A DNA stretch of 13,165 nucleotides from an uncultured bacterium (lineage in GTDB: Bacteria; Verrucomicrobiota; Kiritimatiellia; RFP12; UBA1067). Location: positions 1 through 13,165 of the forward strand of contig CACYEO010000086.1 in NCBI GenBank assembly GCA_902773475.1. Reading direction: 5' to 3'. The position numbers and the translations under genes are program-made. Below, one piece after another: positions 1 to 13,165 of this stretch (positions within the stretch are counted from its first letter, which is position 1; the number at the start of each line of letters is the position of its first letter). The notes under the pieces were generated by a model. It worked only from the letters and a program-made list of their open reading frames with translations, was not told the DNA's origin and did no database searches.

Positions 1-173
1 GCAGCCGAGCACACTGTTCGCGAAGACGCAGTGCGCGAAGCGATCGCATCCGAAGGCAATCTTCCGATTGTCGAGCGATGCGACAGCGCGAGCGCAATGC
101 GCCTTCCCGGACGGGCGCATGGTTGGGTCTGTTATGGCCGCAGTTCCCGGGCGCAGAGGAACAGAAAGGGTTT

Positions 174-310
174 GAGTGTTTGAGTTGTGAGTGTTTGAGT
201 TGGAAATGTTGCCAGTGTGGAAATGTTGCCAGTTCCAATGTTGCCGGTGTGGGGAATGGGGAATGGGGAATGGGGTTTGATTTGGTGAAAATAAAAATAA
301 ATAAAAATAA
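174..310. repeat. Intergenic cluster of short tandem repeats upstream of the operon. The units are TGAGTGTTTGAGTTG x2, (T)GGAAATGTTGCCAGT x2 plus the variant CCAATGTTGCCGGT at a 17-bp period (201-248), GAATGGGG x3 (253-276), and an A-rich AAAATAAAAATAAATAAAAATAA tract (288-310).
   Basis: The repeats were read directly from the sequence. GC content is markedly lower here than in the flanking coding DNA. None of the repeat units is in a sensible reading frame. Confidence 0.8.
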
Positions 311-323
311 TTGCATAAAACCA

Positions 324-353
324 TTGACAACAGGAATAAAGAAATAGTATCAT
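324..353 (+). promoter_or_regulatory. Putative sigma70-type promoter with a -35 TTGACA at 324-329 and a -10 candidate TAGTAT/TATCAT at 345-353, giving a spacer of 15-18 bp. It is followed by an SD-like AAGGA at 372-376 and an ATG at 383.
   Basis: There is a perfect -35 hexamer and a near-consensus -10 in the AT-rich leader immediately upstream of the first gene, with appropriate spacing to the RBS and start codon. Confidence 0.4.
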
Positions 354-382
354 ACCCGCGTCGACCAAAATAAGGACAATCA

Positions 383-712
383 ATGCCTGCTGAAAACTAC
401 ATGAGTCTGGAAGAGGTTGCCGAATTCCTCGGCGTGACCTATCAGTTGATTTACAGGCTTGTTCGCTCCGGCGAACTGCCTGCGGCGCGTCTCGGGAAAC
501 TGTACCGCGTTTCGCGCGCCGATCTCGAACGCTATCTCGAATCCAGCAAGACCCCCGCCGCAGGCGGCGTGTGCAGCGTGTGCGGCACGGTCTACAAATC
601 GTCTGGGTCCCTCGGCAACGTCTGCAAGGAAAGCGGTTGCGGCGAGCCTATATGCTTCGACTGCTGGAACCGTCTCGGCATCCGCTATTGCAAAAAGCAC
701 GCCAAGAAGTGA
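383..712 (+). CDS. DNA-binding protein with an N-terminal excisionase/MerR-superfamily helix-turn-helix and a C-terminal Cys-rich putative zinc-ribbon or zinc-binding tail.
   Basis: The N-terminal sequence is MSLEEVAEFLGVTYQLIYRLVRSGELPAARLGKLYRVSRADLERYLE. This matches the excisionase-family HTH pattern (L-x-EEAAE-LGVS-x-TVYRL-x-GELPA-R-G-x-RI-x-DLE-YL). The C-terminus reads CSVCG..CKESGCGEPICFDCW..YCKKH, with at least 8 Cys. RBS AAGGA is 6 nt upstream of the ATG. Confidence 0.8.
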   Translation: MPAENYMSLEEVAEFLGVTYQLIYRLVRSGELPAARLGKLYRVSRADLERYLESSKTPAAGGVCSVCGTVYKSSGSLGNVCKESGCGEPICFDCWNRLGIRYCKKHAKK

Positions 713-765
713 GAAGTCCGTTTTAAACGCGATTCGTCGAACGAAAAAAAGAAAGGAACGATCAA

Positions 766-2589
766 ATGGGTCTCTTCAGCGACATCTGCCCGGACTGCGG
801 CGCCAGGGTTTCAAAGCGCGCCAGATTCTGTTCAAAGTGCGGGCGCGGCGCCCCCGACGGGTGGTTCAAGTGTCCGCAGTGCGGCAAATGGGCAGGCAAC
901 GATTCCAAGTTCTGCCCGCACTGCAACCATCCGCTTTTCCCCGAAGAACGCATAGATCTCGCGGGCGGGGTCTGGGCGCGCAAGCCCGGGGAATTCGCGC
1001 GGCGTTTCGAGCTTGACGACGTCCGATTCATCAAAGAGAACGGCCTGCTTGTGCAGGAGGGGACTGTCGCCGTGTTGCTCGACGGCGGGAAAGAGGTGAA
1101 AGAACTCGGCCCAGGCCGCCACCACCCGACTGGAACGCTCCGTTCTATCAACTGGTTCGGCAATCCTCCCCCGCGTTCGGCCGTCATGGTCGACGCCGGG
1201 GAATGCATATTCAGGGTTGATTTCACCGGGAACAATTCCGGCGTGGGCGAAGTCCGGTCTGCGCCGCTGCGCACCGCCGAGGAACTGGAAGTCGGGTGCG
1301 TCGCGGAGATCACGGTGCGTTTTGTCGCCGGCAGGGCGGATAAATTCGTGGCCAACGTCATGAAAGAGTCCAGATCCGTTTCTGCGAAGGACGTATGCGC
1401 GCTTCTGTACGAGAACGCTCTTTCGGCCGTGCGCGATCTGTGTACGCAATCGAAGATCGAGGATCTGGTGAAGGATCCCGAACGCCGCGAGCGGTTCGAG
1501 GACGGAATAACCCGCGCGCTGCGCGAGAGCATGAAAGACTGGGGCCTTGAAATCGTCCGTACCGGCGCGGTCGAATTCTACGGCGCCGCATACGAGGAAA
1601 TCCGCGCCAAATACGGGGAGCTCGAAAAGTCCCGCAGACTTGTCGAATTCGGGAAAGCCCAGATCGAGGTTCTCGCCGCCGCCGCCGACCAGGAAGCGGC
1701 GGAAGGCAAGCGGAACGCGCAGCGCGACCGGGAGATGGAGGAATATCTTGCGCAGCTTGCGCAGGAGAAGGAGCTTTCCGCGCTCGAACGCGACCGGGAG
1801 CTGCAAATCGCCAGGCGCGTTTCGCAGGGCGAGATTTCCGCCGCAGAGGCCAGACTCGCGGCCGCGCGCGAACTTGAAGAACACGCGAAGGCGATGACGG
1901 CGCTGGCGCACAAGCTGGAACTCGATCTGACGCTGCGCAACTACGACAGGGAGCAGCTTGTCGCCGACGCCGACAACAAGGCGAAGCTTTCGGCCATCGC
2001 CCGCGACGAACGCCTGAAAGACGAAAAACTCGACACCTCCGTCATGGGCGAGAAGCTGAGCCAGGCGAAACTGAACGACGAAATCGAAAGAATCCGCATT
2101 TCGCGCGAGCAGTGGGAGGCGATGATATGGCTTGATGTCCGTAAAAAGAAAGACGACATCAAGAACCAGGGCATGCGCGACAGGCTCGACATGTTCTCCG
2201 GCAGGGACGCGCGGGCCGTCGCAGCCGTCATGGCGCAGGAAGGCGATCCTTCCGTATCGAGTGCGATCCTGGGGCAGGAGGCGGAAGCGGCCCGCATGGC
2301 GCACGATGAAAACATGTCCAGGATCCAGGCCGGGATGACCGCCGAGCAGATTCTTGCGACTGGCGCCGCGAAGAGCCCCGACGCGGCCAAGGAGGCGTAT
2401 GCGCGCGCGGCCGAGGCCGGAGAAAAGGCGAACGGGAAGGTGCTGGAAGAGCGGCGCGGGATGGATGCCGAAATCCGGGCCGACCGCGACAAGACCGAAG
2501 GGCGTGTAATCGGCCTTGCCGAGAAGGCGGTCGAGAAAAACACCACTGTAGTCCAGGCGCCGGCGCCGGTCACCAACATGCAGCACTGA
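766..2589 (+). CDS. SPFH (band-7/flotillin-like) domain protein with an N-terminal double zinc ribbon and a long C-terminal Glu/Ala/Arg-rich coiled-coil.
   Basis: The N-terminus has two CxxC-x10-CxxC units (CPDCG..CSKCG and CPQCG..CPHCN). Next comes an SPFH-like core (LVQEGTVAVLLDGGKEVKELGPGRHHP ... GLEIVRTGAVEFY). The remaining ~330 aa are heptad-like E/A/R/K-rich sequence typical of flotillin C-termini. RBS AAAGGAA lies upstream. Confidence 0.85.
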   Translation: MGLFSDICPDCGARVSKRARFCSKCGRGAPDGWFKCPQCGKWAGNDSKFCPHCNHPLFPEERIDLAGGVWARKPGEFARRFELDDVRFIKENGLLVQEGTVAVLLDGGKEVKELGPGRHHPTGTLRSINWFGNPPPRSAVMVDAGECIFRVDFTGNNSGVGEVRSAPLRTAEELEVGCVAEITVRFVAGRADKFVANVMKESRSVSAKDVCALLYENALSAVRDLCTQSKIEDLVKDPERRERFEDGITRALRESMKDWGLEIVRTGAVEFYGAAYEEIRAKYGELEKSRRLVEFGKAQIEVLAAAADQEAAEGKRNAQRDREMEEYLAQLAQEKELSALERDRELQIARRVSQGEISAAEARLAAARELEEHAKAMTALAHKLELDLTLRNYDREQLVADADNKAKLSAIARDERLKDEKLDTSVMGEKLSQAKLNDEIERIRISREQWEAMIWLDVRKKKDDIKNQGMRDRLDMFSGRDARAVAAVMAQEGDPSVSSAILGQEAEAARMAHDENMSRIQAGMTAEQILATGAAKSPDAAKEAYARAAEAGEKANGKVLEERRGMDAEIRADRDKTEGRVIGLAEKAVEKNTTVVQAPAPVTNMQH

Positions 2590-2606
2590 AGCGGCGCTTG
2601 CAGGAA

Positions 2607-3923
2607 ATGACAGACGGAGACCATGCAATCTGCGGAAAGTGCGGCGCCCGCAACGCGGCGGACGCCAATTTCTGCATGTCGTGCGGCGCGAGGATGGTAA
2701 GCGCGCCGCCGTCTGGCGCACCGTCCGCCGCCCCTCCCCCGCCCGCAGCCGCCGCGTTCGCGCCGGCCGCGGTTGGCGAAGGCCGTCCCTGCCCGCCGCC
2801 AGGCGATTCCGCCGTGCCGTTCGTTTTCGCCGTATGCTCGCCGGATGCGTTCTGCAAAGGGCAGGCCGGCGTGTTCGTGCTGCGCTTCCGCGCGCTCGCA
2901 GACGTGTTCGAAAGCGTGTCATTCGCCCTTGTGCACGGGCGGGACGCGGTAAGGAACGCGGCGATAGACGGCCGTCCCGGAATCTGGGAGCACGAAGTGA
3001 TAATGGATGTGCAGCCTGAAACGCCCGGGCAGACCGGATTCGTTTTCGAAGTCCGCTGCCGGCGCGACGGATACGCTGATGACGAGTGGGAGGTCTATGC
3101 ATCCGCGCCGGTCATAGTGACCGTTGACGTCGCTCCGGTGGCGCAGAATCTGAACATAGACTTGGGCGGCTTGAACGTCATTGCCGGACAGTCCGACCGC
3201 GCGGCGGATTCAAAGGCGGTCAACAACCAGGTTTTCAACATATCTTCGTCTGCCGTGTTCGACCCCAATTCCCCGCGGTACAGGAAGGGTGTGCGGGCCG
3301 GGGACTGCAGGATGCATTTGAAATCCGCGCCGCGAAGGCTCACGCTTCATTCGTCTTCTTCTTCCAGGACGCTGCTTCTTCTTTCGAAGAATGAAATATC
3401 GTTCGGGCGCAAAAACGAAGCGACCGATGTGTCGATAAGGTGTTTCGGCGACGGTGGAGAATGCGATATCCCGTTATCCAAGATGGTTTCGCGCAGGCAT
3501 TTCGCCATATCCTACGACGGCATGGAATGCCGCATTTCCGATTTGGGATCGACGAAAGGCACGGTTTTCGACGGAAGAACGGTCGCGCCCGGAATGCCGA
3601 AAAGGATCAAGCCCGATGTGCGGCATTCGCTGACGGTCGCCATAATGCCGGACTTTTCCATGGATGCATATTGCGACCGTCTGGGCATAACGACGGGACT
3701 TTCGATAGACAGGACCGACGGTGCGCGGCAGCGCGTGTTCGCCGTGTGGCGCATGGGCGTGCCGGCCGGAAACGGCGGCGGGGAATTCGGCTGGAACGGA
3801 AAGTATTTCGTGTTCAGCCGCGCCGGCGGCGGCTGCAATCCGCTGCTGCCTGGAATGTCCGTTGAAATCGACGGAGAAACCTACGATGTGCAGGTGTACA
3901 ACCAGCCGTATGGAACGGAGTGA
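2607..3923 (+). CDS. Zinc-ribbon FHA-domain protein. It has an N-terminal CxxC..CxxC zinc ribbon, a Pro/Ala-rich linker, a beta-rich middle region of unknown function, an FHA domain (approx nt 3397-3650) and a C-terminal region of unknown function. The start may instead be the TTG at 2598.
   Basis: The ribbon is CGKCGARNAADANFCMSCG. The linker is PPSGAPSAAPPPPAAAA. The FHA signature is ISFGRKNEATDVSI...VSRRHFAISYDGMECRISDLGSTKGTVFDG (G-R, S-RRH-A-I, DLGSTNGT pattern). Confidence 0.85.
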   Translation: MTDGDHAICGKCGARNAADANFCMSCGARMVSAPPSGAPSAAPPPPAAAAFAPAAVGEGRPCPPPGDSAVPFVFAVCSPDAFCKGQAGVFVLRFRALADVFESVSFALVHGRDAVRNAAIDGRPGIWEHEVIMDVQPETPGQTGFVFEVRCRRDGYADDEWEVYASAPVIVTVDVAPVAQNLNIDLGGLNVIAGQSDRAADSKAVNNQVFNISSSAVFDPNSPRYRKGVRAGDCRMHLKSAPRRLTLHSSSSSRTLLLLSKNEISFGRKNEATDVSIRCFGDGGECDIPLSKMVSRRHFAISYDGMECRISDLGSTKGTVFDGRTVAPGMPKRIKPDVRHSLTVAIMPDFSMDAYCDRLGITTGLSIDRTDGARQRVFAVWRMGVPAGNGGGEFGWNGKYFVFSRAGGGCNPLLPGMSVEIDGETYDVQVYNQPYGTE

Positions 3924-3945
3924 AAAAACGAAAAGGAGAAACCGG

Positions 3946-4398
3946 ATGAAAATCACGAAAAAACTGGCGGCGGCATTCGTCCTTGCCGCGATCGCGGGAT
4001 GCACGACATGTCCCGTTTACAAAGTGAACGCAACGGCTGCGACGCCGGGAGCGGAAAACCTCGCGCGCGGGATAGCTTTCGACGTGAACGGCGGGCTGCT
4101 TGCAAAGGGGTATCCGATGCTCGCGCCGGGCGCCAGACTGAAATCCGGCCAGCGGCTCGTTGCGATCGACCTTGAGGTGGAACGGCGCGAAACGGCGTCG
4201 CTGGGCGACTGGCGCACTTACGAAGGCGTCGTGAGGGCGAGCGTGACCGACGGCGGCAAGCCCGCCGGAGCCGCCGAGTTCCGCGCCGGAGGGGAACGCG
4301 CCGACAACGAAACGGACGCCGAGCGCGGAGTGCGCGAGGCTCTTGCAAAGAGAGTCGGCGAATGGGTGGGCGGAGTGTCCGTCCCGGAAACCAAATGA
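3946..4398 (+). CDS. Small lipoprotein of about 150 aa with a signal peptide and a lipobox.
   Basis: The N-terminus is MKITKKLAAAFVLAAIAGC, with an n-region, an h-region and the lipobox IAG|C. A strong RBS AAAAGGAGAA lies 7 nt upstream. The six-frame ORF starting at 3721 is an upstream extension that overlaps the preceding gene. Confidence 0.75.
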   Translation: MKITKKLAAAFVLAAIAGCTTCPVYKVNATAATPGAENLARGIAFDVNGGLLAKGYPMLAPGARLKSGQRLVAIDLEVERRETASLGDWRTYEGVVRASVTDGGKPAGAAEFRAGGERADNETDAERGVREALAKRVGEWVGGVSVPETK

Positions 4399-4437
4399 CG
4401 ATTGCAGTCAAATGACATCCATAAAGGAGAAAACGCG

Positions 4438-5676
4438 ATGAAATTCCTTGCAGTATTCGCAATGGCCGCTGCCGCCGCAGGCGCTGCTTTCGCCGATTGC
4501 GGCAAATTCAACGATTTGGAAAAAGAGGCCGTGCGCAAGGCCGCCGCGGAAATCGCGGCGTCCCTGCGCAAGTCGGACAAGTGCTCCGGGCGCGCGGTGA
4601 CGCTGCTGCCCGTCAACGGCGACAAAGACGGATATGCGGAGCGTCTGCTCACCGGCGCGCTTGTCAATTCCGGCATGACGGTCGTTATGCCGAACGATGA
4701 AAACGACGTCCGTTTCAAGAGAATCCTCGCCAGCATCAAATGGGACGGCCGCCAGGTGAAACTTGGATCGGTGGATACGTCGACCGTGGACGAACTCGGA
4801 AGGCTCCGTTCCACGCAGGTGTTCATCGAGGCGGTTCTCGACATCAAGAGCGAAGAAAAATCCGCCAAGGCCGATTTGCACGTTCTTTCGTACGTGGTGG
4901 CCACAAAGTCGTATCTCGACGCCGCGAACGGGGTGGGCAATGCCGAGGCTCCGGCTGAGCCCCCTCCCCCGCCGCCGCGGAAAGCATGGACCGAAACCGC
5001 GGTGCAGAACGAGATCGTTCCGCTGCGCGTGAAGGTGGACACCCGCGCGAAAGACGCGGAATCGGAAGGCGTGGCCCGCCGGCTTGATACGGCGGTGCGG
5101 GGCGCGCTCGCGAAGCTCGGCTTCAGGCTCGCCGGAGAGGACTGCGACGCGAAAACCGTCGCGCTCGACGACGTCACCGTCACGCTCGACGTAGGGCGCT
5201 CCGTGTTCGACAAAGCCGGAGAATACGAAATCCATGAAGCCAAAGTTGACTTGTCCGCCGTAAAAAAAGCCGGCGCCGGAACCCTGCTCGTCGGAACGGC
5301 GGTGTTCGACGAACGCGGGGACCGCAAGCTCGGCAGCTTCGCGGCAGACAGGAGTCTCGCGGAGAAACTCGAAGGGCCGGCGGTGGAATGGCTCAAGAAG
5401 AACATCGTGCAGAACACCGTGAAGACGGCCGCCGTGCAGTTTGAAGTCCGCCTTGCAAAGCCGATTGCCGTCGCGGGCGACATGTCCGTCGTGGAAAAAT
5501 TCATGCAGCCTTTCGCGCTGCTCGGCGGCGTGCGGCTGTACAGGCTCGACGCGCGCGACGACGAAGCCGGCATGCTTCGGTTCTTCGTCGTGTACGAAAC
5601 GGAAAAATTCCCGGGTGGTCTGGTGCCGGCGTATTTCGCGTCCGCTCCCGAGCTTGGAGAACTGCTTGACAAGTGA
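4438..5676 (+). CDS. Secreted or periplasmic protein with a signal peptide and two repeated domains of unknown function. It is a paralogue of the next gene.
   Basis: The N-terminus is MKFLAVFAMAAAAAGAAFA|DCG, preceded by RBS AAAGGAG. The motif VTLLPVNGDKDGY...W (a CsgG/LpoB/TolB-N-like first-strand pattern) is present. There is an internal PAEPPPPPPRK linker. It aligns clearly with 5718..6812 (VTLLPVNGDKDGYAERL...FKRILASIKWD..LGRLRSTQVFIEAVL versus VAVLPVAGDRDRYIAGRL...FGEILKEIAWD..FGRLQAAQVLLTATV). Confidence 0.8.
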   Translation: MKFLAVFAMAAAAAGAAFADCGKFNDLEKEAVRKAAAEIAASLRKSDKCSGRAVTLLPVNGDKDGYAERLLTGALVNSGMTVVMPNDENDVRFKRILASIKWDGRQVKLGSVDTSTVDELGRLRSTQVFIEAVLDIKSEEKSAKADLHVLSYVVATKSYLDAANGVGNAEAPAEPPPPPPRKAWTETAVQNEIVPLRVKVDTRAKDAESEGVARRLDTAVRGALAKLGFRLAGEDCDAKTVALDDVTVTLDVGRSVFDKAGEYEIHEAKVDLSAVKKAGAGTLLVGTAVFDERGDRKLGSFAADRSLAEKLEGPAVEWLKKNIVQNTVKTAAVQFEVRLAKPIAVAGDMSVVEKFMQPFALLGGVRLYRLDARDDEAGMLRFFVVYETEKFPGGLVPAYFASAPELGELLDK

Positions 5677-5717
5677 AACCGCGGCGTTCGCGGATACAAA
5701 TGAAAGGATTGCAAAAA

Positions 5718-6812
5718 ATGAAAAAGACGATTTTGGCTTTGGTTCTGCCGTTGCTCTCCGCCGCAGCTTTGGCTTCCGGCGGGAGCGAAGATCTCATGCG
5801 CCAGACGGTTGATGCGGCGTTCAAGGACGTGCAGGACGCGATTGCGGCGTCTCCGGTTCCCGCCGGCGCGACCGTGGCCGTCCTGCCCGTGGCGGGCGAC
5901 CGCGACCGCTACATCGCGGGACGGCTCAAAAACGCCGTGACCGCGGGCGGGCGCAAGTGCGTAGAAGACAAGGACGATCCGGTTTTCGGTGAAATCCTCA
6001 AGGAAATAGCCTGGGACGAACGCAAAGAAGACATACTCGACCCGGCCACGGTGCAGAAATTCGGCAGGCTCCAGGCCGCGCAGGTTCTGCTGACCGCTAC
6101 CGTGCGCACCTTGGAATCGAACGAGCGATATTCGTTTTTCGAGTTCGAGCTGCACGCCACGGAAATCGCCACCAAACGGCATCTTTGGGGCGACGTGTTC
6201 GAAAAGCATCTCTACATGCCCGGGCTCGAGGACGCGGCCGGCGAGTCGGGAATCCCCGCGCCTCTTCGCGATGCGCTGGCGTCGGAAATGCGCGCGAAAA
6301 TCGAAGCGTCATTGAAAAAATCCGGGAAACTTTCGAACATCGGCAAAGTCGCATACCTCCCCCTTGCGGGCGACTCGAAGGGATACGTATTTTCGATAGT
6401 GCGCGATGCGGTTTCGTCCACGTCCATGTCGCTCGTCAATCTCGACGTCGCGACCCGCGGAGAAGCCCGCATGCGCCTGCGCGACAGGCGCGTCGCGGCG
6501 GATGCGCTTCTGAGCGGATCGGTGCGCGAGCTGTCCGGGAGCGTGGTCGAGGATTCGCCCGCCGGAAAGCGCTTCCGCTACCGCGCCGAGGTGCAGCTGT
6601 GCATCGAAGGGACCGACGGCGCCGCACTCTGGAGCGATACGATATCCATCGACGTCGAACGGGAAGAGGAACTCGGCATCTGGGGCAGACTGTGCAAACT
6701 GTTTCCGTCCCTTGCAAGCAAGCCGTGGCTTGCGGTCGTCGTTCCGGTCTGTCTGGTCCTGGGCGTCTTTGTTTTCATATCCGTCTTGCGCGGCATGACG
6801 CGCGTGAGGTGA
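5718..6812 (+). CDS. Secreted paralogue of the previous gene. It has a signal peptide, two VxxLPhxGDxxxY-type domains and a C-terminal transmembrane anchor.
   Basis: The N-terminus is MKKTILALVLPLLSAAALA with RBS AAAGGA. It has the motifs VAVLPVAGDRDRY and VAYLPLAGDSKGY. The C-terminus KPWLAVVVPVCLVLGVFVFISVL is hydrophobic. An alternative in-frame ATG at 5700 lacks an SD. Confidence 0.8.
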   Translation: MKKTILALVLPLLSAAALASGGSEDLMRQTVDAAFKDVQDAIAASPVPAGATVAVLPVAGDRDRYIAGRLKNAVTAGGRKCVEDKDDPVFGEILKEIAWDERKEDILDPATVQKFGRLQAAQVLLTATVRTLESNERYSFFEFELHATEIATKRHLWGDVFEKHLYMPGLEDAAGESGIPAPLRDALASEMRAKIEASLKKSGKLSNIGKVAYLPLAGDSKGYVFSIVRDAVSSTSMSLVNLDVATRGEARMRLRDRRVAADALLSGSVRELSGSVVEDSPAGKRFRYRAEVQLCIEGTDGAALWSDTISIDVEREEELGIWGRLCKLFPSLASKPWLAVVVPVCLVLGVFVFISVLRGMTRVR

Positions 6813-6816
6813 GACG

Positions 6817-7701
6817 GTGGATGTGAAAACCGAAACATGCTGCGTCTGCGGGCGGGAACTTCCGAACCGCTACGCCGTGGCCGGCCGCTGCGATGCGGAC
6901 GGCTGCGGCGCGCCGTTCTGTTCGCTCCACTGGCACGACGGCAACGGGAAGTGCCCTGCGCACGGACGGGAAGAGAAAAAAGAATCCGGCAATCGAGGAG
7001 GAGAGGGAATGTCCGAACATGAAACGATAGAAGGCGAAACCGCCGCATCCGCAGTCCCCGCCGCGCCGCCGCCGCAGGCGGAGCCGCGTACGACCGGGAA
7101 AACAGTCGCCGCGGCCGCGCTGAAAGGCTCCGTCTCCATAGGCAGAAGCGCAGTCGCGTATTTCAAGAAACTGTGCGGAATACGCGATCCCAAGGCCGCG
7201 CTCGCGGAGGCGGAAGCGTCCCTCGCCGCGGTAAGAGAGCGCAGAGAGCCGCTTTCGGCGCGGTACGAAGAGCTTTATTCGAAGATTGCCGCCAAAAAGA
7301 AACTCCGCGACGGCGCTTCTCCCGCAAGGCGCAAAATGCTGGACATGGAGCTTCGCACGCTTCTTGCGGAATACAAGAGCATAGAGCGCGAGGTGTCCGC
7401 GCTGTACAGGAAAGAAGAAATGGTCGTCACGGTCAGAGGCCGCATGAACGAACTGGTCGTACAGGGCCTGCCGATGCCGCGCGTCGAAGACGTCGACCGC
7501 CTTGCAGACGACATTTCCGACGCCCTCGACACGGATGAAGACCTTGCCGATGCCGTGGGCGAGCTGGACAAGATCGGCGCGGGACGCGAGCGCCATGCGC
7601 CGAATCTGGACGAGGAACTCGCGGAATTCGAGGAATCGGCGCCGGAGGGCGAAACCGCGCGGCTCAGGCCGGAAAACCCCGCCGCCACTGTCGGGGAATG
7701 A
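6817..7701 (+). CDS. Zinc-ribbon protein with a Snf7/ESCRT-III-like (or PspA-superfamily) helical domain. The helical half is basic at its N-terminal end and strongly acidic at its C-terminal tail.
   Basis: A GTG start overlaps the upstream stop (GTGAGGTGAgacgGTG), with a GAGGTG SD. The N-terminus is CCVCG..CDADGCGAPFCSLHWHDGNGKCPAHG. The central segment has KKLRDG..RRKMLDMELRTLLAEYKSIEREVSALYRKEEMVVTVRGRMNELVVQ followed by VEDVDRLADDISDALDTDEDLADAVGELD. This resembles yeast Snf7 ...NMDIDKVDELMQDIADQQELAEEIS. The acidic tail is LDEELAEFEESAPE. The ESCRT-III assignment is inferred from sequence similarity and charge asymmetry, without profile search. Confidence 0.7.
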   Translation: MDVKTETCCVCGRELPNRYAVAGRCDADGCGAPFCSLHWHDGNGKCPAHGREEKKESGNRGGEGMSEHETIEGETAASAVPAAPPPQAEPRTTGKTVAAAALKGSVSIGRSAVAYFKKLCGIRDPKAALAEAEASLAAVRERREPLSARYEELYSKIAAKKKLRDGASPARRKMLDMELRTLLAEYKSIEREVSALYRKEEMVVTVRGRMNELVVQGLPMPRVEDVDRLADDISDALDTDEDLADAVGELDKIGAGRERHAPNLDEELAEFEESAPEGETARLRPENPAATVGE

Positions 7702-7719
7702 CGATCCGGAGGTGACCGA

Positions 7720-9111
7720 ATGGCGTTGTTCATGAGCGAAGCCGAAAGAAGGCGCGATGCGCGGCGGCGCCGCCGCCGCGCTTTGCGCGAAGTCCGCAAC
7801 GCCGTGGATGCGGCGAGGTTGAAGCGCGATGAAATATGCAAGCGCCGCGCGGATGAATGGAAGGCCGCGCGGGCTGCGCTTTCCGCCGGAGACGAGGCCG
7901 ACGCGCGGCGGCGGCTCGAGTCGGTCAGGACTGACGATGCCGCGCTGAAGCGCCTCGACGCCCGGCTGGCCCGGTTCGAGGCGCTTGAACGCGAAATGGA
8001 ATGCGCCGACGCCGATGCGGCGTTCGACGAGGCGTCGGCGTCTCTTTCTCGCTTCGTAAAGGCTCCGGAGGAGGCCGGGGAGGCCGAATCCGCGCCGCCG
8101 CCCTCCGTGGACGAACTGCTTGAACTTCTCGCCAGAGAACCTGAAACCGAAAAAACCGAAGGAACGGCCGGCCGTCCGAAACCGCCGCCGGCGGCATCGT
8201 CTCTGAAGGTGGACGGCGATGCAGACGCGTCGTCGAAATGGGTCGCGACAAAGCCGTCCGCCGTGCGCCTTGAAGACGTTGTCGGTCTTGACGATGCCAA
8301 GACGGCCGTGATGGACGCGCTCGTCAATCCCGTGAACCATCCCGACATATACAAAACGCTCAAGGTCGCGCCCGGAACAGGGCTTCTCCTCTACGGCCCG
8401 CCGGGAACAGGCAAGACGCTTTTCGCGAAAGCCGTCGCCAACGAAATGGGGCTGCCGTTCCTCGACGTCCGCTGCGACAGACTGAAAAGCAAATACGTAG
8501 GCGAGACCGAAAAGAACGTGGCCGAAATGTTCCGCGCCGCCCGAGCGCTCGGCAGATGCGTGCTGTTTCTTGACGAATGCAACGCGATTCTTTCCCGCCG
8601 CGGAGACCAGAAGGTCTGCATGGTGGAGCAGTTTCTTGTGGAGCTTGACGGGTTCTCGACGTCCGACGCGCAATTGTTCGTCTTGATGGCCACGAACCTT
8701 CCCTGGACGCTCGATCCCGCAATCACGCGCAGCGGCCGCCTGAGCGAAGCCGTTTACGTAGGACTGCCTGACGAGGCCGCGCGGCGCAGGCTGATTGCAA
8801 ACGCGTTCAAGGACGCACCTCTGGCGGCGGATGTGGATCTCGACTCTCTCGCCGCCCGCACGGAGGGGTTCAGCGGCGCCGATCTGGCGGCCAAGGGCGG
8901 ACTTTGCCACAAGGCCAAGACGTACGCGGCCCGCCGCTGGGTGGAGCGCCGTACCGGCGCGCCGGCGAAAGACGGCCCGGCGTGGGACGCGGTCGAGCGG
9001 GTGACGGCTGCGGATGTCGAAAAGGCGCTTGCGGGAACCGTTCCGGTCGCCAGTTCGGCGGCGGATATCGTGCAGCGCAACAGGGAATTTTCTCTCAAGA
9101 AAGAGGTGTAG
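7720..9111 (+). CDS. AAA+ ATPase of the Vps4/katanin ('meiotic') clade with an N-terminal Arg-rich helical domain that may be MIT-like.
   Basis: RBS GGAGGTGA lies upstream. The Walker A region is [48 protein letters not shown] (compare Vps4 [26 protein letters not shown]...[22 protein letters not shown]). Walker B is [11 protein letters not shown]. The SRR/arginine-finger region is ILSRRGD...FLVELDGF. The clade-typical sequence is [20 protein letters not shown] (Vps4 GATNIPWVLDSAIRRRF). Confidence 0.9.
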   Translation: [463 protein letters not shown]

Positions 9112-9114
9112 CGC

Positions 9115-9690
9115 ATGGCCTGGAAACTTGACGACAGCAGCGTCGGCCGCGAATTGAAGACCGGCGCCGGACCGAGCAAGAGGGAAAGATCTCTTCCTGC
9201 GGACGTCGCTTACGACGTGCAGCGCGTGCTGTACAGAAAATGGATCATCGCCGCGATAGAGTATCTGCTGAAGTTCGCCTTCTTCGCCGGACTGCTGTGG
9301 CTGGCGTGGCGCGGCGTGAAGTCGCTGCTTCCGGAAGACACCCCGGCTCCGCAGGCCCCGGCCGCCGTCCAGGCGGTTCCCGATGCACCGGCCGCGCAGG
9401 CGGCCGCCATAGGCGCGCCCGCAGTGCTCGGCCTCGCCCTGGCGGTGCTGCTCCTCCCCGTGATGACGATATCGTTCATAAGGACGATGGTTGCAAAGCG
9501 GTCGAACAGAGTGAACGCGTTCACTTTGGGCGTGTATACCGCGATAGACATGATCCTGGCGTATTTCATGGTAGGCGCGTCGCTTGAAACCGCCGTCTCC
9601 GCCGTGCTTTTCACCGGGGCGTCGTTGCTTTCGCTGATATACAACATGACTGTGATGAACTATGCCGTGAAACTCGAAGACGGAAAGTGA
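9115..9690 (+). CDS. Small integral membrane protein with 3-4 predicted TM helices and unknown function.
   Basis: RBS AGAGGTG lies upstream. The hydrophobic segments are IIAAIEYLLKFAFFAGLLWLAW, VLGLALAVLLLPVMTISFI, FTLGVYTAIDMILAYFMVGA and AVLFTGASLLSLIYNMTVM. Confidence 0.7.
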   Translation: MAWKLDDSSVGRELKTGAGPSKRERSLPADVAYDVQRVLYRKWIIAAIEYLLKFAFFAGLLWLAWRGVKSLLPEDTPAPQAPAAVQAVPDAPAAQAAAIGAPAVLGLALAVLLLPVMTISFIRTMVAKRSNRVNAFTLGVYTAIDMILAYFMVGASLETAVSAVLFTGASLLSLIYNMTVMNYAVKLEDGK

Positions 9691-9701
9691 AAGGCTGGCA
9701 A

Positions 9702-10667
9702 ATGGGCAGGCTTGACGAGATAGAAGCGCGCATCGACGCGCGCATGGCGGATATCGACAACCGCATTGACGCGATAGTCGGCGGGAACGGAACCGTGCCT
9801 CCAAAGGCAGGCTCCGCGGATACGCACAGGGGCTTCGCTCCGTTTGCGGAATCGCAACAGCCGGGAACCGCGCCTGGGATCCGCGGAATCGGGACGGCGG
9901 GCCGCGGGTCCGCGAGGCGCGTCGGACTGTGCGTGGGTTTGAACACCGTAGATTCTTCGGCATATCCAGGATACACCGTTCCGCCGCTTTCGGGCTGCAT
10001 CGCAGATGTGGAACGTCTCATGTGCGTGTTGAACAGGCTTGAATTCGAGGCCGCGAAACTTGTGGACGGACAGGCGACATGCGCCAATCTCTACAATGCC
10101 GTCAAAAAACTGACTGCCGTGTTGGAACCCGGAGATCTGTTCGTGCTGCACGTGTCCGGACACGGCGGACGGGTGAACGGCACGGGCGAGAACTGGTGTC
10201 TGTACGACGGGCTGGCGTGGGATTCCGACATCGTCTGGCTGTTTTCGCGCTTCCGTCCCGGCGTCCGCGTTCTTGTCATAAACGACCAATGCCATTCCGG
10301 CGGCATCTTCCAGTCCCGGAAGGCCGATGCGCCGTCTCCGTTCGGCGAACTGTGCAGGGCCGACGGACGCCCGGCGGACTGGGACGCCGGCGCCGCCGTG
10401 GCCGGGAAGGATTTCCCGATGCTCATCCAATTCGCCGGATGCCGCGCCGAGCAGACCAGCATCGACGGACTCGCCGGGGGAACCTGGACCCAGGCGCTTG
10501 TCAATGCGCTTGACGCCGCCGTTTCGCAGAATGCATATCTTACTTACAGGCAGTGGTTCGACTGCGCGTTTGCAAGCCCTGCGCTCCAGCGCGGGCGGCA
10601 GGATCCGCAGTGGGTGGAGAGTGCGGGCGTGACGGATGAATTCCGCGGTTGCGCGGCGCTTTTCTGA
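9702..10667 (+). CDS. Caspase-like cysteine peptidase (C14, metacaspase/orthocaspase-like) with a short N-terminal coiled-coil. An alternative GTG start at 9687 overlaps the upstream stop.
   Basis: The sequence runs VGLCVGLNTVDSSAYPGYTVPPLSGCIADVERL...LVDGQATCANLYNAVKKL...GDLFVLHVSGHGG (catalytic His in SGHG, nt ~10161)...GVRVLVINDQCHSGG (catalytic Cys in D-x-CHSG, nt 10290-10292). This is the metacaspase-type D[AS]CHSG signature. Confidence 0.85.
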   Translation: MGRLDEIEARIDARMADIDNRIDAIVGGNGTVPPKAGSADTHRGFAPFAESQQPGTAPGIRGIGTAGRGSARRVGLCVGLNTVDSSAYPGYTVPPLSGCIADVERLMCVLNRLEFEAAKLVDGQATCANLYNAVKKLTAVLEPGDLFVLHVSGHGGRVNGTGENWCLYDGLAWDSDIVWLFSRFRPGVRVLVINDQCHSGGIFQSRKADAPSPFGELCRADGRPADWDAGAAVAGKDFPMLIQFAGCRAEQTSIDGLAGGTWTQALVNALDAAVSQNAYLTYRQWFDCAFASPALQRGRQDPQWVESAGVTDEFRGCAALF

Positions 10668-10683
10668 CAGCGGGGGCATTGCG

Positions 10684-11997
10684 ATGAAACATGTTTTCGA
10701 CAGCAGGGATTTTTTGGCGTCCGCCAATACTGAGCGGCGCGCCGACGGAATGCGGCCGGACGTCAGAGACGCTCCGGCACAGGACGGAAAGGTTCCACAG
10801 TGGATGACCGCATCGCTTGCAAGAACCGTGATCGTCACGCTTGCGATAGGAGCGATGCTGTATTTCGTCTTTCAAAACGAGTTCCTTTCCCGTCTGGGCA
10901 ATTGCGTGCTTGCGGCGTTGTTCGTGCCTCTTTTGAGCGAACTCGTCGCCGGGCTTCTGCGCAGGAAAAACGTGCAGCGCGTTTCGGGCGTGCGCGCGAT
11001 TGCGGCATGCGACAGGAAATACGTGAAATTCGCCTGCTTTGCGCATCTGCTTCTCGCAGCCGTCCTTGCGGCATTCATCGCGATAGGATTCTGGAACGGA
11101 AGGAGCAAGTCCGGGGCGGACGTGGCGAAAGTCTCTGACGGACAGCCTGCCGGGGCCCCGGCGGAAACAGCGCCTGAACCTGAAGCGCCCTGTTCCGGCA
11201 GACTTGCAAAAGCCGGCGCCGCGAAAGTCTCGCCCGGGCAGATAAAGGCGTATTTGACGCCTTCAGACGCCGAGGTGGAACAATTGTACCAAATGGTCGT
11301 CGCGGCTCCGTTCGTCGCCGAGAACCTGCAGTATCGCGACCGCCTTGCGAACATTCCGTTCGTGTATATCGCCACGAACGATGTTGTCAATGCCTCTTCG
11401 CTTCGAAATGTCGTGGAGAAGAACGGAGAAAAGTCGCTCGTGTTCCATACGGTGCTCTTCGGCGGCGCGGCGCGGTACGCCCGGCTCGTCGGCCTCGCGG
11501 CCGCTCTGCAGGACTCCGGACGCGGGGACATGCTCAAAAAGTTCGTGGCCGCGATGCCTAAGCGCTTCTGCGGCGTCTGCGACGAAGAGTCCTGCGAAAA
11601 ATTCATAACGGACAACGGATTGGACGAAGCACTCGCAGACGAGAAAATCCGGCTGCGCGCCGTGTCCTATTCCTCCGGCACGATAATAAGCATTCTCGCG
11701 CACGAGTGCGGACATCACGCCCTCGGGCATCTGCTGGGCTTTCCCCGGAAAGAGAATCTGTCCATCGACCGGAACCAGGAGCGGGAGGCTGACTCTTTTG
11801 CGTCGTCCGTCATCAGTGCAAGTCCGTTCGGAGAGTTCATATTCGCGGGAACCCTGTTTTGGCACTATGCAGTCGCCATGCAGTCGGAGGACGGCCGGTC
11901 TGCGGCTGGCGACCATCCGCATTCCAGAGAGCGTTTTGAGAATTTCGTGAAATCCAACCGGGAAAAAGCGGCGGCGATGGGAATAACGCTGGAATGA
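10684..11997 (+). CDS. Membrane-anchored zinc metalloprotease, M48/M56-like (HExxH...ExxAD). A longer in-frame start at 10636 would overlap the caspase gene.
   Basis: N-terminal TM helices are ARTVIVTLAIGAMLYFVF, CVLAALFVPLLSELVAGLL and FAHLLLAAVLAAFIAIGFW. The zinc-binding site is ISILAHECGHHALGHLLG (nt ~11701-11730), and the downstream QEREADSFA resembles the third zinc-ligand Glu motif of M48 peptidases. Confidence 0.8.
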   Translation: MKHVFDSRDFLASANTERRADGMRPDVRDAPAQDGKVPQWMTASLARTVIVTLAIGAMLYFVFQNEFLSRLGNCVLAALFVPLLSELVAGLLRRKNVQRVSGVRAIAACDRKYVKFACFAHLLLAAVLAAFIAIGFWNGRSKSGADVAKVSDGQPAGAPAETAPEPEAPCSGRLAKAGAAKVSPGQIKAYLTPSDAEVEQLYQMVVAAPFVAENLQYRDRLANIPFVYIATNDVVNASSLRNVVEKNGEKSLVFHTVLFGGAARYARLVGLAAALQDSGRGDMLKKFVAAMPKRFCGVCDEESCEKFITDNGLDEALADEKIRLRAVSYSSGTIISILAHECGHHALGHLLGFPRKENLSIDRNQEREADSFASSVISASPFGEFIFAGTLFWHYAVAMQSEDGRSAAGDHPHSRERFENFVKSNREKAAAMGITLE

Positions 11998-13165
11998 CTG
12001 ACGAAACATTGAGCGATGCTGTGACGCTTGACGGCGGGAATGACCGGATTCTCGCCGGGCGCTATCGCATATTGAAACAGCTCGGCGCAGGCGGCATGGG
12101 GTCGGTCTGGCTCGCAGAGGACATGCAGTTAGACAACAAGCTTTTCGCAATAAAGATGCTGCCGCAGGTTGTCGCTTCCGACAAGGAAGCCGCCAACTCG
12201 GTCAAGCGCGAAGCGAAAGTCGCGATGAAGCTTTCGCATTCCAATATCGTCGTTTTGCGCGATTATGTCGAAAACGGCGGCAATCCTTTTTTGCTGATGG
12301 ATTATGTCGAGGGCATGCCCCTGTCATCCTGTCTTGCGGATTGGGGACGGCTTTCTCCCGAAGAAACAATCGCTCTTCGCGCTCCTGTCGCCGCCGCCAT
12401 AGACTATGCGCACACGCAAGGCGTGATACACCGGGACATAAAACCCGGCAATATAATCGTCCGCGCAAAAGACGTCACGCCGTTCGTGCTGGATTTCGGC
12501 ATCGCGCGCGATGTGCATGAAAGCATGTCGCGAATGACCGGCAAACAGCCGTCGGGCACATTGATGTACATGTCGCCGGAGCAGATCAACGGCGAACTCC
12601 CCGCAAAGGCGCACGACATATATTCGTTCGCCGCCACGGTGTACCAGTGCCTTGCCGGAAAACCGCCTTTCAGCAGGGGCGACATAACCCACCAGATTCT
12701 CGACAACCCTCCCCCGCCGTTGCCTCCGGGATGCTCTGGCAGGCTTGGCGCGGCGGTAATGGCCGGTCTGGATAAAAATCCGGCTAAACGGCCTTTGTCG
12801 TGTACTAATCTGCTGCGGGGAATAATTCCGGACGGCAAAAAACCGCGGCGCTTGCTAAACAACATGCTGCCGCGCCCTTCCAAAAAAAGGATATTGCCGT
12901 TTTTTATCACGGGCGTTCTTGTTTCATTGATTGCCGGCGGTGTATATTACGGTTTGTCTAAACAATGGAAAACCAGTGATGGAAATGCCGTTCCAAAGCA
13001 CGGCGACACGAAGACAATCACTCTTCCAGACAGAGCGACGACGGAAATGGTATACGTCGAGCCAAAGCACGGCGACACGAAGACAATCACTCTCCCCGGC
13101 GGAGCGACGATGGAACTGATATATGTCGCGCCCGGCTCTTTCACGATGGGAAGCCCTTCTTTCGA
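11994..13165 (+). CDS. Hanks-type Ser/Thr protein kinase with a TM segment and an extracytoplasmic FGE-sulfatase/SUMF1-like domain. It is 3'-truncated by the window edge.
   Basis: I translated this myself, because it has no stop in the window and is therefore missing from the ORF track. The ATG overlaps the upstream TGA (ATGA). Kinase motifs are LGAGGMGSVW (G-loop), FAIKML (VAIK), VIHRDIKPGN (catalytic loop, nt ~12428), LDFGIA (DFG) and YMSPE (APE). The TM segment is ILPFFITGVLVSLIAGGVYYGL. The start of the FGE-type domain is MELIYVAPGSFTMGSP. Confidence 0.9.
   Translation, partial: MTDETLSDAVTLDGGNDRILAGRYRILKQLGAGGMGSVWLAEDMQLDNKLFAIKMLPQVVASDKEAANSVKREAKVAMKLSHSNIVVLRDYVENGGNPFLLMDYVEGMPLSSCLADWGRLSPEETIALRAPVAAAIDYAHTQGVIHRDIKPGNIIVRAKDVTPFVLDFGIARDVHESMSRMTGKQPSGTLMYMSPEQINGELPAKAHDIYSFAATVYQCLAGKPPFSRGDITHQILDNPPPPLPPGCSGRLGAAVMAGLDKNPAKRPLSCTNLLRGIIPDGKKPRRLLNNMLPRPSKKRILPFFITGVLVSLIAGGVYYGLSKQWKTSDGNAVPKHGDTKTITLPDRATTEMVYVEPKHGDTKTITLPGGATMELIYVAPGSFTMGSPSF
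12993..13130 (+). repeat. In-frame tandem duplication of a 69-bp (23-codon) unit inside the kinase gene.
   Basis: CCAAAGCACGGCGACACGAAGACAATCACTCT occurs at 12993 and again, identically, at 13062. The remainder of the two copies is diverged (PKHGDTKTITLPDRATTEMVYVE versus PKHGDTKTITLPGGATMELIYVA). Confidence 0.85.

Follow-up and report, generated by a model that had tools for sequence, protein, structure and literature searches.

In the non-Asgard ESCRT loci of archaea (the Main, Halo_FHA, and Meth_adaptin clades) and in CdvB/CdvC, Snf7 adjoins an ATPase with an MIT domain and a single AAA domain; the archaeal ESCRT loci also encode FHA proteins, membrane Ser/Thr kinases, and SPFH proteins with coiled coils and Zn ribbons, carry Zn ribbons on several components, and have an HTH/wHTH protein in first position (Makarova et al., 2024; PMC10936438). 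PspA/Vipp1 systems combine an ESCRT-III-superfamily protein with an SPFH scaffold, Zn-ribbon and membrane proteins, a dedicated regulator, and sometimes an AAA+ ATPase, their expected site of action being the inner membrane under envelope stress; associations of PspA with Band-7 and AAA+ proteins are described (Ravi et al., 2024; PMC11237479), and in B. subtilis (PspA-YdjI), according to work as cited in PMC10936438, PspA is linked to the membrane by an SPFH protein. Recent reviews regard the pairing of Snf7 with its own Vps4-style ATPase as absent from bacteria. Bacterial Snf7-AAA+ links are noted only in transporter-type operons, and VPS4-like ATPases are noted in Verrucomicrobia with a TPR-6TM protein in place of Snf7 (Ravi et al., 2024; PMC11237479).

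Contrary to these reviews, the gene cluster described here appears to pair a bacterial ESCRT-III (Snf7) protein with a dedicated Vps4-style ATPase. It lies in a contig of 13,165 nucleotides from an uncultured gut or rumen member of the Verrucomicrobiota (CACYEO010000086.1; the whole stretch analysed, hereafter the window). The cluster family resembles both groups of systems in the respects listed above. It differs from archaeal ESCRT in its bacterial (PVC) host, in having no recognised ESCRT-I/II-like, adaptin-like, or CdvA-like proteins, in its exported paralogues of LpoB-like type, in proteases that are interchangeable and share an N-terminal helix, and, in the window, in an N-terminal half of Snf7 in place of the MIT domain. 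Unlike in PspA/Vipp1 systems, the polymer protein is of the Snf7 (PF03357) rather than the PspA_IM30 family, the ATPase is an MIT-like classical AAA rather than PspF or a beta-propeller AAA+, control is proposed to be exerted by a Ser/Thr kinase and an FHA protein, and proteases are attached. A literature search found no published description of this gene combination, in line with an earlier remark that it was not recognised as a described system. We favour, at slightly better than even probability, a reading of the cluster as a kinase-gated, SPFH-scaffolded ESCRT-III/AAA machine for membrane remodelling or repair that recruits proteases; its likeliest output would be remodelling or repair of the inner membrane together with local proteolysis.

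Organisation and distribution of the cluster

The window holds 12 open reading frames (g1 to g12), all on the + strand, from position 383 to its end. Successive gaps from g1 to g12 are 53, 17, 22, 39, 41, 4, 18, 3, 11, 16, and −4 nt (range −32 to +53 nt with the longest alternative starts), which agrees with the preliminary description of one-strand genes spaced by 0–55 bp or overlapping. No terminator-like sites were found in the window's intergenic gaps, and the number of such sites equals that in shuffles. A sigma-70-type promoter-like site, TTGACA-18-TATCAT (324–353, + strand; 11 of 12 consensus positions), is rated strong, precedes the twelve genes, and lies 30 nt 5′ of the g1 start. Upstream lie four short tandem arrays (170–310, unstranded; TRF and the sequence itself): GTTTGAGT (×4), TGGAAATGTTGCCAGTG (×3.2), TGGGGAA (×3.7), and an A-rich AAAATA/AAATAAAAAT array; the region closes with an A-rich element shortly 5′ of the −35 hexamer. 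In 12 related loci the −35 is directly preceded by an A-rich element conforming to AAACAAAyATAAAyAAAAA, and related loci also have −35/−10-like hexamers in the equivalent position before the HTH gene; this predicted promoter with its upstream element is conserved across loci. The arrays and A-rich element may constitute an UP element or operator.

The same core recurs in about 50 related loci from MAGs of Kiritimatiellae, Lentisphaerae, and Verrucomicrobiota, many from rumen or gut, and the family is so far known only from the PVC group. It comprises an HTH_17 regulator, a Zn-ribbon-SPFH protein, a Zn-ribbon-FHA protein, exported paralogues, g7, Snf7, and an AAA ATPase, in most cases joined by a receptor Ser/Thr kinase. 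The comparison gene throughout was g7, whose homologues in the compared loci are 27–50% identical to that of the window. Among the 25 loci with enough flank to be tallied, g7 is present in 25 (by construction for loci found with the g7 profile), Snf7 in 24, the AAA ATPase and g2-type SPFH protein in 23 each, the HTH regulator (g1) in 22, the exported paralogues in 21 (g4/g5-type) and 18 (g6), the kinase in 20, and the FHA-type protein (g3) in 19. Synteny is seen both in loci retrieved with g7 and in those retrieved independently by the Snf7 profile, and linkage is kept despite rearranged gene order in L013, L019, L024, and L029. The association is not fortuitous, because the same genes recur in dozens of diverged loci and survive changes of order, and the neighbourhood comparison thus bears out the coherent conserved unit suggested earlier. 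Judged from record titles, the hosts are polymer-degrading gut or rumen PVC bacteria. Housekeeping genes flank the loci, unlike defence islands or mobile elements, and no loci were found in IMG/VR viral contigs; both observations speak against an abortive-infection or conflict system, a reading considered with the proteases below.

Snf7, the ATPase, and g7

In g8 (7720–9111, + strand), the first ~113–115 residues (7720–8064; BLASTP and alignment A2) correspond to an N-terminal Snf7 half that is joined in frame with the AAA ATPase. Residues 3–111 match residues 5–113 of the stand-alone Snf7 of L005 (BLASTP E 6e-10), which itself scores 34.8 bits against PF03357 (GA 27.3), and the segment is colinear with stand-alone Snf7 in alignment A2. 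This fusion is found in 22 protein clusters of 457–482 aa from independent assemblies and in L007, L008, and L009, while relatives have a separate Snf7 (PF03357) gene. All 12 stand-alone members match PF03357 at E ≤ 0.01 (34.8 bits at best), and the family profile is colinear with yeast Snf7 (5fd7) at a marginal E of 0.043. The AAA core and lid of g8 (8257–9111, + strand; PF00004 E 1.7e-36, AAA_lid_3) contain Walker A GPPGTGKT (residue 226), the pore loop SKYVG (257), and Walker B DEC (285).

MIT domains bind the tails of ESCRT-III proteins. The stand-alone AAAs of relatives consist of an N-terminal MIT-like three-helix domain, a linker, and one AAA domain, the architecture of Vps4. In the window sub-lineage the Snf7 N-terminal half replaces the MIT-like domain and is fused directly to the ATPase. 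The window has neither full-length Snf7 nor an MIT domain, and the mechanism here must therefore differ from that of the relatives. Against NCBIfam models the window AAA scores 196 (CDC48), 174 (PAN), 167 (FtsH), and 162 bits (CdvC), all below cut-off. Across the cluster family the AAAs reach 162–196 bits for CdvC/Vps4, as against a curated CdvC cut-off of 650, and 196–215 bits for Cdc48-D2, missing every curated cut-off, and Vps4_C was not detected. The ESCRT-like ATPase module named in the preliminary description is thus present, with PF03357 Snf7 adjoining an MIT-like AAA in relatives, although Snf7 had been misplaced onto g7. The label "Vps4-like" needs correction for the window AAA, which has no MIT domain and which curated HMMs place at least as near to Cdc48-D2 or PAN as to CdvC/Vps4.

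The g7 protein (6817–7701, + strand; family alignment A1 and an AF2 model with pLDDT 75.7) comprises a Cys/His Zn module (1–52), a disordered linker, a long helical hairpin core (125–255), and a C-terminal helix with a conserved LxxxLAxF motif. For g7, formerly designated Snf7-like, ESCRT-III homology could not be demonstrated: there is no Pfam match, no profile homology to the Snf7 family of the loci is detectable, and fold-search matches are non-specific. Its relatives number only 125 among 1.84 billion representatives. No other genes are linked to the AAA as tightly as Snf7 and g7, which are adjacent to it or fused. In the proposed remodelling machine, Snf7 and g7 would come together at SPFH-organised sites on the cytoplasmic side of the inner membrane, and the ATPase, recruited by MIT/C-terminal-helix contacts in relatives and by a covalent tether in the window, would remodel or disassemble the Snf7/g7 polymer.

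Scaffold, signalling, and envelope genes

The 607-residue product of g2 (766–2589, + strand; Pfam) is cytoplasmic and combines a double Zn ribbon (Zn_Ribbon_1 and DZR also match), an SPFH/Band_7 domain (E 2.8e-11), and a long coiled coil; a topology scan found no hydrophobic or TM segment. The first gene, g1 (383–712, + strand), encodes an HTH_17/excisionase-type DNA-binding protein (residues 6–54; Pfam HTH_17 E 2.6e-17, TIGR01764 E 5.7e-17) with a C-terminal Cys/His module (63–109) that resembles the N-terminal module of g7 (BLASTP E 4e-5), a predicted Zn module common to both. A Zn ribbon (Zn_Ribbon_1 E 5.7e-7), a Pro/Ala linker, a middle domain, an FHA domain (residues 266–335; E 4.3e-8), and a C-terminal domain make up g3 (2607–3923, + strand; Pfam). 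The receptor Ser/Thr kinase g12 (11994–13165, + strand, truncated by the window end and running beyond 13165; Pkinase E 5.8e-42) has HRDIK, DFG, and SPE motifs and one TM segment (300–318), followed by the beginning of an extracytoplasmic FGE-sulfatase-type domain; PF03781 is present in full-length relatives. The Pfam E-values uphold the HTH, SPFH, FHA, and kinase labels given earlier. We propose that an envelope signal sensed by the kinase would gate assembly via the FHA protein.

The exported paralogues would couple the machine to the envelope. The small lipoprotein g4 (3946–4398, + strand; translation and hydrophobic N-terminus) has a signal peptide ending in the lipobox LAAIAGC and no Pfam match. 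A signal peptide is also present in g5 (4438–5676, + strand), for which there is no Pfam family, and in its paralogue g6 (5718–6812, + strand; 31% identity over 140 aa, E 1.7e-11), which has a C-terminal TM anchor (residues 338–356) and a weak LpoB-like stretch (LpoB PF13036 E 0.0021, TIGR02722 E 3.4e-4; both below cut-off); the g6-family profile A3 has no match in the PDB. Four hydrophobic segments identify g9 (9115–9690, + strand) as a four-TM membrane protein. This gene set is as first described, a lipoprotein with two secreted paralogues and a 4-TM protein. The last is restricted to the window sub-lineage and L034-type loci: homologues in L007, L008, and L009 are 45–70% identical, and its C-terminal 74 aa share 51% identity with the TM tail of L034 proteins. 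L034-/L035-type relatives additionally encode DUF4384 and caspase-LRR proteins.

An SPFH scaffold co-encoded with an AAA-family ATPase and proteases also recalls HflK/C-FtsH and stomatin-NfeD, the analogy drawn in the preliminary description. As one cluster holds SPFH, proteases, and a classical AAA that scores 167 bits with the FtsH model, a split quality-control system could be envisaged in which a caged AAA unfoldase feeds membrane or envelope proteins to separate proteases, Snf7 and g7 being accessory. We regard this as very improbable. Unlike in those systems, the SPFH protein has a Zn ribbon where a TM anchor would be and is cytoplasmic, the ATPase and proteases are separate genes, the latter variable and optional, and an ESCRT-III module is added; moreover, the proteases, which many loci can do without, are not of self-compartmentalising types, and the ATPase has Snf7 and g7 as its closest partners and an MIT-like N-domain.

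Proteases and their shared N-terminal helix

The caspase-like C14 protease g10 (9702–10667, + strand; Peptidase_C14 E 1.1e-13) is cytoplasmic, without a signal peptide, and its catalytic dyad (His152 in SGHG, Cys197 in CHSG) supports the original assignment. The three-TM zincin metalloprotease g11 (10684–11997, + strand) has HECGH at residue 340 and EREAD at 366, and its family shares an invariant HExGHxxxGH...NxER.ADSF; by the positive-inside rule its catalytic domain is probably extracytoplasmic. Its earlier description as M48-like went too far, with an M48 score of 14.7 bits (cut-off 20.3) limited to the HExxH region and, for the family profile, ZMPSTE24 as sole PDB match (E 0.58, over the same region). 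Weak Peptidase_U49 (Lit-like) matches are recorded for g11 relatives. As judged from sequence motifs, the catalytic sites are intact. The two proteases first described are both present here, but they are accessory and variable: C1/C14 proteases and g11 each occur in 9 of the 25 well-covered loci, and 8 loci with a full core have no protease recognised by similarity to the reference set.

One N-terminal helix, always directly after the start Met, is common to C14, C1-C14, M4, and HExxH proteases; in g10 it comprises residues 1–26 (9702–9779, + strand; top score in the motif scan). Across loci it is shared by caspase, papain-like, thermolysin-like, HExxH, and, less clearly, trypsin-like types. 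In the remodelling machine, these interchangeable proteases, here caspase-like and HExxH zincin, would dock by the helix as clients or effectors.

The helix could instead be a signal loading proteases into buds, in an archaeal-ESCRT-type system for cargo sorting and vesicle formation, with Snf7 and the AAA cutting buds to yield periplasmic or outer-inner membrane vesicles carrying hydrolases. Unrelated enzymes do bear one common helix, the hosts are polymer degraders by their record titles, and the gene content is like that of archaeal ESCRT loci proposed for protein sorting (SPFH with Zn ribbon, FHA, STK; PMC10936438). Pfam and NCBIfam searches, however, detected neither ESCRT-I/II-like nor adaptin-like proteins nor ubiquitin components; the caspase, lacking a signal peptide, could be released only by shedding whole cytoplasmic buds, inner-membrane buds of a diderm cell end in the periplasm, and the cargo is unrecognised in 8 of 25 loci. 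We consider this reading improbable.

Swapping of protease type is a hallmark of conflict systems, and protease types varying around a constant adaptor helix fit such an effector-swapping pattern. The kinase/FHA pair and exported sensors would then register an attack on the envelope, such as by phage, whereupon the AAA would release or activate interchangeable helix-docked effectors, and Snf7, g7, and SPFH would form an assembly platform or membrane-directed effector. As in IetAS/AAA-protease defence and caspase conflict systems (Kaur et al., 2020; PMC7159879), a classical AAA accompanies proteases including a caspase-like one, effector type varies, and the regulator is of HTH_17 type. In PADLOC the AAA best matches IetA (E 3.3e-37), the HTH protein MADS mad1 (E 2.4e-10), and the caspase, weakly, the caspase model; the DUF4384, caspase-LRR, and U49 observations above point the same way. 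These PADLOC/NCBIfam matches are, however, domain-level and far below cut-offs (IteA 128 versus 510 bits, MADS1 37 versus 80), there is no IetS-type subtilase, and no match is found among the NTPase-centred architectures that Kaur et al. (2020; PMC7159879) describe. The large conserved core, with its structural ESCRT-III/MIT-AAA pair, is typical of cell-biological machinery, and the full core persists in the eight loci without recognised protease. In our assessment a conflict system is unlikely, yet a serious alternative.

Among comparable systems, human calpain-7, AMSH, and USP8 are MIT-domain proteases recruited to ESCRT-III; unlike these, the cluster proteases bear a short helix rather than an MIT domain, with the polarity reversed.

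Conservation of the gene cluster

Twelve consecutive plus-strand ORFs (g1–g12) run from 383 to the window end, separated by 53, 17, 22, 39, 41, 4, 18, 3, 11, 16, and −4 nt with the starts best backed by purine-rich stretches upstream, and by −32 to +53 nt with the longest possible starts. The preliminary description of a co-directional, tightly packed gene run from 383 is therefore correct as a description, and synteny, the lack of which it would have taken as a sign of fortuitous association, is clearly present across loci. In relatives with a 37%–73% identical g7 (6817–7701), one and the same gene order recurs: HTH_17, DZR + Band_7, an FHA-type protein, two or three exported proteins, g7, a ~200-residue protein, an AAA ATPase, and then small transmembrane (TM) proteins, proteases, and kinases.

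The g7 relatives number 69 at 90% clustering, and all are metagenome- or MAG-derived. The 25 loci obtained by scanning species-representative genomes are all in MAGs; 24 of them belong to Kiritimatiellae, Lentisphaerae/Victivallales, or Verrucomicrobiota, or to rumen MAGs without classification. The lone exception (L022) is a 1.9-kb contig, CAYSRP010000186.1, in a Methanomicrobiales archaeon MAG bin, where a g7 homologue is followed by an AAA gene; because the contig is short and the distribution otherwise exclusively PVC, this is probably a mis-binned sequence rather than an archaeal copy, which, if real, would be relevant to the question of origin. Scanning metagenomes with a profile of the ~200-residue protein added 62 loci, and all contigs that are long enough show the same neighbors. 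No relatives occur on IMG/VR contigs, and a phage or mobile origin was rejected on this basis.

When 25 non-redundant loci with ≥7 kb of sequence 5′ and ≥5 kb 3′ of the anchor gene are pooled, g7 is present in 25/25, the ~200-residue protein (Snf7) in 24/25, AAA and SPFH each in 23/25, HTH in 22/25, g4/5-type proteins in 21/25, the kinase in 20/25, g3-type proteins in 19/25, and g6-type proteins in 18/25. Linkage is kept where the order is altered: the loci L013, L019, and L029 have a Snf7-AAA-kinase block 5′ of g7, and L024 consists of two halves in divergent orientation.

Snf7-family proteins, their ATPase, and g7

Profile comparisons identify the ~200-residue protein encoded beside the AAA gene in relatives as a Snf7-family (ESCRT-III) protein. 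All 12 stand-alone members tested match PF03357 at E ≤ 0.01, the best with 34.8 bits (GA 27.3) and 140 of 171 model positions covered, and the family profile aligns colinearly with yeast Snf7 (5fd7), with a marginal E (0.043). Searching 5.8 billion proteins retrieved 474 Snf7-type clusters, and many of the 120 listed carry a precomputed PF03357 match. The stand-alone proteins end in a conserved C-terminal helix, ..DxRIxxGQxRVKxLL (A2, the alignment of the Snf7 family of the loci). There is no separate ~200-residue Snf7 gene in the window; residues 3–111 of g8 (7720–9111), the AAA gene, align with residues 5–113 of stand-alone Snf7 (BLASTP E 6e-10; colinear in A2), implying that the Snf7 N-terminal half is fused to the ATPase, and that the C-terminal half, including the terminal helix, has been lost. 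Residues 3–111 have no direct match in Pfam, and the Snf7 membership of g8 is by transitive homology, for the N-terminal half alone. The fusion recurs in 22 protein clusters (457–482 residues) from ENA, Logan, JGI, and NCBI assemblies, as well as in L007, L008, and L009, which rules out an assembly artefact. The linker that follows (residues 116–179; 8065–8256) is of low complexity and Pro/Ala/Glu-rich, except for a helix-like stretch, SVDELLELLAR.

The ATPase part of g8 (AAA, E 1.7e-36) consists of one PF00004 domain plus a lid; the AAA adjoins Snf7 in relatives and is fused to it in the window, as in criterion ii of Makarova et al. (2024), a single classical-clade AAA domain encoded beside ESCRT-III. 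Its scores with curated models (CDC48 [D2 region], 196 bits; PAN, 174; FtsH, 167; CdvC, 162; IteA, 128) are all far below the respective cut-offs, and by these models g8 is a classical-clade AAA without a clear home. With the CdvC model NF041006 (cut-off 650), relatives score 152–196 bits, CDC48, PAN, and FtsH being similar or higher. Since the curated HMM scores do not favor CdvC over Cdc48, PAN, or FtsH, identification of g8 as a Vps4 orthologue was rejected. The PDB ranking of g8 is headed by p97/Cdc48, and Vps4_C (PF09336) was not found in it by Pfam; an N-terminal MIT domain is absent, with the Snf7 half in its place, and Pfam MIT is not matched.

The stand-alone ATPases of relatives have an N-terminal domain of ~72 residues that is absent in the window. 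Pfam MIT does not match this domain, and its profile gives marginal matches only, the only natural, full-length, and colinear ones being the MIT domains of VPS4B/SKD1 (1wr0, E 0.077; 2jqh, E 0.19; and four more). AF2 predicts a three-helix bundle with high confidence (pLDDT 95.5), and the top 13 structural matches to it include MIT domains of VPS4A, calpain-7, yeast Vps4, and katanin, interleaved with TPR-like proteins. The ATPase of L005 aligns with the CdvC model end to end (6–367 on 9–366 of 370). As judged from these comparisons, the relatives pair Snf7 with an MIT-like AAA, which is the ESCRT-III/Vps4 architecture, a likeness that need not reflect orthology to Vps4; in the window a covalent link presumably replaces the tail-to-MIT contact, and the fusion offers a natural experiment on the purpose of that contact.

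Of all components, g7 is tied most closely to Snf7 and AAA; in a compact locus (L034) the g7-core, Snf7, and AAA genes lie in a row. In this protein an invariant Cys/His module (C8, C11, C25, C30, C35, C46, H49) precedes a disordered linker and a helical core, and an LxxxLAxF motif is conserved at the C-terminus; the AF2 model (pLDDT 75.7) contains a helical hairpin of 42 + 47 residues and then two more helices. It matches no Pfam family, Foldseek gave nothing below E 0.1, and the PDB matches of its profile are weak, with colinear CHMP4B (E 0.11) and Snf7 (E 0.85) among designed coiled coils. Comparison with the Snf7 family of the loci (hhalign) gave a low probability of 0.13, and searching 1.84 billion representatives with the g7 profile recovered 125 relatives only, the distant ones having no Snf7 or PspA match. 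g7 therefore appears to form a family distinct from the Snf7 of the loci, and ESCRT-III homology could not be shown for g7; its size, hairpin, conserved C-terminal helix, and place beside Snf7/AAA are compatible with ESCRT-III, not specific for it. A second g7 helical core, Zn-less and 83% identical to the g7 of the same locus, lies directly 5′ of the Snf7-AAA fusion gene in L008 (12737–13321), indicating that g7-type proteins can be duplicated, like ESCRT-III paralogues.

The preliminary description had named g7 as Snf7-like and g8 as Vps4-like. Snf7 homology does exist, but it resides in the N-terminal half of g8 and in the stand-alone relatives, the matches of g7 being weak and non-specific; likewise an MIT-like AAA does lie beside Snf7 in relatives, but g8 itself is without MIT and does not reach the CdvC cut-off.

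A 99% identical protein cluster exists for the AAA protein of the window, whose AAA core is 59% identical to the ATPases of a compact locus type and ~40% identical to those of standard loci. The compact type, found in Lentisphaeria (L034, 8710–19709; L035, 3303–19229), comprises a g7-core homologue, Snf7, an MIT-like AAA, and a protein with a g6-like domain and a g9-like TM tail, as well as DUF4384, C1 peptidases, and caspases, one with LRRs. Given this gene content and the kinship of the AAA cores, the block of AAA, g9 (9115–9690; four TM segments), and caspase in the window seems to have come from the compact type, by exchange between two related types of system. L035 has two AAA genes.

According to a 2025 review, a Vps4-like ATPase appears absent from bacteria (PMC7619361). 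Links of bacterial Snf7 and PspA to AAA+ ATPases in transporter-type operons have been reported, as has transfer of VPS4-like ATPases to Verrucomicrobia and other phyla with a TPR-6TM protein replacing Snf7 (Ravi et al., 2024, PMC11237479), so the bare bacterial Snf7-ATPase link has precedent. A full-text literature search, which did not cover one paper on Snf7/Vps4 and Lentisphaerae, found no account of the cluster, in keeping with the earlier remark that the combination is not a described system, and no description of an MIT-like ATPase beside Snf7, a Snf7-AAA fusion, or the protease helix discussed in the next section. The occurrence of a bacterial Snf7 and an MIT-like AAA with SPFH, FHA, and kinase proteins, as in archaeal loci, bears on the origin and timing of the ESCRT-III/ATPase partnership, which could be ancient, convergent, or transferred.

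Candidate scaffold, signaling proteins, and proteases

The remaining conserved proteins include a candidate scaffold and phospho-signaling components. g2 (766–2589) has a double Zn ribbon, an SPFH/Band_7 domain (E 2.8e-11; PF01145, 44.2 bits, gathering score 23.6), and a long coiled coil, and is atypical for SPFH in being without a TM or hairpin anchor. g3 (2607–3923) combines a Zn ribbon with an FHA domain (E 4.3e-8; 33.9 bits, cut-off 20.7). g12 (11994 to beyond 13165, cut by the window end) is a Hanks-type kinase (Pkinase, E 5.8e-42; motifs HRDIK, DFG, and SPE), encoded within one gene unit with the FHA domain, and continues into one TM segment and the start of an FGE-sulfatase-type ectodomain, the type also seen in full-length relatives. 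Together, the kinase ectodomain and the FHA protein suggest gating through phosphorylation in response to an envelope signal. At the start of the extracytoplasmic domain of g12 (residues 335–380; 12996–13133), a 23-residue segment, KHGDTKTITLP..(A/G)T.E..YV.P, is duplicated in tandem. g4 (3946–4398) is a lipoprotein, and g5 (4438–5676) and g6 (5718–6812) are exported paralogues (E 1.7e-11 to each other), g6 having a C-terminal TM anchor; the profile of the exported-paralogue family gave nothing against the PDB, with LpoB matches only sub-threshold.

We lean toward reading the cluster as a kinase-gated ESCRT-III/AAA system for membrane remodeling or repair, with an SPFH platform and recruited proteases. 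The genes that are most regularly present and most closely linked encode structural membrane-remodeling parts, the gene company matches that of archaeal ESCRT loci and bacterial PspA-SPFH systems, and the loci lie amid housekeeping genes and not on viral contigs, all of which support this reading. An HflKC-FtsH-like split quality-control machine seems to us very improbable. The cluster offers a compact bacterial protein set in which to study how an SPFH scaffold, phospho-signaling, and an ESCRT-III polymer cooperate.

g10 (9702–10667) is, as first described, a caspase-like protease (Peptidase_C14, E 1.1e-13; PF00656, 51.9 bits, cut-off 21.4), with a catalytic dyad of His152 (SGHG) and Cys197 (CHSG). 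The proposed assignment of g11 (10684–11997; three TM segments and an HExxH domain) to M48 could not be upheld: PF01435 scores 14.7 bits, under its cut-off of 20.3, over only 18 residues around HExxH, and the family profile matches ZMPSTE24 at E 0.58 over the same metal-binding motif alone. The family keeps HExGHxxxGH and NxER.ADSF, with ~22 residues between HExxH and ExxAD; g11 is a zincin without an assigned family.

Protease content varies by locus. It includes a trypsin-like protease (L001), thermolysin-like M4 enzymes (L007, L008), a papain-like + lectin + caspase fusion (L007), caspases (the window, L003, L008), and HExxH zincins of the g11 type. Among the 25 pooled loci, g11-type enzymes occur in 9, C1/C14 in 9, trypsin in 3, and M4 in 2, with none recognized in 8; the proteases are accessory to the cluster. 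A conflict system with protease effectors would agree with this swapping of effectors around a constant adaptor and with the caspase-LRR/DUF4384 relatives, but the loci that have no recognized protease, and the lack of any system-level PADLOC match, make it doubtful. PADLOC matched the ten proteins scanned at domain level only (IetA for AAA, mad1 for HTH, and one caspase model; 7/10 had none), and a known anti-phage defense system was rejected because these matches are generic. Were the cluster a defense system, it would be of a new type made of membrane-remodeling parts.

An N-terminal helix of ~25 residues is common to proteases of the unrelated classes C14, C1-C14, M4, and HExxH. It forms the N-terminus of the window caspase (MGRLDEIEARIDARMADIDNRIDAI; 9702–9779), the M4 protease of L007 (MGRLDEIGRRIDERMAEISRRMDG), the C1-C14 protease of L007 (MSRLDDIQRRIDERMADIDRKINDV), and the zincin of L005 (MDSLDDIEARVRSRMQDMDERLASRM). 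An HMM built from these four seeds recovered ~20 ORFs in the loci, always with the motif directly after the start Met; sites besides that in the window are in L007 (from 7611 and from 11550), L005 (from 15665), L008 (from 10834), L011, L026, L077, and L087. The trypsin-like protease of L001 has a similar-looking start (MSRIDELRSRDERQAARLG), followed by a TM segment; it was not recovered in the HMM scan of the loci, and possibly belongs to the set, by inspection only. The helix may be a common docking or sorting element, and its presence on four, possibly five, protease classes would amount to a testable recruitment code. Any resemblance of it to the C-terminal helix of Snf7 is no more than an impression.

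More tentatively, the cluster might encode a genuine ESCRT-III/Vps4-type machine in PVC bacteria, in which the short helix would serve as an address tag recruiting, sorting, or activating interchangeable proteases. Such a machine would consist of a Snf7-family polymer, an MIT-AAA disassemblase, an SPFH platform, and kinase/FHA control, an architecture matching that of archaeal ESCRT systems. That the tagged proteases are instead the cargo of a vesicle- or cargo-sorting system appears unlikely.

Regulator and upstream region

The regulator g1 (383–712) has an HTH_17 domain (E 2.6e-17) and a C-terminal Cys/His module (residues 63–109; 569–709) that resembles the module of g7 (residues 7–52; 6835–6972; BLASTP E 4e-5), the common pattern being CxxCG...C..GC..P.C..W....C..H. 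Regulator and structural protein may therefore have a common ligand or partner, which suggests that transcription control could be tied to the structural protein, recalling by analogy the regulator-structural-protein logic of PspF-PspA.

The G+C content of the window is ~62%, and lower in the first 380 bases. A predicted promoter-like site, TTGACA-18-TATCAT (324–353, plus strand), agrees with the consensus at 11/12 positions and lies 30 nt 5′ of the g1 start. Terminator-like sites are as numerous as the shuffled expectation, with 0 in the intergenic gaps, and neither Rfam nor tRNA features turned up in the window. An ORF of 89 codons (78–347), with an odd Cys/Gly-rich translation, overlaps tandem repeats and has no family match, and was for these reasons treated as probably non-coding. 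Four short tandem arrays lie just 5′ of the promoter-like site (170–310): GTTTGAGT ×4, the 17-mer TGGAAATGTTGCCAGTG ×3.2, TGGGGAA ×3.7, and A-rich repeats. In 12 divergent loci the region 5′ of the HTH gene carries the A-rich element AAACAAAyATAAAyAAAAA and, after it, −35 and −10 hexamers. Only this element, beside the −35 hexamer, is common to the related loci; the three further arrays (170–275) seem to be window-specific, and may represent sites for the regulator or sequence prone to slippage.

Follow-up and report, generated by a model that had tools for sequence, protein, structure and literature searches.

The question raised by this locus is whether an operon in which several functionally different proteins carry small cysteine clusters at their ends has used one zinc-binding module repeatedly, or has brought unrelated modules together. 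The window, that is, the whole 13,165-nt stretch of DNA that was analysed, comes from an uncultured member of the Kiritimatiellia (RFP12; UBA1067; assembly GCA_902773475.1, contig CACYEO010000086.1). The earlier note on this DNA had located the clusters on a regulator, an SPFH protein, an FHA protein and a Snf7-like protein, and had read them as the same zinc ribbon on all four. The clusters are indeed present (nt 572-700, 787-924, 2631-2684 and 6838-6963), but they fall into two classes, termed here module A and module B, and the features to which we refer are as follows.

324..353, + strand: sigma-70-like promoter, TTGACA-N18-TATCAT, with an A-rich block 5′ of it, ahead of p1
383..712, + strand: p1, 109-aa regulator, HTH_17 plus C-terminal module B
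572-700, + strand: module B copy 1 (p1 aa 64-106), C-x2-C-x13-C-x4-C-x4-C-x2-C-x8-C-x2-H
766..2589, + strand: p2, 607-aa SPFH/Band_7 protein with N-terminal double zinc ribbon and long charged helical tail
787-840 and 871-924, + strand: module A copies 1 and 2 (p2 aa 8-25 and 36-53), CxxC-x10-CxxC twice
2598..3923, + strand: p3, 441 aa, N-terminal ribbon and C-terminal FHA domain
2631-2684, + strand: module A copy 3 (p3 aa 12-29), CxxC-x10-CxxC
3946..6812, + strand: p4, p5 and p6, three exported or lipoprotein-like proteins with signal-peptide-like N-termini
6817..7701, + strand: p7, 294 aa, GTG start; module B, disordered linker, predicted helical-hairpin core
6838-6963, + strand: module B copy 2 (p7 aa 8-49), C-x2-C-x13-C-x4-C-x4-C-x2-H-x7-C-x2-H
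7720..9111, + strand: p8, Snf7-family N-terminal half fused to a classical-clade AAA ATPase
9115..11997, + strand: variable 3′ part, with p9 (multi-TM), p10 (caspase, Peptidase_C14) and p11 (multi-TM, HExxH peptidase-like)

The operon is kept in metagenome-assembled genomes (MAGs) of Kiritimatiellia and Lentisphaerae. Its first gene, p1, stands behind a promoter with an 11/12 match (0.4 such matches expected by chance). Of 13 other loci inspected by eye, 12 show the A-rich block, TTGACA and −10 element ahead of the p1 homolog, L034 being the one without them. The HTH_17 domain of p1 (aa 6-54, nt 398-544; Pfam E 2.6e-17) is called an excisionase-type domain by NCBIfam, the SPFH domain of p2 occupies aa 96-266 (nt 1051-1563; Pfam Band_7, E 2.8e-11), and the FHA domain of p3 lies at aa 269-338 (nt 3402-3611; Pfam E 4.3e-8). 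The positions of the p4-p6 genes are kept in related loci. Within this trio p6 has a C-terminal TM anchor and a weak LpoB-like match that stays below the Pfam and NCBIfam cut-offs, and p5 and p6 look similar by eye. The 3′ part varies by locus and may hold caspases, M4, papain-lectin-caspase and U49-like peptidases, or kinases. By hydropathy, none of the four zinc-module proteins (p1, p2, p3 and p7) has a TM segment, in line with a cytoplasmic location. SPFH proteins usually have an N-terminal membrane anchor. In contrast, p2 has no predicted TM segment (maximum 19-residue hydropathy 0.89), and the double ribbon sits at the anchor's N-terminal position.

Module A, to judge from its sequence, is an ordinary one-zinc ribbon from the most generic bacterial ribbon family, and the CxxC-x10-CxxC spacing is consistent with one zinc held by two CxxC knuckles. 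Both p2 (39.0 bits, E 6e-10, over two stretches) and p3 (29.6 bits, E 5.7e-7) pass the curated Pfam cut-off of 25 bits for Zn_Ribbon_1 (PF13240), and p2 also matches DZR (PF12773; 31.6 bits, E 1.8e-7); these families have the same spacing. The three copies are related to each other by hhalign, with probabilities of 96.4% (first and second p2 copies), 98.1% (first p2 copy and p3) and 96.7% (second p2 copy and p3). The p2 ribbons are nearly invariant between loci (CP[DE]CG.KVSK[KR]ARFCSKCG and KCPQCGKWVGN[DE]SKFCPHCNH), while the p3 ribbon is variable except for the Cys residues and one Phe. In related loci, module A is found again on SPFH, FHA and Ser/Thr-kinase proteins.

Module B has about 43 residues with eight ligands, and stands at the C-terminus of p1 and the N-terminus of p7. 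The two copies are homologous members of one domain family, as profile comparison indicates (hhalign 97.5% probability, E 5.7e-12, 46 columns), and they have G8, W35 and G38 in common besides the ligands. Of 368 p1 homologs found, ligands were counted in the 120 listed, which are 69-82% identical to p1 except for one identical copy (P0070): all eight ligands are present in 119 and the exact p1 spacing in 118. Among p7 homologs, 53 of 69 keep all eight; of the other 16, one has a substituted ligand, and 15 are gene calls that begin at a Met inside the gene or miss the N-terminus for some other reason. Across 26 p7 homologs, C8, C11, C25, C30, C35, C46 and H49 are invariant and position 38 is H or C. 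When 49 sequences of both families are taken together, C, C, G, C, C, C, C and H are invariant and W and G nearly so. The H/C exchange at ligand 6 and an x4-to-x2 change between ligands 3 and 4 are the kind of behaviour that ligand pairs would display. Invariant ligands, this pair-like variation and an AF2 model of the isolated module with pLDDT 93.4 all argue that module B is a real conserved domain. The clusters are thus not chance features: those of p2 and p3 pass a Pfam cut-off, the ligands of p1 and p7 are kept in homologs, and a profile of module B finds 158 matches.

Could A and B nevertheless be one module that all four proteins share as their common handle? All four clusters start with a CxxCG-type knuckle and lie at protein termini, and that one knuckle (6-12 columns) is what hhalign aligns between the classes. 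However, the probability of an A-B relationship is 6.1% for p1 and 6.7% for p7, against 96-98% inside each class. The Zn_Ribbon and DZR families that match p2 and p3 are absent from p1 and p7, for which no zinc-ribbon Pfam family appears even at E 0.1. The ligand spacings differ (2,10,2 in A; 2,13,4,4,2,7/8,2 in B), eight ligands and a helix bring B closer to two-zinc fingers than to ribbons, and no SPFH-type DZR protein is found among the 150 best matches of the B profile in 1.84 billion sequences. Spacing, Pfam membership, profile comparison and predicted fold therefore separate two unrelated families, so that the single-module reading is largely refuted and now seems most improbable. The alignment that the earlier note proposed as a check on common descent thus comes out divided: relatedness holds inside A and inside B, but neither between A and B nor as a sister grouping of the p1 and p7 modules. 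The note's own alternative, independent ribbons of unrelated spacing or fold, is borne out in part, with two spacings and two folds. Overall, its interpretation is partly supported, and a shared target or docking role may reasonably be proposed.

In the AF2 model, module B consists of two hairpin knuckles followed by a helix that starts at the third ligand pair. The best structural matches point tentatively to two-zinc cross-brace fingers (ZZ, PHD, FYVE and RING, and also C1), and the eight Cys/His ligands in four pairs are what such fingers require. Module B would thus probably bind two zinc ions in a treble-clef, with an interleaved cross-brace (pairs 1+3 and 2+4) that is read only from the order of secondary-structure elements. 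Family libraries offer little for comparison. Neither the p1 nor the p7 module matches a Pfam or NCBIfam model at cut-off, and no match to a PDB sequence looked real. Pfam zf-CRD (PF17979) gives weak matches over module B in all 26 p7 homologs scanned; those seen individually score 14-20 bits, short of the 26.3-bit cut-off, and, beginning at profile position 19-21, span only about 40-55 positions out of 158. Module B, a conserved eight-ligand zinc domain without a model in current family libraries, appears to be undescribed.

Module B might, like FYVE or C1, be a finger that targets membranes or lipids. It would then bring p7 to the membrane, a task that in ESCRT-III usually falls to an N-terminal membrane helix, and would keep the regulator at the membrane until it is released; we regard this as very unlikely.

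An alternative that needs neither contact nor membrane is a thiol/zinc switch for redox state or metal: module B would come unfolded under oxidants or when zinc is depleted, and the regulator and the ESCRT-III-like activity would shift in parallel. Zinc-thiolate switches exist elsewhere, the proteins are cytoplasmic and fit seven or eight Cys/His ligands into 43 residues, the MAGs with module B proteins come largely from rumen samples, and a common input would account for one domain on regulator and effectors alike, with no need for contact between them. On the other hand, nothing in module B is specific for redox chemistry. The 13-residue loop, which differs strongly between p1 and p7, is conserved inside each family (GT.Y[KR][ST]..SL in p1, LPNR[YW]AVAGR in p7), and such loops resemble binding surfaces. 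In addition, tandem arrays of two to five B copies fit scaffolding better than switching, leaving the switch an improbable explanation.

How widely module B travels bears directly on what it might do. Among 1.84 billion proteins, its profile finds 158 cluster representatives at E <= 1e-3. The module is present in one to five copies, and Pfam scans of 20 representatives identify the carriers as HTH_17 proteins, caspases, CHAT proteins, subtilases and papain-like peptidases, together with one kinase and one FHA protein. Module B is thus a mobile domain. The arrangement of HTH_17 followed by one or two B copies recurs in P0213, P0229, P0261, P0263 and P0283, which are otherwise different proteins. 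Mean identities between modules are 0.31 for p7 and p1, 0.34 for p7 and other proteins, and 0.36 for p1 and others. Since the p1-p7 identity is no higher than that to modules of unrelated proteins, the two are not sister groups, nor is the operon's pair monophyletic, by this identity-based comparison.

The genomic pairing of the two carriers points the other way, at least in part. The p1 homolog is the operon's first gene in L001, L003, L005, L007, L009 and L011 and in 13 genome loci. Of 24 species-level genome loci, 13 have both B proteins in a single gene cluster, as do most metagenome loci (L001, L003, L005, L009 and L011), and this pairing is kept across Kiritimatiellia and Lentisphaerae/Victivallales. 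L007 has p1-B without p7, and L017 and L018 have p7-B without p1 in cis; contact between p1 and p7 is therefore not the sole role of module B. It has to be considered that B acts by itself as a structural or dimerising unit, one that pairs HTH_17 monomers, for example, or pairs p7, and that its presence on both proteins reflects domain shuffling within the lineage with no functional link. The recurrence of HTH_17-B in so many different proteins, the separate occurrence of p1 and p7, and two subfamilies that are only about 31% identical and not sister groups are what such a history would leave behind. This reading, a serious minority possibility, is harder to reconcile with the pairing in one operon across both lineages and with the company that B-tagged effectors keep: their repeated position beside genes for DZR-tagged SPFH, FHA and kinase proteins hints at a role at the level of the system. 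Two other operon types have a single B-tagged effector each. In L013 a caspase-B gene adjoins an SPFH-like protein with a C-terminal DZR, a DZR-tagged kinase and a DZR-FHA protein, and in L042 a subtilase-B gene adjoins an SPFH-like protein with a C-terminal DZR and a DZR-tagged kinase. The operon types sampled are few, and five other module B loci, on short contigs, hold a single B protein each.

The nature of p7 matters to any model of the operon. The Snf7-like label is plausible, and both architecture and context allow p7 to be called ESCRT-III-like: after module B, a disordered linker (aa 57-105) leads into core helices (aa 96-271, nt 7102-7629), and in related loci a Snf7 gene and an AAA ATPase gene lie in the gene cluster of the p7 homolog, usually just downstream. 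Profile searches are less generous. Snf7 and PspA profiles give p7 no significant match (Pfam Snf7 appears in 3 of 26 homologs, best E 0.022), hhalign finds no relationship to the neighbouring Snf7 family, and PDB profile matches to CHMP4B and Snf7 have E 0.13-0.4. Weak EAD9 matches of p7 homologs fall in the helical core, outside module B. By contrast, the neighbouring family is clearly Snf7: the L005 gene scores 34.8 bits against PF03357 (cut-off 27.3). In the window, p8 joins a Snf7 part (aa 3-114, nt 7726-8061) to an AAA domain and lid (aa 222-408, nt 8383-8943; Pfam AAA, E 1.7e-36), a fusion that blastp reveals by comparison with L001, L003, L005 and L009, where Snf7 and AAA are separate genes. 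The N-domain of the ATPase is here replaced by half of a Snf7.

Our preferred explanation, which we consider about evenly balanced between right and wrong, is that the operon contains two unrelated zinc modules with different jobs, B being a docking adaptor on the outputs of an A-tagged platform. The A-tagged SPFH scaffold, FHA reader and kinase would form a membrane-proximal sensing platform. Module B would dock proteins in the manner of ZZ, PHD, FYVE or RING fingers, rather than act as a catalytic or DNA-binding unit, and the B-tagged proteins would be outputs recruited to or released from the platform: transcription via p1, membrane remodelling via p7 with Snf7/AAA, and proteolysis in sister systems. 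Through their B copies, p1 and p7 might bind each other or one common partner, in which case operon transcription could track how the ESCRT-III-like polymer is assembled, by analogy with PspA holding PspF. The presence of module B on a kinase and an FHA protein blurs the split between scaffold and outputs. A more far-reaching version is unlikely, though worth stating: B would be a docking code onto the ribbon-tagged SPFH/FHA/kinase platform, within a larger bacterial Snf7/AAA membrane-damage or abortive-infection machine of the PVC group, and p1 would read polymer assembly via B. If true, this would be a zinc-finger version of PspA-PspF feedback, with the HTH_17 regulator and the ESCRT-III-like protein as outputs, alongside caspases, subtilases and CHAT proteases in sister systems.

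Whatever the mechanism, the locus serves as a reminder that terminal Cys clusters of one operon need not be one module, and so corrects a tempting over-reading. It also has informative relatives among known systems. The Bacillus subtilis ydjFGHL-type operon combines PspA with a zinc-ribbon band-7 protein and a two-ribbon protein (PMC11237479), which recalls p2, p3 and p7/p8 as a likeness of theme. In contrast to that operon, the present type has a Snf7-family protein in place of PspA on the ESCRT-III side, adds an AAA ATPase, FHA proteins, kinases and caspases, and has a second, non-ribbon zinc domain in module B. The coupling of an ESCRT-III-superfamily protein to the transcription factor of its own operon has a precedent in PspA-PspF (PMC7619361). 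The logic would be the same as that proposed for p7 and p1, as an analogy only: PspA binds directly to PspF, an AAA+ enhancer-binding protein, whereas p1 is a small regulator of the HTH_17 type that a common zinc domain is proposed to link to p7.

In bacterial conflict systems, the effector-associated adaptor domains (Kaur et al., PMC7159879, PMC8195603) are like module B in being small domains found on a regulator or core and on varied effectors, sometimes in the same locus, and the effectors with module B are likewise caspase, CHAT, subtilase and papain-like proteins. Module B differs in being a zinc finger, and most other B loci sampled hold one B protein; a term search of PMC7159879 did not find it. 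Since it travels with regulators and death-type proteases, module B offers a concrete handle on how multi-gene membrane systems are wired.

The last comparison is wider than the zinc modules themselves. Like archaeal and eukaryotic ESCRT-III with Vps4/CdvC, related loci pair a Snf7 gene with a single-domain classical AAA ATPase, and the window fuses the two in p8. The ATPase is not specifically Vps4- or CdvC-like: it scores 162 bits against the CdvC model (cut-off 650), no better than against CDC48, PAN or FtsH, with all of these scores about equal and far below every cut-off, and Pfam finds no MIT domain in the L005 ATPase. A 2025 review held that a Vps4-like partner is apparently absent from bacteria (PMC7619361). 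Against that background, the locus, which in Kiritimatiellia and Lentisphaerae places a true Snf7-family protein with an AAA ATPase of the classical clade, is a tractable starting point for work on bacterial remodelling of the ATP-driven ESCRT-III type.

The genes of the window form a single long operon on the + strand, whose members p1 to p11 and Cys clusters are as follows.

Operon genes and their Cys clusters (window coordinates; residues counted within each protein)
p1: 383-712, + strand, HTH_17 regulator
p1 Cys cluster: nt 572-700, aa 64-106, + strand, C-x2-C-x13-C-x4-C-x4-C-x2-C-x8-C-x2-H
p2: 766-2589, + strand, SPFH/Band_7 protein
p2 Cys clusters: nt 787-924, aa 8-25 and 36-53, + strand, CxxC-x10-CxxC twice
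p3: 2598-3923, + strand, FHA protein
p3 Cys cluster: nt 2631-2684, aa 12-29, + strand, CxxC-x10-CxxC
p4-p6: about 3946-6812, + strand, exported or lipoprotein-like proteins
p7: 6817-7701, + strand, helical protein
p7 Cys cluster: nt 6838-6963, aa 8-49, + strand, C-x2-C-x13-C-x4-C-x4-C-x2-H-x7-C-x2-H
p8: 7720-9111, + strand, AAA ATPase
p9: 9115-9690, + strand, multi-TM protein
p10: 9687-10667, + strand, caspase
p11: 10636-11997, + strand, TM HExxH peptidase-like protein

The four clusters lie on p1, p2, p3 and p7, where the earlier note had placed them, except that the N-terminal ribbon it had seen in p2 is in fact two ribbons; none of the four proteins has a TM-like segment. That note had gone on to propose one zinc-ribbon module fused to all four proteins as a common binding or recruitment handle, an identity that is contradicted by ligand spacing, Pfam membership and profile comparison. 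Zn_Ribbon_1/DZR (double zinc ribbon) matches lie above curated Pfam cut-offs in p2 and p3, and no Pfam ribbon family was found in p1 or p7. When profiles built from homologs and related loci were compared pairwise by hhalign, with the A-versus-B comparison as an internal control for the inflation of E-values that Cys-Cys scores cause in short Cys-rich profiles, p2 ribbon 1 matched p2 ribbon 2 at 96.4% (E 1e-9) and the p3 ribbon at 98.1% (E 7.3e-14), p2 ribbon 2 matched the p3 ribbon at 96.7% (E 4.1e-10), each over 21 columns, and the p1 C-terminus matched the p7 N-terminus at 97.5% (E 5.7e-12, 46 columns), whereas the ribbons matched p1 at 6.1% (E 0.0061, 6 columns) and p7 at 6.7% (E 0.0054, 12 columns). 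The zinc modules of the operon are therefore two families: module A, the one-zinc ribbon of p2 and p3, and module B, the eight-ligand module of p1 and p7. The clusters align within A and within B but not across, and the functional interpretation first offered would survive only within each class. Module A is an ordinary Zn_Ribbon_1/DZR member, and the double ribbon of p2 is strongly basic and almost invariant across related loci.

Across 26 full-length p7 homologs, C8, C11, C25, C30, C35, C46 and H49 are invariant and position 38 is H or C, an alternation that fits a ligand role. The pattern is kept in 119 of the 120 listed p1 homologs; of 16 p7 homologs that lack it, 15 are gene calls that start at an internal Met or miss the N-terminus, and in the last a ligand is substituted. 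When the two families are aligned together, C, C, G, C, C, C, C and H are invariant and a W and a G almost invariant, and the spacing between ligands 3 and 4 is x2 in place of x4 in some copies, from which it follows that the ligands act as four pairs. AlphaFold2 folds the module alone (pLDDT 93.4) into two beta-hairpins with one knuckle each, a helix from ligand 5 and, at the C-terminus, a short turn that carries ligands 7 and 8, and the full-length p7 model contains the same fold. From these models we infer an interleaved two-zinc site, with pairs 1+3 and 2+4, that would fit the structural class of the cross-brace zinc fingers. Module B might instead serve as a FYVE/C1-like membrane binder, which we regard as very unlikely, or as a redox or metal switch, which seems quite unlikely; a protein-docking finger is the reading we prefer. 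No Pfam or NCBIfam model matches B at its cut-off (zf-CRD matches are all sub-threshold), and PDB sequences yielded antibody fragments near or below E 0.001, taken as spurious, and otherwise partial C2H2 matches. EAD9 was dropped as an identity for B, the weak Pfam EAD9 matches falling in the helical core outside it. Literature searches found nothing on PF17979/zf-CRD and no published description or model of module B. The novelty of the zinc modules is modest: B is a new family within a structural class already known, and A a generic ribbon.

An exhaustive search of 1.84 billion cluster representatives with the B profile returned 158 matches at E <= 1e-3, of which 47 reached E <= 1e-10; a word-indexed search for homologs, started from the alignment of the module by itself (17 candidates, 1 match), is uninformative for so short a query. 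Proteins carry one to five copies, at either end or in the middle, and Pfam scans of 20 carriers besides the p1 and p7 types gave these architectures.

Architectures of B-carrying proteins
HTH_17-B(-B)-unknown
subtilase-HTH_17-B
subtilase-B, once with a DAC domain
CHAT-B(-B)
caspase-B
papain-like-B
kinase-B
FHA-B

With such variety in number, position and architecture, B is a conserved mobile domain, and its carriers are mainly regulators and proteases of the bacterial conflict or cell-death kind.

Whether the two B copies of the operon belong together is a separate question. The p7 copy is present in 24 of 24 genome loci and the p1 copy accompanies it in 13; an operon variant (L007) has the p1 copy and lacks p7 and the ATPase, and two rumen loci (L017, L018) have the p7 copy with no p1 gene upstream. 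At about 31% identity, the two are no closer to each other than either is to the B of unrelated proteins, and their 13-residue loops are conserved inside each family and different between them, which points to old, separate branches rather than intra-operon duplication. Where a cluster type is long enough for its neighbours to be assessed (window type, L007, L017/L018, L013, L042), what recurs beside B is the set of ribbon-tagged SPFH, FHA and kinase proteins rather than another B. Two operon types other than that of the window each have a single B-tagged effector, a caspase in L013 and a subtilase in L042, beside a ribbon-tagged kinase and an SPFH-like protein whose C-terminus bears a double ribbon; L013 also carries a double-ribbon FHA protein. 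No such neighbour was found on the short B contigs L015, L041 and L043. A general pairing of B proteins within each locus is unsupported in five other loci, all short contigs. It is on these data that one must weigh the reading of B as a plain dimerising or structural unit with no link between p1 and p7, which we consider unlikely; docking through B remains our preference.

Comparison of metagenome loci and 24 species-level genomes establishes a common operon syntax: HTH_17-B, double-ribbon SPFH, ribbon-(FHA) protein, two or three exported proteins and B-p7, followed by a variable tail with a Snf7-family gene, an AAA ATPase, Ser/Thr kinases (ribbon-bearing in some cases), caspases and further peptidases. 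The genomes, many from rumen, are labelled Kiritimatiellae/Kiritimatiellia, Lentisphaerae, Victivallales or unclassified Verrucomicrobia/-ota. One 1.9-kb contig with a p7 homolog and an AAA gene (L027, CAYSRP010000186.1) sits in a bin labelled Methanomicrobiales archaeon and is probably mis-binned, because all other matches come from the PVC group. In L017 (3701-5911) and L018 (4938-6929), both rumen MAGs, an insertion of about 60 residues (MGLFSDKCEA...GFCGNKVPKRAHVCSKCG) splits the first SPFH ribbon. Within the window, p5 and p6 (4402-6812) look by eye like paralogs with a common LPV.GD.D.Y-type motif following the signal peptide; LpoB-like matches in p6 stay below threshold, and p6 has a strong C-terminal TM anchor (aa 345-378) that p5 lacks. 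Beyond the operon, at the 3' end (12993-13130), a 69-nt unit occurs twice in tandem at 87% identity, and an Rfam scan of the window including these repeats found no RNA family.

Upstream of p1 (173-382) lie tandem repeats, two of 15 nt at 173-202, three of 16 nt at 201-248 and then GGGGAAT repeats, and 3' of these an A-rich block and a promoter, TTGACA-N18-TATCAT (324-353). The block and promoter are conserved upstream of p1 homologs from Kiritimatiellae to Lentisphaerae (12 of 13 other loci inspected by eye) and are a possible operator for p1, itself highly conserved. Two starts are plausible for the p7 gene: GTG at 6817 with GAGG 7 nt upstream (6806-6817), giving the full protein with module B, and ATG at 7009, an internal codon that GGAGGAGAGGG precedes (6995-7011). 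A p7 isoform without B is possible, because gene callers set the start downstream of B in 15 close homologs.

The surrounding system is more unusual than its zinc modules. The gene that comes next after p7 in L005 matches Snf7 above the Pfam cut-off (34.8 bits), and the ATPase falls within the classical AAA clade; "Vps4-like" was rejected as a statement of membership, the affinity not being Vps4-specific. In p8 (7720-9111), a natural Snf7-AAA fusion, residues 3-114 match residues 1 to ~115 of the Snf7-family protein that related loci (L001, L003, L005, L009) encode as a gene of its own (E 7.5e-9). Residues ~152-461 match the AAA ATPase of those loci beginning near its residue 86, so that the ATPase's own N-terminal domain is missing; the 465-aa ATPase of L011 suggests that the closest relatives have the fusion too. 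A Pfam-threshold Snf7 with a single-domain classical AAA, accompanied by SPFH, FHA, kinases and caspases, occurs in L001, L003, L005, L009 and L020-L040 (PVC group). At the p10 N-terminus (9702-9785), a helix M(G/S)RLD(E/D)IExRIDxRMAEIDxRI is common to effectors of L003, L005, L007, L009 and L011, carried by caspases, M4 peptidases, a papain-lectin-caspase protein and a Pfam-unmatched 302-aa protein of L005. Its DEIEARI core resembles the MIM1 motif, and MIM1 binds MIT domains; this helix may be what the variable effectors actually share as a recruitment handle. PADLOC matched no known defence system, giving only generic IetA/TRIP13-type AAA, mad1 HTH, caspase and peptidase similarities, and literature searches found no account of a Snf7/AAA/SPFH/FHA/caspase operon and none of an ESCRT system in Kiritimatiellae.

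The double ribbon of p2 occupies the N-terminal position at which a membrane anchor is usual in SPFH proteins. Module A would mark scaffold and signalling proteins, B would be a protein-docking finger of output proteins, and the p1 regulator and the ESCRT-III-like p7 would bind one another or a common partner, so coupled that transcription of the operon would follow assembly of the ESCRT-III-like polymer in PspA/PspF style. The package as a whole, from the two families to p1-p7 coupling, is evenly poised between right and wrong in our judgement, nearly all of the doubt attaching to the inferred steps.

This coupling, proposed for p7 and p1 by analogy, follows the logic known from PspA and PspF (PMC7619361). 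According to that 2025 review, bacteria appear to lack a Vps4-like ATPase, and an mSystems paper (PMC11237479) describes Vps4-like ATPases transferred to bacteria, with Snf7 displaced. In its behaviour module B resembles the adaptor domains known from conflict systems (PMC7159879). The combination of ribbon-tagged, band-7 and ESCRT-III-superfamily proteins has itself already been described, in the ydj operon of B. subtilis (PMC11237479).

Follow-up and report, generated by a model that had tools for sequence, protein, structure and literature searches.

A zinc-ribbon SPFH protein without a membrane anchor, encoded in a conserved gene cluster with Snf7-family and Vps4-like ATPase genes in Kiritimatiellia

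Introduction

What positions an SPFH protein that has no membrane anchor, and what can its genetic neighbours tell us about its role? SPFH proteins are usually explained via their membrane anchors. The 13,165-nt stretch of DNA analysed here, which we call the window, encodes a 607-residue protein for which an original prediction, made from the letters alone, proposed an N-terminal double zinc ribbon, a flotillin-like SPFH core and a long coiled coil, with recruitment to the membrane through other proteins of the cluster in place of an anchor. The neighbourhood raises a further question, as the pairing of ESCRT-III with Vps4/CdvC is usually treated as archaeal and eukaryotic. We examined the protein by profile, structure prediction and comparison of related loci.

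Results

The gene and its protein

The SPFH reading frame is, by sequence criteria, a real gene, because it has at least 369 full-length homologues (46–100% identity) and the best codon-usage score of all genes in the window. Genes were called with a codon-usage model; long high-GC antisense reading frames mislead calling by length, and one of them, opposite the SPFH gene (832–3102, minus strand), was rejected as such an artefact. The gene belongs to a cluster of 12 genes on the same strand, the first of which is preceded by a promoter-like site and encodes a likely regulator (Table 1). No tRNA or Rfam element was detected in the window.

Table 1. Features of the window and of the SPFH protein (nucleotide positions of the window; residues of the SPFH protein)
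Feature	Position	Strand	Basis or remark
Promoter-like site TTGACA-18-TATCAT	324..353	+	11/12 consensus matches; consensus match alone
HTH_17 (excisionase-type) DNA-binding protein with C-terminal Cys-rich domain	383..712	+	Pfam HTH_17, E 2.6e-17
Anchorless zinc-ribbon SPFH protein	766..2589	+	ATG start, 607 aa; order ZnR-ZnR-SPFH-long helical region-conserved tail
Two zinc ribbons, residues 8-25 and 36-53	787..924	+	Pfam, Cys spacing; residues 1-58 net charge +5
Linker, residues 59-75, PEERIDLAGGVWARKPGEF	940..990	+	Conservation; low model confidence
SPFH/Band_7 domain, residues 76-272	991..1581	+	Pfam, AlphaFold2, Foldseek
Loop NWFGNPPPR, residues 129-137	1150..1176	+	Near-invariant; inserted after the GPGRHHP turn in the first SPFH subdomain
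A/E/R-rich helical region, residues 274-590	1585..2535	+	Composition, AlphaFold2, Foldseek
Conserved C-terminal tail TTVVxAPAPVTNMQH, residues 591-607	2536..2586	+	Conservation; low confidence in model
Zinc-ribbon + FHA (phosphothreonine-binding) protein	2607..3923	+	Pfam FHA, E 4.3e-8; Zn_Ribbon_1, E 5.7e-7
Three paralogous exported proteins	3946..6812	+	Weak LpoB-like matches; one cluster; signal and TM segments
Lipoprotein, exported paralogue	3946-4398	+	Member of the three-paralogue set
Secreted protein, exported paralogue	4438-5676	+	Member of the three-paralogue set
Secreted paralogue with C-terminal TM segment	5715-6812	+	Member of the three-paralogue set
Cys-rich Zn domain, long helical hairpin and acidic tail	6817..7701	+	AlphaFold2 pLDDT 80
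Classical AAA ATPase, N-terminal ~120 residues Snf7-homologous (fusion)	7720..9111	+	Pfam AAA, E 1.7e-36; tblastn
Protein with three to four predicted TM segments	9115..9690	+	Three segments pass the 1.6 threshold
Caspase-like protease (Peptidase_C14)	9687..10667	+	Pfam, E 1.1e-13; variable component
Membrane HExxH metallopeptidase, M48/U49(Lit)-like	10684..11997	+	HECGHHALGH and EREAD motifs; weak M48 match
Ser/Thr protein kinase, TM segment and start of periplasmic domain	11994..13165	+	Pkinase, E 5.8e-42; runs off the window

The double zinc ribbon of the original prediction was borne out. Cysteines 8, 11, 22, 25 and 36, 39, 50, 53 form two CxxC-x10-CxxC units, Pfam DZR (PF12773) matches residues 8–54 with 31.6 bits against a cut-off of 27.3, and Zn_Ribbon_1 matches with an E-value of 6e-10. 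The eight cysteines are nearly invariant across 40 relatives, and zinc binding is predicted. In the linker that follows, residues 61–70 make up the joint most conserved ten-residue block of the protein (4.06 bits). The SPFH core was likewise recovered: Band_7 (PF01145) matches residues 96–266 with 44.2 bits (cut-off 23.6, E 2.8e-11) and is the only SPFH-type Pfam model at E <= 0.01.

Confidence in the AlphaFold2 monomer model is modest overall (mean pLDDT 71.5, pTM 0.40); pLDDT reaches 83–91 over residues 170–300 and falls below 50 at linker residues 59–69. The model shows long helices spanning residues 274–590. When this model was compared with the PDB by Foldseek, all 58 significant matches listed were SPFH cage proteins, namely flotillin, prohibitin, erlin, HflK/C, stomatin, QmcA and vault (E 7.7e-9 to 1e-4). 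Profile and predicted fold thus agree in placing the protein in the SPFH/Band_7 superfamily. A PDB sequence search returned nothing useful, and neither PADLOC nor NCBIfam assigned the protein to a family. The term flotillin-like holds in the general SPFH sense only: flotillin heads the fold matches (E 7.7e-9, 464 aligned columns, 14–16% identity), but prohibitin, erlin, HflK/C and stomatin rank about equally, and no Pfam Flot or NCBIfam flotillin model matches at E <= 0.01.

About 315 residues of A/E/R-rich helix follow the SPFH domain (Ala 18%, Glu 12% and Arg 9.5% over residues 291–607), in agreement with the long coiled coil proposed originally. On the model, this region would be equivalent to the wall-forming helices of SPFH cages. 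The protein ends in a conserved tail, and APVTNMQH is the C-terminal end in 61 of about 120 close relatives. That the segments 59–69 and 591–607 are conserved and yet modelled with low confidence is compatible with inter-subunit contacts and proves nothing. The near-invariant NWFGNPPPR loop is a candidate for contact with the membrane or with a neighbouring subunit.

Among 1.84 billion representatives, 271 clusters match this architecture and, as judged from sequence, form a small, divergent subfamily of SPFH proteins. Zinc ribbons lie at the N-terminus in 112 and at the C-terminus in 45 of the best 149 of these 271 representatives.

Absence of an anchor

The original prediction that the protein has no anchor was upheld. 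There is no hydrophobic segment in the SPFH protein, the best 19-residue Kyte-Doolittle mean being 0.89 against a transmembrane threshold of 1.6, and no amphipathic N-terminal helix is visible, since AlphaFold2 places no helix in residues 1–85. Hydropathy analysis detected no transmembrane segment in the homologues from 30 genomes except for one borderline match to a β-strand, and one strong transmembrane segment among the best 149 of the 271 representatives. Charge is distributed unevenly along the chain. A net positive zinc-ribbon region is seen in 100% of the close and 93% of the distant relatives, and the rest of the protein is acidic, with net charges of -5 for the SPFH part and -11 for the helical part.

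Conservation of the neighbourhood

A conserved cluster surrounds the SPFH gene in 30 Kiritimatiellia/Lentisphaerae-type genomes. Besides the SPFH protein it encodes a regulator of the HTH type, an FHA protein with a zinc ribbon, a Snf7-family protein, an AAA ATPase resembling CdvC/Vps4, a helical-hairpin protein with a zinc domain, and Ser/Thr kinases, together with a varying set of proteases. Across the 22 informative loci, each with at least 8 kb of downstream sequence, the Snf7-like and the helical-hairpin proteins were each found in 18, the AAA ATPase and the kinase in 15 each, and in 18 the gene immediately preceding the SPFH gene is the HTH gene. An FHA gene follows the SPFH gene in most loci (23/30 by clustering). 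The exported paralogues occur in 5–11 of the 22 loci, the HExxH peptidase in 12 and the caspase in three. Even in distant relatives of about 29% identity, the AAA/Vps4_C, HTH_17, kinase and FHA neighbours are kept. The Cys pattern of the HTH_17 protein is shared with the N-terminus of the helical-hairpin protein. For the HExxH metallopeptidase, relatives carry precomputed Peptidase_U49/M48 matches, and for the kinase, relatives carry FGE-sulfatase domains. We found no description of this gene cluster in PVC bacteria in the literature.

The two recruiters suggested originally find no support in this comparison. The four-TM protein is found in none of the 30 related loci and is ruled out as a conserved partner, and the secreted paralogue with a C-terminal TM segment occurs in 9 of the 22 informative loci and is missing from minimal clusters. 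The conserved neighbours are mostly cytoplasmic (the HTH, FHA, Snf7-family, AAA and helical-hairpin proteins), and the TM Ser/Thr kinases are the only conserved membrane proteins of the cluster.

Snf7-like proteins and the AAA ATPase

The Snf7/Vps4-like module, which the original prediction had missed, is the main point of context at this locus. Related loci encode a separate 193-residue protein that matches Pfam Snf7 with 29.4 bits (cut-off 27.3), has yeast Snf7 as its best PDB sequence match and is named 'Snf7 family protein' at NCBI. PF03357 is found in nearly all of its 120 relatives, and the protein is at least 90% identical over 120 clusters. In the window, the ATPase carries a truncated Snf7-like part as an N-terminal fusion: its residues 1–113 and 3–145 match proteins of about 200 residues from the related loci L022 and L024 (tblastn, E 2e-8 and 2e-6), and the L024 protein itself matches Pfam Snf7 above threshold. 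The fused segment gave no Pfam Snf7 match. The helical-hairpin protein could not be placed with ESCRT-III: its Snf7 matches are collinear but sub-threshold, fold searches were not specific and hhalign was negative, leaving its likeness to ESCRT-III below significance.

The AAA protein of the related locus L016 shows a full-length alignment with the CdvC model (residues 9–365 with model positions 12–366), CdvC is the top family for the AAA protein of another relative, and the best single-domain PDB match is Vps4B. Pfam Vps4_C matches in L031 with 23.1 bits (cut-off 21.3), is weak in L010 and L016 and gave no match in the window ATPase; Pfam MIT gave no match in the AAA proteins of the cluster. 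These proteins are not CdvC equivalogs, because they score 187–197 bits against the NCBIfam equivalog cut-off of 650, and CDC48 slightly outscores CdvC in two of the three tested.

Discussion

A proposed peripheral platform and its alternatives

We propose that the SPFH protein serves as a peripheral platform for an ESCRT-III/Vps4-like module, by analogy with YdjI/SamI and PspA of Bacillus subtilis, and we give this reading an even chance. The SPFH domains and long helices would most likely assemble side by side into a ring or cup, like the solved relatives, and the protein would most likely be peripheral, on the cytoplasmic side of the inner membrane. Where SPFH proteins usually have a TM anchor, this one has its basic double zinc ribbon, which, along with conserved aromatic loops, could contact the membrane, either through acidic lipids directly or via partner proteins. 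The conserved module supported by this platform would comprise a polymer-forming protein of the Snf7/ESCRT-III family, a CdvC/Vps4-like AAA ATPase that may remodel the polymer, and the second zinc-domain protein with its helical hairpin. Membrane Ser/Thr kinases and a zinc-ribbon FHA reader may control the module, and the HTH protein probably regulates transcription of the cluster. Gene order is the sole link of the SPFH protein to the Snf7-like and AAA proteins, and it suggests that they are functionally coupled.

The proteases encoded in the cluster permit a different interpretation, in which an SPFH cage encloses or restrains the AAA ATPase along with one or both of the HExxH peptidase and the caspase-like protease, and thereby controls regulated membrane proteolysis. 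HflK/C cages the FtsH AAA protease in this manner, and NfeD proteases are the partners of stomatin. The fold matches include HflK/C-FtsH and QmcA-YbbJ complexes, the classical AAA ATPase has strong FtsH-family similarity (E 9.3e-49), and the cluster encodes a TM HExxH peptidase (12/22 loci) and a caspase, with an M4 peptidase in one relative. However, the proteases vary (caspase 3/22, HExxH 12/22), minimal clusters lack both and still contain the SPFH, Snf7-like and AAA genes, the ATPase has no peptidase domain, and in relatives its layout resembles that of CdvC and a Snf7-family gene lies next to it. We consider protease gating rather unlikely. Such variable proteases (caspase, M48/U49, M4) suit a role in proteolysis or in conflict at least as well as the platform reading, and the cluster could instead be a defence system of the abortive-infection type, in which sensing by kinase and FHA triggers protease effectors and membrane remodelling or disruption on an SPFH scaffold. 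The product of the first gene is similar to the HTH protein of the MADS defence system (mad1, E 2.4e-10; NF047737) and the ATPase matches models of the IetA/IteA anti-phage ATPases, but generic HTH and AAA similarity accounts for both results. Caspases and Lit-type (U49) peptidases are known defence effectors, accessory genes differ from locus to locus, and some helical-hairpin proteins show weak matches to an effector-associated domain (EAD9). On the other hand, PADLOC gave no match for the SPFH, FHA, helical-hairpin and exported proteins, the window is flanked by no mobile-element genes, and it would be unusual for defence genes to be as strongly conserved as that of the Snf7-like protein and as widespread in the lineage as the core genes. 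A defence role thus appears improbable.

The lack of any detectable anchor, together with significant fold matches to major vault protein structures (E 3.4e-6), would also suit a free cytoplasmic cage, closed by the SPFH domains and helical wall as in the major vault protein and having no role at the membrane. Yet the cluster encodes proteins of the membrane or envelope (kinases and a peptidase with TM segments, and the exported paralogues), membranes are where Snf7-family proteins act, and the charge polarity at the zinc-ribbon end and the YdjI precedent favour a peripheral membrane location. We regard a soluble particle as very improbable and retain the peripheral platform as the preferred reading.

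Implications

Since basic zinc ribbons replace the anchor throughout the subfamily, SPFH rings can apparently be recruited peripherally, and the subfamily offers a clean system for asking what positions such rings. The surrounding bacterial Snf7/Vps4-like system is more interesting than the SPFH protein itself. A 2025 review states that a Vps4-like ATPase 'appears absent in bacteria' (PMC7619361), and a 2024 survey finds ESCRT components in archaea 'but not in bacteria' (PMC10936438). In gut PVC bacteria we observe adjacent Snf7-family and CdvC-like genes with themes of archaeal ESCRT variants, namely SPFH with zinc ribbon, FHA and kinases. It is conceivable, at somewhat less than an even chance, that an ESCRT-like machine for membrane remodelling exists, complete and lineage-wide, in Kiritimatiellia and related PVC bacteria. 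Such a machine would consist of a polymer of the Snf7 family, a CdvC/Vps4-like ATPase for its disassembly and, as membrane platform, a ring of the anchorless zinc-ribbon SPFH protein, with control by Ser/Thr kinases and FHA proteins. If so, it would contradict the current statement that bacteria have no Vps4-type regulation of ESCRT-III. If the genes work together, the link between SPFH proteins and ESCRT-III seen in YdjI-PspA and in methanogens would be a general and ancient design, and regulation of a bacterial ESCRT-III polymer would become testable in a defined operon.

Comparison with known systems

Flotillins (FloT/FloA; human flotillin-1/2, PDB 9bq2) share with the window protein an SPFH domain followed by long Ala/Glu-rich helices, but the window protein has neither their hairpin nor a TM anchor. 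HflK/C-FtsH and QmcA-YbbJ of Escherichia coli resemble it in the fold of SPFH domain and helical wall (E 6.5e-8 to 6.9e-6) and in genetic association with an AAA ATPase and a metallopeptidase. HflK/C and QmcA have N-terminal TM helices and face the periplasm, whereas the window protein is cytoplasmic and anchorless, and, unlike in HflK/C-FtsH, the ATPase and peptidase of the window are separate proteins.

YdjI (SamI) of B. subtilis is soluble, combines an SPFH domain with a zinc finger, is recruited to the membrane by partners and is required for the focal localisation of the ESCRT-III homologue PspA (PMC8581546; bioRxiv 10.64898/2026.02.06.704340). Compared by description, it resembles the window protein in being an anchorless SPFH protein with a zinc-finger motif, encoded alongside an ESCRT-III-superfamily gene (pspA-ydjGHI/samGHI operon). 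The zinc finger is C-terminal in YdjI, and double and N-terminal in the window protein; the partner is of the Snf7 family and not PspA, and a CdvC/Vps4-like ATPase, an FHA protein and kinases are added. We detected no counterpart of the recruiters YdjG and YdjH in the window cluster, whose proteins gave no PspA_IM30, YdjG-like or YdjH-like (TPM) matches.

The ESCRT-III/Vps4 (CdvB/CdvC) core is echoed in related loci, where the Snf7-family gene adjoins a full-length CdvC-aligning AAA gene with a Vps4_C-type helix, although the hosts are bacteria (Kiritimatiellia/Lentisphaerae), the scores are far under the CdvC equivalog cut-off and no Pfam MIT match was found. In archaea, an SPFH-coiled-coil-ZnR protein is encoded in Vps4/ESCRT-III loci, and related loci contain FHA proteins and Ser/Thr kinases (PMC10936438). 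The 'Meth_adaptin' locus protein of Methanosalsum zhilinae (WP_013898576.1; Makarova et al. 2024) differs, by description, in its archaeal host and in its order of SPFH (1–212), coiled coil and ZnR, and its loci encode adaptin-like and GOLD-domain proteins that are absent from the window cluster; it has in common with the window protein the SPFH domain, coiled coil, zinc ribbon and Vps4/ESCRT-III neighbours. A complete bacterial machine of the kind considered above would mirror these recently described archaeal ESCRT variants with their SPFH proteins, FHA proteins and kinases.

An anchorless SPFH protein with an N-terminal double zinc ribbon

The SPFH gene is a real gene, with the highest codon-usage score in the window and at least 369 homologues, mostly full-length, one of which is named as from a Kiritimatiellae genome. 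The original prediction described an N-terminal double zinc ribbon, an SPFH core and an EA/R-rich helical remainder without a hydrophobic segment, and Pfam profiles, hydropathy and composition bore this out in every detail. The eight N-terminal Cys residues form two CxxC-x10-CxxC units, matched by the Pfam models DZR (double zinc ribbon; residues 8-54, 31.6 bits against a cut-off of 27.3) and Zn_Ribbon_1 (E = 6e-10). The Band_7/SPFH profile matched residues 96-266 above its threshold (44.2 bits against 23.6, E = 2.8e-11), and the C-terminal 317 residues contain 18% Ala, 12% Glu and 9.5% Arg. No TM segment was found in the protein at a threshold of 1.6 for the mean Kyte-Doolittle hydropathy over 19 residues, the top window reaching 0.89.

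The AlphaFold2 model, computed from a 40-sequence alignment (mean pLDDT 71.5; 83-91 in the SPFH core), folds the two ribbons into four short β-hairpins, followed by a low-confidence linker (residues 59-69), an α/β SPFH region (76-272), helices spanning residues 274-590, one of them 119 residues long, and a low-confidence C-terminal tail. Because the model has no helix between residues 1 and 85, the protein lacks an N-terminal amphipathic helix, and no cryptic anchor emerged at this end. Searching the PDB with the model in Foldseek retrieved 58 structures at E ≤ 0.001; among the significant matches listed, all are SPFH assemblies, comprising flotillin (7.7e-9), prohibitin, erlin, HflK/C, stomatin, QmcA and major vault protein, at 13-21% sequence identity. 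The predicted label "flotillin-like" is right only in the broad SPFH sense and otherwise too specific, because no flotillin-specific Pfam or NCBIfam model matches and the SPFH families fit the fold about equally well.

Searching 1.84 billion representative proteins with the SPFH core (residues 60-300) retrieved 271 clusters at E ≤ 0.001 and 32 at E ≤ 1e-30; the subfamily is small and distant from mainstream Band_7 proteins. Among the best 149 representatives of the 271 clusters, 112 carry at least one zinc ribbon within the first 140 residues, 45 an additional C-terminal ribbon, and one a strong hydrophobic segment, which is not N-terminal. A net positive charge, about +4 per 50 residues, marks the zinc-ribbon region in 100% of close and 93% of distant relatives; the SPFH protein is acidic in its SPFH domain (-5) and in its helical region (-11). 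The N-terminal start MGLFSDxC is kept even at 25-30% identity. Other highly conserved blocks are ERIDLAGGVW (61-70), the loop NWFGNPPPR (129-137) inserted after a GPGRHHP turn, and the C-terminal tail ending PVTNMQH, and the most conserved blocks include segments that are low-confidence or coil in the monomer model. These three blocks may possibly serve in membrane contact, subunit contact or partner docking. The carboxy-terminus of the tail, N-(M/I)-(Q/V)-(H/K), is conserved also in distant relatives, and the tail contains a conserved TTVV, Thr with Val at +3, which would fit a candidate FHA-binding phosphothreonine motif. The tail may act as a peptide on which the FHA protein or the ATPase docks.

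A conserved gene neighbourhood

The window (55-65% GC) carries twelve closely packed plus-strand genes downstream of one strong promoter-like site (Table). Short tandem repeats just upstream of this site may act as operators for the HTH protein. Two long antisense ORFs overlap real genes and fail the codon-usage test; such ORFs arise because of the high GC content.

Scanning one genome per species yielded 30 loci, all from metagenome-assembled genomes labelled Kiritimatiellae/Kiritimatiellia, Lentisphaerae/Victivallales, Verrucomicrobia/Verrucomicrobiota or unclassified uncultured bacteria, with named sources mostly rumen or gut. We mapped the cluster by tblastn with the window's proteins and by codon-model gene calling with clustering, and counted components in the 22 loci having at least 8 kb downstream.

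Table. Features of the window and occurrence of cluster components in related loci
Feature	Position	Strand	Detail	Loci (of 22)
Tandem repeats	170-310	+	GTTTGAGT x4; 17-nt unit x3.2; TGGGGAA x3.7; immediately 5' of promoter-like site	
Promoter-like site	324-353			
HTH_17 protein	383-712		Directly upstream of SPFH gene	18
SPFH protein	766-2589	+	607 residues	
Antisense ORF	832-3102	-	756 aa	
SPFH tail	2536-2586	+	Residues 591-607	
Exported paralogues	3946-6812	+	Three consecutive, weakly LpoB-like	5-11
Antisense ORF	6775-9963	-	1062 aa	
Helical-hairpin protein	6817-7701		Zn domain	18
AAA ATPase	7720-9111	+		15
4-TM protein	9115-9690			0
M48/U49-like membrane HExxH peptidase	10684-11997	+		12
Ser/Thr kinase	11994-13165	+	Extends past window end	15
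Kinase gene repeat	12993-13132		69-nt tandem duplication, 2 copies, 87% match	
Snf7-like protein			~200 residues	18
Zinc-ribbon FHA protein			23 of 30 loci by clustering	12
Caspase				3

Minimal clusters (related loci L021, L023, L024, L026 and L028) retain HTH, SPFH, FHA, Snf7-like, AAA and kinase genes. Neither of the membrane recruiters that had been proposed, the 4-TM protein and the TM-bearing secreted paralogue, is conserved; exported paralogues occur in about half of the related clusters and are absent from the minimal ones. The original prediction is thus partly supported, with the architecture right, the label too specific and the proposed partners not conserved. A 29%-identity SPFH relative from an unrelated metagenome neighbours kinases, an HTH_17 protein, an LpoB-like protein and two AAA ATPases. 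In another related locus (L035; 378-1451, 3380-5035), the genes flanking a distant SPFH relative encode a prokaryotic JAB/MPN-type protein, a thioredoxin-FHA-FHA protein and a kinase bearing a zinc ribbon; JAB domains are part of ubiquitin-like deconjugation systems.

One of the exported paralogues is a lipoprotein and another a secreted form; the third carries a TM helix at its C-terminus and a basic tail of 7 residues. The start codon of the membrane HExxH peptidase is most likely the one at 10684, where the sequence MKHVFDS agrees with homologues, rather than the upstream ATG at 10636; its relatives (including L036:20193-21224 and L037:7873-8826) have precomputed matches to M48 and to Peptidase_U49, to which the phage-exclusion protease Lit belongs. 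The kinase gene repeat encodes a duplicated "PKHGDTKTITLP..." segment C-terminal of the TM helix, where relatives carry FGE-sulfatase-type periplasmic domains. One Cys-rich pattern, CxxCG-x11-12-C-x4-GC-x3-C-x2-(C/H)W-x5-6-C-x2-H, occurs both C-terminally in the HTH_17 protein and N-terminally in the helical-hairpin protein, so a regulator and a structural protein bear one small metal-binding module.

Snf7-like protein and AAA ATPase

The Snf7-like protein of related loci (e.g. L024:13003-13581) matches Pfam Snf7 at 29.4 bits (curated threshold 27.3, E = 7.6e-7), has yeast Snf7 as its best PDB sequence match and is annotated by NCBI as "Snf7 family protein". The 120 clusters of relatives listed share at least 90% mutual identity, and nearly all of them carry a precomputed PF03357 match. 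This protein is far better conserved than the SPFH protein, mean identities over the same 12 loci being 60% for Snf7-like, 57% for AAA, 66% for HTH, 45% for SPFH and 42% for helical-hairpin proteins.

The adjacent ATPase has one classical AAA domain. It aligns over its full length in one locus with the archaeal CdvC (Vps4) model (residues 9-365 on 12-366, E = 1.4e-57); in another CdvC is the top family and the Vps4_C oligomerisation helix scores 23.1 bits against a threshold of 21.3. The best single-domain PDB match is Vps4B. Since scores lie far under the CdvC equivalog cut-off and CDC48 scores are similar, "CdvC/Vps4-like" denotes architecture and resemblance, not orthology. Most related loci have separate genes for the two, a Snf7-family protein of 193-212 aa and a CdvC-like ATPase of 365-390 aa. 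In the window ATPase, the first ~120 residues align with helices 1-3 of Snf7-like proteins, and this truncated Snf7-like N-terminus, which includes a short conserved PSxxEL motif, replaces the MIT-like N-domain, a fusion found also in L006 (79% identity). In the model of the helical-hairpin protein, a confident Zn domain is accompanied by a helical hairpin of 90 residues, one more helix and, at the C-terminus, a short conserved helix, a predicted plan that is ESCRT-III-like; every homology test of this protein against ESCRT-III was sub-threshold or non-specific.

Proposed function

By analogy with Bacillus subtilis YdjI/SamI, the best-supported reading is that the SPFH protein would form a peripheral ring on the cytoplasmic face of the membrane and organise the Snf7-like/AAA module, with TM kinases and the FHA reader providing phospho-dependent control and the HTH protein handling transcription of the cluster. 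This reading draws on the SPFH fold, the family-wide loss of the anchor, the basic zinc-ribbon end and the conserved neighbourhood, from which we infer oligomerisation, membrane binding and all protein contacts. To our knowledge, solved SPFH relatives all form rings or cages, and the usual membrane anchors of SPFH proteins sit where the basic zinc-ribbon end lies here. The AAA ATPase is likely the remodelling ATPase of the neighbouring ESCRT-III-family protein. Zinc ribbons recur on the SPFH protein, the FHA protein and, in a relative, the kinase, which suggests that small metal-binding modules (zinc ribbons and the Cys-rich domain shared by the HTH and helical-hairpin proteins) may help bring the components together.

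Gating of a protease, in the manner of HflK/C and FtsH, would suit the genes for the AAA ATPase, the HExxH peptidase and the caspase, but we consider it unlikely, as the peptidase and caspase are variable and absent from minimal clusters. A part in a defence or conflict system appears quite improbable: the mad1-like HTH, IetA-like ATPase, caspase and Lit-type peptidase matches that favour it are generic, the core genes are strongly conserved, and PADLOC gave no match for the SPFH protein. It is very improbable that the protein forms a free vault-like particle, which fits poorly with envelope-related partners.

Comparison with known systems

The proposed peripheral SPFH ring has its closest parallel in YdjI/SamI, a soluble zinc-finger SPFH protein that depends on YdjG/H for membrane arrival and is needed for PspA localisation (PMC8581546). 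An anchorless zinc-ribbon SPFH protein tied to an ESCRT-III-superfamily gene is thus already known in Firmicutes, and methanogen ESCRT loci encode a similar anchorless protein in the order SPFH-coiled coil-ZnR (PMC10936438), so the SPFH protein is only a new variant. New are the N-terminal double ribbon, the PVC host and the separate sequence subfamily. Gene order and profile matches point to a conserved bacterial cluster of Snf7, CdvC-like, SPFH and FHA/kinase genes. Ravi et al. reported that bacteria have occasional Snf7 homologues and have acquired Vps4-like ATPases by transfer, another gene having taken the place of snf7 (PMC11237479); according to a 2025 review, bacteria appear to lack a Vps4-like ATPase (PMC7619361). 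We found no description of a Snf7/AAA/SPFH cluster in the searchable literature, which makes this cluster more notable than the SPFH protein, and the interest of the finding lies mainly in its ESCRT-like context.

Follow-up and report, generated by a model that had tools for sequence, protein, structure and literature searches.

An operon of an uncultured PVC bacterium encoding ESCRT-III-like proteins and an AAA ATPase with a predicted Snf7-type hairpin

Overview

The DNA analysed here (13,165 nt; the window) carries an 11-gene operon on the + strand, from about 360 to 12000, of an uncultured Kiritimatiellae-like PVC bacterium. With a probability of roughly 0.65, the genes of this operon specify a bacterial equivalent of the ESCRT-III/Vps4 machine for membrane remodelling, in which a fused ATPase replaces recruitment through an MIT domain. 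The ESCRT-III/Vps4 machine has so far been regarded as archaeal and eukaryotic. At the center of the operon lie two genes singled out by the initial annotation, at 6817-7701 (protein A) and 7720-9111 (the ATPase), and both open reading frames are indeed present on the + strand.

A predicted ESCRT-III hairpin fused to the ATPase

The nature of the ATPase N-terminus becomes apparent through a free-standing family, B, of ~215-aa proteins, encoded between the A and AAA genes in related loci. The N-terminus of B proteins is CHMP-like (MGxxxLFKSK), and an RLxxLL motif stands at the C-terminus. Their top Pfam match is Snf7 (E 5.5e-5), with a score of 23.3 bits that falls under the gathering cut-off of 27.3 bits. 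In the PDB, yeast Snf7 provides the only significant matches of the B profile (E 4e-4 to 1e-3), free of coiled-coil noise. Using hhalign, B aligned with Snf7/CHMP4B/CHMP6/Vps20 at P 6.6e-7 and with nine ESCRT-III proteins at P 1.6e-8; its score was attained by 0 of 100 shuffles, and a comparison with PspA yielded nothing. Judged from its sequence, B is a Snf7-type ESCRT-III protein.

The ATPase (463 aa) starts with a domain homologous to B: hhalign gives a probability of 99% (E 3.5e-18), the B-family HMM matches residues 8-121 (E 2.3e-19) and BLASTP returns an E of 7e-12. Because this domain is homologous to B, and B matches Snf7, the ATPase is predicted to carry a fused Snf7-type ESCRT-III hairpin (alpha0-alpha3 and a short helix) at residues about 3-140 (7726..8133, + strand; hhalign, HMM, BLASTP and AlphaFold2). 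This assignment is transitive, via B, as the profile of the fused domain by itself did not reach Snf7 in the PDB.

The initial annotation had proposed an N-terminal domain of the size of an MIT domain. An Arg-rich, helical N-terminus is present, but AlphaFold2 predicts two helices of ~50 residues (H7-55 and H59-110) instead of a three-helix bundle of ~75 residues, no MIT signal was detected, and the domain is homologous to B instead. The MIT reading was hence rejected.

In each of the 33 related genome loci, the fused partner, B, has a gene of its own, and the third member of the triad is there an ATPase of the classic AAA type, with one cassette and a small helical domain at its N-terminus. 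In the lineage of the window, this small domain has given way to the alpha0-alpha3 hairpin of B, so that the ATPase is covalently joined to an ESCRT-III core. To our knowledge, an ATPase with an ESCRT-III hairpin in place of MIT is unreported in the literature searched.

The AAA cassette

The remainder of the ATPase consists of a classic-clade AAA cassette (residues 180-410) and a C-terminal helical extension (411-463), together at 8257..9108 on the + strand (Pfam, Foldseek and neighbor-joining tree). Pfam matches are AAA (1.7e-36) and AAA_lid_3 (2.6e-8). Walker A (GPPGTGKT, 226-233, with K232), Walker B (FLDE, 283-286, with D285/E286), the pore loop (SKYVGETEK, 257-265, with Y259-V260-G261), sensor-1 (N326, in motif 324-335) and the Arg fingers (R337/R340, in TRSGR 336-340) are all recognizable. 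By its sequence, this classic AAA ATPase is intact, every catalytic and pore-loop residue being kept.

Its affinity to Vps4/katanin rather than CDC48/FtsH, as initially claimed, stands only in part. In a neighbor-joining tree of few taxa, with several reference sequences entered by hand (among these, only yeast Snf7 was comparable with tool output, with one mismatch), the family of the window is monophyletic (94.5% bootstrap) and sister to Vps4/CdvC/katanin/spastin (79.5%), separate from CDC48 D1 and D2. The CdvC HMM covers the relatives of the ATPase from residue ~18 through the C-terminus. However, CDC48 is equally near by HMM and structure: NCBIfam bit scores decrease from CDC48 (196) over PAN (174) and FtsH (167) to CdvC (162), and Foldseek retrieves p97-D2 (35-36% identity) and Metallosphaera sedula Vps4 (30-31%) at the same E level (~1e-20 to 1e-19). 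Moreover, the SRH reads R-S-G-R, as in CDC48/FtsH, where Vps4 has RRR. Membership of the Vps4 clade is not robust.

Distribution and gene content

The triad of the ESCRT-III-like A, the Snf7-like B and the AAA ATPase recurs in 33 species-level MAGs, all uncultured and nearly all from Lentisphaerae, Kiritimatiellae or Verrucomicrobiota. B adjoins the AAA gene in 28 of these 33 loci, and A is present in 25. The triad persists even though its proteins share only 16-40% identity; this pairing, kept in very divergent relatives, bears out the proposal that protein A and the ATPase form an ESCRT-III-like/AAA functional pair. The usual companions are HTH, zinc-ribbon-SPFH, FHA, lipoprotein and protease genes.

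In the window, where all genes lie on the + strand, the product of the gene at 766..2589 combines an SPFH/Band-7 domain with a pair of zinc ribbons and a long coiled coil rich in Glu and Ala (Pfam Band_7 2.8e-11, Zn_Ribbon_1 6e-10); the position of this gene in the operon is unchanged in related loci. The following zinc-ribbon and FHA-domain protein (2598..3923; FHA 4.3e-8, Zn_Ribbon_1 5.7e-7) is also kept in related loci. Three predicted exported proteins or lipoproteins (3946..6812; genes at 3946-4398, 4402/4438-5676 and 5673-6812) have signal or lipobox-like N-termini in translation, with a weak Pfam match to LpoB (0.0024). The latter two are paralogues, as indicated by cross-hits, and conserved in position in related loci; the product of 5673-6812 has a transmembrane helix at its end.

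Two proteases are encoded downstream of the ATPase. The first (9687..10667) is a caspase-like peptidase (Peptidase_C14, 1.1e-13) with intact His (HVSGHG) and Cys (DQCHSGG) catalytic motifs in its translation. The second (10636..11997) is a membrane-anchored HExxH metallopeptidase (HECGHH), with a weak Peptidase_M48 match near the motif (E 0.027); its gene and the caspase gene have 32 nt in common, and homologues were found in L003, L035, L037 and L041. Protease partners differ by locus: caspase and HExxH in the window, trypsin in L001 (which also contains a Ser/Thr kinase), Peptidase_C1 and caspase-LRR in L005/L008, and no protease within reach in several loci.

As such variable protease partners typify conflict systems, the final function may be something other than membrane remodelling. 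The operon could instead be a protease-centred, abortive-infection-like system, in which the helical proteins sense or scaffold envelope or phage damage, the AAA protein is a general unfoldase or regulator, and the proteases (papain-like or trypsin in other variants) are the output that cleaves cellular targets; ESCRT-III ancestry would then be incidental to function. The zinc domain common to several components recalls effector-associated-domain logic (PMC7159879), the distribution is patchy and limited to MAGs, and PADLOC gives weak matches to the mad1 HTH and the IetA ATPase. These matches, however, amount to generic AAA/HTH similarity, and none of the PADLOC system models fits. What stays invariant is the A-B-AAA triad with SPFH/FHA, a core from which the protease is absent, and the distribution of the system looks vertically coherent inside a single superphylum, unlike the usual scatter of defence islands. 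A conflict function is unlikely as the sole explanation, and it is compatible with an ESCRT-like mechanism, the two being non-exclusive.

Protein A

In protein A (294 aa, GTG start), a disordered linker joins an 8-ligand zinc domain to a helical domain of ~180 residues. The zinc domain (residues 1-55; 6817..6981, + strand) is predicted with a pLDDT of 87-97, and its Cys/His ligands C8, C11, C25, C30, C35, C46 and H49 are invariant in 46 homologues. For this reason, the GTG start is preferred over the internal ATG chosen by some gene callers (P0001, 230 aa). Besides protein A, the HMM of this domain matches only the HTH protein of the operon (window 1.8e-5, L001 8e-5, L003 2.5e-7).

The ESCRT-III-like helical domain (7087..7629, + strand; AlphaFold2 and hhalign) begins with basic alpha0-like helices (92-120), followed by a hairpin of alpha1 (125-166) and alpha2/3 (169-216), then by alpha4 (223-255), which is acidic, and lastly by a short conserved alpha5-like helix (L264-x3-L268-x2-F271). 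The charge asymmetry noticed initially is borne out, with a pI of 10.0 for helical residues 91-216 against 4.1 for residues 217-294. The initial alignment of residues 223-249 (VEDVDRLADDISDALDTDEDLADAVGE, nt 7483-7563) with Snf7 alpha4 was independently recovered by hhalign, which also aligns LDEELAEF, from the acidic tail LDEELAEFEES (residues 264-274, nt 7606-7638), with Snf7 alpha5. The match to the Snf7 family is colinear over the full length, from alpha1 to alpha5 (P 1.6e-4, 203 columns), and improves to P 2.8e-5 (206 columns) with distant relatives added; reversed controls gave P 0.03-0.04, and none of 100 block-shuffles reached the score.

The ESCRT-III nature of protein A is thus indicated by helix order, charge asymmetry and colinearity with Snf7, but no curated model (Pfam etc.) calls it as Snf7 or PspA; Pfam Snf7 weakly matches 5 of the 46 family members. 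Alternatively, protein A might be a zinc-ribbon coiled-coil adaptor, comparable to archaeal CdvA or ESCRT-I-like hairpin proteins, that brings the true ESCRT-III element (the fused hairpin or free B) to the membrane or SPFH scaffold. Such hairpin adaptors do occur in archaeal ESCRT loci (10.1101/2024.02.06.579148), the A and B families have no direct profile similarity, and a profile pooling protein A with its distant relatives retrieved GCN4-type coiled-coil noise from the PDB and zero ESCRT-III. This explanation is nevertheless quite improbable, given the distance of the Snf7 alignment from both null sets. Helix lengths, charges and the alpha0-like helix fit ESCRT-III, as do distant relatives of ~200 aa within the same triad, which have no zinc domain, open with an amphipathic helix and terminate in L-x2-RL-x2-L-like motifs. 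Furthermore, CHMP4B is the sole natural PDB match of the family profile (E 0.052).

That an ordinary coiled-coil protein merely neighbors an ordinary CDC48/FtsH-like ATPase, with a compositional resemblance to Snf7, is hardly credible: in Pfam the AAA domain looks generic, CDC48 gives the best score, and coiled-coil profiles easily yield marginal E-values, but the divergent triad, the exclusive Snf7 matches of B, its homology with the fused domain and the unattained shuffle nulls all speak against it.

Proposed mechanism

For the ESCRT-III/Vps4-like machine, protein A would polymerise via its basic alpha0/hairpin along the inner membrane, on its cytoplasmic side. The zinc-ribbon SPFH scaffold would probably organise the sites where this happens, with the FHA protein and periplasmic lipoproteins as their gates. 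The ATPase would join this polymer through its own Snf7-like hairpin, not MIT-MIM contacts, and its hexamer would thread protein A through the pore, driving polymer turnover or constriction with ATP, like Vps4. The zinc domain common to protein A and the HTH regulator could tie protein A assembly to transcription, a possible link between an ESCRT-III protein and the transcription factor of its operon reminiscent of PspA-PspF. The caspase and metallopeptidase would act as output or processing enzymes. The role of the system may lie in envelope repair, in the formation of vesicles or in a response of the abortive-infection type.

Comparison with known systems

Like the archaeal and eukaryotic systems (CdvB/CdvC; Snf7/CHMP), the operon and its relatives have Snf7-type gene(s) directly 5' of a single-cassette AAA gene with a C-terminal helix. 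The subunits share the basic hairpin and acidic C-half, CHMP-like N-termini and MIM-like C-terminal Leu motifs, and the ATPase family branches beside Vps4/katanin/spastin. Unlike those systems, the host is a bacterium (PVC), the sequences are too divergent for curated models, and one subunit carries a fused zinc domain that also occurs in a transcription factor; the ATPase differs from Vps4 in its hairpin without MIT and its CDC48-like R-x-G-R SRH. CDC48/p97 D2 resembles it in that motif and the C-terminal helix and gives the AAA cassette its best HMM score and highest identity, but the ATPase of the window is single-cassette, lacks the double-psi-barrel N-domain and has an ESCRT-III-type protein as genomic partner.

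Euryarchaeal loci (Meth_adaptin, Halo_FHA and Halo_adaptin; Makarova et al. 2024; 10.1101/2024.02.06.579148) also combine ESCRT-III, Vps4-like and SPFH-coiled-coil-zinc-ribbon proteins with FHA proteins, Ser/Thr kinases (as in L001) and HTH/winged-helix proteins. In their zinc-ribbon-SPFH-coiled-coil, FHA and kinase partners, the bacterial loci parallel these archaeal ones, and a Vps4-like ATPase without MIT has a precedent in Halo_adaptin (10.1101/2024.02.06.579148). In contrast with these loci, the window has periplasmic lipoproteins and proteases; adaptin-like domains and those of ESCRT-I or ESCRT-II were not detected in it.

The initial annotation took bacterial ESCRT-III to be mainly PspA/Vipp1, which corresponds to the mainstream view (PMC7619361; 10.1101/2024.02.06.579148); Makarova et al. 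2024 describe ESCRT components as absent from bacteria (10.1101/2024.02.06.579148). PspA/Vipp1 operons (PspA-PspF; Bacillus subtilis YdjFGHI, with the SPFH protein YdjI) resemble that of the window as ESCRT-III-superfamily envelope operons with SPFH and zinc ribbons, and PspA-SPFH-zinc-ribbon operons are known in Firmicutes (PMC11237479). The window differs in that its helical families align with the Snf7 branch, not PspA, and in that it has a dedicated classic AAA ATPase, a component missing from PspA systems (PMC7619361).

A literature search found no published description of the triad operon. A bacterial Vps4-like ATPase, ACB74714.1, is presumably verrucomicrobial. It is among the sporadic bacterial Snf7-clade and Vps4-like proteins already noted by Ravi et al. 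2024 (PMC11237479), and the PspA/Vipp1-only view is too narrow in that respect. The text of that paper describes a TPR-6TM protein in the place of snf7, or Snf7 with a TM segment in ABC-transporter operons; it contains no description of the fusion, of a zinc-domain/HTH coupling, of the triad or of an SPFH-FHA-lipoprotein-protease operon (PMC11237479).

Regulatory region and remaining genes

A putative sigma-70-like promoter (TTGACA-18-TATCAT, 11/12 consensus matches; 324..353, + strand) lies 30 nt 5' of the first gene, which encodes the HTH_17 DNA-binding protein (383..712, + strand; Pfam HTH_17 2.6e-17). Residues 66-110 of this protein form the C-terminal Cys/His zinc domain homologous to that of protein A. 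Tandem direct repeats are located 5' of the promoter (173..248, + strand), two of 15 nt (173-202) and three of ~16 nt (TGGAAATGTTGCCAGT, 201-248), and may represent candidate operator sites for the HTH regulator. Directly after the ATPase, 9115..9690 (+ strand) encodes a multi-pass membrane protein of 191 aa, recognized by hydrophobic segments in its translation and without a match in a Pfam search; phmmer places homologues 3' of the AAA gene in L005, L007, L008, L034, L038 and L042. A membrane gene of this type also follows the ATPase in a second system type.

Organization of the operon

The 13,165-bp window is an entire MAG contig. It carries eleven genes that run in the same direction, tightly spaced or overlapping, from ~383 to 11997, preceded by a near-consensus sigma-70-like promoter at 324-353. 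The first gene (383-712) encodes an HTH_17 protein with a zinc domain. It is followed by a protein with two zinc ribbons, an SPFH/Band-7 domain and a coiled coil (766-2589), a zinc ribbon-FHA protein (2598-3923) and three exported or lipoprotein genes (3946-6812). The protein A gene (6817-7701) comes next and, starting 18 nt past it, the gene of an AAA ATPase (7720-9111). The downstream part comprises a multi-pass membrane protein of 191 aa (9115-9690), a caspase-like peptidase of the C14 type whose His/Cys dyad is intact (9687-10667) and a membrane-anchored HExxH metallopeptidase (10636-11997). Genes overlap by 4 nt at 5673-5676 and 9687-9690, and the caspase and metallopeptidase genes share 32 nt (10636-10667); the overlaps along the operon are consistent with translational coupling. 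The named relatives closest to the window are Kiritimatiellae and Lentisphaerae MAGs.

The initial annotation had described 6817-7701 and 7720-9111 as a bacterial ESCRT-III/Vps4 pair, and all the sequence features it listed for the two genes were found in place. The finding is real and richer than a simple gene pair, but specifics of its description need correcting: an MIT domain is absent from the ATPase, and placement of the latter in the Vps4 clade is only moderately supported.

A Snf7-type hairpin fused to the ATPase

In related loci, a free-standing Snf7-type protein, here called B, is encoded between the A-type and ATPase genes. Zinc-domain and zinc-free forms of A alike are found in this three-gene cassette, where they are accompanied by B (~215 aa) and an AAA ATPase (367-400 aa). 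For four of four B proteins tested, Pfam Snf7 tops the list (best E 5.5e-5, under the gathering score), and the best match covers residues 27-193, or model positions 7-169 of 171. When a four-sequence B profile was run against all PDB sequences, the only significant matches were to yeast Snf7 (E 4e-4 to 1e-3, alpha1-alpha4). In hhalign, B aligns with the Snf7 group at P 6.6e-7 and with nine ESCRT-III proteins at P 1.6e-8, its score against Snf7 is reached by no shuffle, and the alignment with PspA yields nothing. The N-terminus of B is CHMP-like (MGxxxLFKSK...), and its C-terminus carries an RLxxLL motif. B is recognisable as Snf7.

HMM mapping finds no separate B gene in the window. The N-terminal 140 residues of the window ATPase share homology with B, in its N-terminal half (BLASTP E 7e-12); the B HMM matches residues 8-121 (E 2.3e-19), and hhalign aligns the fused domain with the free-standing B family over 142 columns at 99% probability (E 3.5e-18). 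A B-type Snf7 alpha0-alpha3 hairpin has therefore been fused to the ATPase in the window lineage. ESCRT-III membership of residues 3-138 passes through B, as they are homologous to a family that is itself recognisably Snf7. The AlphaFold2 model of this N-domain is a two-helix hairpin, with ~50 residues per helix, and the fused segment also includes a short conserved helix (11 residues). Compared directly with nine ESCRT-III proteins, the fused domain reaches an hhalign P of 4.8e-4 over 118 columns (reversed control, 0.066), and its profile returned no ESCRT-III protein from the PDB. Since the fused form is common to 15 aligned homologues, 60-81% identical to the window ATPase, it is not an assembly artefact. 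Judged by these comparisons, the clearest Snf7 homology lies inside the ATPase gene.

The initial annotation had likened this N-terminus in size to an MIT domain, but no such domain was recovered: an MIT search up to E 10 is negative, the model is a two-helix hairpin, and the hhalign comparison with MIT domains (VPS4A, VPS4B, yeast Vps4 and CdvC) reaches only P 0.25. The fused hairpin takes the place of a small helical N-domain of ~75 residues that is present in all unfused relatives. This domain matches the VPS4B MIT over its full length (E 0.5-7), and VPS4B MIT chains account for 5 of its 12 weak PDB hits. Its hhalign P against MIT is 0.008 (reversed control, 0.03), and in the CdvC HMM alignment it runs on into the cassette without a break. 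In the unfused relatives, then, the N-domain may resemble MIT, the matches being suggestive only.

The AAA cassette

All catalytic motifs are present in the window ATPase (Walker A/B, pore loop 1, sensor 1 and the SRH arginines). As in Vps4 and CdvC, a single classic AAA cassette with intact motifs is combined with a C-terminal helix; the AlphaFold2 model has C-terminal helices at residues 430-459, and a relative shows a weak Vps4_C match (E 0.082). Linkage to ESCRT-III, criterion 2 of Makarova et al. 2024 (10.1101/2024.02.06.579148), is found in 28 of the 33 loci detected with the B profile, where B adjoins the AAA gene.

On the proposed placement in the Vps4 clade, the comparisons disagree. 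In an NJ tree built on 274 columns with 200 bootstraps (sparse taxa, some references entered by hand), the bacterial family is monophyletic (94.5%) and sister to Vps4, CdvC, katanin and spastin together (79.5%), apart from CDC48 D1/D2, PAN and FtsH. The motifs are mixed: SKYVGETEK and TN-x-PW are meiotic-clade-like, while R-S-G-R is CDC48-like. On the other side, the NCBIfam order is CDC48 (196 bits), PAN, FtsH and CdvC (162 bits), all far under their cut-offs (650 bits for CdvC). For the unfused relatives, CdvC ranks second or third. Foldseek finds a higher identity with p97-D2 (35-36%) than with Metallosphaera sedula Vps4 (30-31%, TM 0.86-0.87 on target), both at the same E-value level, and Pfam recognizes only a generic AAA and a lid domain. 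Membership of the Vps4 clade is only moderately supported. From the architecture of the relatives and the gene linkage, we conclude that the ATPase would work like Vps4.

Protein A

The GTG start of protein A at 6817 is real, because the N-terminal Cys/His domain is invariant among 46 homologues. Several database gene calls for this family begin at an internal Met (7009 instead of 6817; for example, P0001, a family member of 230 aa) and hence omit the zinc domain; in many MAGs, mis-annotation of the family is probable. In the AlphaFold2 model (46-sequence alignment, pLDDT 80), a disordered linker (58-90) separates the zinc domain (residues 1-55) from two short basic helices (92-120). These are followed by a long hairpin (125-166 and 169-216), then an acidic helix (223-255) and finally a short conserved helix with L-x3-L-x2-F spacing (264-271). 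The basic N-terminal half and acidic C-terminal tail noted at first are confirmed, with a pI of 10.0 for residues 91-216 vs. 4.1 for 217-294.

The curated libraries (Pfam, NCBIfam and PADLOC) give protein A no family call, phmmer against the PDB returns nothing, and the Pfam models Snf7 and PspA_IM30 do not hit it at E<=1. Across the family, Pfam Snf7 matches are weak but colinear in 5 of 46 members (best E 0.022; 14.8 bits, cut-off 27.3). The only natural PDB match of the family profile is CHMP4B (E 0.052), and a mixed, more heterogeneous profile collects only GCN4-type coiled-coil noise. EAD9, an "effector-associated domain", matches a helical stretch of 25-30 residues in 21 of 46 members, weakly and below the cut-off, and was taken as spurious. 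When 1.84 billion representatives were searched with a profile of the helical domain, no more than 105 relatives came up, none with a Pfam name. The most distant ones (~200 aa) lack the zinc domain and have an amphipathic helix at the N-terminus and L-x2-RL-x2-L-like motifs at the C-terminus; a word-indexed homologue search with them gave only 10 hits.

In hhalign, the helical domain aligns full-length with a Snf7/CHMP4B/CHMP6/Vps20 alignment, colinear over alpha1-alpha5 (P 1.6e-4, 203 columns; 2.8e-5 and 206 columns with distant relatives added to the profile), the ESCRT-III references having been entered by hand and yeast Snf7 alone verified against its PDB sequence (one mismatch). With reversed controls, P stays at 0.03-0.04, and when the Snf7 alignment was shuffled 100 times in heptad blocks, the real score was never attained (40.1 vs. 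a null maximum of 23.4). For PspA/Vipp1 (PF04012), these proteins have no Pfam hit. Comparison of A3, A5 and A7 with a PspA/Vipp1/LiaH alignment gives P 0.005-0.16 (reversed controls, 0.05-0.63), a likeness at most marginally above the controls. For protein A, the PspA score does not improve on its own reversed control. Direct profile comparison between A and B detects no similarity. The ESCRT-III identity originally proposed for 6817-7701 finds backing in the colinear alignment to Snf7 and in the charge distribution, but not in the curated Snf7 model, which stays below threshold. The evidence is sub-threshold though consistent, and protein A is probably an ESCRT-III superfamily member.

A zinc domain shared with the HTH regulator

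The same eight-ligand Cys/His zinc domain is located at the C-terminus of the HTH_17 protein (578-712) and the N-terminus of protein A (6817-6981), and also in the related loci L001 and L003. Besides the HTH regulator, no other ORF of each locus carries it. [quoted passage not shown] The connection is reminiscent of PspA-PspF, and it suggests a similar feedback that is directly testable.

Distribution and related loci

A scan with the B profile, one genome per species, identified 33 loci, all in MAGs and almost all from Lentisphaerae/Victivallales, Kiritimatiellae or Verrucomicrobiota. HMM mapping places an A-type gene in 25 of them. Two types of operon occur. The first, to which the window belongs, contains HTH, zinc-ribbon-SPFH, FHA, lipoproteins, A, B and AAA, with metallopeptidase and caspase optional; the second contains a papain-like peptidase, zinc-free A, B, AAA, a membrane protein and caspases. 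In the window, matches to PADLOC component sets are confined to the AAA (IetA 3e-37, TRIP13 1e-13) and HTH (mad1 2e-10) proteins, and no partner components were detected.

Loci L005 (5593-10513), L008 (6680-11203) and L042 are of the second type, with a large papain-like Peptidase_C1 upstream of zinc-free A, Snf7-like B and AAA. Downstream, they encode a homologue of the 191-aa membrane protein seen in the window, and L008 has caspase-LRR proteins there as well. In the Lentisphaerae-type locus L009 (9384-14056), this AAA ATPase family is represented by two paralogues. Both are flanked by proteins of ~200-217 aa in which none of the A or B HMMs detects a match; these may be further diverged ESCRT-III-like partners. 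In L001 (13186-16704, Lentisphaerae bacterium ADurb.Bin082), a protein encoded after the operon joins Ser/Thr kinase and FGE-sulfatase domains to a zinc ribbon, a parallel to archaeal ESCRT loci, which have kinase partners too. The single B-family hit beyond the PVC superphylum is in a Candidatus Kapaibacterium MAG (L040); as the contig measures only 4.6 kb, the hit may be due to horizontal transfer or to an error in binning.

Comparison with known ESCRT systems and proposed function

In current reviews, the ESCRT-III superfamily falls into a bacterial branch, PspA/Vipp1, and an archaeal and eukaryotic one, Snf7/CdvB (PMC7619361; 10.1101/2024.02.06.579148). A Vps4-like ATPase appears to be absent from bacteria according to a 2025 review (PMC7619361), and ESCRT components were not identifiable there according to Makarova et al. 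2024 (10.1101/2024.02.06.579148). Ravi et al. 2024 (PMC11237479) note that Snf7 and Vps4-like genes occur sporadically in bacteria, in settings different from this one. The literature searched contained no prior description of the operon or of an ESCRT-III-AAA fusion. The euryarchaeal ESCRT loci of Makarova et al. encode SPFH-coiled-coil-zinc-ribbon proteins, FHA proteins and kinases, and include a Vps4-like ATPase without MIT; their accessory set is mirrored by the zinc-ribbon-SPFH, FHA, kinase and HTH proteins of the PVC operon.

We give a probability of about one half to the reading that PVC bacteria (Lentisphaerae, Kiritimatiellae and Verrucomicrobiota) possess genuine Snf7-branch ESCRT machinery, ancient or acquired early from archaea, with a pair of ESCRT-III paralogues, a Vps4-like ATPase and accessory proteins of the SPFH, FHA and HTH types, and that the window holds an ESCRT-III-AAA fusion whose disassembly ATPase is built into the polymer, a solution so far unreported. 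If true, the absence of Snf7-type ESCRT-III and Vps4 from bacteria would be overturned, and a bacterial model for ESCRT mechanics and origins would be at hand. A conserved PVC operon that combines a dedicated classic AAA ATPase with two proteins of the Snf7 branch would blur the division between bacteria and archaea-eukaryotes, bear on the timing of the ESCRT-III/Vps4 partnership and touch the long debate about eukaryote-like features of PVC membrane biology. Moreover, the fusion would be a natural experiment on ATPase recruitment, covalent co-polymerisation vs. MIT-MIM binding.

The analysis established the linkage of the A-type, B and ATPase genes, the fusion, the intact ATPase motifs, the shared zinc domain and the charge asymmetry of protein A. 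In the mechanism that we propose, protein A would form polymers on the inner membrane, with the SPFH scaffold and the periplasmic and FHA inputs determining the sites. Its own Snf7 hairpin would bring the ATPase into the polymer, and polymer turnover would proceed by ATP-driven threading, with the proteases and the HTH protein providing output and feedback. The role may be envelope repair/vesiculation or a conflict/abortive-infection response, the latter being kept in play by the varying protease partners.

Additional features of the locus

The 191-aa membrane protein downstream of the ATPase was considered as a homologue of B, which BLAST ruled out. The second and third exported proteins (4402-6812) are mutual paralogues, as judged from reciprocal phmmer hits across loci, and the third ends in a C-terminal transmembrane helix. 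The sole signal for these paralogues is LpoB-like and weak.

Scans of the whole window for tRNA and Rfam families found nothing. At the 3' end of the contig (12993-13130), in a lower-GC stretch beyond the operon, a 69-nt unit is present in two tandem copies, 87% identical and likewise without a tRNA or Rfam match. Directly upstream of the -35 element of the operon promoter, 173-248 contains two sets of tandem direct repeats, one of 2 x 15 nt (TGAGTGTTTGAGTTG) and one of 3 x ~16 nt (TGGAAATGTTGCCAGT). The HTH_17 regulator, the product of the first gene, may bind at these repeats.

Follow-up and report, generated by a model that had tools for sequence, protein, structure and literature searches.

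A caspase-like protease and an M48-like membrane protease are encoded in a conserved thirteen-gene operon of rumen Kiritimatiellae

The genes for the caspase-like protease and the M48-like protease (M48L) are members of one 13-gene operon in the window, the whole stretch of 13,165 nucleotides that was analysed. The order runs from an HTH protein, a Zn-ribbon flotillin-like SPFH protein, a Zn-ribbon FHA protein, three envelope proteins and a Zn-finger helical-hairpin protein (ZnCC) to an AAA ATPase with a fused Snf7-like domain, and ends with a 4-TM protein, the caspase, M48L and a kinase (Table 1). All 13 genes lie on the + strand, and the operon structure is indicated by a single promoter-like site and by the tight junctions, which are gaps of at most 40 nt or overlaps. 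The same cluster occurs in more than 25 loci of Kiritimatiellae metagenome genomes, and no published description of it was found in the literature. It is apparently an undescribed, large, conserved and lineage-restricted system of rumen Kiritimatiellae that is associated with the membrane or envelope. The operon and its recurrence agree with the view of the initial annotation, in which the two proteases serve as outputs of a larger system containing an ATPase and a kinase. The caspase is a swappable accessory, since its N-terminal tag is common to four protease classes of these clusters, and the conserved core consists of M48L, the kinase and the SPFH protein. For the system as a whole we tentatively favour, with somewhat less than even confidence, a protease hub at the cell envelope that docks on the SPFH scaffold and is gated by the kinase.

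Table 1. Features of the operon and their positions in the window
Feature	Position (nt)	Strand	Evidence or remarks
Promoter-like site upstream of operon	324..353	+	TTGACA, 18-nt spacer, TATCAT; 11/12 consensus positions
HTH_17 (excisionase/MerR-like) DNA-binding protein, C-terminal Cys-rich Zn finger	383..712	+	Pfam HTH_17 2.6e-17
SPFH protein (double Zn-ribbon, SPFH/Band_7, long coiled coil), flotillin-like scaffold	766..2589	+	Pfam Band_7 44.2 bits (cutoff 23.6); DZR/Zn_Ribbon_1 also matched
Zn-ribbon and FHA phosphothreonine-binding protein	2598..3923	+	Pfam FHA 33.9 bits (cutoff 20.7)
Lp0, small lipoprotein	3946..4398	+	Lipobox IAGC; N-terminus MKITKKLAAAFVLAAIAGC
Lp1, exported or lipoprotein paralogue with Lp0 domain	4438..5676	+	Signal-like N-terminus
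Lp2, exported protein with C-terminal TM anchor	5718..6812	+	Signal peptide; TM aa 330-363
ZnCC, N-terminal Cys/His Zn finger, long helical hairpin, acidic C-terminus	6817..7701	+	
Snf7-like N-terminal domain fused to classical-clade AAA ATPase	7720..9111	+	Pfam AAA 1.7e-36
Snf7-like subdomain	7726..8073	+	aa 3-118
AAA subdomain	8383..8763	+	
4-TM membrane protein, no family assigned	9115..9690	+	Hydrophobic segments
Caspase ORF	9687..10667	+	Start ATG at 9702
Caspase N-terminal tag MGRLDEIEARIDARMADIDNRIDAIVG	9702..9782	+	Tag HMM
C14 orthocaspase catalytic domain	9918..10664	+	His154, Cys197, S1 Asp102 and Asp195
SGHG motif	10155..10166	+	His154 codon CAC, 10161-10163
DQCHSG motif	10284..10301	+	Cys197 codon TGC, 10290-10292
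M48L ORF	10636..11997	+	Start ATG at 10684
M48L N-terminal part	10684..11235	+	Predicted cytoplasmic N-terminus (MKHVFDSRDFL motif), three TM helices; hydropathy and charge distribution
M48L predicted TM helices	10810..10875, 10894..10962, 11020..11103	+	Hydropathy scan; aa 43-64, 71-93, 113-140
M48/Lit-like gluzincin catalytic domain	11236..11997	+	HECGH, EREAD, HPxSxER
HECGH motif	11701..11715	+	
EREAD motif	11779..11793	+	
HPHSRER motif	11914..11934	+	
Hanks Ser/Thr kinase	11994..13165	+	Pfam Pkinase 5.8e-42; gene cut by contig end

The caspase reading frame is real. Its start at 9702, as first annotated, is supported by a database copy of 321 aa (P0001) and by the homologues, every one of which opens with MGR or MSR. 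The assignment of 9702-10667 to family C14 was borne out by the Pfam Peptidase_C14 profile (PF00656; 51.8 bits, cutoff 21.4, E 1.1e-13). In the PDB, the single sequence matched 3BIJ (1.8e-23) and AtMC4 (2.9e-12), and the family profile matched 3BIJ over the whole domain (residues 3-274; 8.5e-64) as well as AtMC4 (1e-25), Yca1 (3e-21) and MCA2 (2e-17). An intact dyad had been placed with Cys at 10290-10292 and His near 10161, and both codons are found exactly there; His154 and Cys197 are invariant among 31 aligned sequences, and Cys197 is aligned with the mutated catalytic cysteine of the C-to-A structures 6W8R and 4F6P. The motifs GC99xxD102 and D195xC197 are invariant in the family alignment. 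The equivalents of these aspartates in TbMC2, Asp95 and Asp211, form an acidic S1 pocket that gives Arg/Lys specificity (PMC6426788). Since both acidic residues are conserved, the P1 preference of the caspase is probably also for Arg or Lys. The invariance of the dyad and the S1 aspartates suggests, as the initial annotation held, that the enzyme is probably active: a genuine bacterial caspase relative of the active orthocaspase type, with predicted catalysis. With the orthocaspases and metacaspases (MEROPS C14B; GSU0716 of Geobacter sulfurreducens, which is PDB 3BIJ, AtMC4, Yca1 and TbMCA2) it shares the whole-domain fold, the dyad and the two S1 aspartates, but it carries a tag of about 27 residues and a Gly/Pro-rich linker instead of known prodomains or C-terminal domains, and its close clade is confined to this gene cluster. 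A more distant relative adjoins a CHAT protein in a different gene context.

A Kyte-Doolittle scan of the caspase detected no hydrophobic segment, in agreement with the lack of a signal peptide noted earlier. The N-terminal helix that had been read as a coiled coil (RLDEIEARIDARMADIDNRIDAI) is present, but it is more than an oligomerisation helix. The first ~27 residues form a near-identical tag that is also found on papain-like (C1), thermolysin-like (M4) and soluble M48-like proteases, classes that are otherwise unrelated. The tag HMM matched solely at residue 1 of C14, M4, C1 and soluble M48-like proteases, always inside this cluster, and found no copy on any core protein of the cluster; a metagenome scan added five further tagged cases. 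Most clusters lack the caspase, and C1 or M4 enzymes can take its place. Two loci (L004/L005) retain a tagged M4 and a tagged C14 protease and lack the ZnCC, Snf7-like and AAA genes, which indicates the SPFH protein as docking partner. From this gene presence and absence we infer that the tag is a coiled-coil dock that would tether interchangeable proteases to a cytoplasmic scaffold, most likely the long coiled coil of the SPFH protein.

The nature of the tagged enzymes could point to an alternative role for the tag. All tagged proteins are proteases without a signal peptide, among them M4 with a weak FTP propeptide match and C1 with a lectin-like domain. M4 and papain-type proteases are normally secreted, and the tagged families are usually extracytoplasmic. 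Related C14 and M48L proteins elsewhere bear N-in TM anchors or lipoprotein signals on the same catalytic domains, and for the TM-anchored C14 variants the positive-inside count was ambiguous. The extracytoplasmic habit of the M4 and papain families and the anchored relatives argue against the docking hub in that they fit export at least equally well. The tag could then be a non-classical sorting or export signal, with the SPFH protein, Snf7-like protein, hairpin protein, AAA ATPase, 4-TM protein and lipoproteins acting as a machine that moves tagged proteases, the caspase among its cargo, across the inner membrane or out of it and delivers them to the periplasm, the surface or vesicles. We regard this as unlikely on balance; further evidence on it is given with the scaffold components below.

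M48L was initially described as a TM-anchored HExxH...ExxAD protease, and the three hydrophobic segments and the HECGH and EREAD motifs were indeed located. Its real start, the ATG at 10684, agrees with a homologue of 437 aa (P0063). Across 20 homologues, H340-E-x-x-H344, E366/E368 of EREAD and HPHSRER show little or no variation. The Peptidase M48 profile (PF01435) scores the window protein at 14.7 bits, below the gathering cutoff of 20.3, and homologues at 27.2 (P0123 and P0178), 26.3 (P0104) and 22.4 bits (P0156). In a comparison of the structure model the nearest relatives were M48 peptidases, with BepA as the top match, which supports an M48 gluzincin fold. BepA is a periplasmic enzyme. 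Every M48L homologue also carries a precomputed match to PF10463 (Peptidase_U49), whereas a local Pfam scan reports none, even with E up to 10. The Peptidase_U49 family is that of Lit, a prophage-borne exclusion protease which cleaves EF-Tu when activated by a phage peptide. Sequence similarity to M48 peptidases (BepA/YfgC, HtpX, Ste24/ZMPSTE24, PDB 3C37) is marginal, and the TPR domain of BepA is missing. Other differences from the M48 peptidases and Lit are the N-terminus, which consists of a cytoplasmic motif with one to three TM helices or, in soluble paralogues, of the docking tag, and the Hanks kinase that M48L always adjoins. Unlike Lit, M48L is not prophage-borne: the phage, plasmid and IMG/VR collections contain no relatives, and the gene lies in a conserved chromosomal operon.

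M48L is the invariant protease of the system, and in more than 100 clusters its catalytic domain shares 55-81% identity. Three predicted TM helices anchor it in the membrane. In 84 single-TM homologues the mean number of Lys and Arg residues was 4.3 in the N-flank and 2.8 in the C-flank, with N exceeding C in 57 and C exceeding N in 12. By the positive-inside rule, an N-in, C-out topology is predicted, in which the BepA-like catalytic domain faces the periplasm. The kinase start overlaps the M48L stop (ATGA); the two genes are translationally coupled, and the same topology is predicted for the kinase.

These features bear on the earlier suggestion of a site-1/site-2 cascade, in which a membrane regulator would first be cut by the caspase, and a second, intramembrane cut by the metalloprotease would free a transcription factor. 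A soluble protease adjoins a TM-anchored HExxH protease, a DNA-binding protein heads the operon, and the single-pass kinase to which M48L is tightly coupled could serve as substrate, all of which would suit such a cascade. In M50 site-2 proteases the HExxH motif lies inside a TM helix. That of M48L (aa 340) is found in a soluble BepA-like domain, modelled with pLDDT >90, about 200 residues past the last TM helix, which ends at aa 140; an intramembrane M50-type identity was therefore rejected. No sigma or anti-sigma gene was found in the operon, the caspase is dispensable, as most clusters lack it and C1 or M4 enzymes can replace it, and the predicted locations of the caspase and M48L are separated by the membrane. 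The cascade is thus highly improbable.

The downstream sensor kinase of the initial annotation proved to be a Hanks-type Ser/Thr kinase with an FHA partner in the same operon and not a histidine two-component kinase. Its HRD, DFG and VAIK-like motifs are intact, and a TM segment (aa 299-322) is followed by two copies of a 23-aa repeat and the start of an FGE-sulfatase-like ectodomain. Orthologs have FGE-sulfatase, Sel1 or LRR ectodomains. In the FHA protein, GR...SRRH...TKGT motifs are readable in the translation, and the GR and SxxH motifs are kept. The HTH gene is a conserved first gene that opens the cluster in loci L004, L006, L010, L019, L025, L026, L035 and L036. Among the envelope proteins, Lp0 is kept in layout-A clusters, Lp1 paralogues contain an Lp0-type domain, and Lp2 homologues show weak Pfam matches to LpoB (6/10, best E 0.0021) and FlgT_M (3/10). 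The proteases do lie downstream of the ATPase gene, as had been noted, but the 4-TM gene intervenes before the caspase; 4-TM orthologs adjoin the fused AAA gene in loci L012 and L051.

In the docking hub that we prefer, the kinase ectodomains would sense an envelope or extracellular cue, after which the kinases would phosphorylate cytoplasmic components whose phosphothreonines are read by the FHA protein. An assembly of the SPFH protein, the Zn-finger hairpin and the Snf7-like protein could then be built, or remodelled by the AAA ATPase, so that docked proteases gain or lose access to their substrates. The outcome would be kinase-gated proteolysis at the cell envelope, and as its purpose we lean towards a response to stress or infection. 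Partnerships of SPFH proteins with proteases are well established. By analogy the hub could be a modular counterpart of HflK/C-FtsH, stomatin-STOPP and SLP2-PARL-YME1L, a comparison we hold with the reserve due to a possibility short of even. Like these assemblies and stomatin-NfeD and prohibitin-m-AAA, the operon combines an SPFH protein with an AAA ATPase and membrane proteases, and HtpX and OMA1 are of the M48 type, as is one operon protease. The operon differs in that its SPFH protein, with ortholog E-values down to 0, bears Zn ribbons at its N-terminus and lacks a TM helix (the hydropathy scan detected no hydrophobic segment), in that its proteases are separate, interchangeable and tag-bearing, and in the addition of Snf7-like proteins, of exported lipoproteins and of signalling through FHA and a Ser/Thr kinase. 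A Pfam/NCBIfam search of the operon found no NfeD and no M41 domain fused to the AAA domain. This counts against the hub as a member of a known SPFH-protease pair, whereas the analogy in working principle would stand.

The scaffold and ATPase components resemble ESCRT-type systems. The N-terminal part of the AAA protein (aa 3-118) matches free-standing proteins of ~200 aa with E 1e-8 to 5e-15. In seven of eight of these free-standing orthologs Pfam Snf7 was the top match, once above threshold (29.0 against 27.3 bits), their profile had yeast SNF7 as its top four PDB matches (E 0.011-0.085), and loci L035, L036 and L038 carry a precomputed weak Snf7 annotation; the operon's own copy had no Pfam match itself. 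For ZnCC, the AF2 model (pLDDT 80.5) has helices at 125-166, 169-216 and 223-255, a Foldseek search gave nothing significant, and similarity to ESCRT-III is weak (CHMP4B E 0.32; Pfam Snf7 in 5/15 homologues, best E 0.025). An ESCRT-III assignment is thus weak for ZnCC and borderline for the Snf7-like protein. The ATPase contains no MIT or Vps4_C domain in Pfam, and its NCBIfam scores were 196 bits for CDC48, 174 for PAN, 167 for FtsH and 162 for CdvC, the last below its cutoff of 650 and below CDC48 and PAN.

For archaeal ESCRT variants whose partners include FHA, STK and Zn-ribbon-SPFH proteins, a role in protein sorting has been proposed (PMC11188069), and Band-7 proteins have been discussed in PspA/ESCRT-III contexts (PMC11188069, PMC11237479). 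The operon has the same partner set as the Halo_FHA and Meth_adaptin groups (Makarova et al. 2024, PMC11188069), namely a Snf7-family protein, a classical AAA ATPase, FHA, a Ser/Thr kinase and a Zn-ribbon-SPFH-coiled coil protein. It differs in its bacterial host, in an ATPase without MIT and Vps4_C that scores higher with CDC48 than with CdvC, in the borderline Snf7 match, and in proteases and periplasmic lipoproteins that are not described for the archaeal systems. By this analogy the operon could be a bacterial counterpart of archaeal ESCRT-type sorting, in which a cage of the flotillin-like Zn-ribbon SPFH protein, polymers of the Snf7-like protein and a Cdc48/Vps4-like AAA ATPase (fused in this operon to the Snf7-like domain), controlled by kinase and FHA, would recognise the N-terminal coiled coil as a dedicated sorting signal and package or export interchangeable caspase-, papain-, thermolysin- and M48-like proteases across the inner membrane or into vesicles. 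We consider this distinctly unlikely. If true, the PVC superphylum would possess a new principle of protein sorting or secretion, in contradiction to the stated absence of ESCRT-III and Vps4-like ATPase systems from bacteria (PMC11188069, PMC7619361).

The archaeal sorting proposal would also suit an export signal in the tag, as would the nearest structural relatives of M48L, with BepA at the top, and the exported or lipoprotein components with weak LpoB/FlgT_M-like similarity that the cluster always encodes. Helical N-terminal targeting, FHA domains and kinases are combined in LXG/T7SSb and the T6SS threonine-phosphorylation pathway, to which export of the tagged proteases would bear some likeness. 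However, profile searches of the operon recognised no translocon, secretin or ABC exporter, and the L004/L005 tagged proteases occur without AAA or Snf7-like genes. The grading of the ESCRT-III assignments and the lack of MIT and Vps4_C domains also count against export, and a Sec route is available to these cells, since a C13 protease in locus L001 has an ordinary signal peptide.

The initial annotation also compared the gene layout to that of conflict systems. In such a system, tagged caspase, C1 or M4 enzymes could be latent toxic effectors on the scaffold; a phage or damage signal passing through kinases, FHA and AAA proteins would release them and, together with a Lit-like metalloprotease, they would break down proteins essential to the host and bring the cell to arrest. 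Both the effector slot (C14, C1, M4, C13, extra M48L) and the kinase ectodomains (FGE-sulfatase, Sel1, LRR, beta-lactamase) are polymorphic, and recovery is patchy, with about 20 Kiritimatiellae species among 29 genome hits. PADLOC models match IetA (3.3e-37), a caspase (5e-06), a peptidase (2.6e-06) and the mad1 HTH (2.4e-10). Variation in the set of proteases and kinases, generic PADLOC hits and patchy recovery are what a conflict system would also produce, and they weigh against the docking hub. The precomputed Peptidase_U49 annotation and the Fic and STAND-like genes beside locus L036 likewise speak for a conflict system. The tag-on-effector logic resembles that of effector-associated domains (EADs; PMC7159879), and NTPase-centred conflict systems with EADs (Kaur et al. 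2020, PMC7159879) and IetAS share with the operon a small helical adaptor on caspase-type or other protease effectors, a variable effector complement and a nearby AAA ATPase. Against this, the tag has ~27 residues, whereas an EAD or Death-like domain has ~80-100, no core protein carries a counterpart of the tag, and the operon lacks a vWA, MoxR/VMAP, STAND, GTPase or IetS partner. For the known defence systems (PADLOC: IetAS, MADS, CBASS-CapP; vWA-MoxR ternary) the operon gave only single generic matches, with no complete system and no IetS, MAD2-8, cyclase, vWA or MoxR gene. The missing mobile-element relatives, observed flanks of sugar-metabolism or housekeeping genes instead of defence islands, the strongly conserved core (M48L and SPFH), the three exported envelope proteins that are always present and a core protease with a predicted periplasmic orientation, remote from targets in the cytoplasm, argue in the same direction. 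The conflict layout is not specifically supported by the generic hits, the mobile-element searches and the flanks, and we rate it as rather improbable.

The caspase and M48L do not stand alone as a suicide pair; they are interchangeable cutting enzymes of a larger cluster. The adjacency of M48L and the kinase, in part with SPFH/AAA genes, persists in Thermodesulfobacteriota, Haloferula, Desulfobacterales and Brocadiaceae.

The caspase gene starts at the ATG at 9702, within a slightly longer open reading frame, and its database copy has 321 residues; all caspase homologues start with MGR or MSR. When re-read in the sequence, the positions that the initial annotation had given for the His and Cys of the SGHG and DQCHSG motifs are exact. 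Pfam Peptidase_C14 is matched with 51.8 bits against a cutoff of 21.4. Among PDB sequences the single sequence finds 3BIJ (GSU0716, 1.8e-23) and AtMC4 (2.9e-12), and the family profile (31 members) aligns with 3BIJ over the whole domain at 8.5e-64 and with AtMC4, Yca1, MCA2 and MC9 at 1e-25 to 1e-16. Cys197 aligns with the Cys-to-Ala positions of 6W8R and 4F6P. Invariant across the family are His154, Cys197, Asp102 (in GCxxD) and Asp195 (in DxCHSG), the two aspartates being the counterparts of acidic S1-pocket residues; an acidic S1 pocket gives metacaspases and orthocaspases their specificity for Arg and Lys (PMC6426788). In view of the C14 matches, the invariant dyad and the S1-pocket residues we regard the protein, judged from its sequence, as an orthocaspase of the active type. 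Two outcomes had been named that would speak against a caspase-like protease, a non-protease family and a dyad that does not coincide with that of caspase structures; at the sequence level, through alignments to solved structures, both the C14 family and the dyad held.

The window is the complete 13,165-bp contig, every gene in it is encoded on the + strand, and a near-consensus promoter-like site precedes thirteen tightly spaced genes (see table). The "sensor kinase" at the end is thus no histidine kinase: it has a eukaryote-like Hanks Ser/Thr kinase domain and is paired with the FHA reader of the operon. Comparison of the SPFH protein with PDB sequences gave nothing informative. Lp2, the last of the three exported or lipoproteins, shows weak similarity to LpoB/FlgT_M in Pfam, and its profile found no match in the PDB.

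Features of the operon in order of position
Feature	Position (nt)	Strand	Remarks
Leader	1-380		G+C lower, about 0.55
Short tandem repeats in leader	173-202, 201-252, 250-275		upstream of promoter-like site
Promoter-like site	324-353	+	near-consensus
HTH_17 protein	383-712	+	first gene; Cys-rich finger
SPFH/Band_7 protein	766-2589	+	double Zn-ribbon, long coiled coil, no TM helix
FHA protein		+	after SPFH; Zn-ribbon
Lp0, Lp1, Lp2		+	after FHA; three exported or lipoproteins; Lp2 with C-terminal TM anchor and weak LpoB-like similarity
ZnCC		+	after Lp2; Zn finger and long helical hairpin
ZnCC N-terminus	6817-6970	+	CCVCG...C...GCGAPFCSLHW...CPAH
AAA ATPase	7720-9111	+	after ZnCC
Snf7-like N-terminus of AAA	7720-8073	+	aa 1-118; diverged copy
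4-TM protein		+	between AAA and caspase
Caspase (C14) ORF	9687-10667	+	after 4-TM protein; start ATG at 9702
N-terminal tag of caspase	9702-9782	+	first ~27 residues
SGHG	10155-10166	+	His codon 10161-10163
DQCHSG	10284-10301	+	Cys codon 10290-10292
M48-like protease	10684-11997	+	after caspase; most likely start ATG at 10684
MK[YFH]x[FY]xxSxL motif	10684-10716	+	followed by TM helix
HECGH	11701-11715	+	M48-like protease
EREAD	11779-11793	+	M48-like protease
HPHSRER	11914-11934	+	M48-like protease
Hanks Ser/Thr kinase	from 11994	+	start overlaps protease stop; TM helix, then ectodomain truncated by contig end
Tandem repeat in kinase ectodomain	12993-13132	+	69 bp, 2 copies, 87% identical

Several smaller features of the operon may be recorded here. 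The C-terminus of the HTH_17 protein (CSVCG...C...GCGEPICFDCW...CKKH) and the N-terminus of ZnCC look like the same Cys/His type of zinc finger, and with the SPFH and FHA proteins, both of which start with Zn ribbons, terminal zinc modules occur in four of the operon proteins. The repeat in the kinase ectodomain encodes a 23-residue unit twice (PKHGDTKTITLP..AT.E..YV), just before a GSFTMGSP motif like that of FGE-sulfatases at the contig end. Rfam and tRNA scans of the window, including the leader, were empty.

The start of the M48-like protease is most likely the one listed because P0063, a homologous protein with 99% identity, has 437 residues. Three hydrophobic helices (aa 43-64, 71-93 and 113-140) are followed by a soluble domain, and its three motifs vary little or not at all among 20 homologues. 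Pfam M48 is matched marginally (14.7 bits vs a cutoff of 20.3) and several homologues exceed the cutoff, with a maximum of 27.2 bits; the family profile found one marginal match among PDB sequences, the HExxH region of ZMPSTE24 (E 1.2). Precomputed tables place PF10463 (Peptidase_U49, Lit family) on every homologue, whereas in local Pfam-A scans, extended to E values of 10, PF10463 never appears and the only match is a weak one to Peptidase_M48, a discrepancy that may lie in library version or filters. Eight Lys/Arg residues stand in the loop that joins TM2 and TM3, and of 84 homologues with a single TM helix 57 have their more basic flank on the N-terminal side of the helix and 12 on the C-terminal side. 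From these charges an N-in, C-out topology with a periplasmic catalytic domain is predicted. Both the caspase and the M48-like protease add a new member to a known family.

More than 25 loci (numbered with L) that share the cluster were gathered by homologue look-ups and a genome scan, and almost every one belongs to a metagenome genome of rumen or gut Kiritimatiellae. The clusters come in two layouts. Layout A reads HTH, SPFH, FHA, Lp0, Lp1, Lp2, ZnCC, an optional Snf7-like gene, AAA, M48-like protease and Ser/Thr kinase; in layout B HTH, SPFH and FHA are followed by the optional Snf7-like gene, AAA, ZnCC, three other exported proteins, two M48-like proteases and several kinases. The constant parts are the M48-like protease, the SPFH protein and one to five kinases. 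Adjacency of protease and kinase is kept in Thermodesulfobacteriota, Haloferula, Desulfobacterales and Brocadiaceae, in some cases with SPFH and AAA. The caspase is present in a subset of the clusters (the window, L001, L002/3, L004/5, L011, L037, L038, L050, L053 and L054) and missing from most loci that the M48-like protease recovered, but every close relative of it that could be placed sits within such a cluster. A relative with 30% identity adjoins a CHAT protein in a different context, and viral contigs hold only distant C14 proteins (26-33% identity). The idea that caspase and M48-like protease are unrelated neighbours was rejected because they recur together in one operon. A site-1/site-2 cascade, to which the initial annotation had seen a resemblance, can be all but excluded, since the HExxH lies outside the membrane, a sigma/anti-sigma pair is missing, and the caspase is both dispensable and replaceable.

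The same annotation also saw a resemblance to conflict systems. A conflict or abortive-infection system, a serious rival that we nevertheless consider unlikely, would account for the polymorphic effectors and kinases, the patchy recovery, the link of the M48-like protease to the Lit family and some generic PADLOC matches. Its flanks are not island-like, however, the core is strongly conserved, envelope components are obligatory, and the system is absent from mobile-element collections; plasmid, phage and IMG/VR collections gave no relatives of the M48-like protease.

The main new finding lies in the N-terminus of the caspase, MGRLDEIEARIDARMADIDNRIDAIVG, which is nearly identical to the N-termini of several other cluster proteases. 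These are thermolysin-like M4 (L001, L004, L008), papain-like C1 (L011, L050, L051, L052) and short soluble paralogues of the M48-like protease (L006, L007, L008, L013, L017, L018, L019, L035). The N-terminal element first described as a coiled coil is therefore real but is more than that, being a conserved tag common to four protease classes; a signal peptide, stated to be lacking in the caspase, is found on none of the tagged proteins. An HMM of the tag matches at residue 1 of proteases only. A metagenome scan seeded with the tag found six loci, in five of which it opens a protease reading frame (three C1, two C14) in the same type of cluster; the sixth, L055, is an open frame of 41 residues in which no domain could be recognised. 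A search of 1.84 billion representative proteins with the 34-residue tag, too short a query for the purpose, gave two matches; both aligned with the tag at multiple internal stretches instead of their N-termini and were judged irrelevant. The occurrence of one tag on C14, M4, C1 and M48-like proteases in these clusters suggests that it is a conserved recruitment module and that the protease position is a swappable slot. The TM-anchored C14 proteins (P0032, P0034, P0035; L038:10001-11032) and M48-like proteases (P0064-P0069, P0123, P0147, P0151 and that of the window) have another motif in common at the N-terminus, MK[YFH]x[FY]xxSxL, with a TM helix behind it; this motif seems to stand in for the soluble docking tag.

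Loci L004/L005 (1606-14803) contain HTH, SPFH, FHA, Lp0-2, tagged M4, tagged C14, M48-like protease and kinase genes; the 20 kb retrieved contain no ZnCC, Snf7-like or AAA gene. Clusters with tagged proteases can therefore do without the ATPase module, and the SPFH coiled coil would be a more likely partner of the tag than the ATPase. The MIM1 consensus is (D/E)xxLxxRLxxL(K/R), and the tag has the pattern ExxIxxRMxxI; a MIM1 reading was not relied on because the AAA protein showed no MIT domain.

Our tentative proposal, which we rate at somewhat below an even chance, is that the operon forms a kinase-gated protease hub. The SPFH protein would act as a scaffold at the cytoplasmic face of the inner membrane, onto which tagged proteases, in the window the orthocaspase, would dock. 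The M48-like protease would work periplasmically beside kinase ectodomains of like topology, and the timing of contact between protease and substrate could be set jointly by kinase signals, with the FHA protein as their reader, and by the Snf7-like-AAA protein as remodeller. Such a hub would parallel the SPFH-protease assemblies HflK/C-FtsH, stomatin-STOPP and SLP2-PARL-YME1L, but the operon is not a member of the known SPFH-protease families because it has neither an NfeD nor an M41 domain. A second rival, as serious as the conflict system, is that the tag directs sorting or export. The tagged proteins all come from families of proteases that usually work outside the cytoplasm, their catalytic domains also occur with N-in TM anchors or lipoprotein signals, and the clusters have exported components without exception. 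A translocon is not recognisable, however, and we likewise consider such a machine unlikely.

The ATPase has an AAA domain of the classical clade. Its NCBIfam scores (CDC48 196 bits, PAN 174, FtsH 167, CdvC 162) are all far under the family cutoffs, and a Pfam scan detected no MIT or Vps4_C domain. The first ~120 residues are homologous (E 1e-8 to 5e-15) to a free-standing protein of ~200 residues, the gene of which precedes the AAA gene in other loci. Snf7 is the top Pfam match in seven of eight free-standing proteins, in one above threshold (29.0 bits vs 27.3); precomputed tables class the protein weakly as Snf7, and the four best PDB matches of its profile are yeast SNF7 (E 0.011-0.085). 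In the window the Snf7-like copy is fused to the AAA N-terminus, and the same fusion, with the 4-TM gene behind it, seems to be present in L012 and L051; separate genes are found at L002:7106-7744, L035:4586-5167 and L036:5367-5948. ZnCC is modelled as a long helical hairpin, and an affinity to ESCRT-III is not demonstrable: hhalign gave no relationship between its family and the Snf7-like one, and all that a profile search found were close members of its own family that carry no Pfam annotation, hence no bridge to Snf7. ESCRT-III plus Vps4-like systems are stated to be absent from bacteria (PMC11188069, PMC7619361), and bacterial Snf7/PspA genes beside AAA+ ATPases have been noted, but not this system (PMC11237479). 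In archaea, ESCRT variants are partnered by FHA proteins, Ser/Thr kinases and Zn-ribbon-SPFH-coiled-coil proteins (PMC11188069), a set strikingly like that of the operon with its SPFH, Snf7-like, classical AAA, FHA and Hanks kinase components. An assignment to the ESCRT/Vps4 family is not established, and it is doubtful in our estimate that the operon encodes an ESCRT-like machine for sorting or export in bacteria, though this would be of high interest.

Literature searches found no description of this cluster, nor of a tag common to four protease classes, the Snf7-like-AAA fusion or the whole 13-gene SPFH/FHA/kinase/lipoprotein system. Bacterial caspase homologues are widespread, but a partner, trigger or location is known for very few. 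Here a conserved tag of ~27 residues ties one of them and three other protease classes to a single defined membrane system, so that recruitment, localisation and activation become directly testable. Should the ESCRT resemblance extend to function, it would have implications for how membrane remodelling and protein sorting evolved and for cell biology in the PVC superphylum; should the system serve defence, its architecture, with polymorphic protease effectors, would be new.

Some clusters have further genes of note. In layout B a conserved single-TM protein of ~85 residues (MEREDAKDLTLS...), without counterpart in the window, is encoded 3' of the M48-like protease genes (L035:12067-12321, L036:11043-11303). 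At the end of the L001 cluster lie a legumain-like C13 protease, which has an ordinary signal peptide, and an adjoining gene for a lipoprotein paralogue of its N-terminal domain (13250-15187 and 15241-15933); this untagged enzyme is the fifth protease class associated with the clusters. Downstream of the L036 cluster are a Fic-domain gene and a STAND-like ATPase (AAA_16/AAA_35; 16153-17202 and 20841-21029), and DUF3990 genes lie within or beside two clusters (L002:20703-20909, L038:2740-3384); these three kinds of gene are possible conflict-related neighbours.
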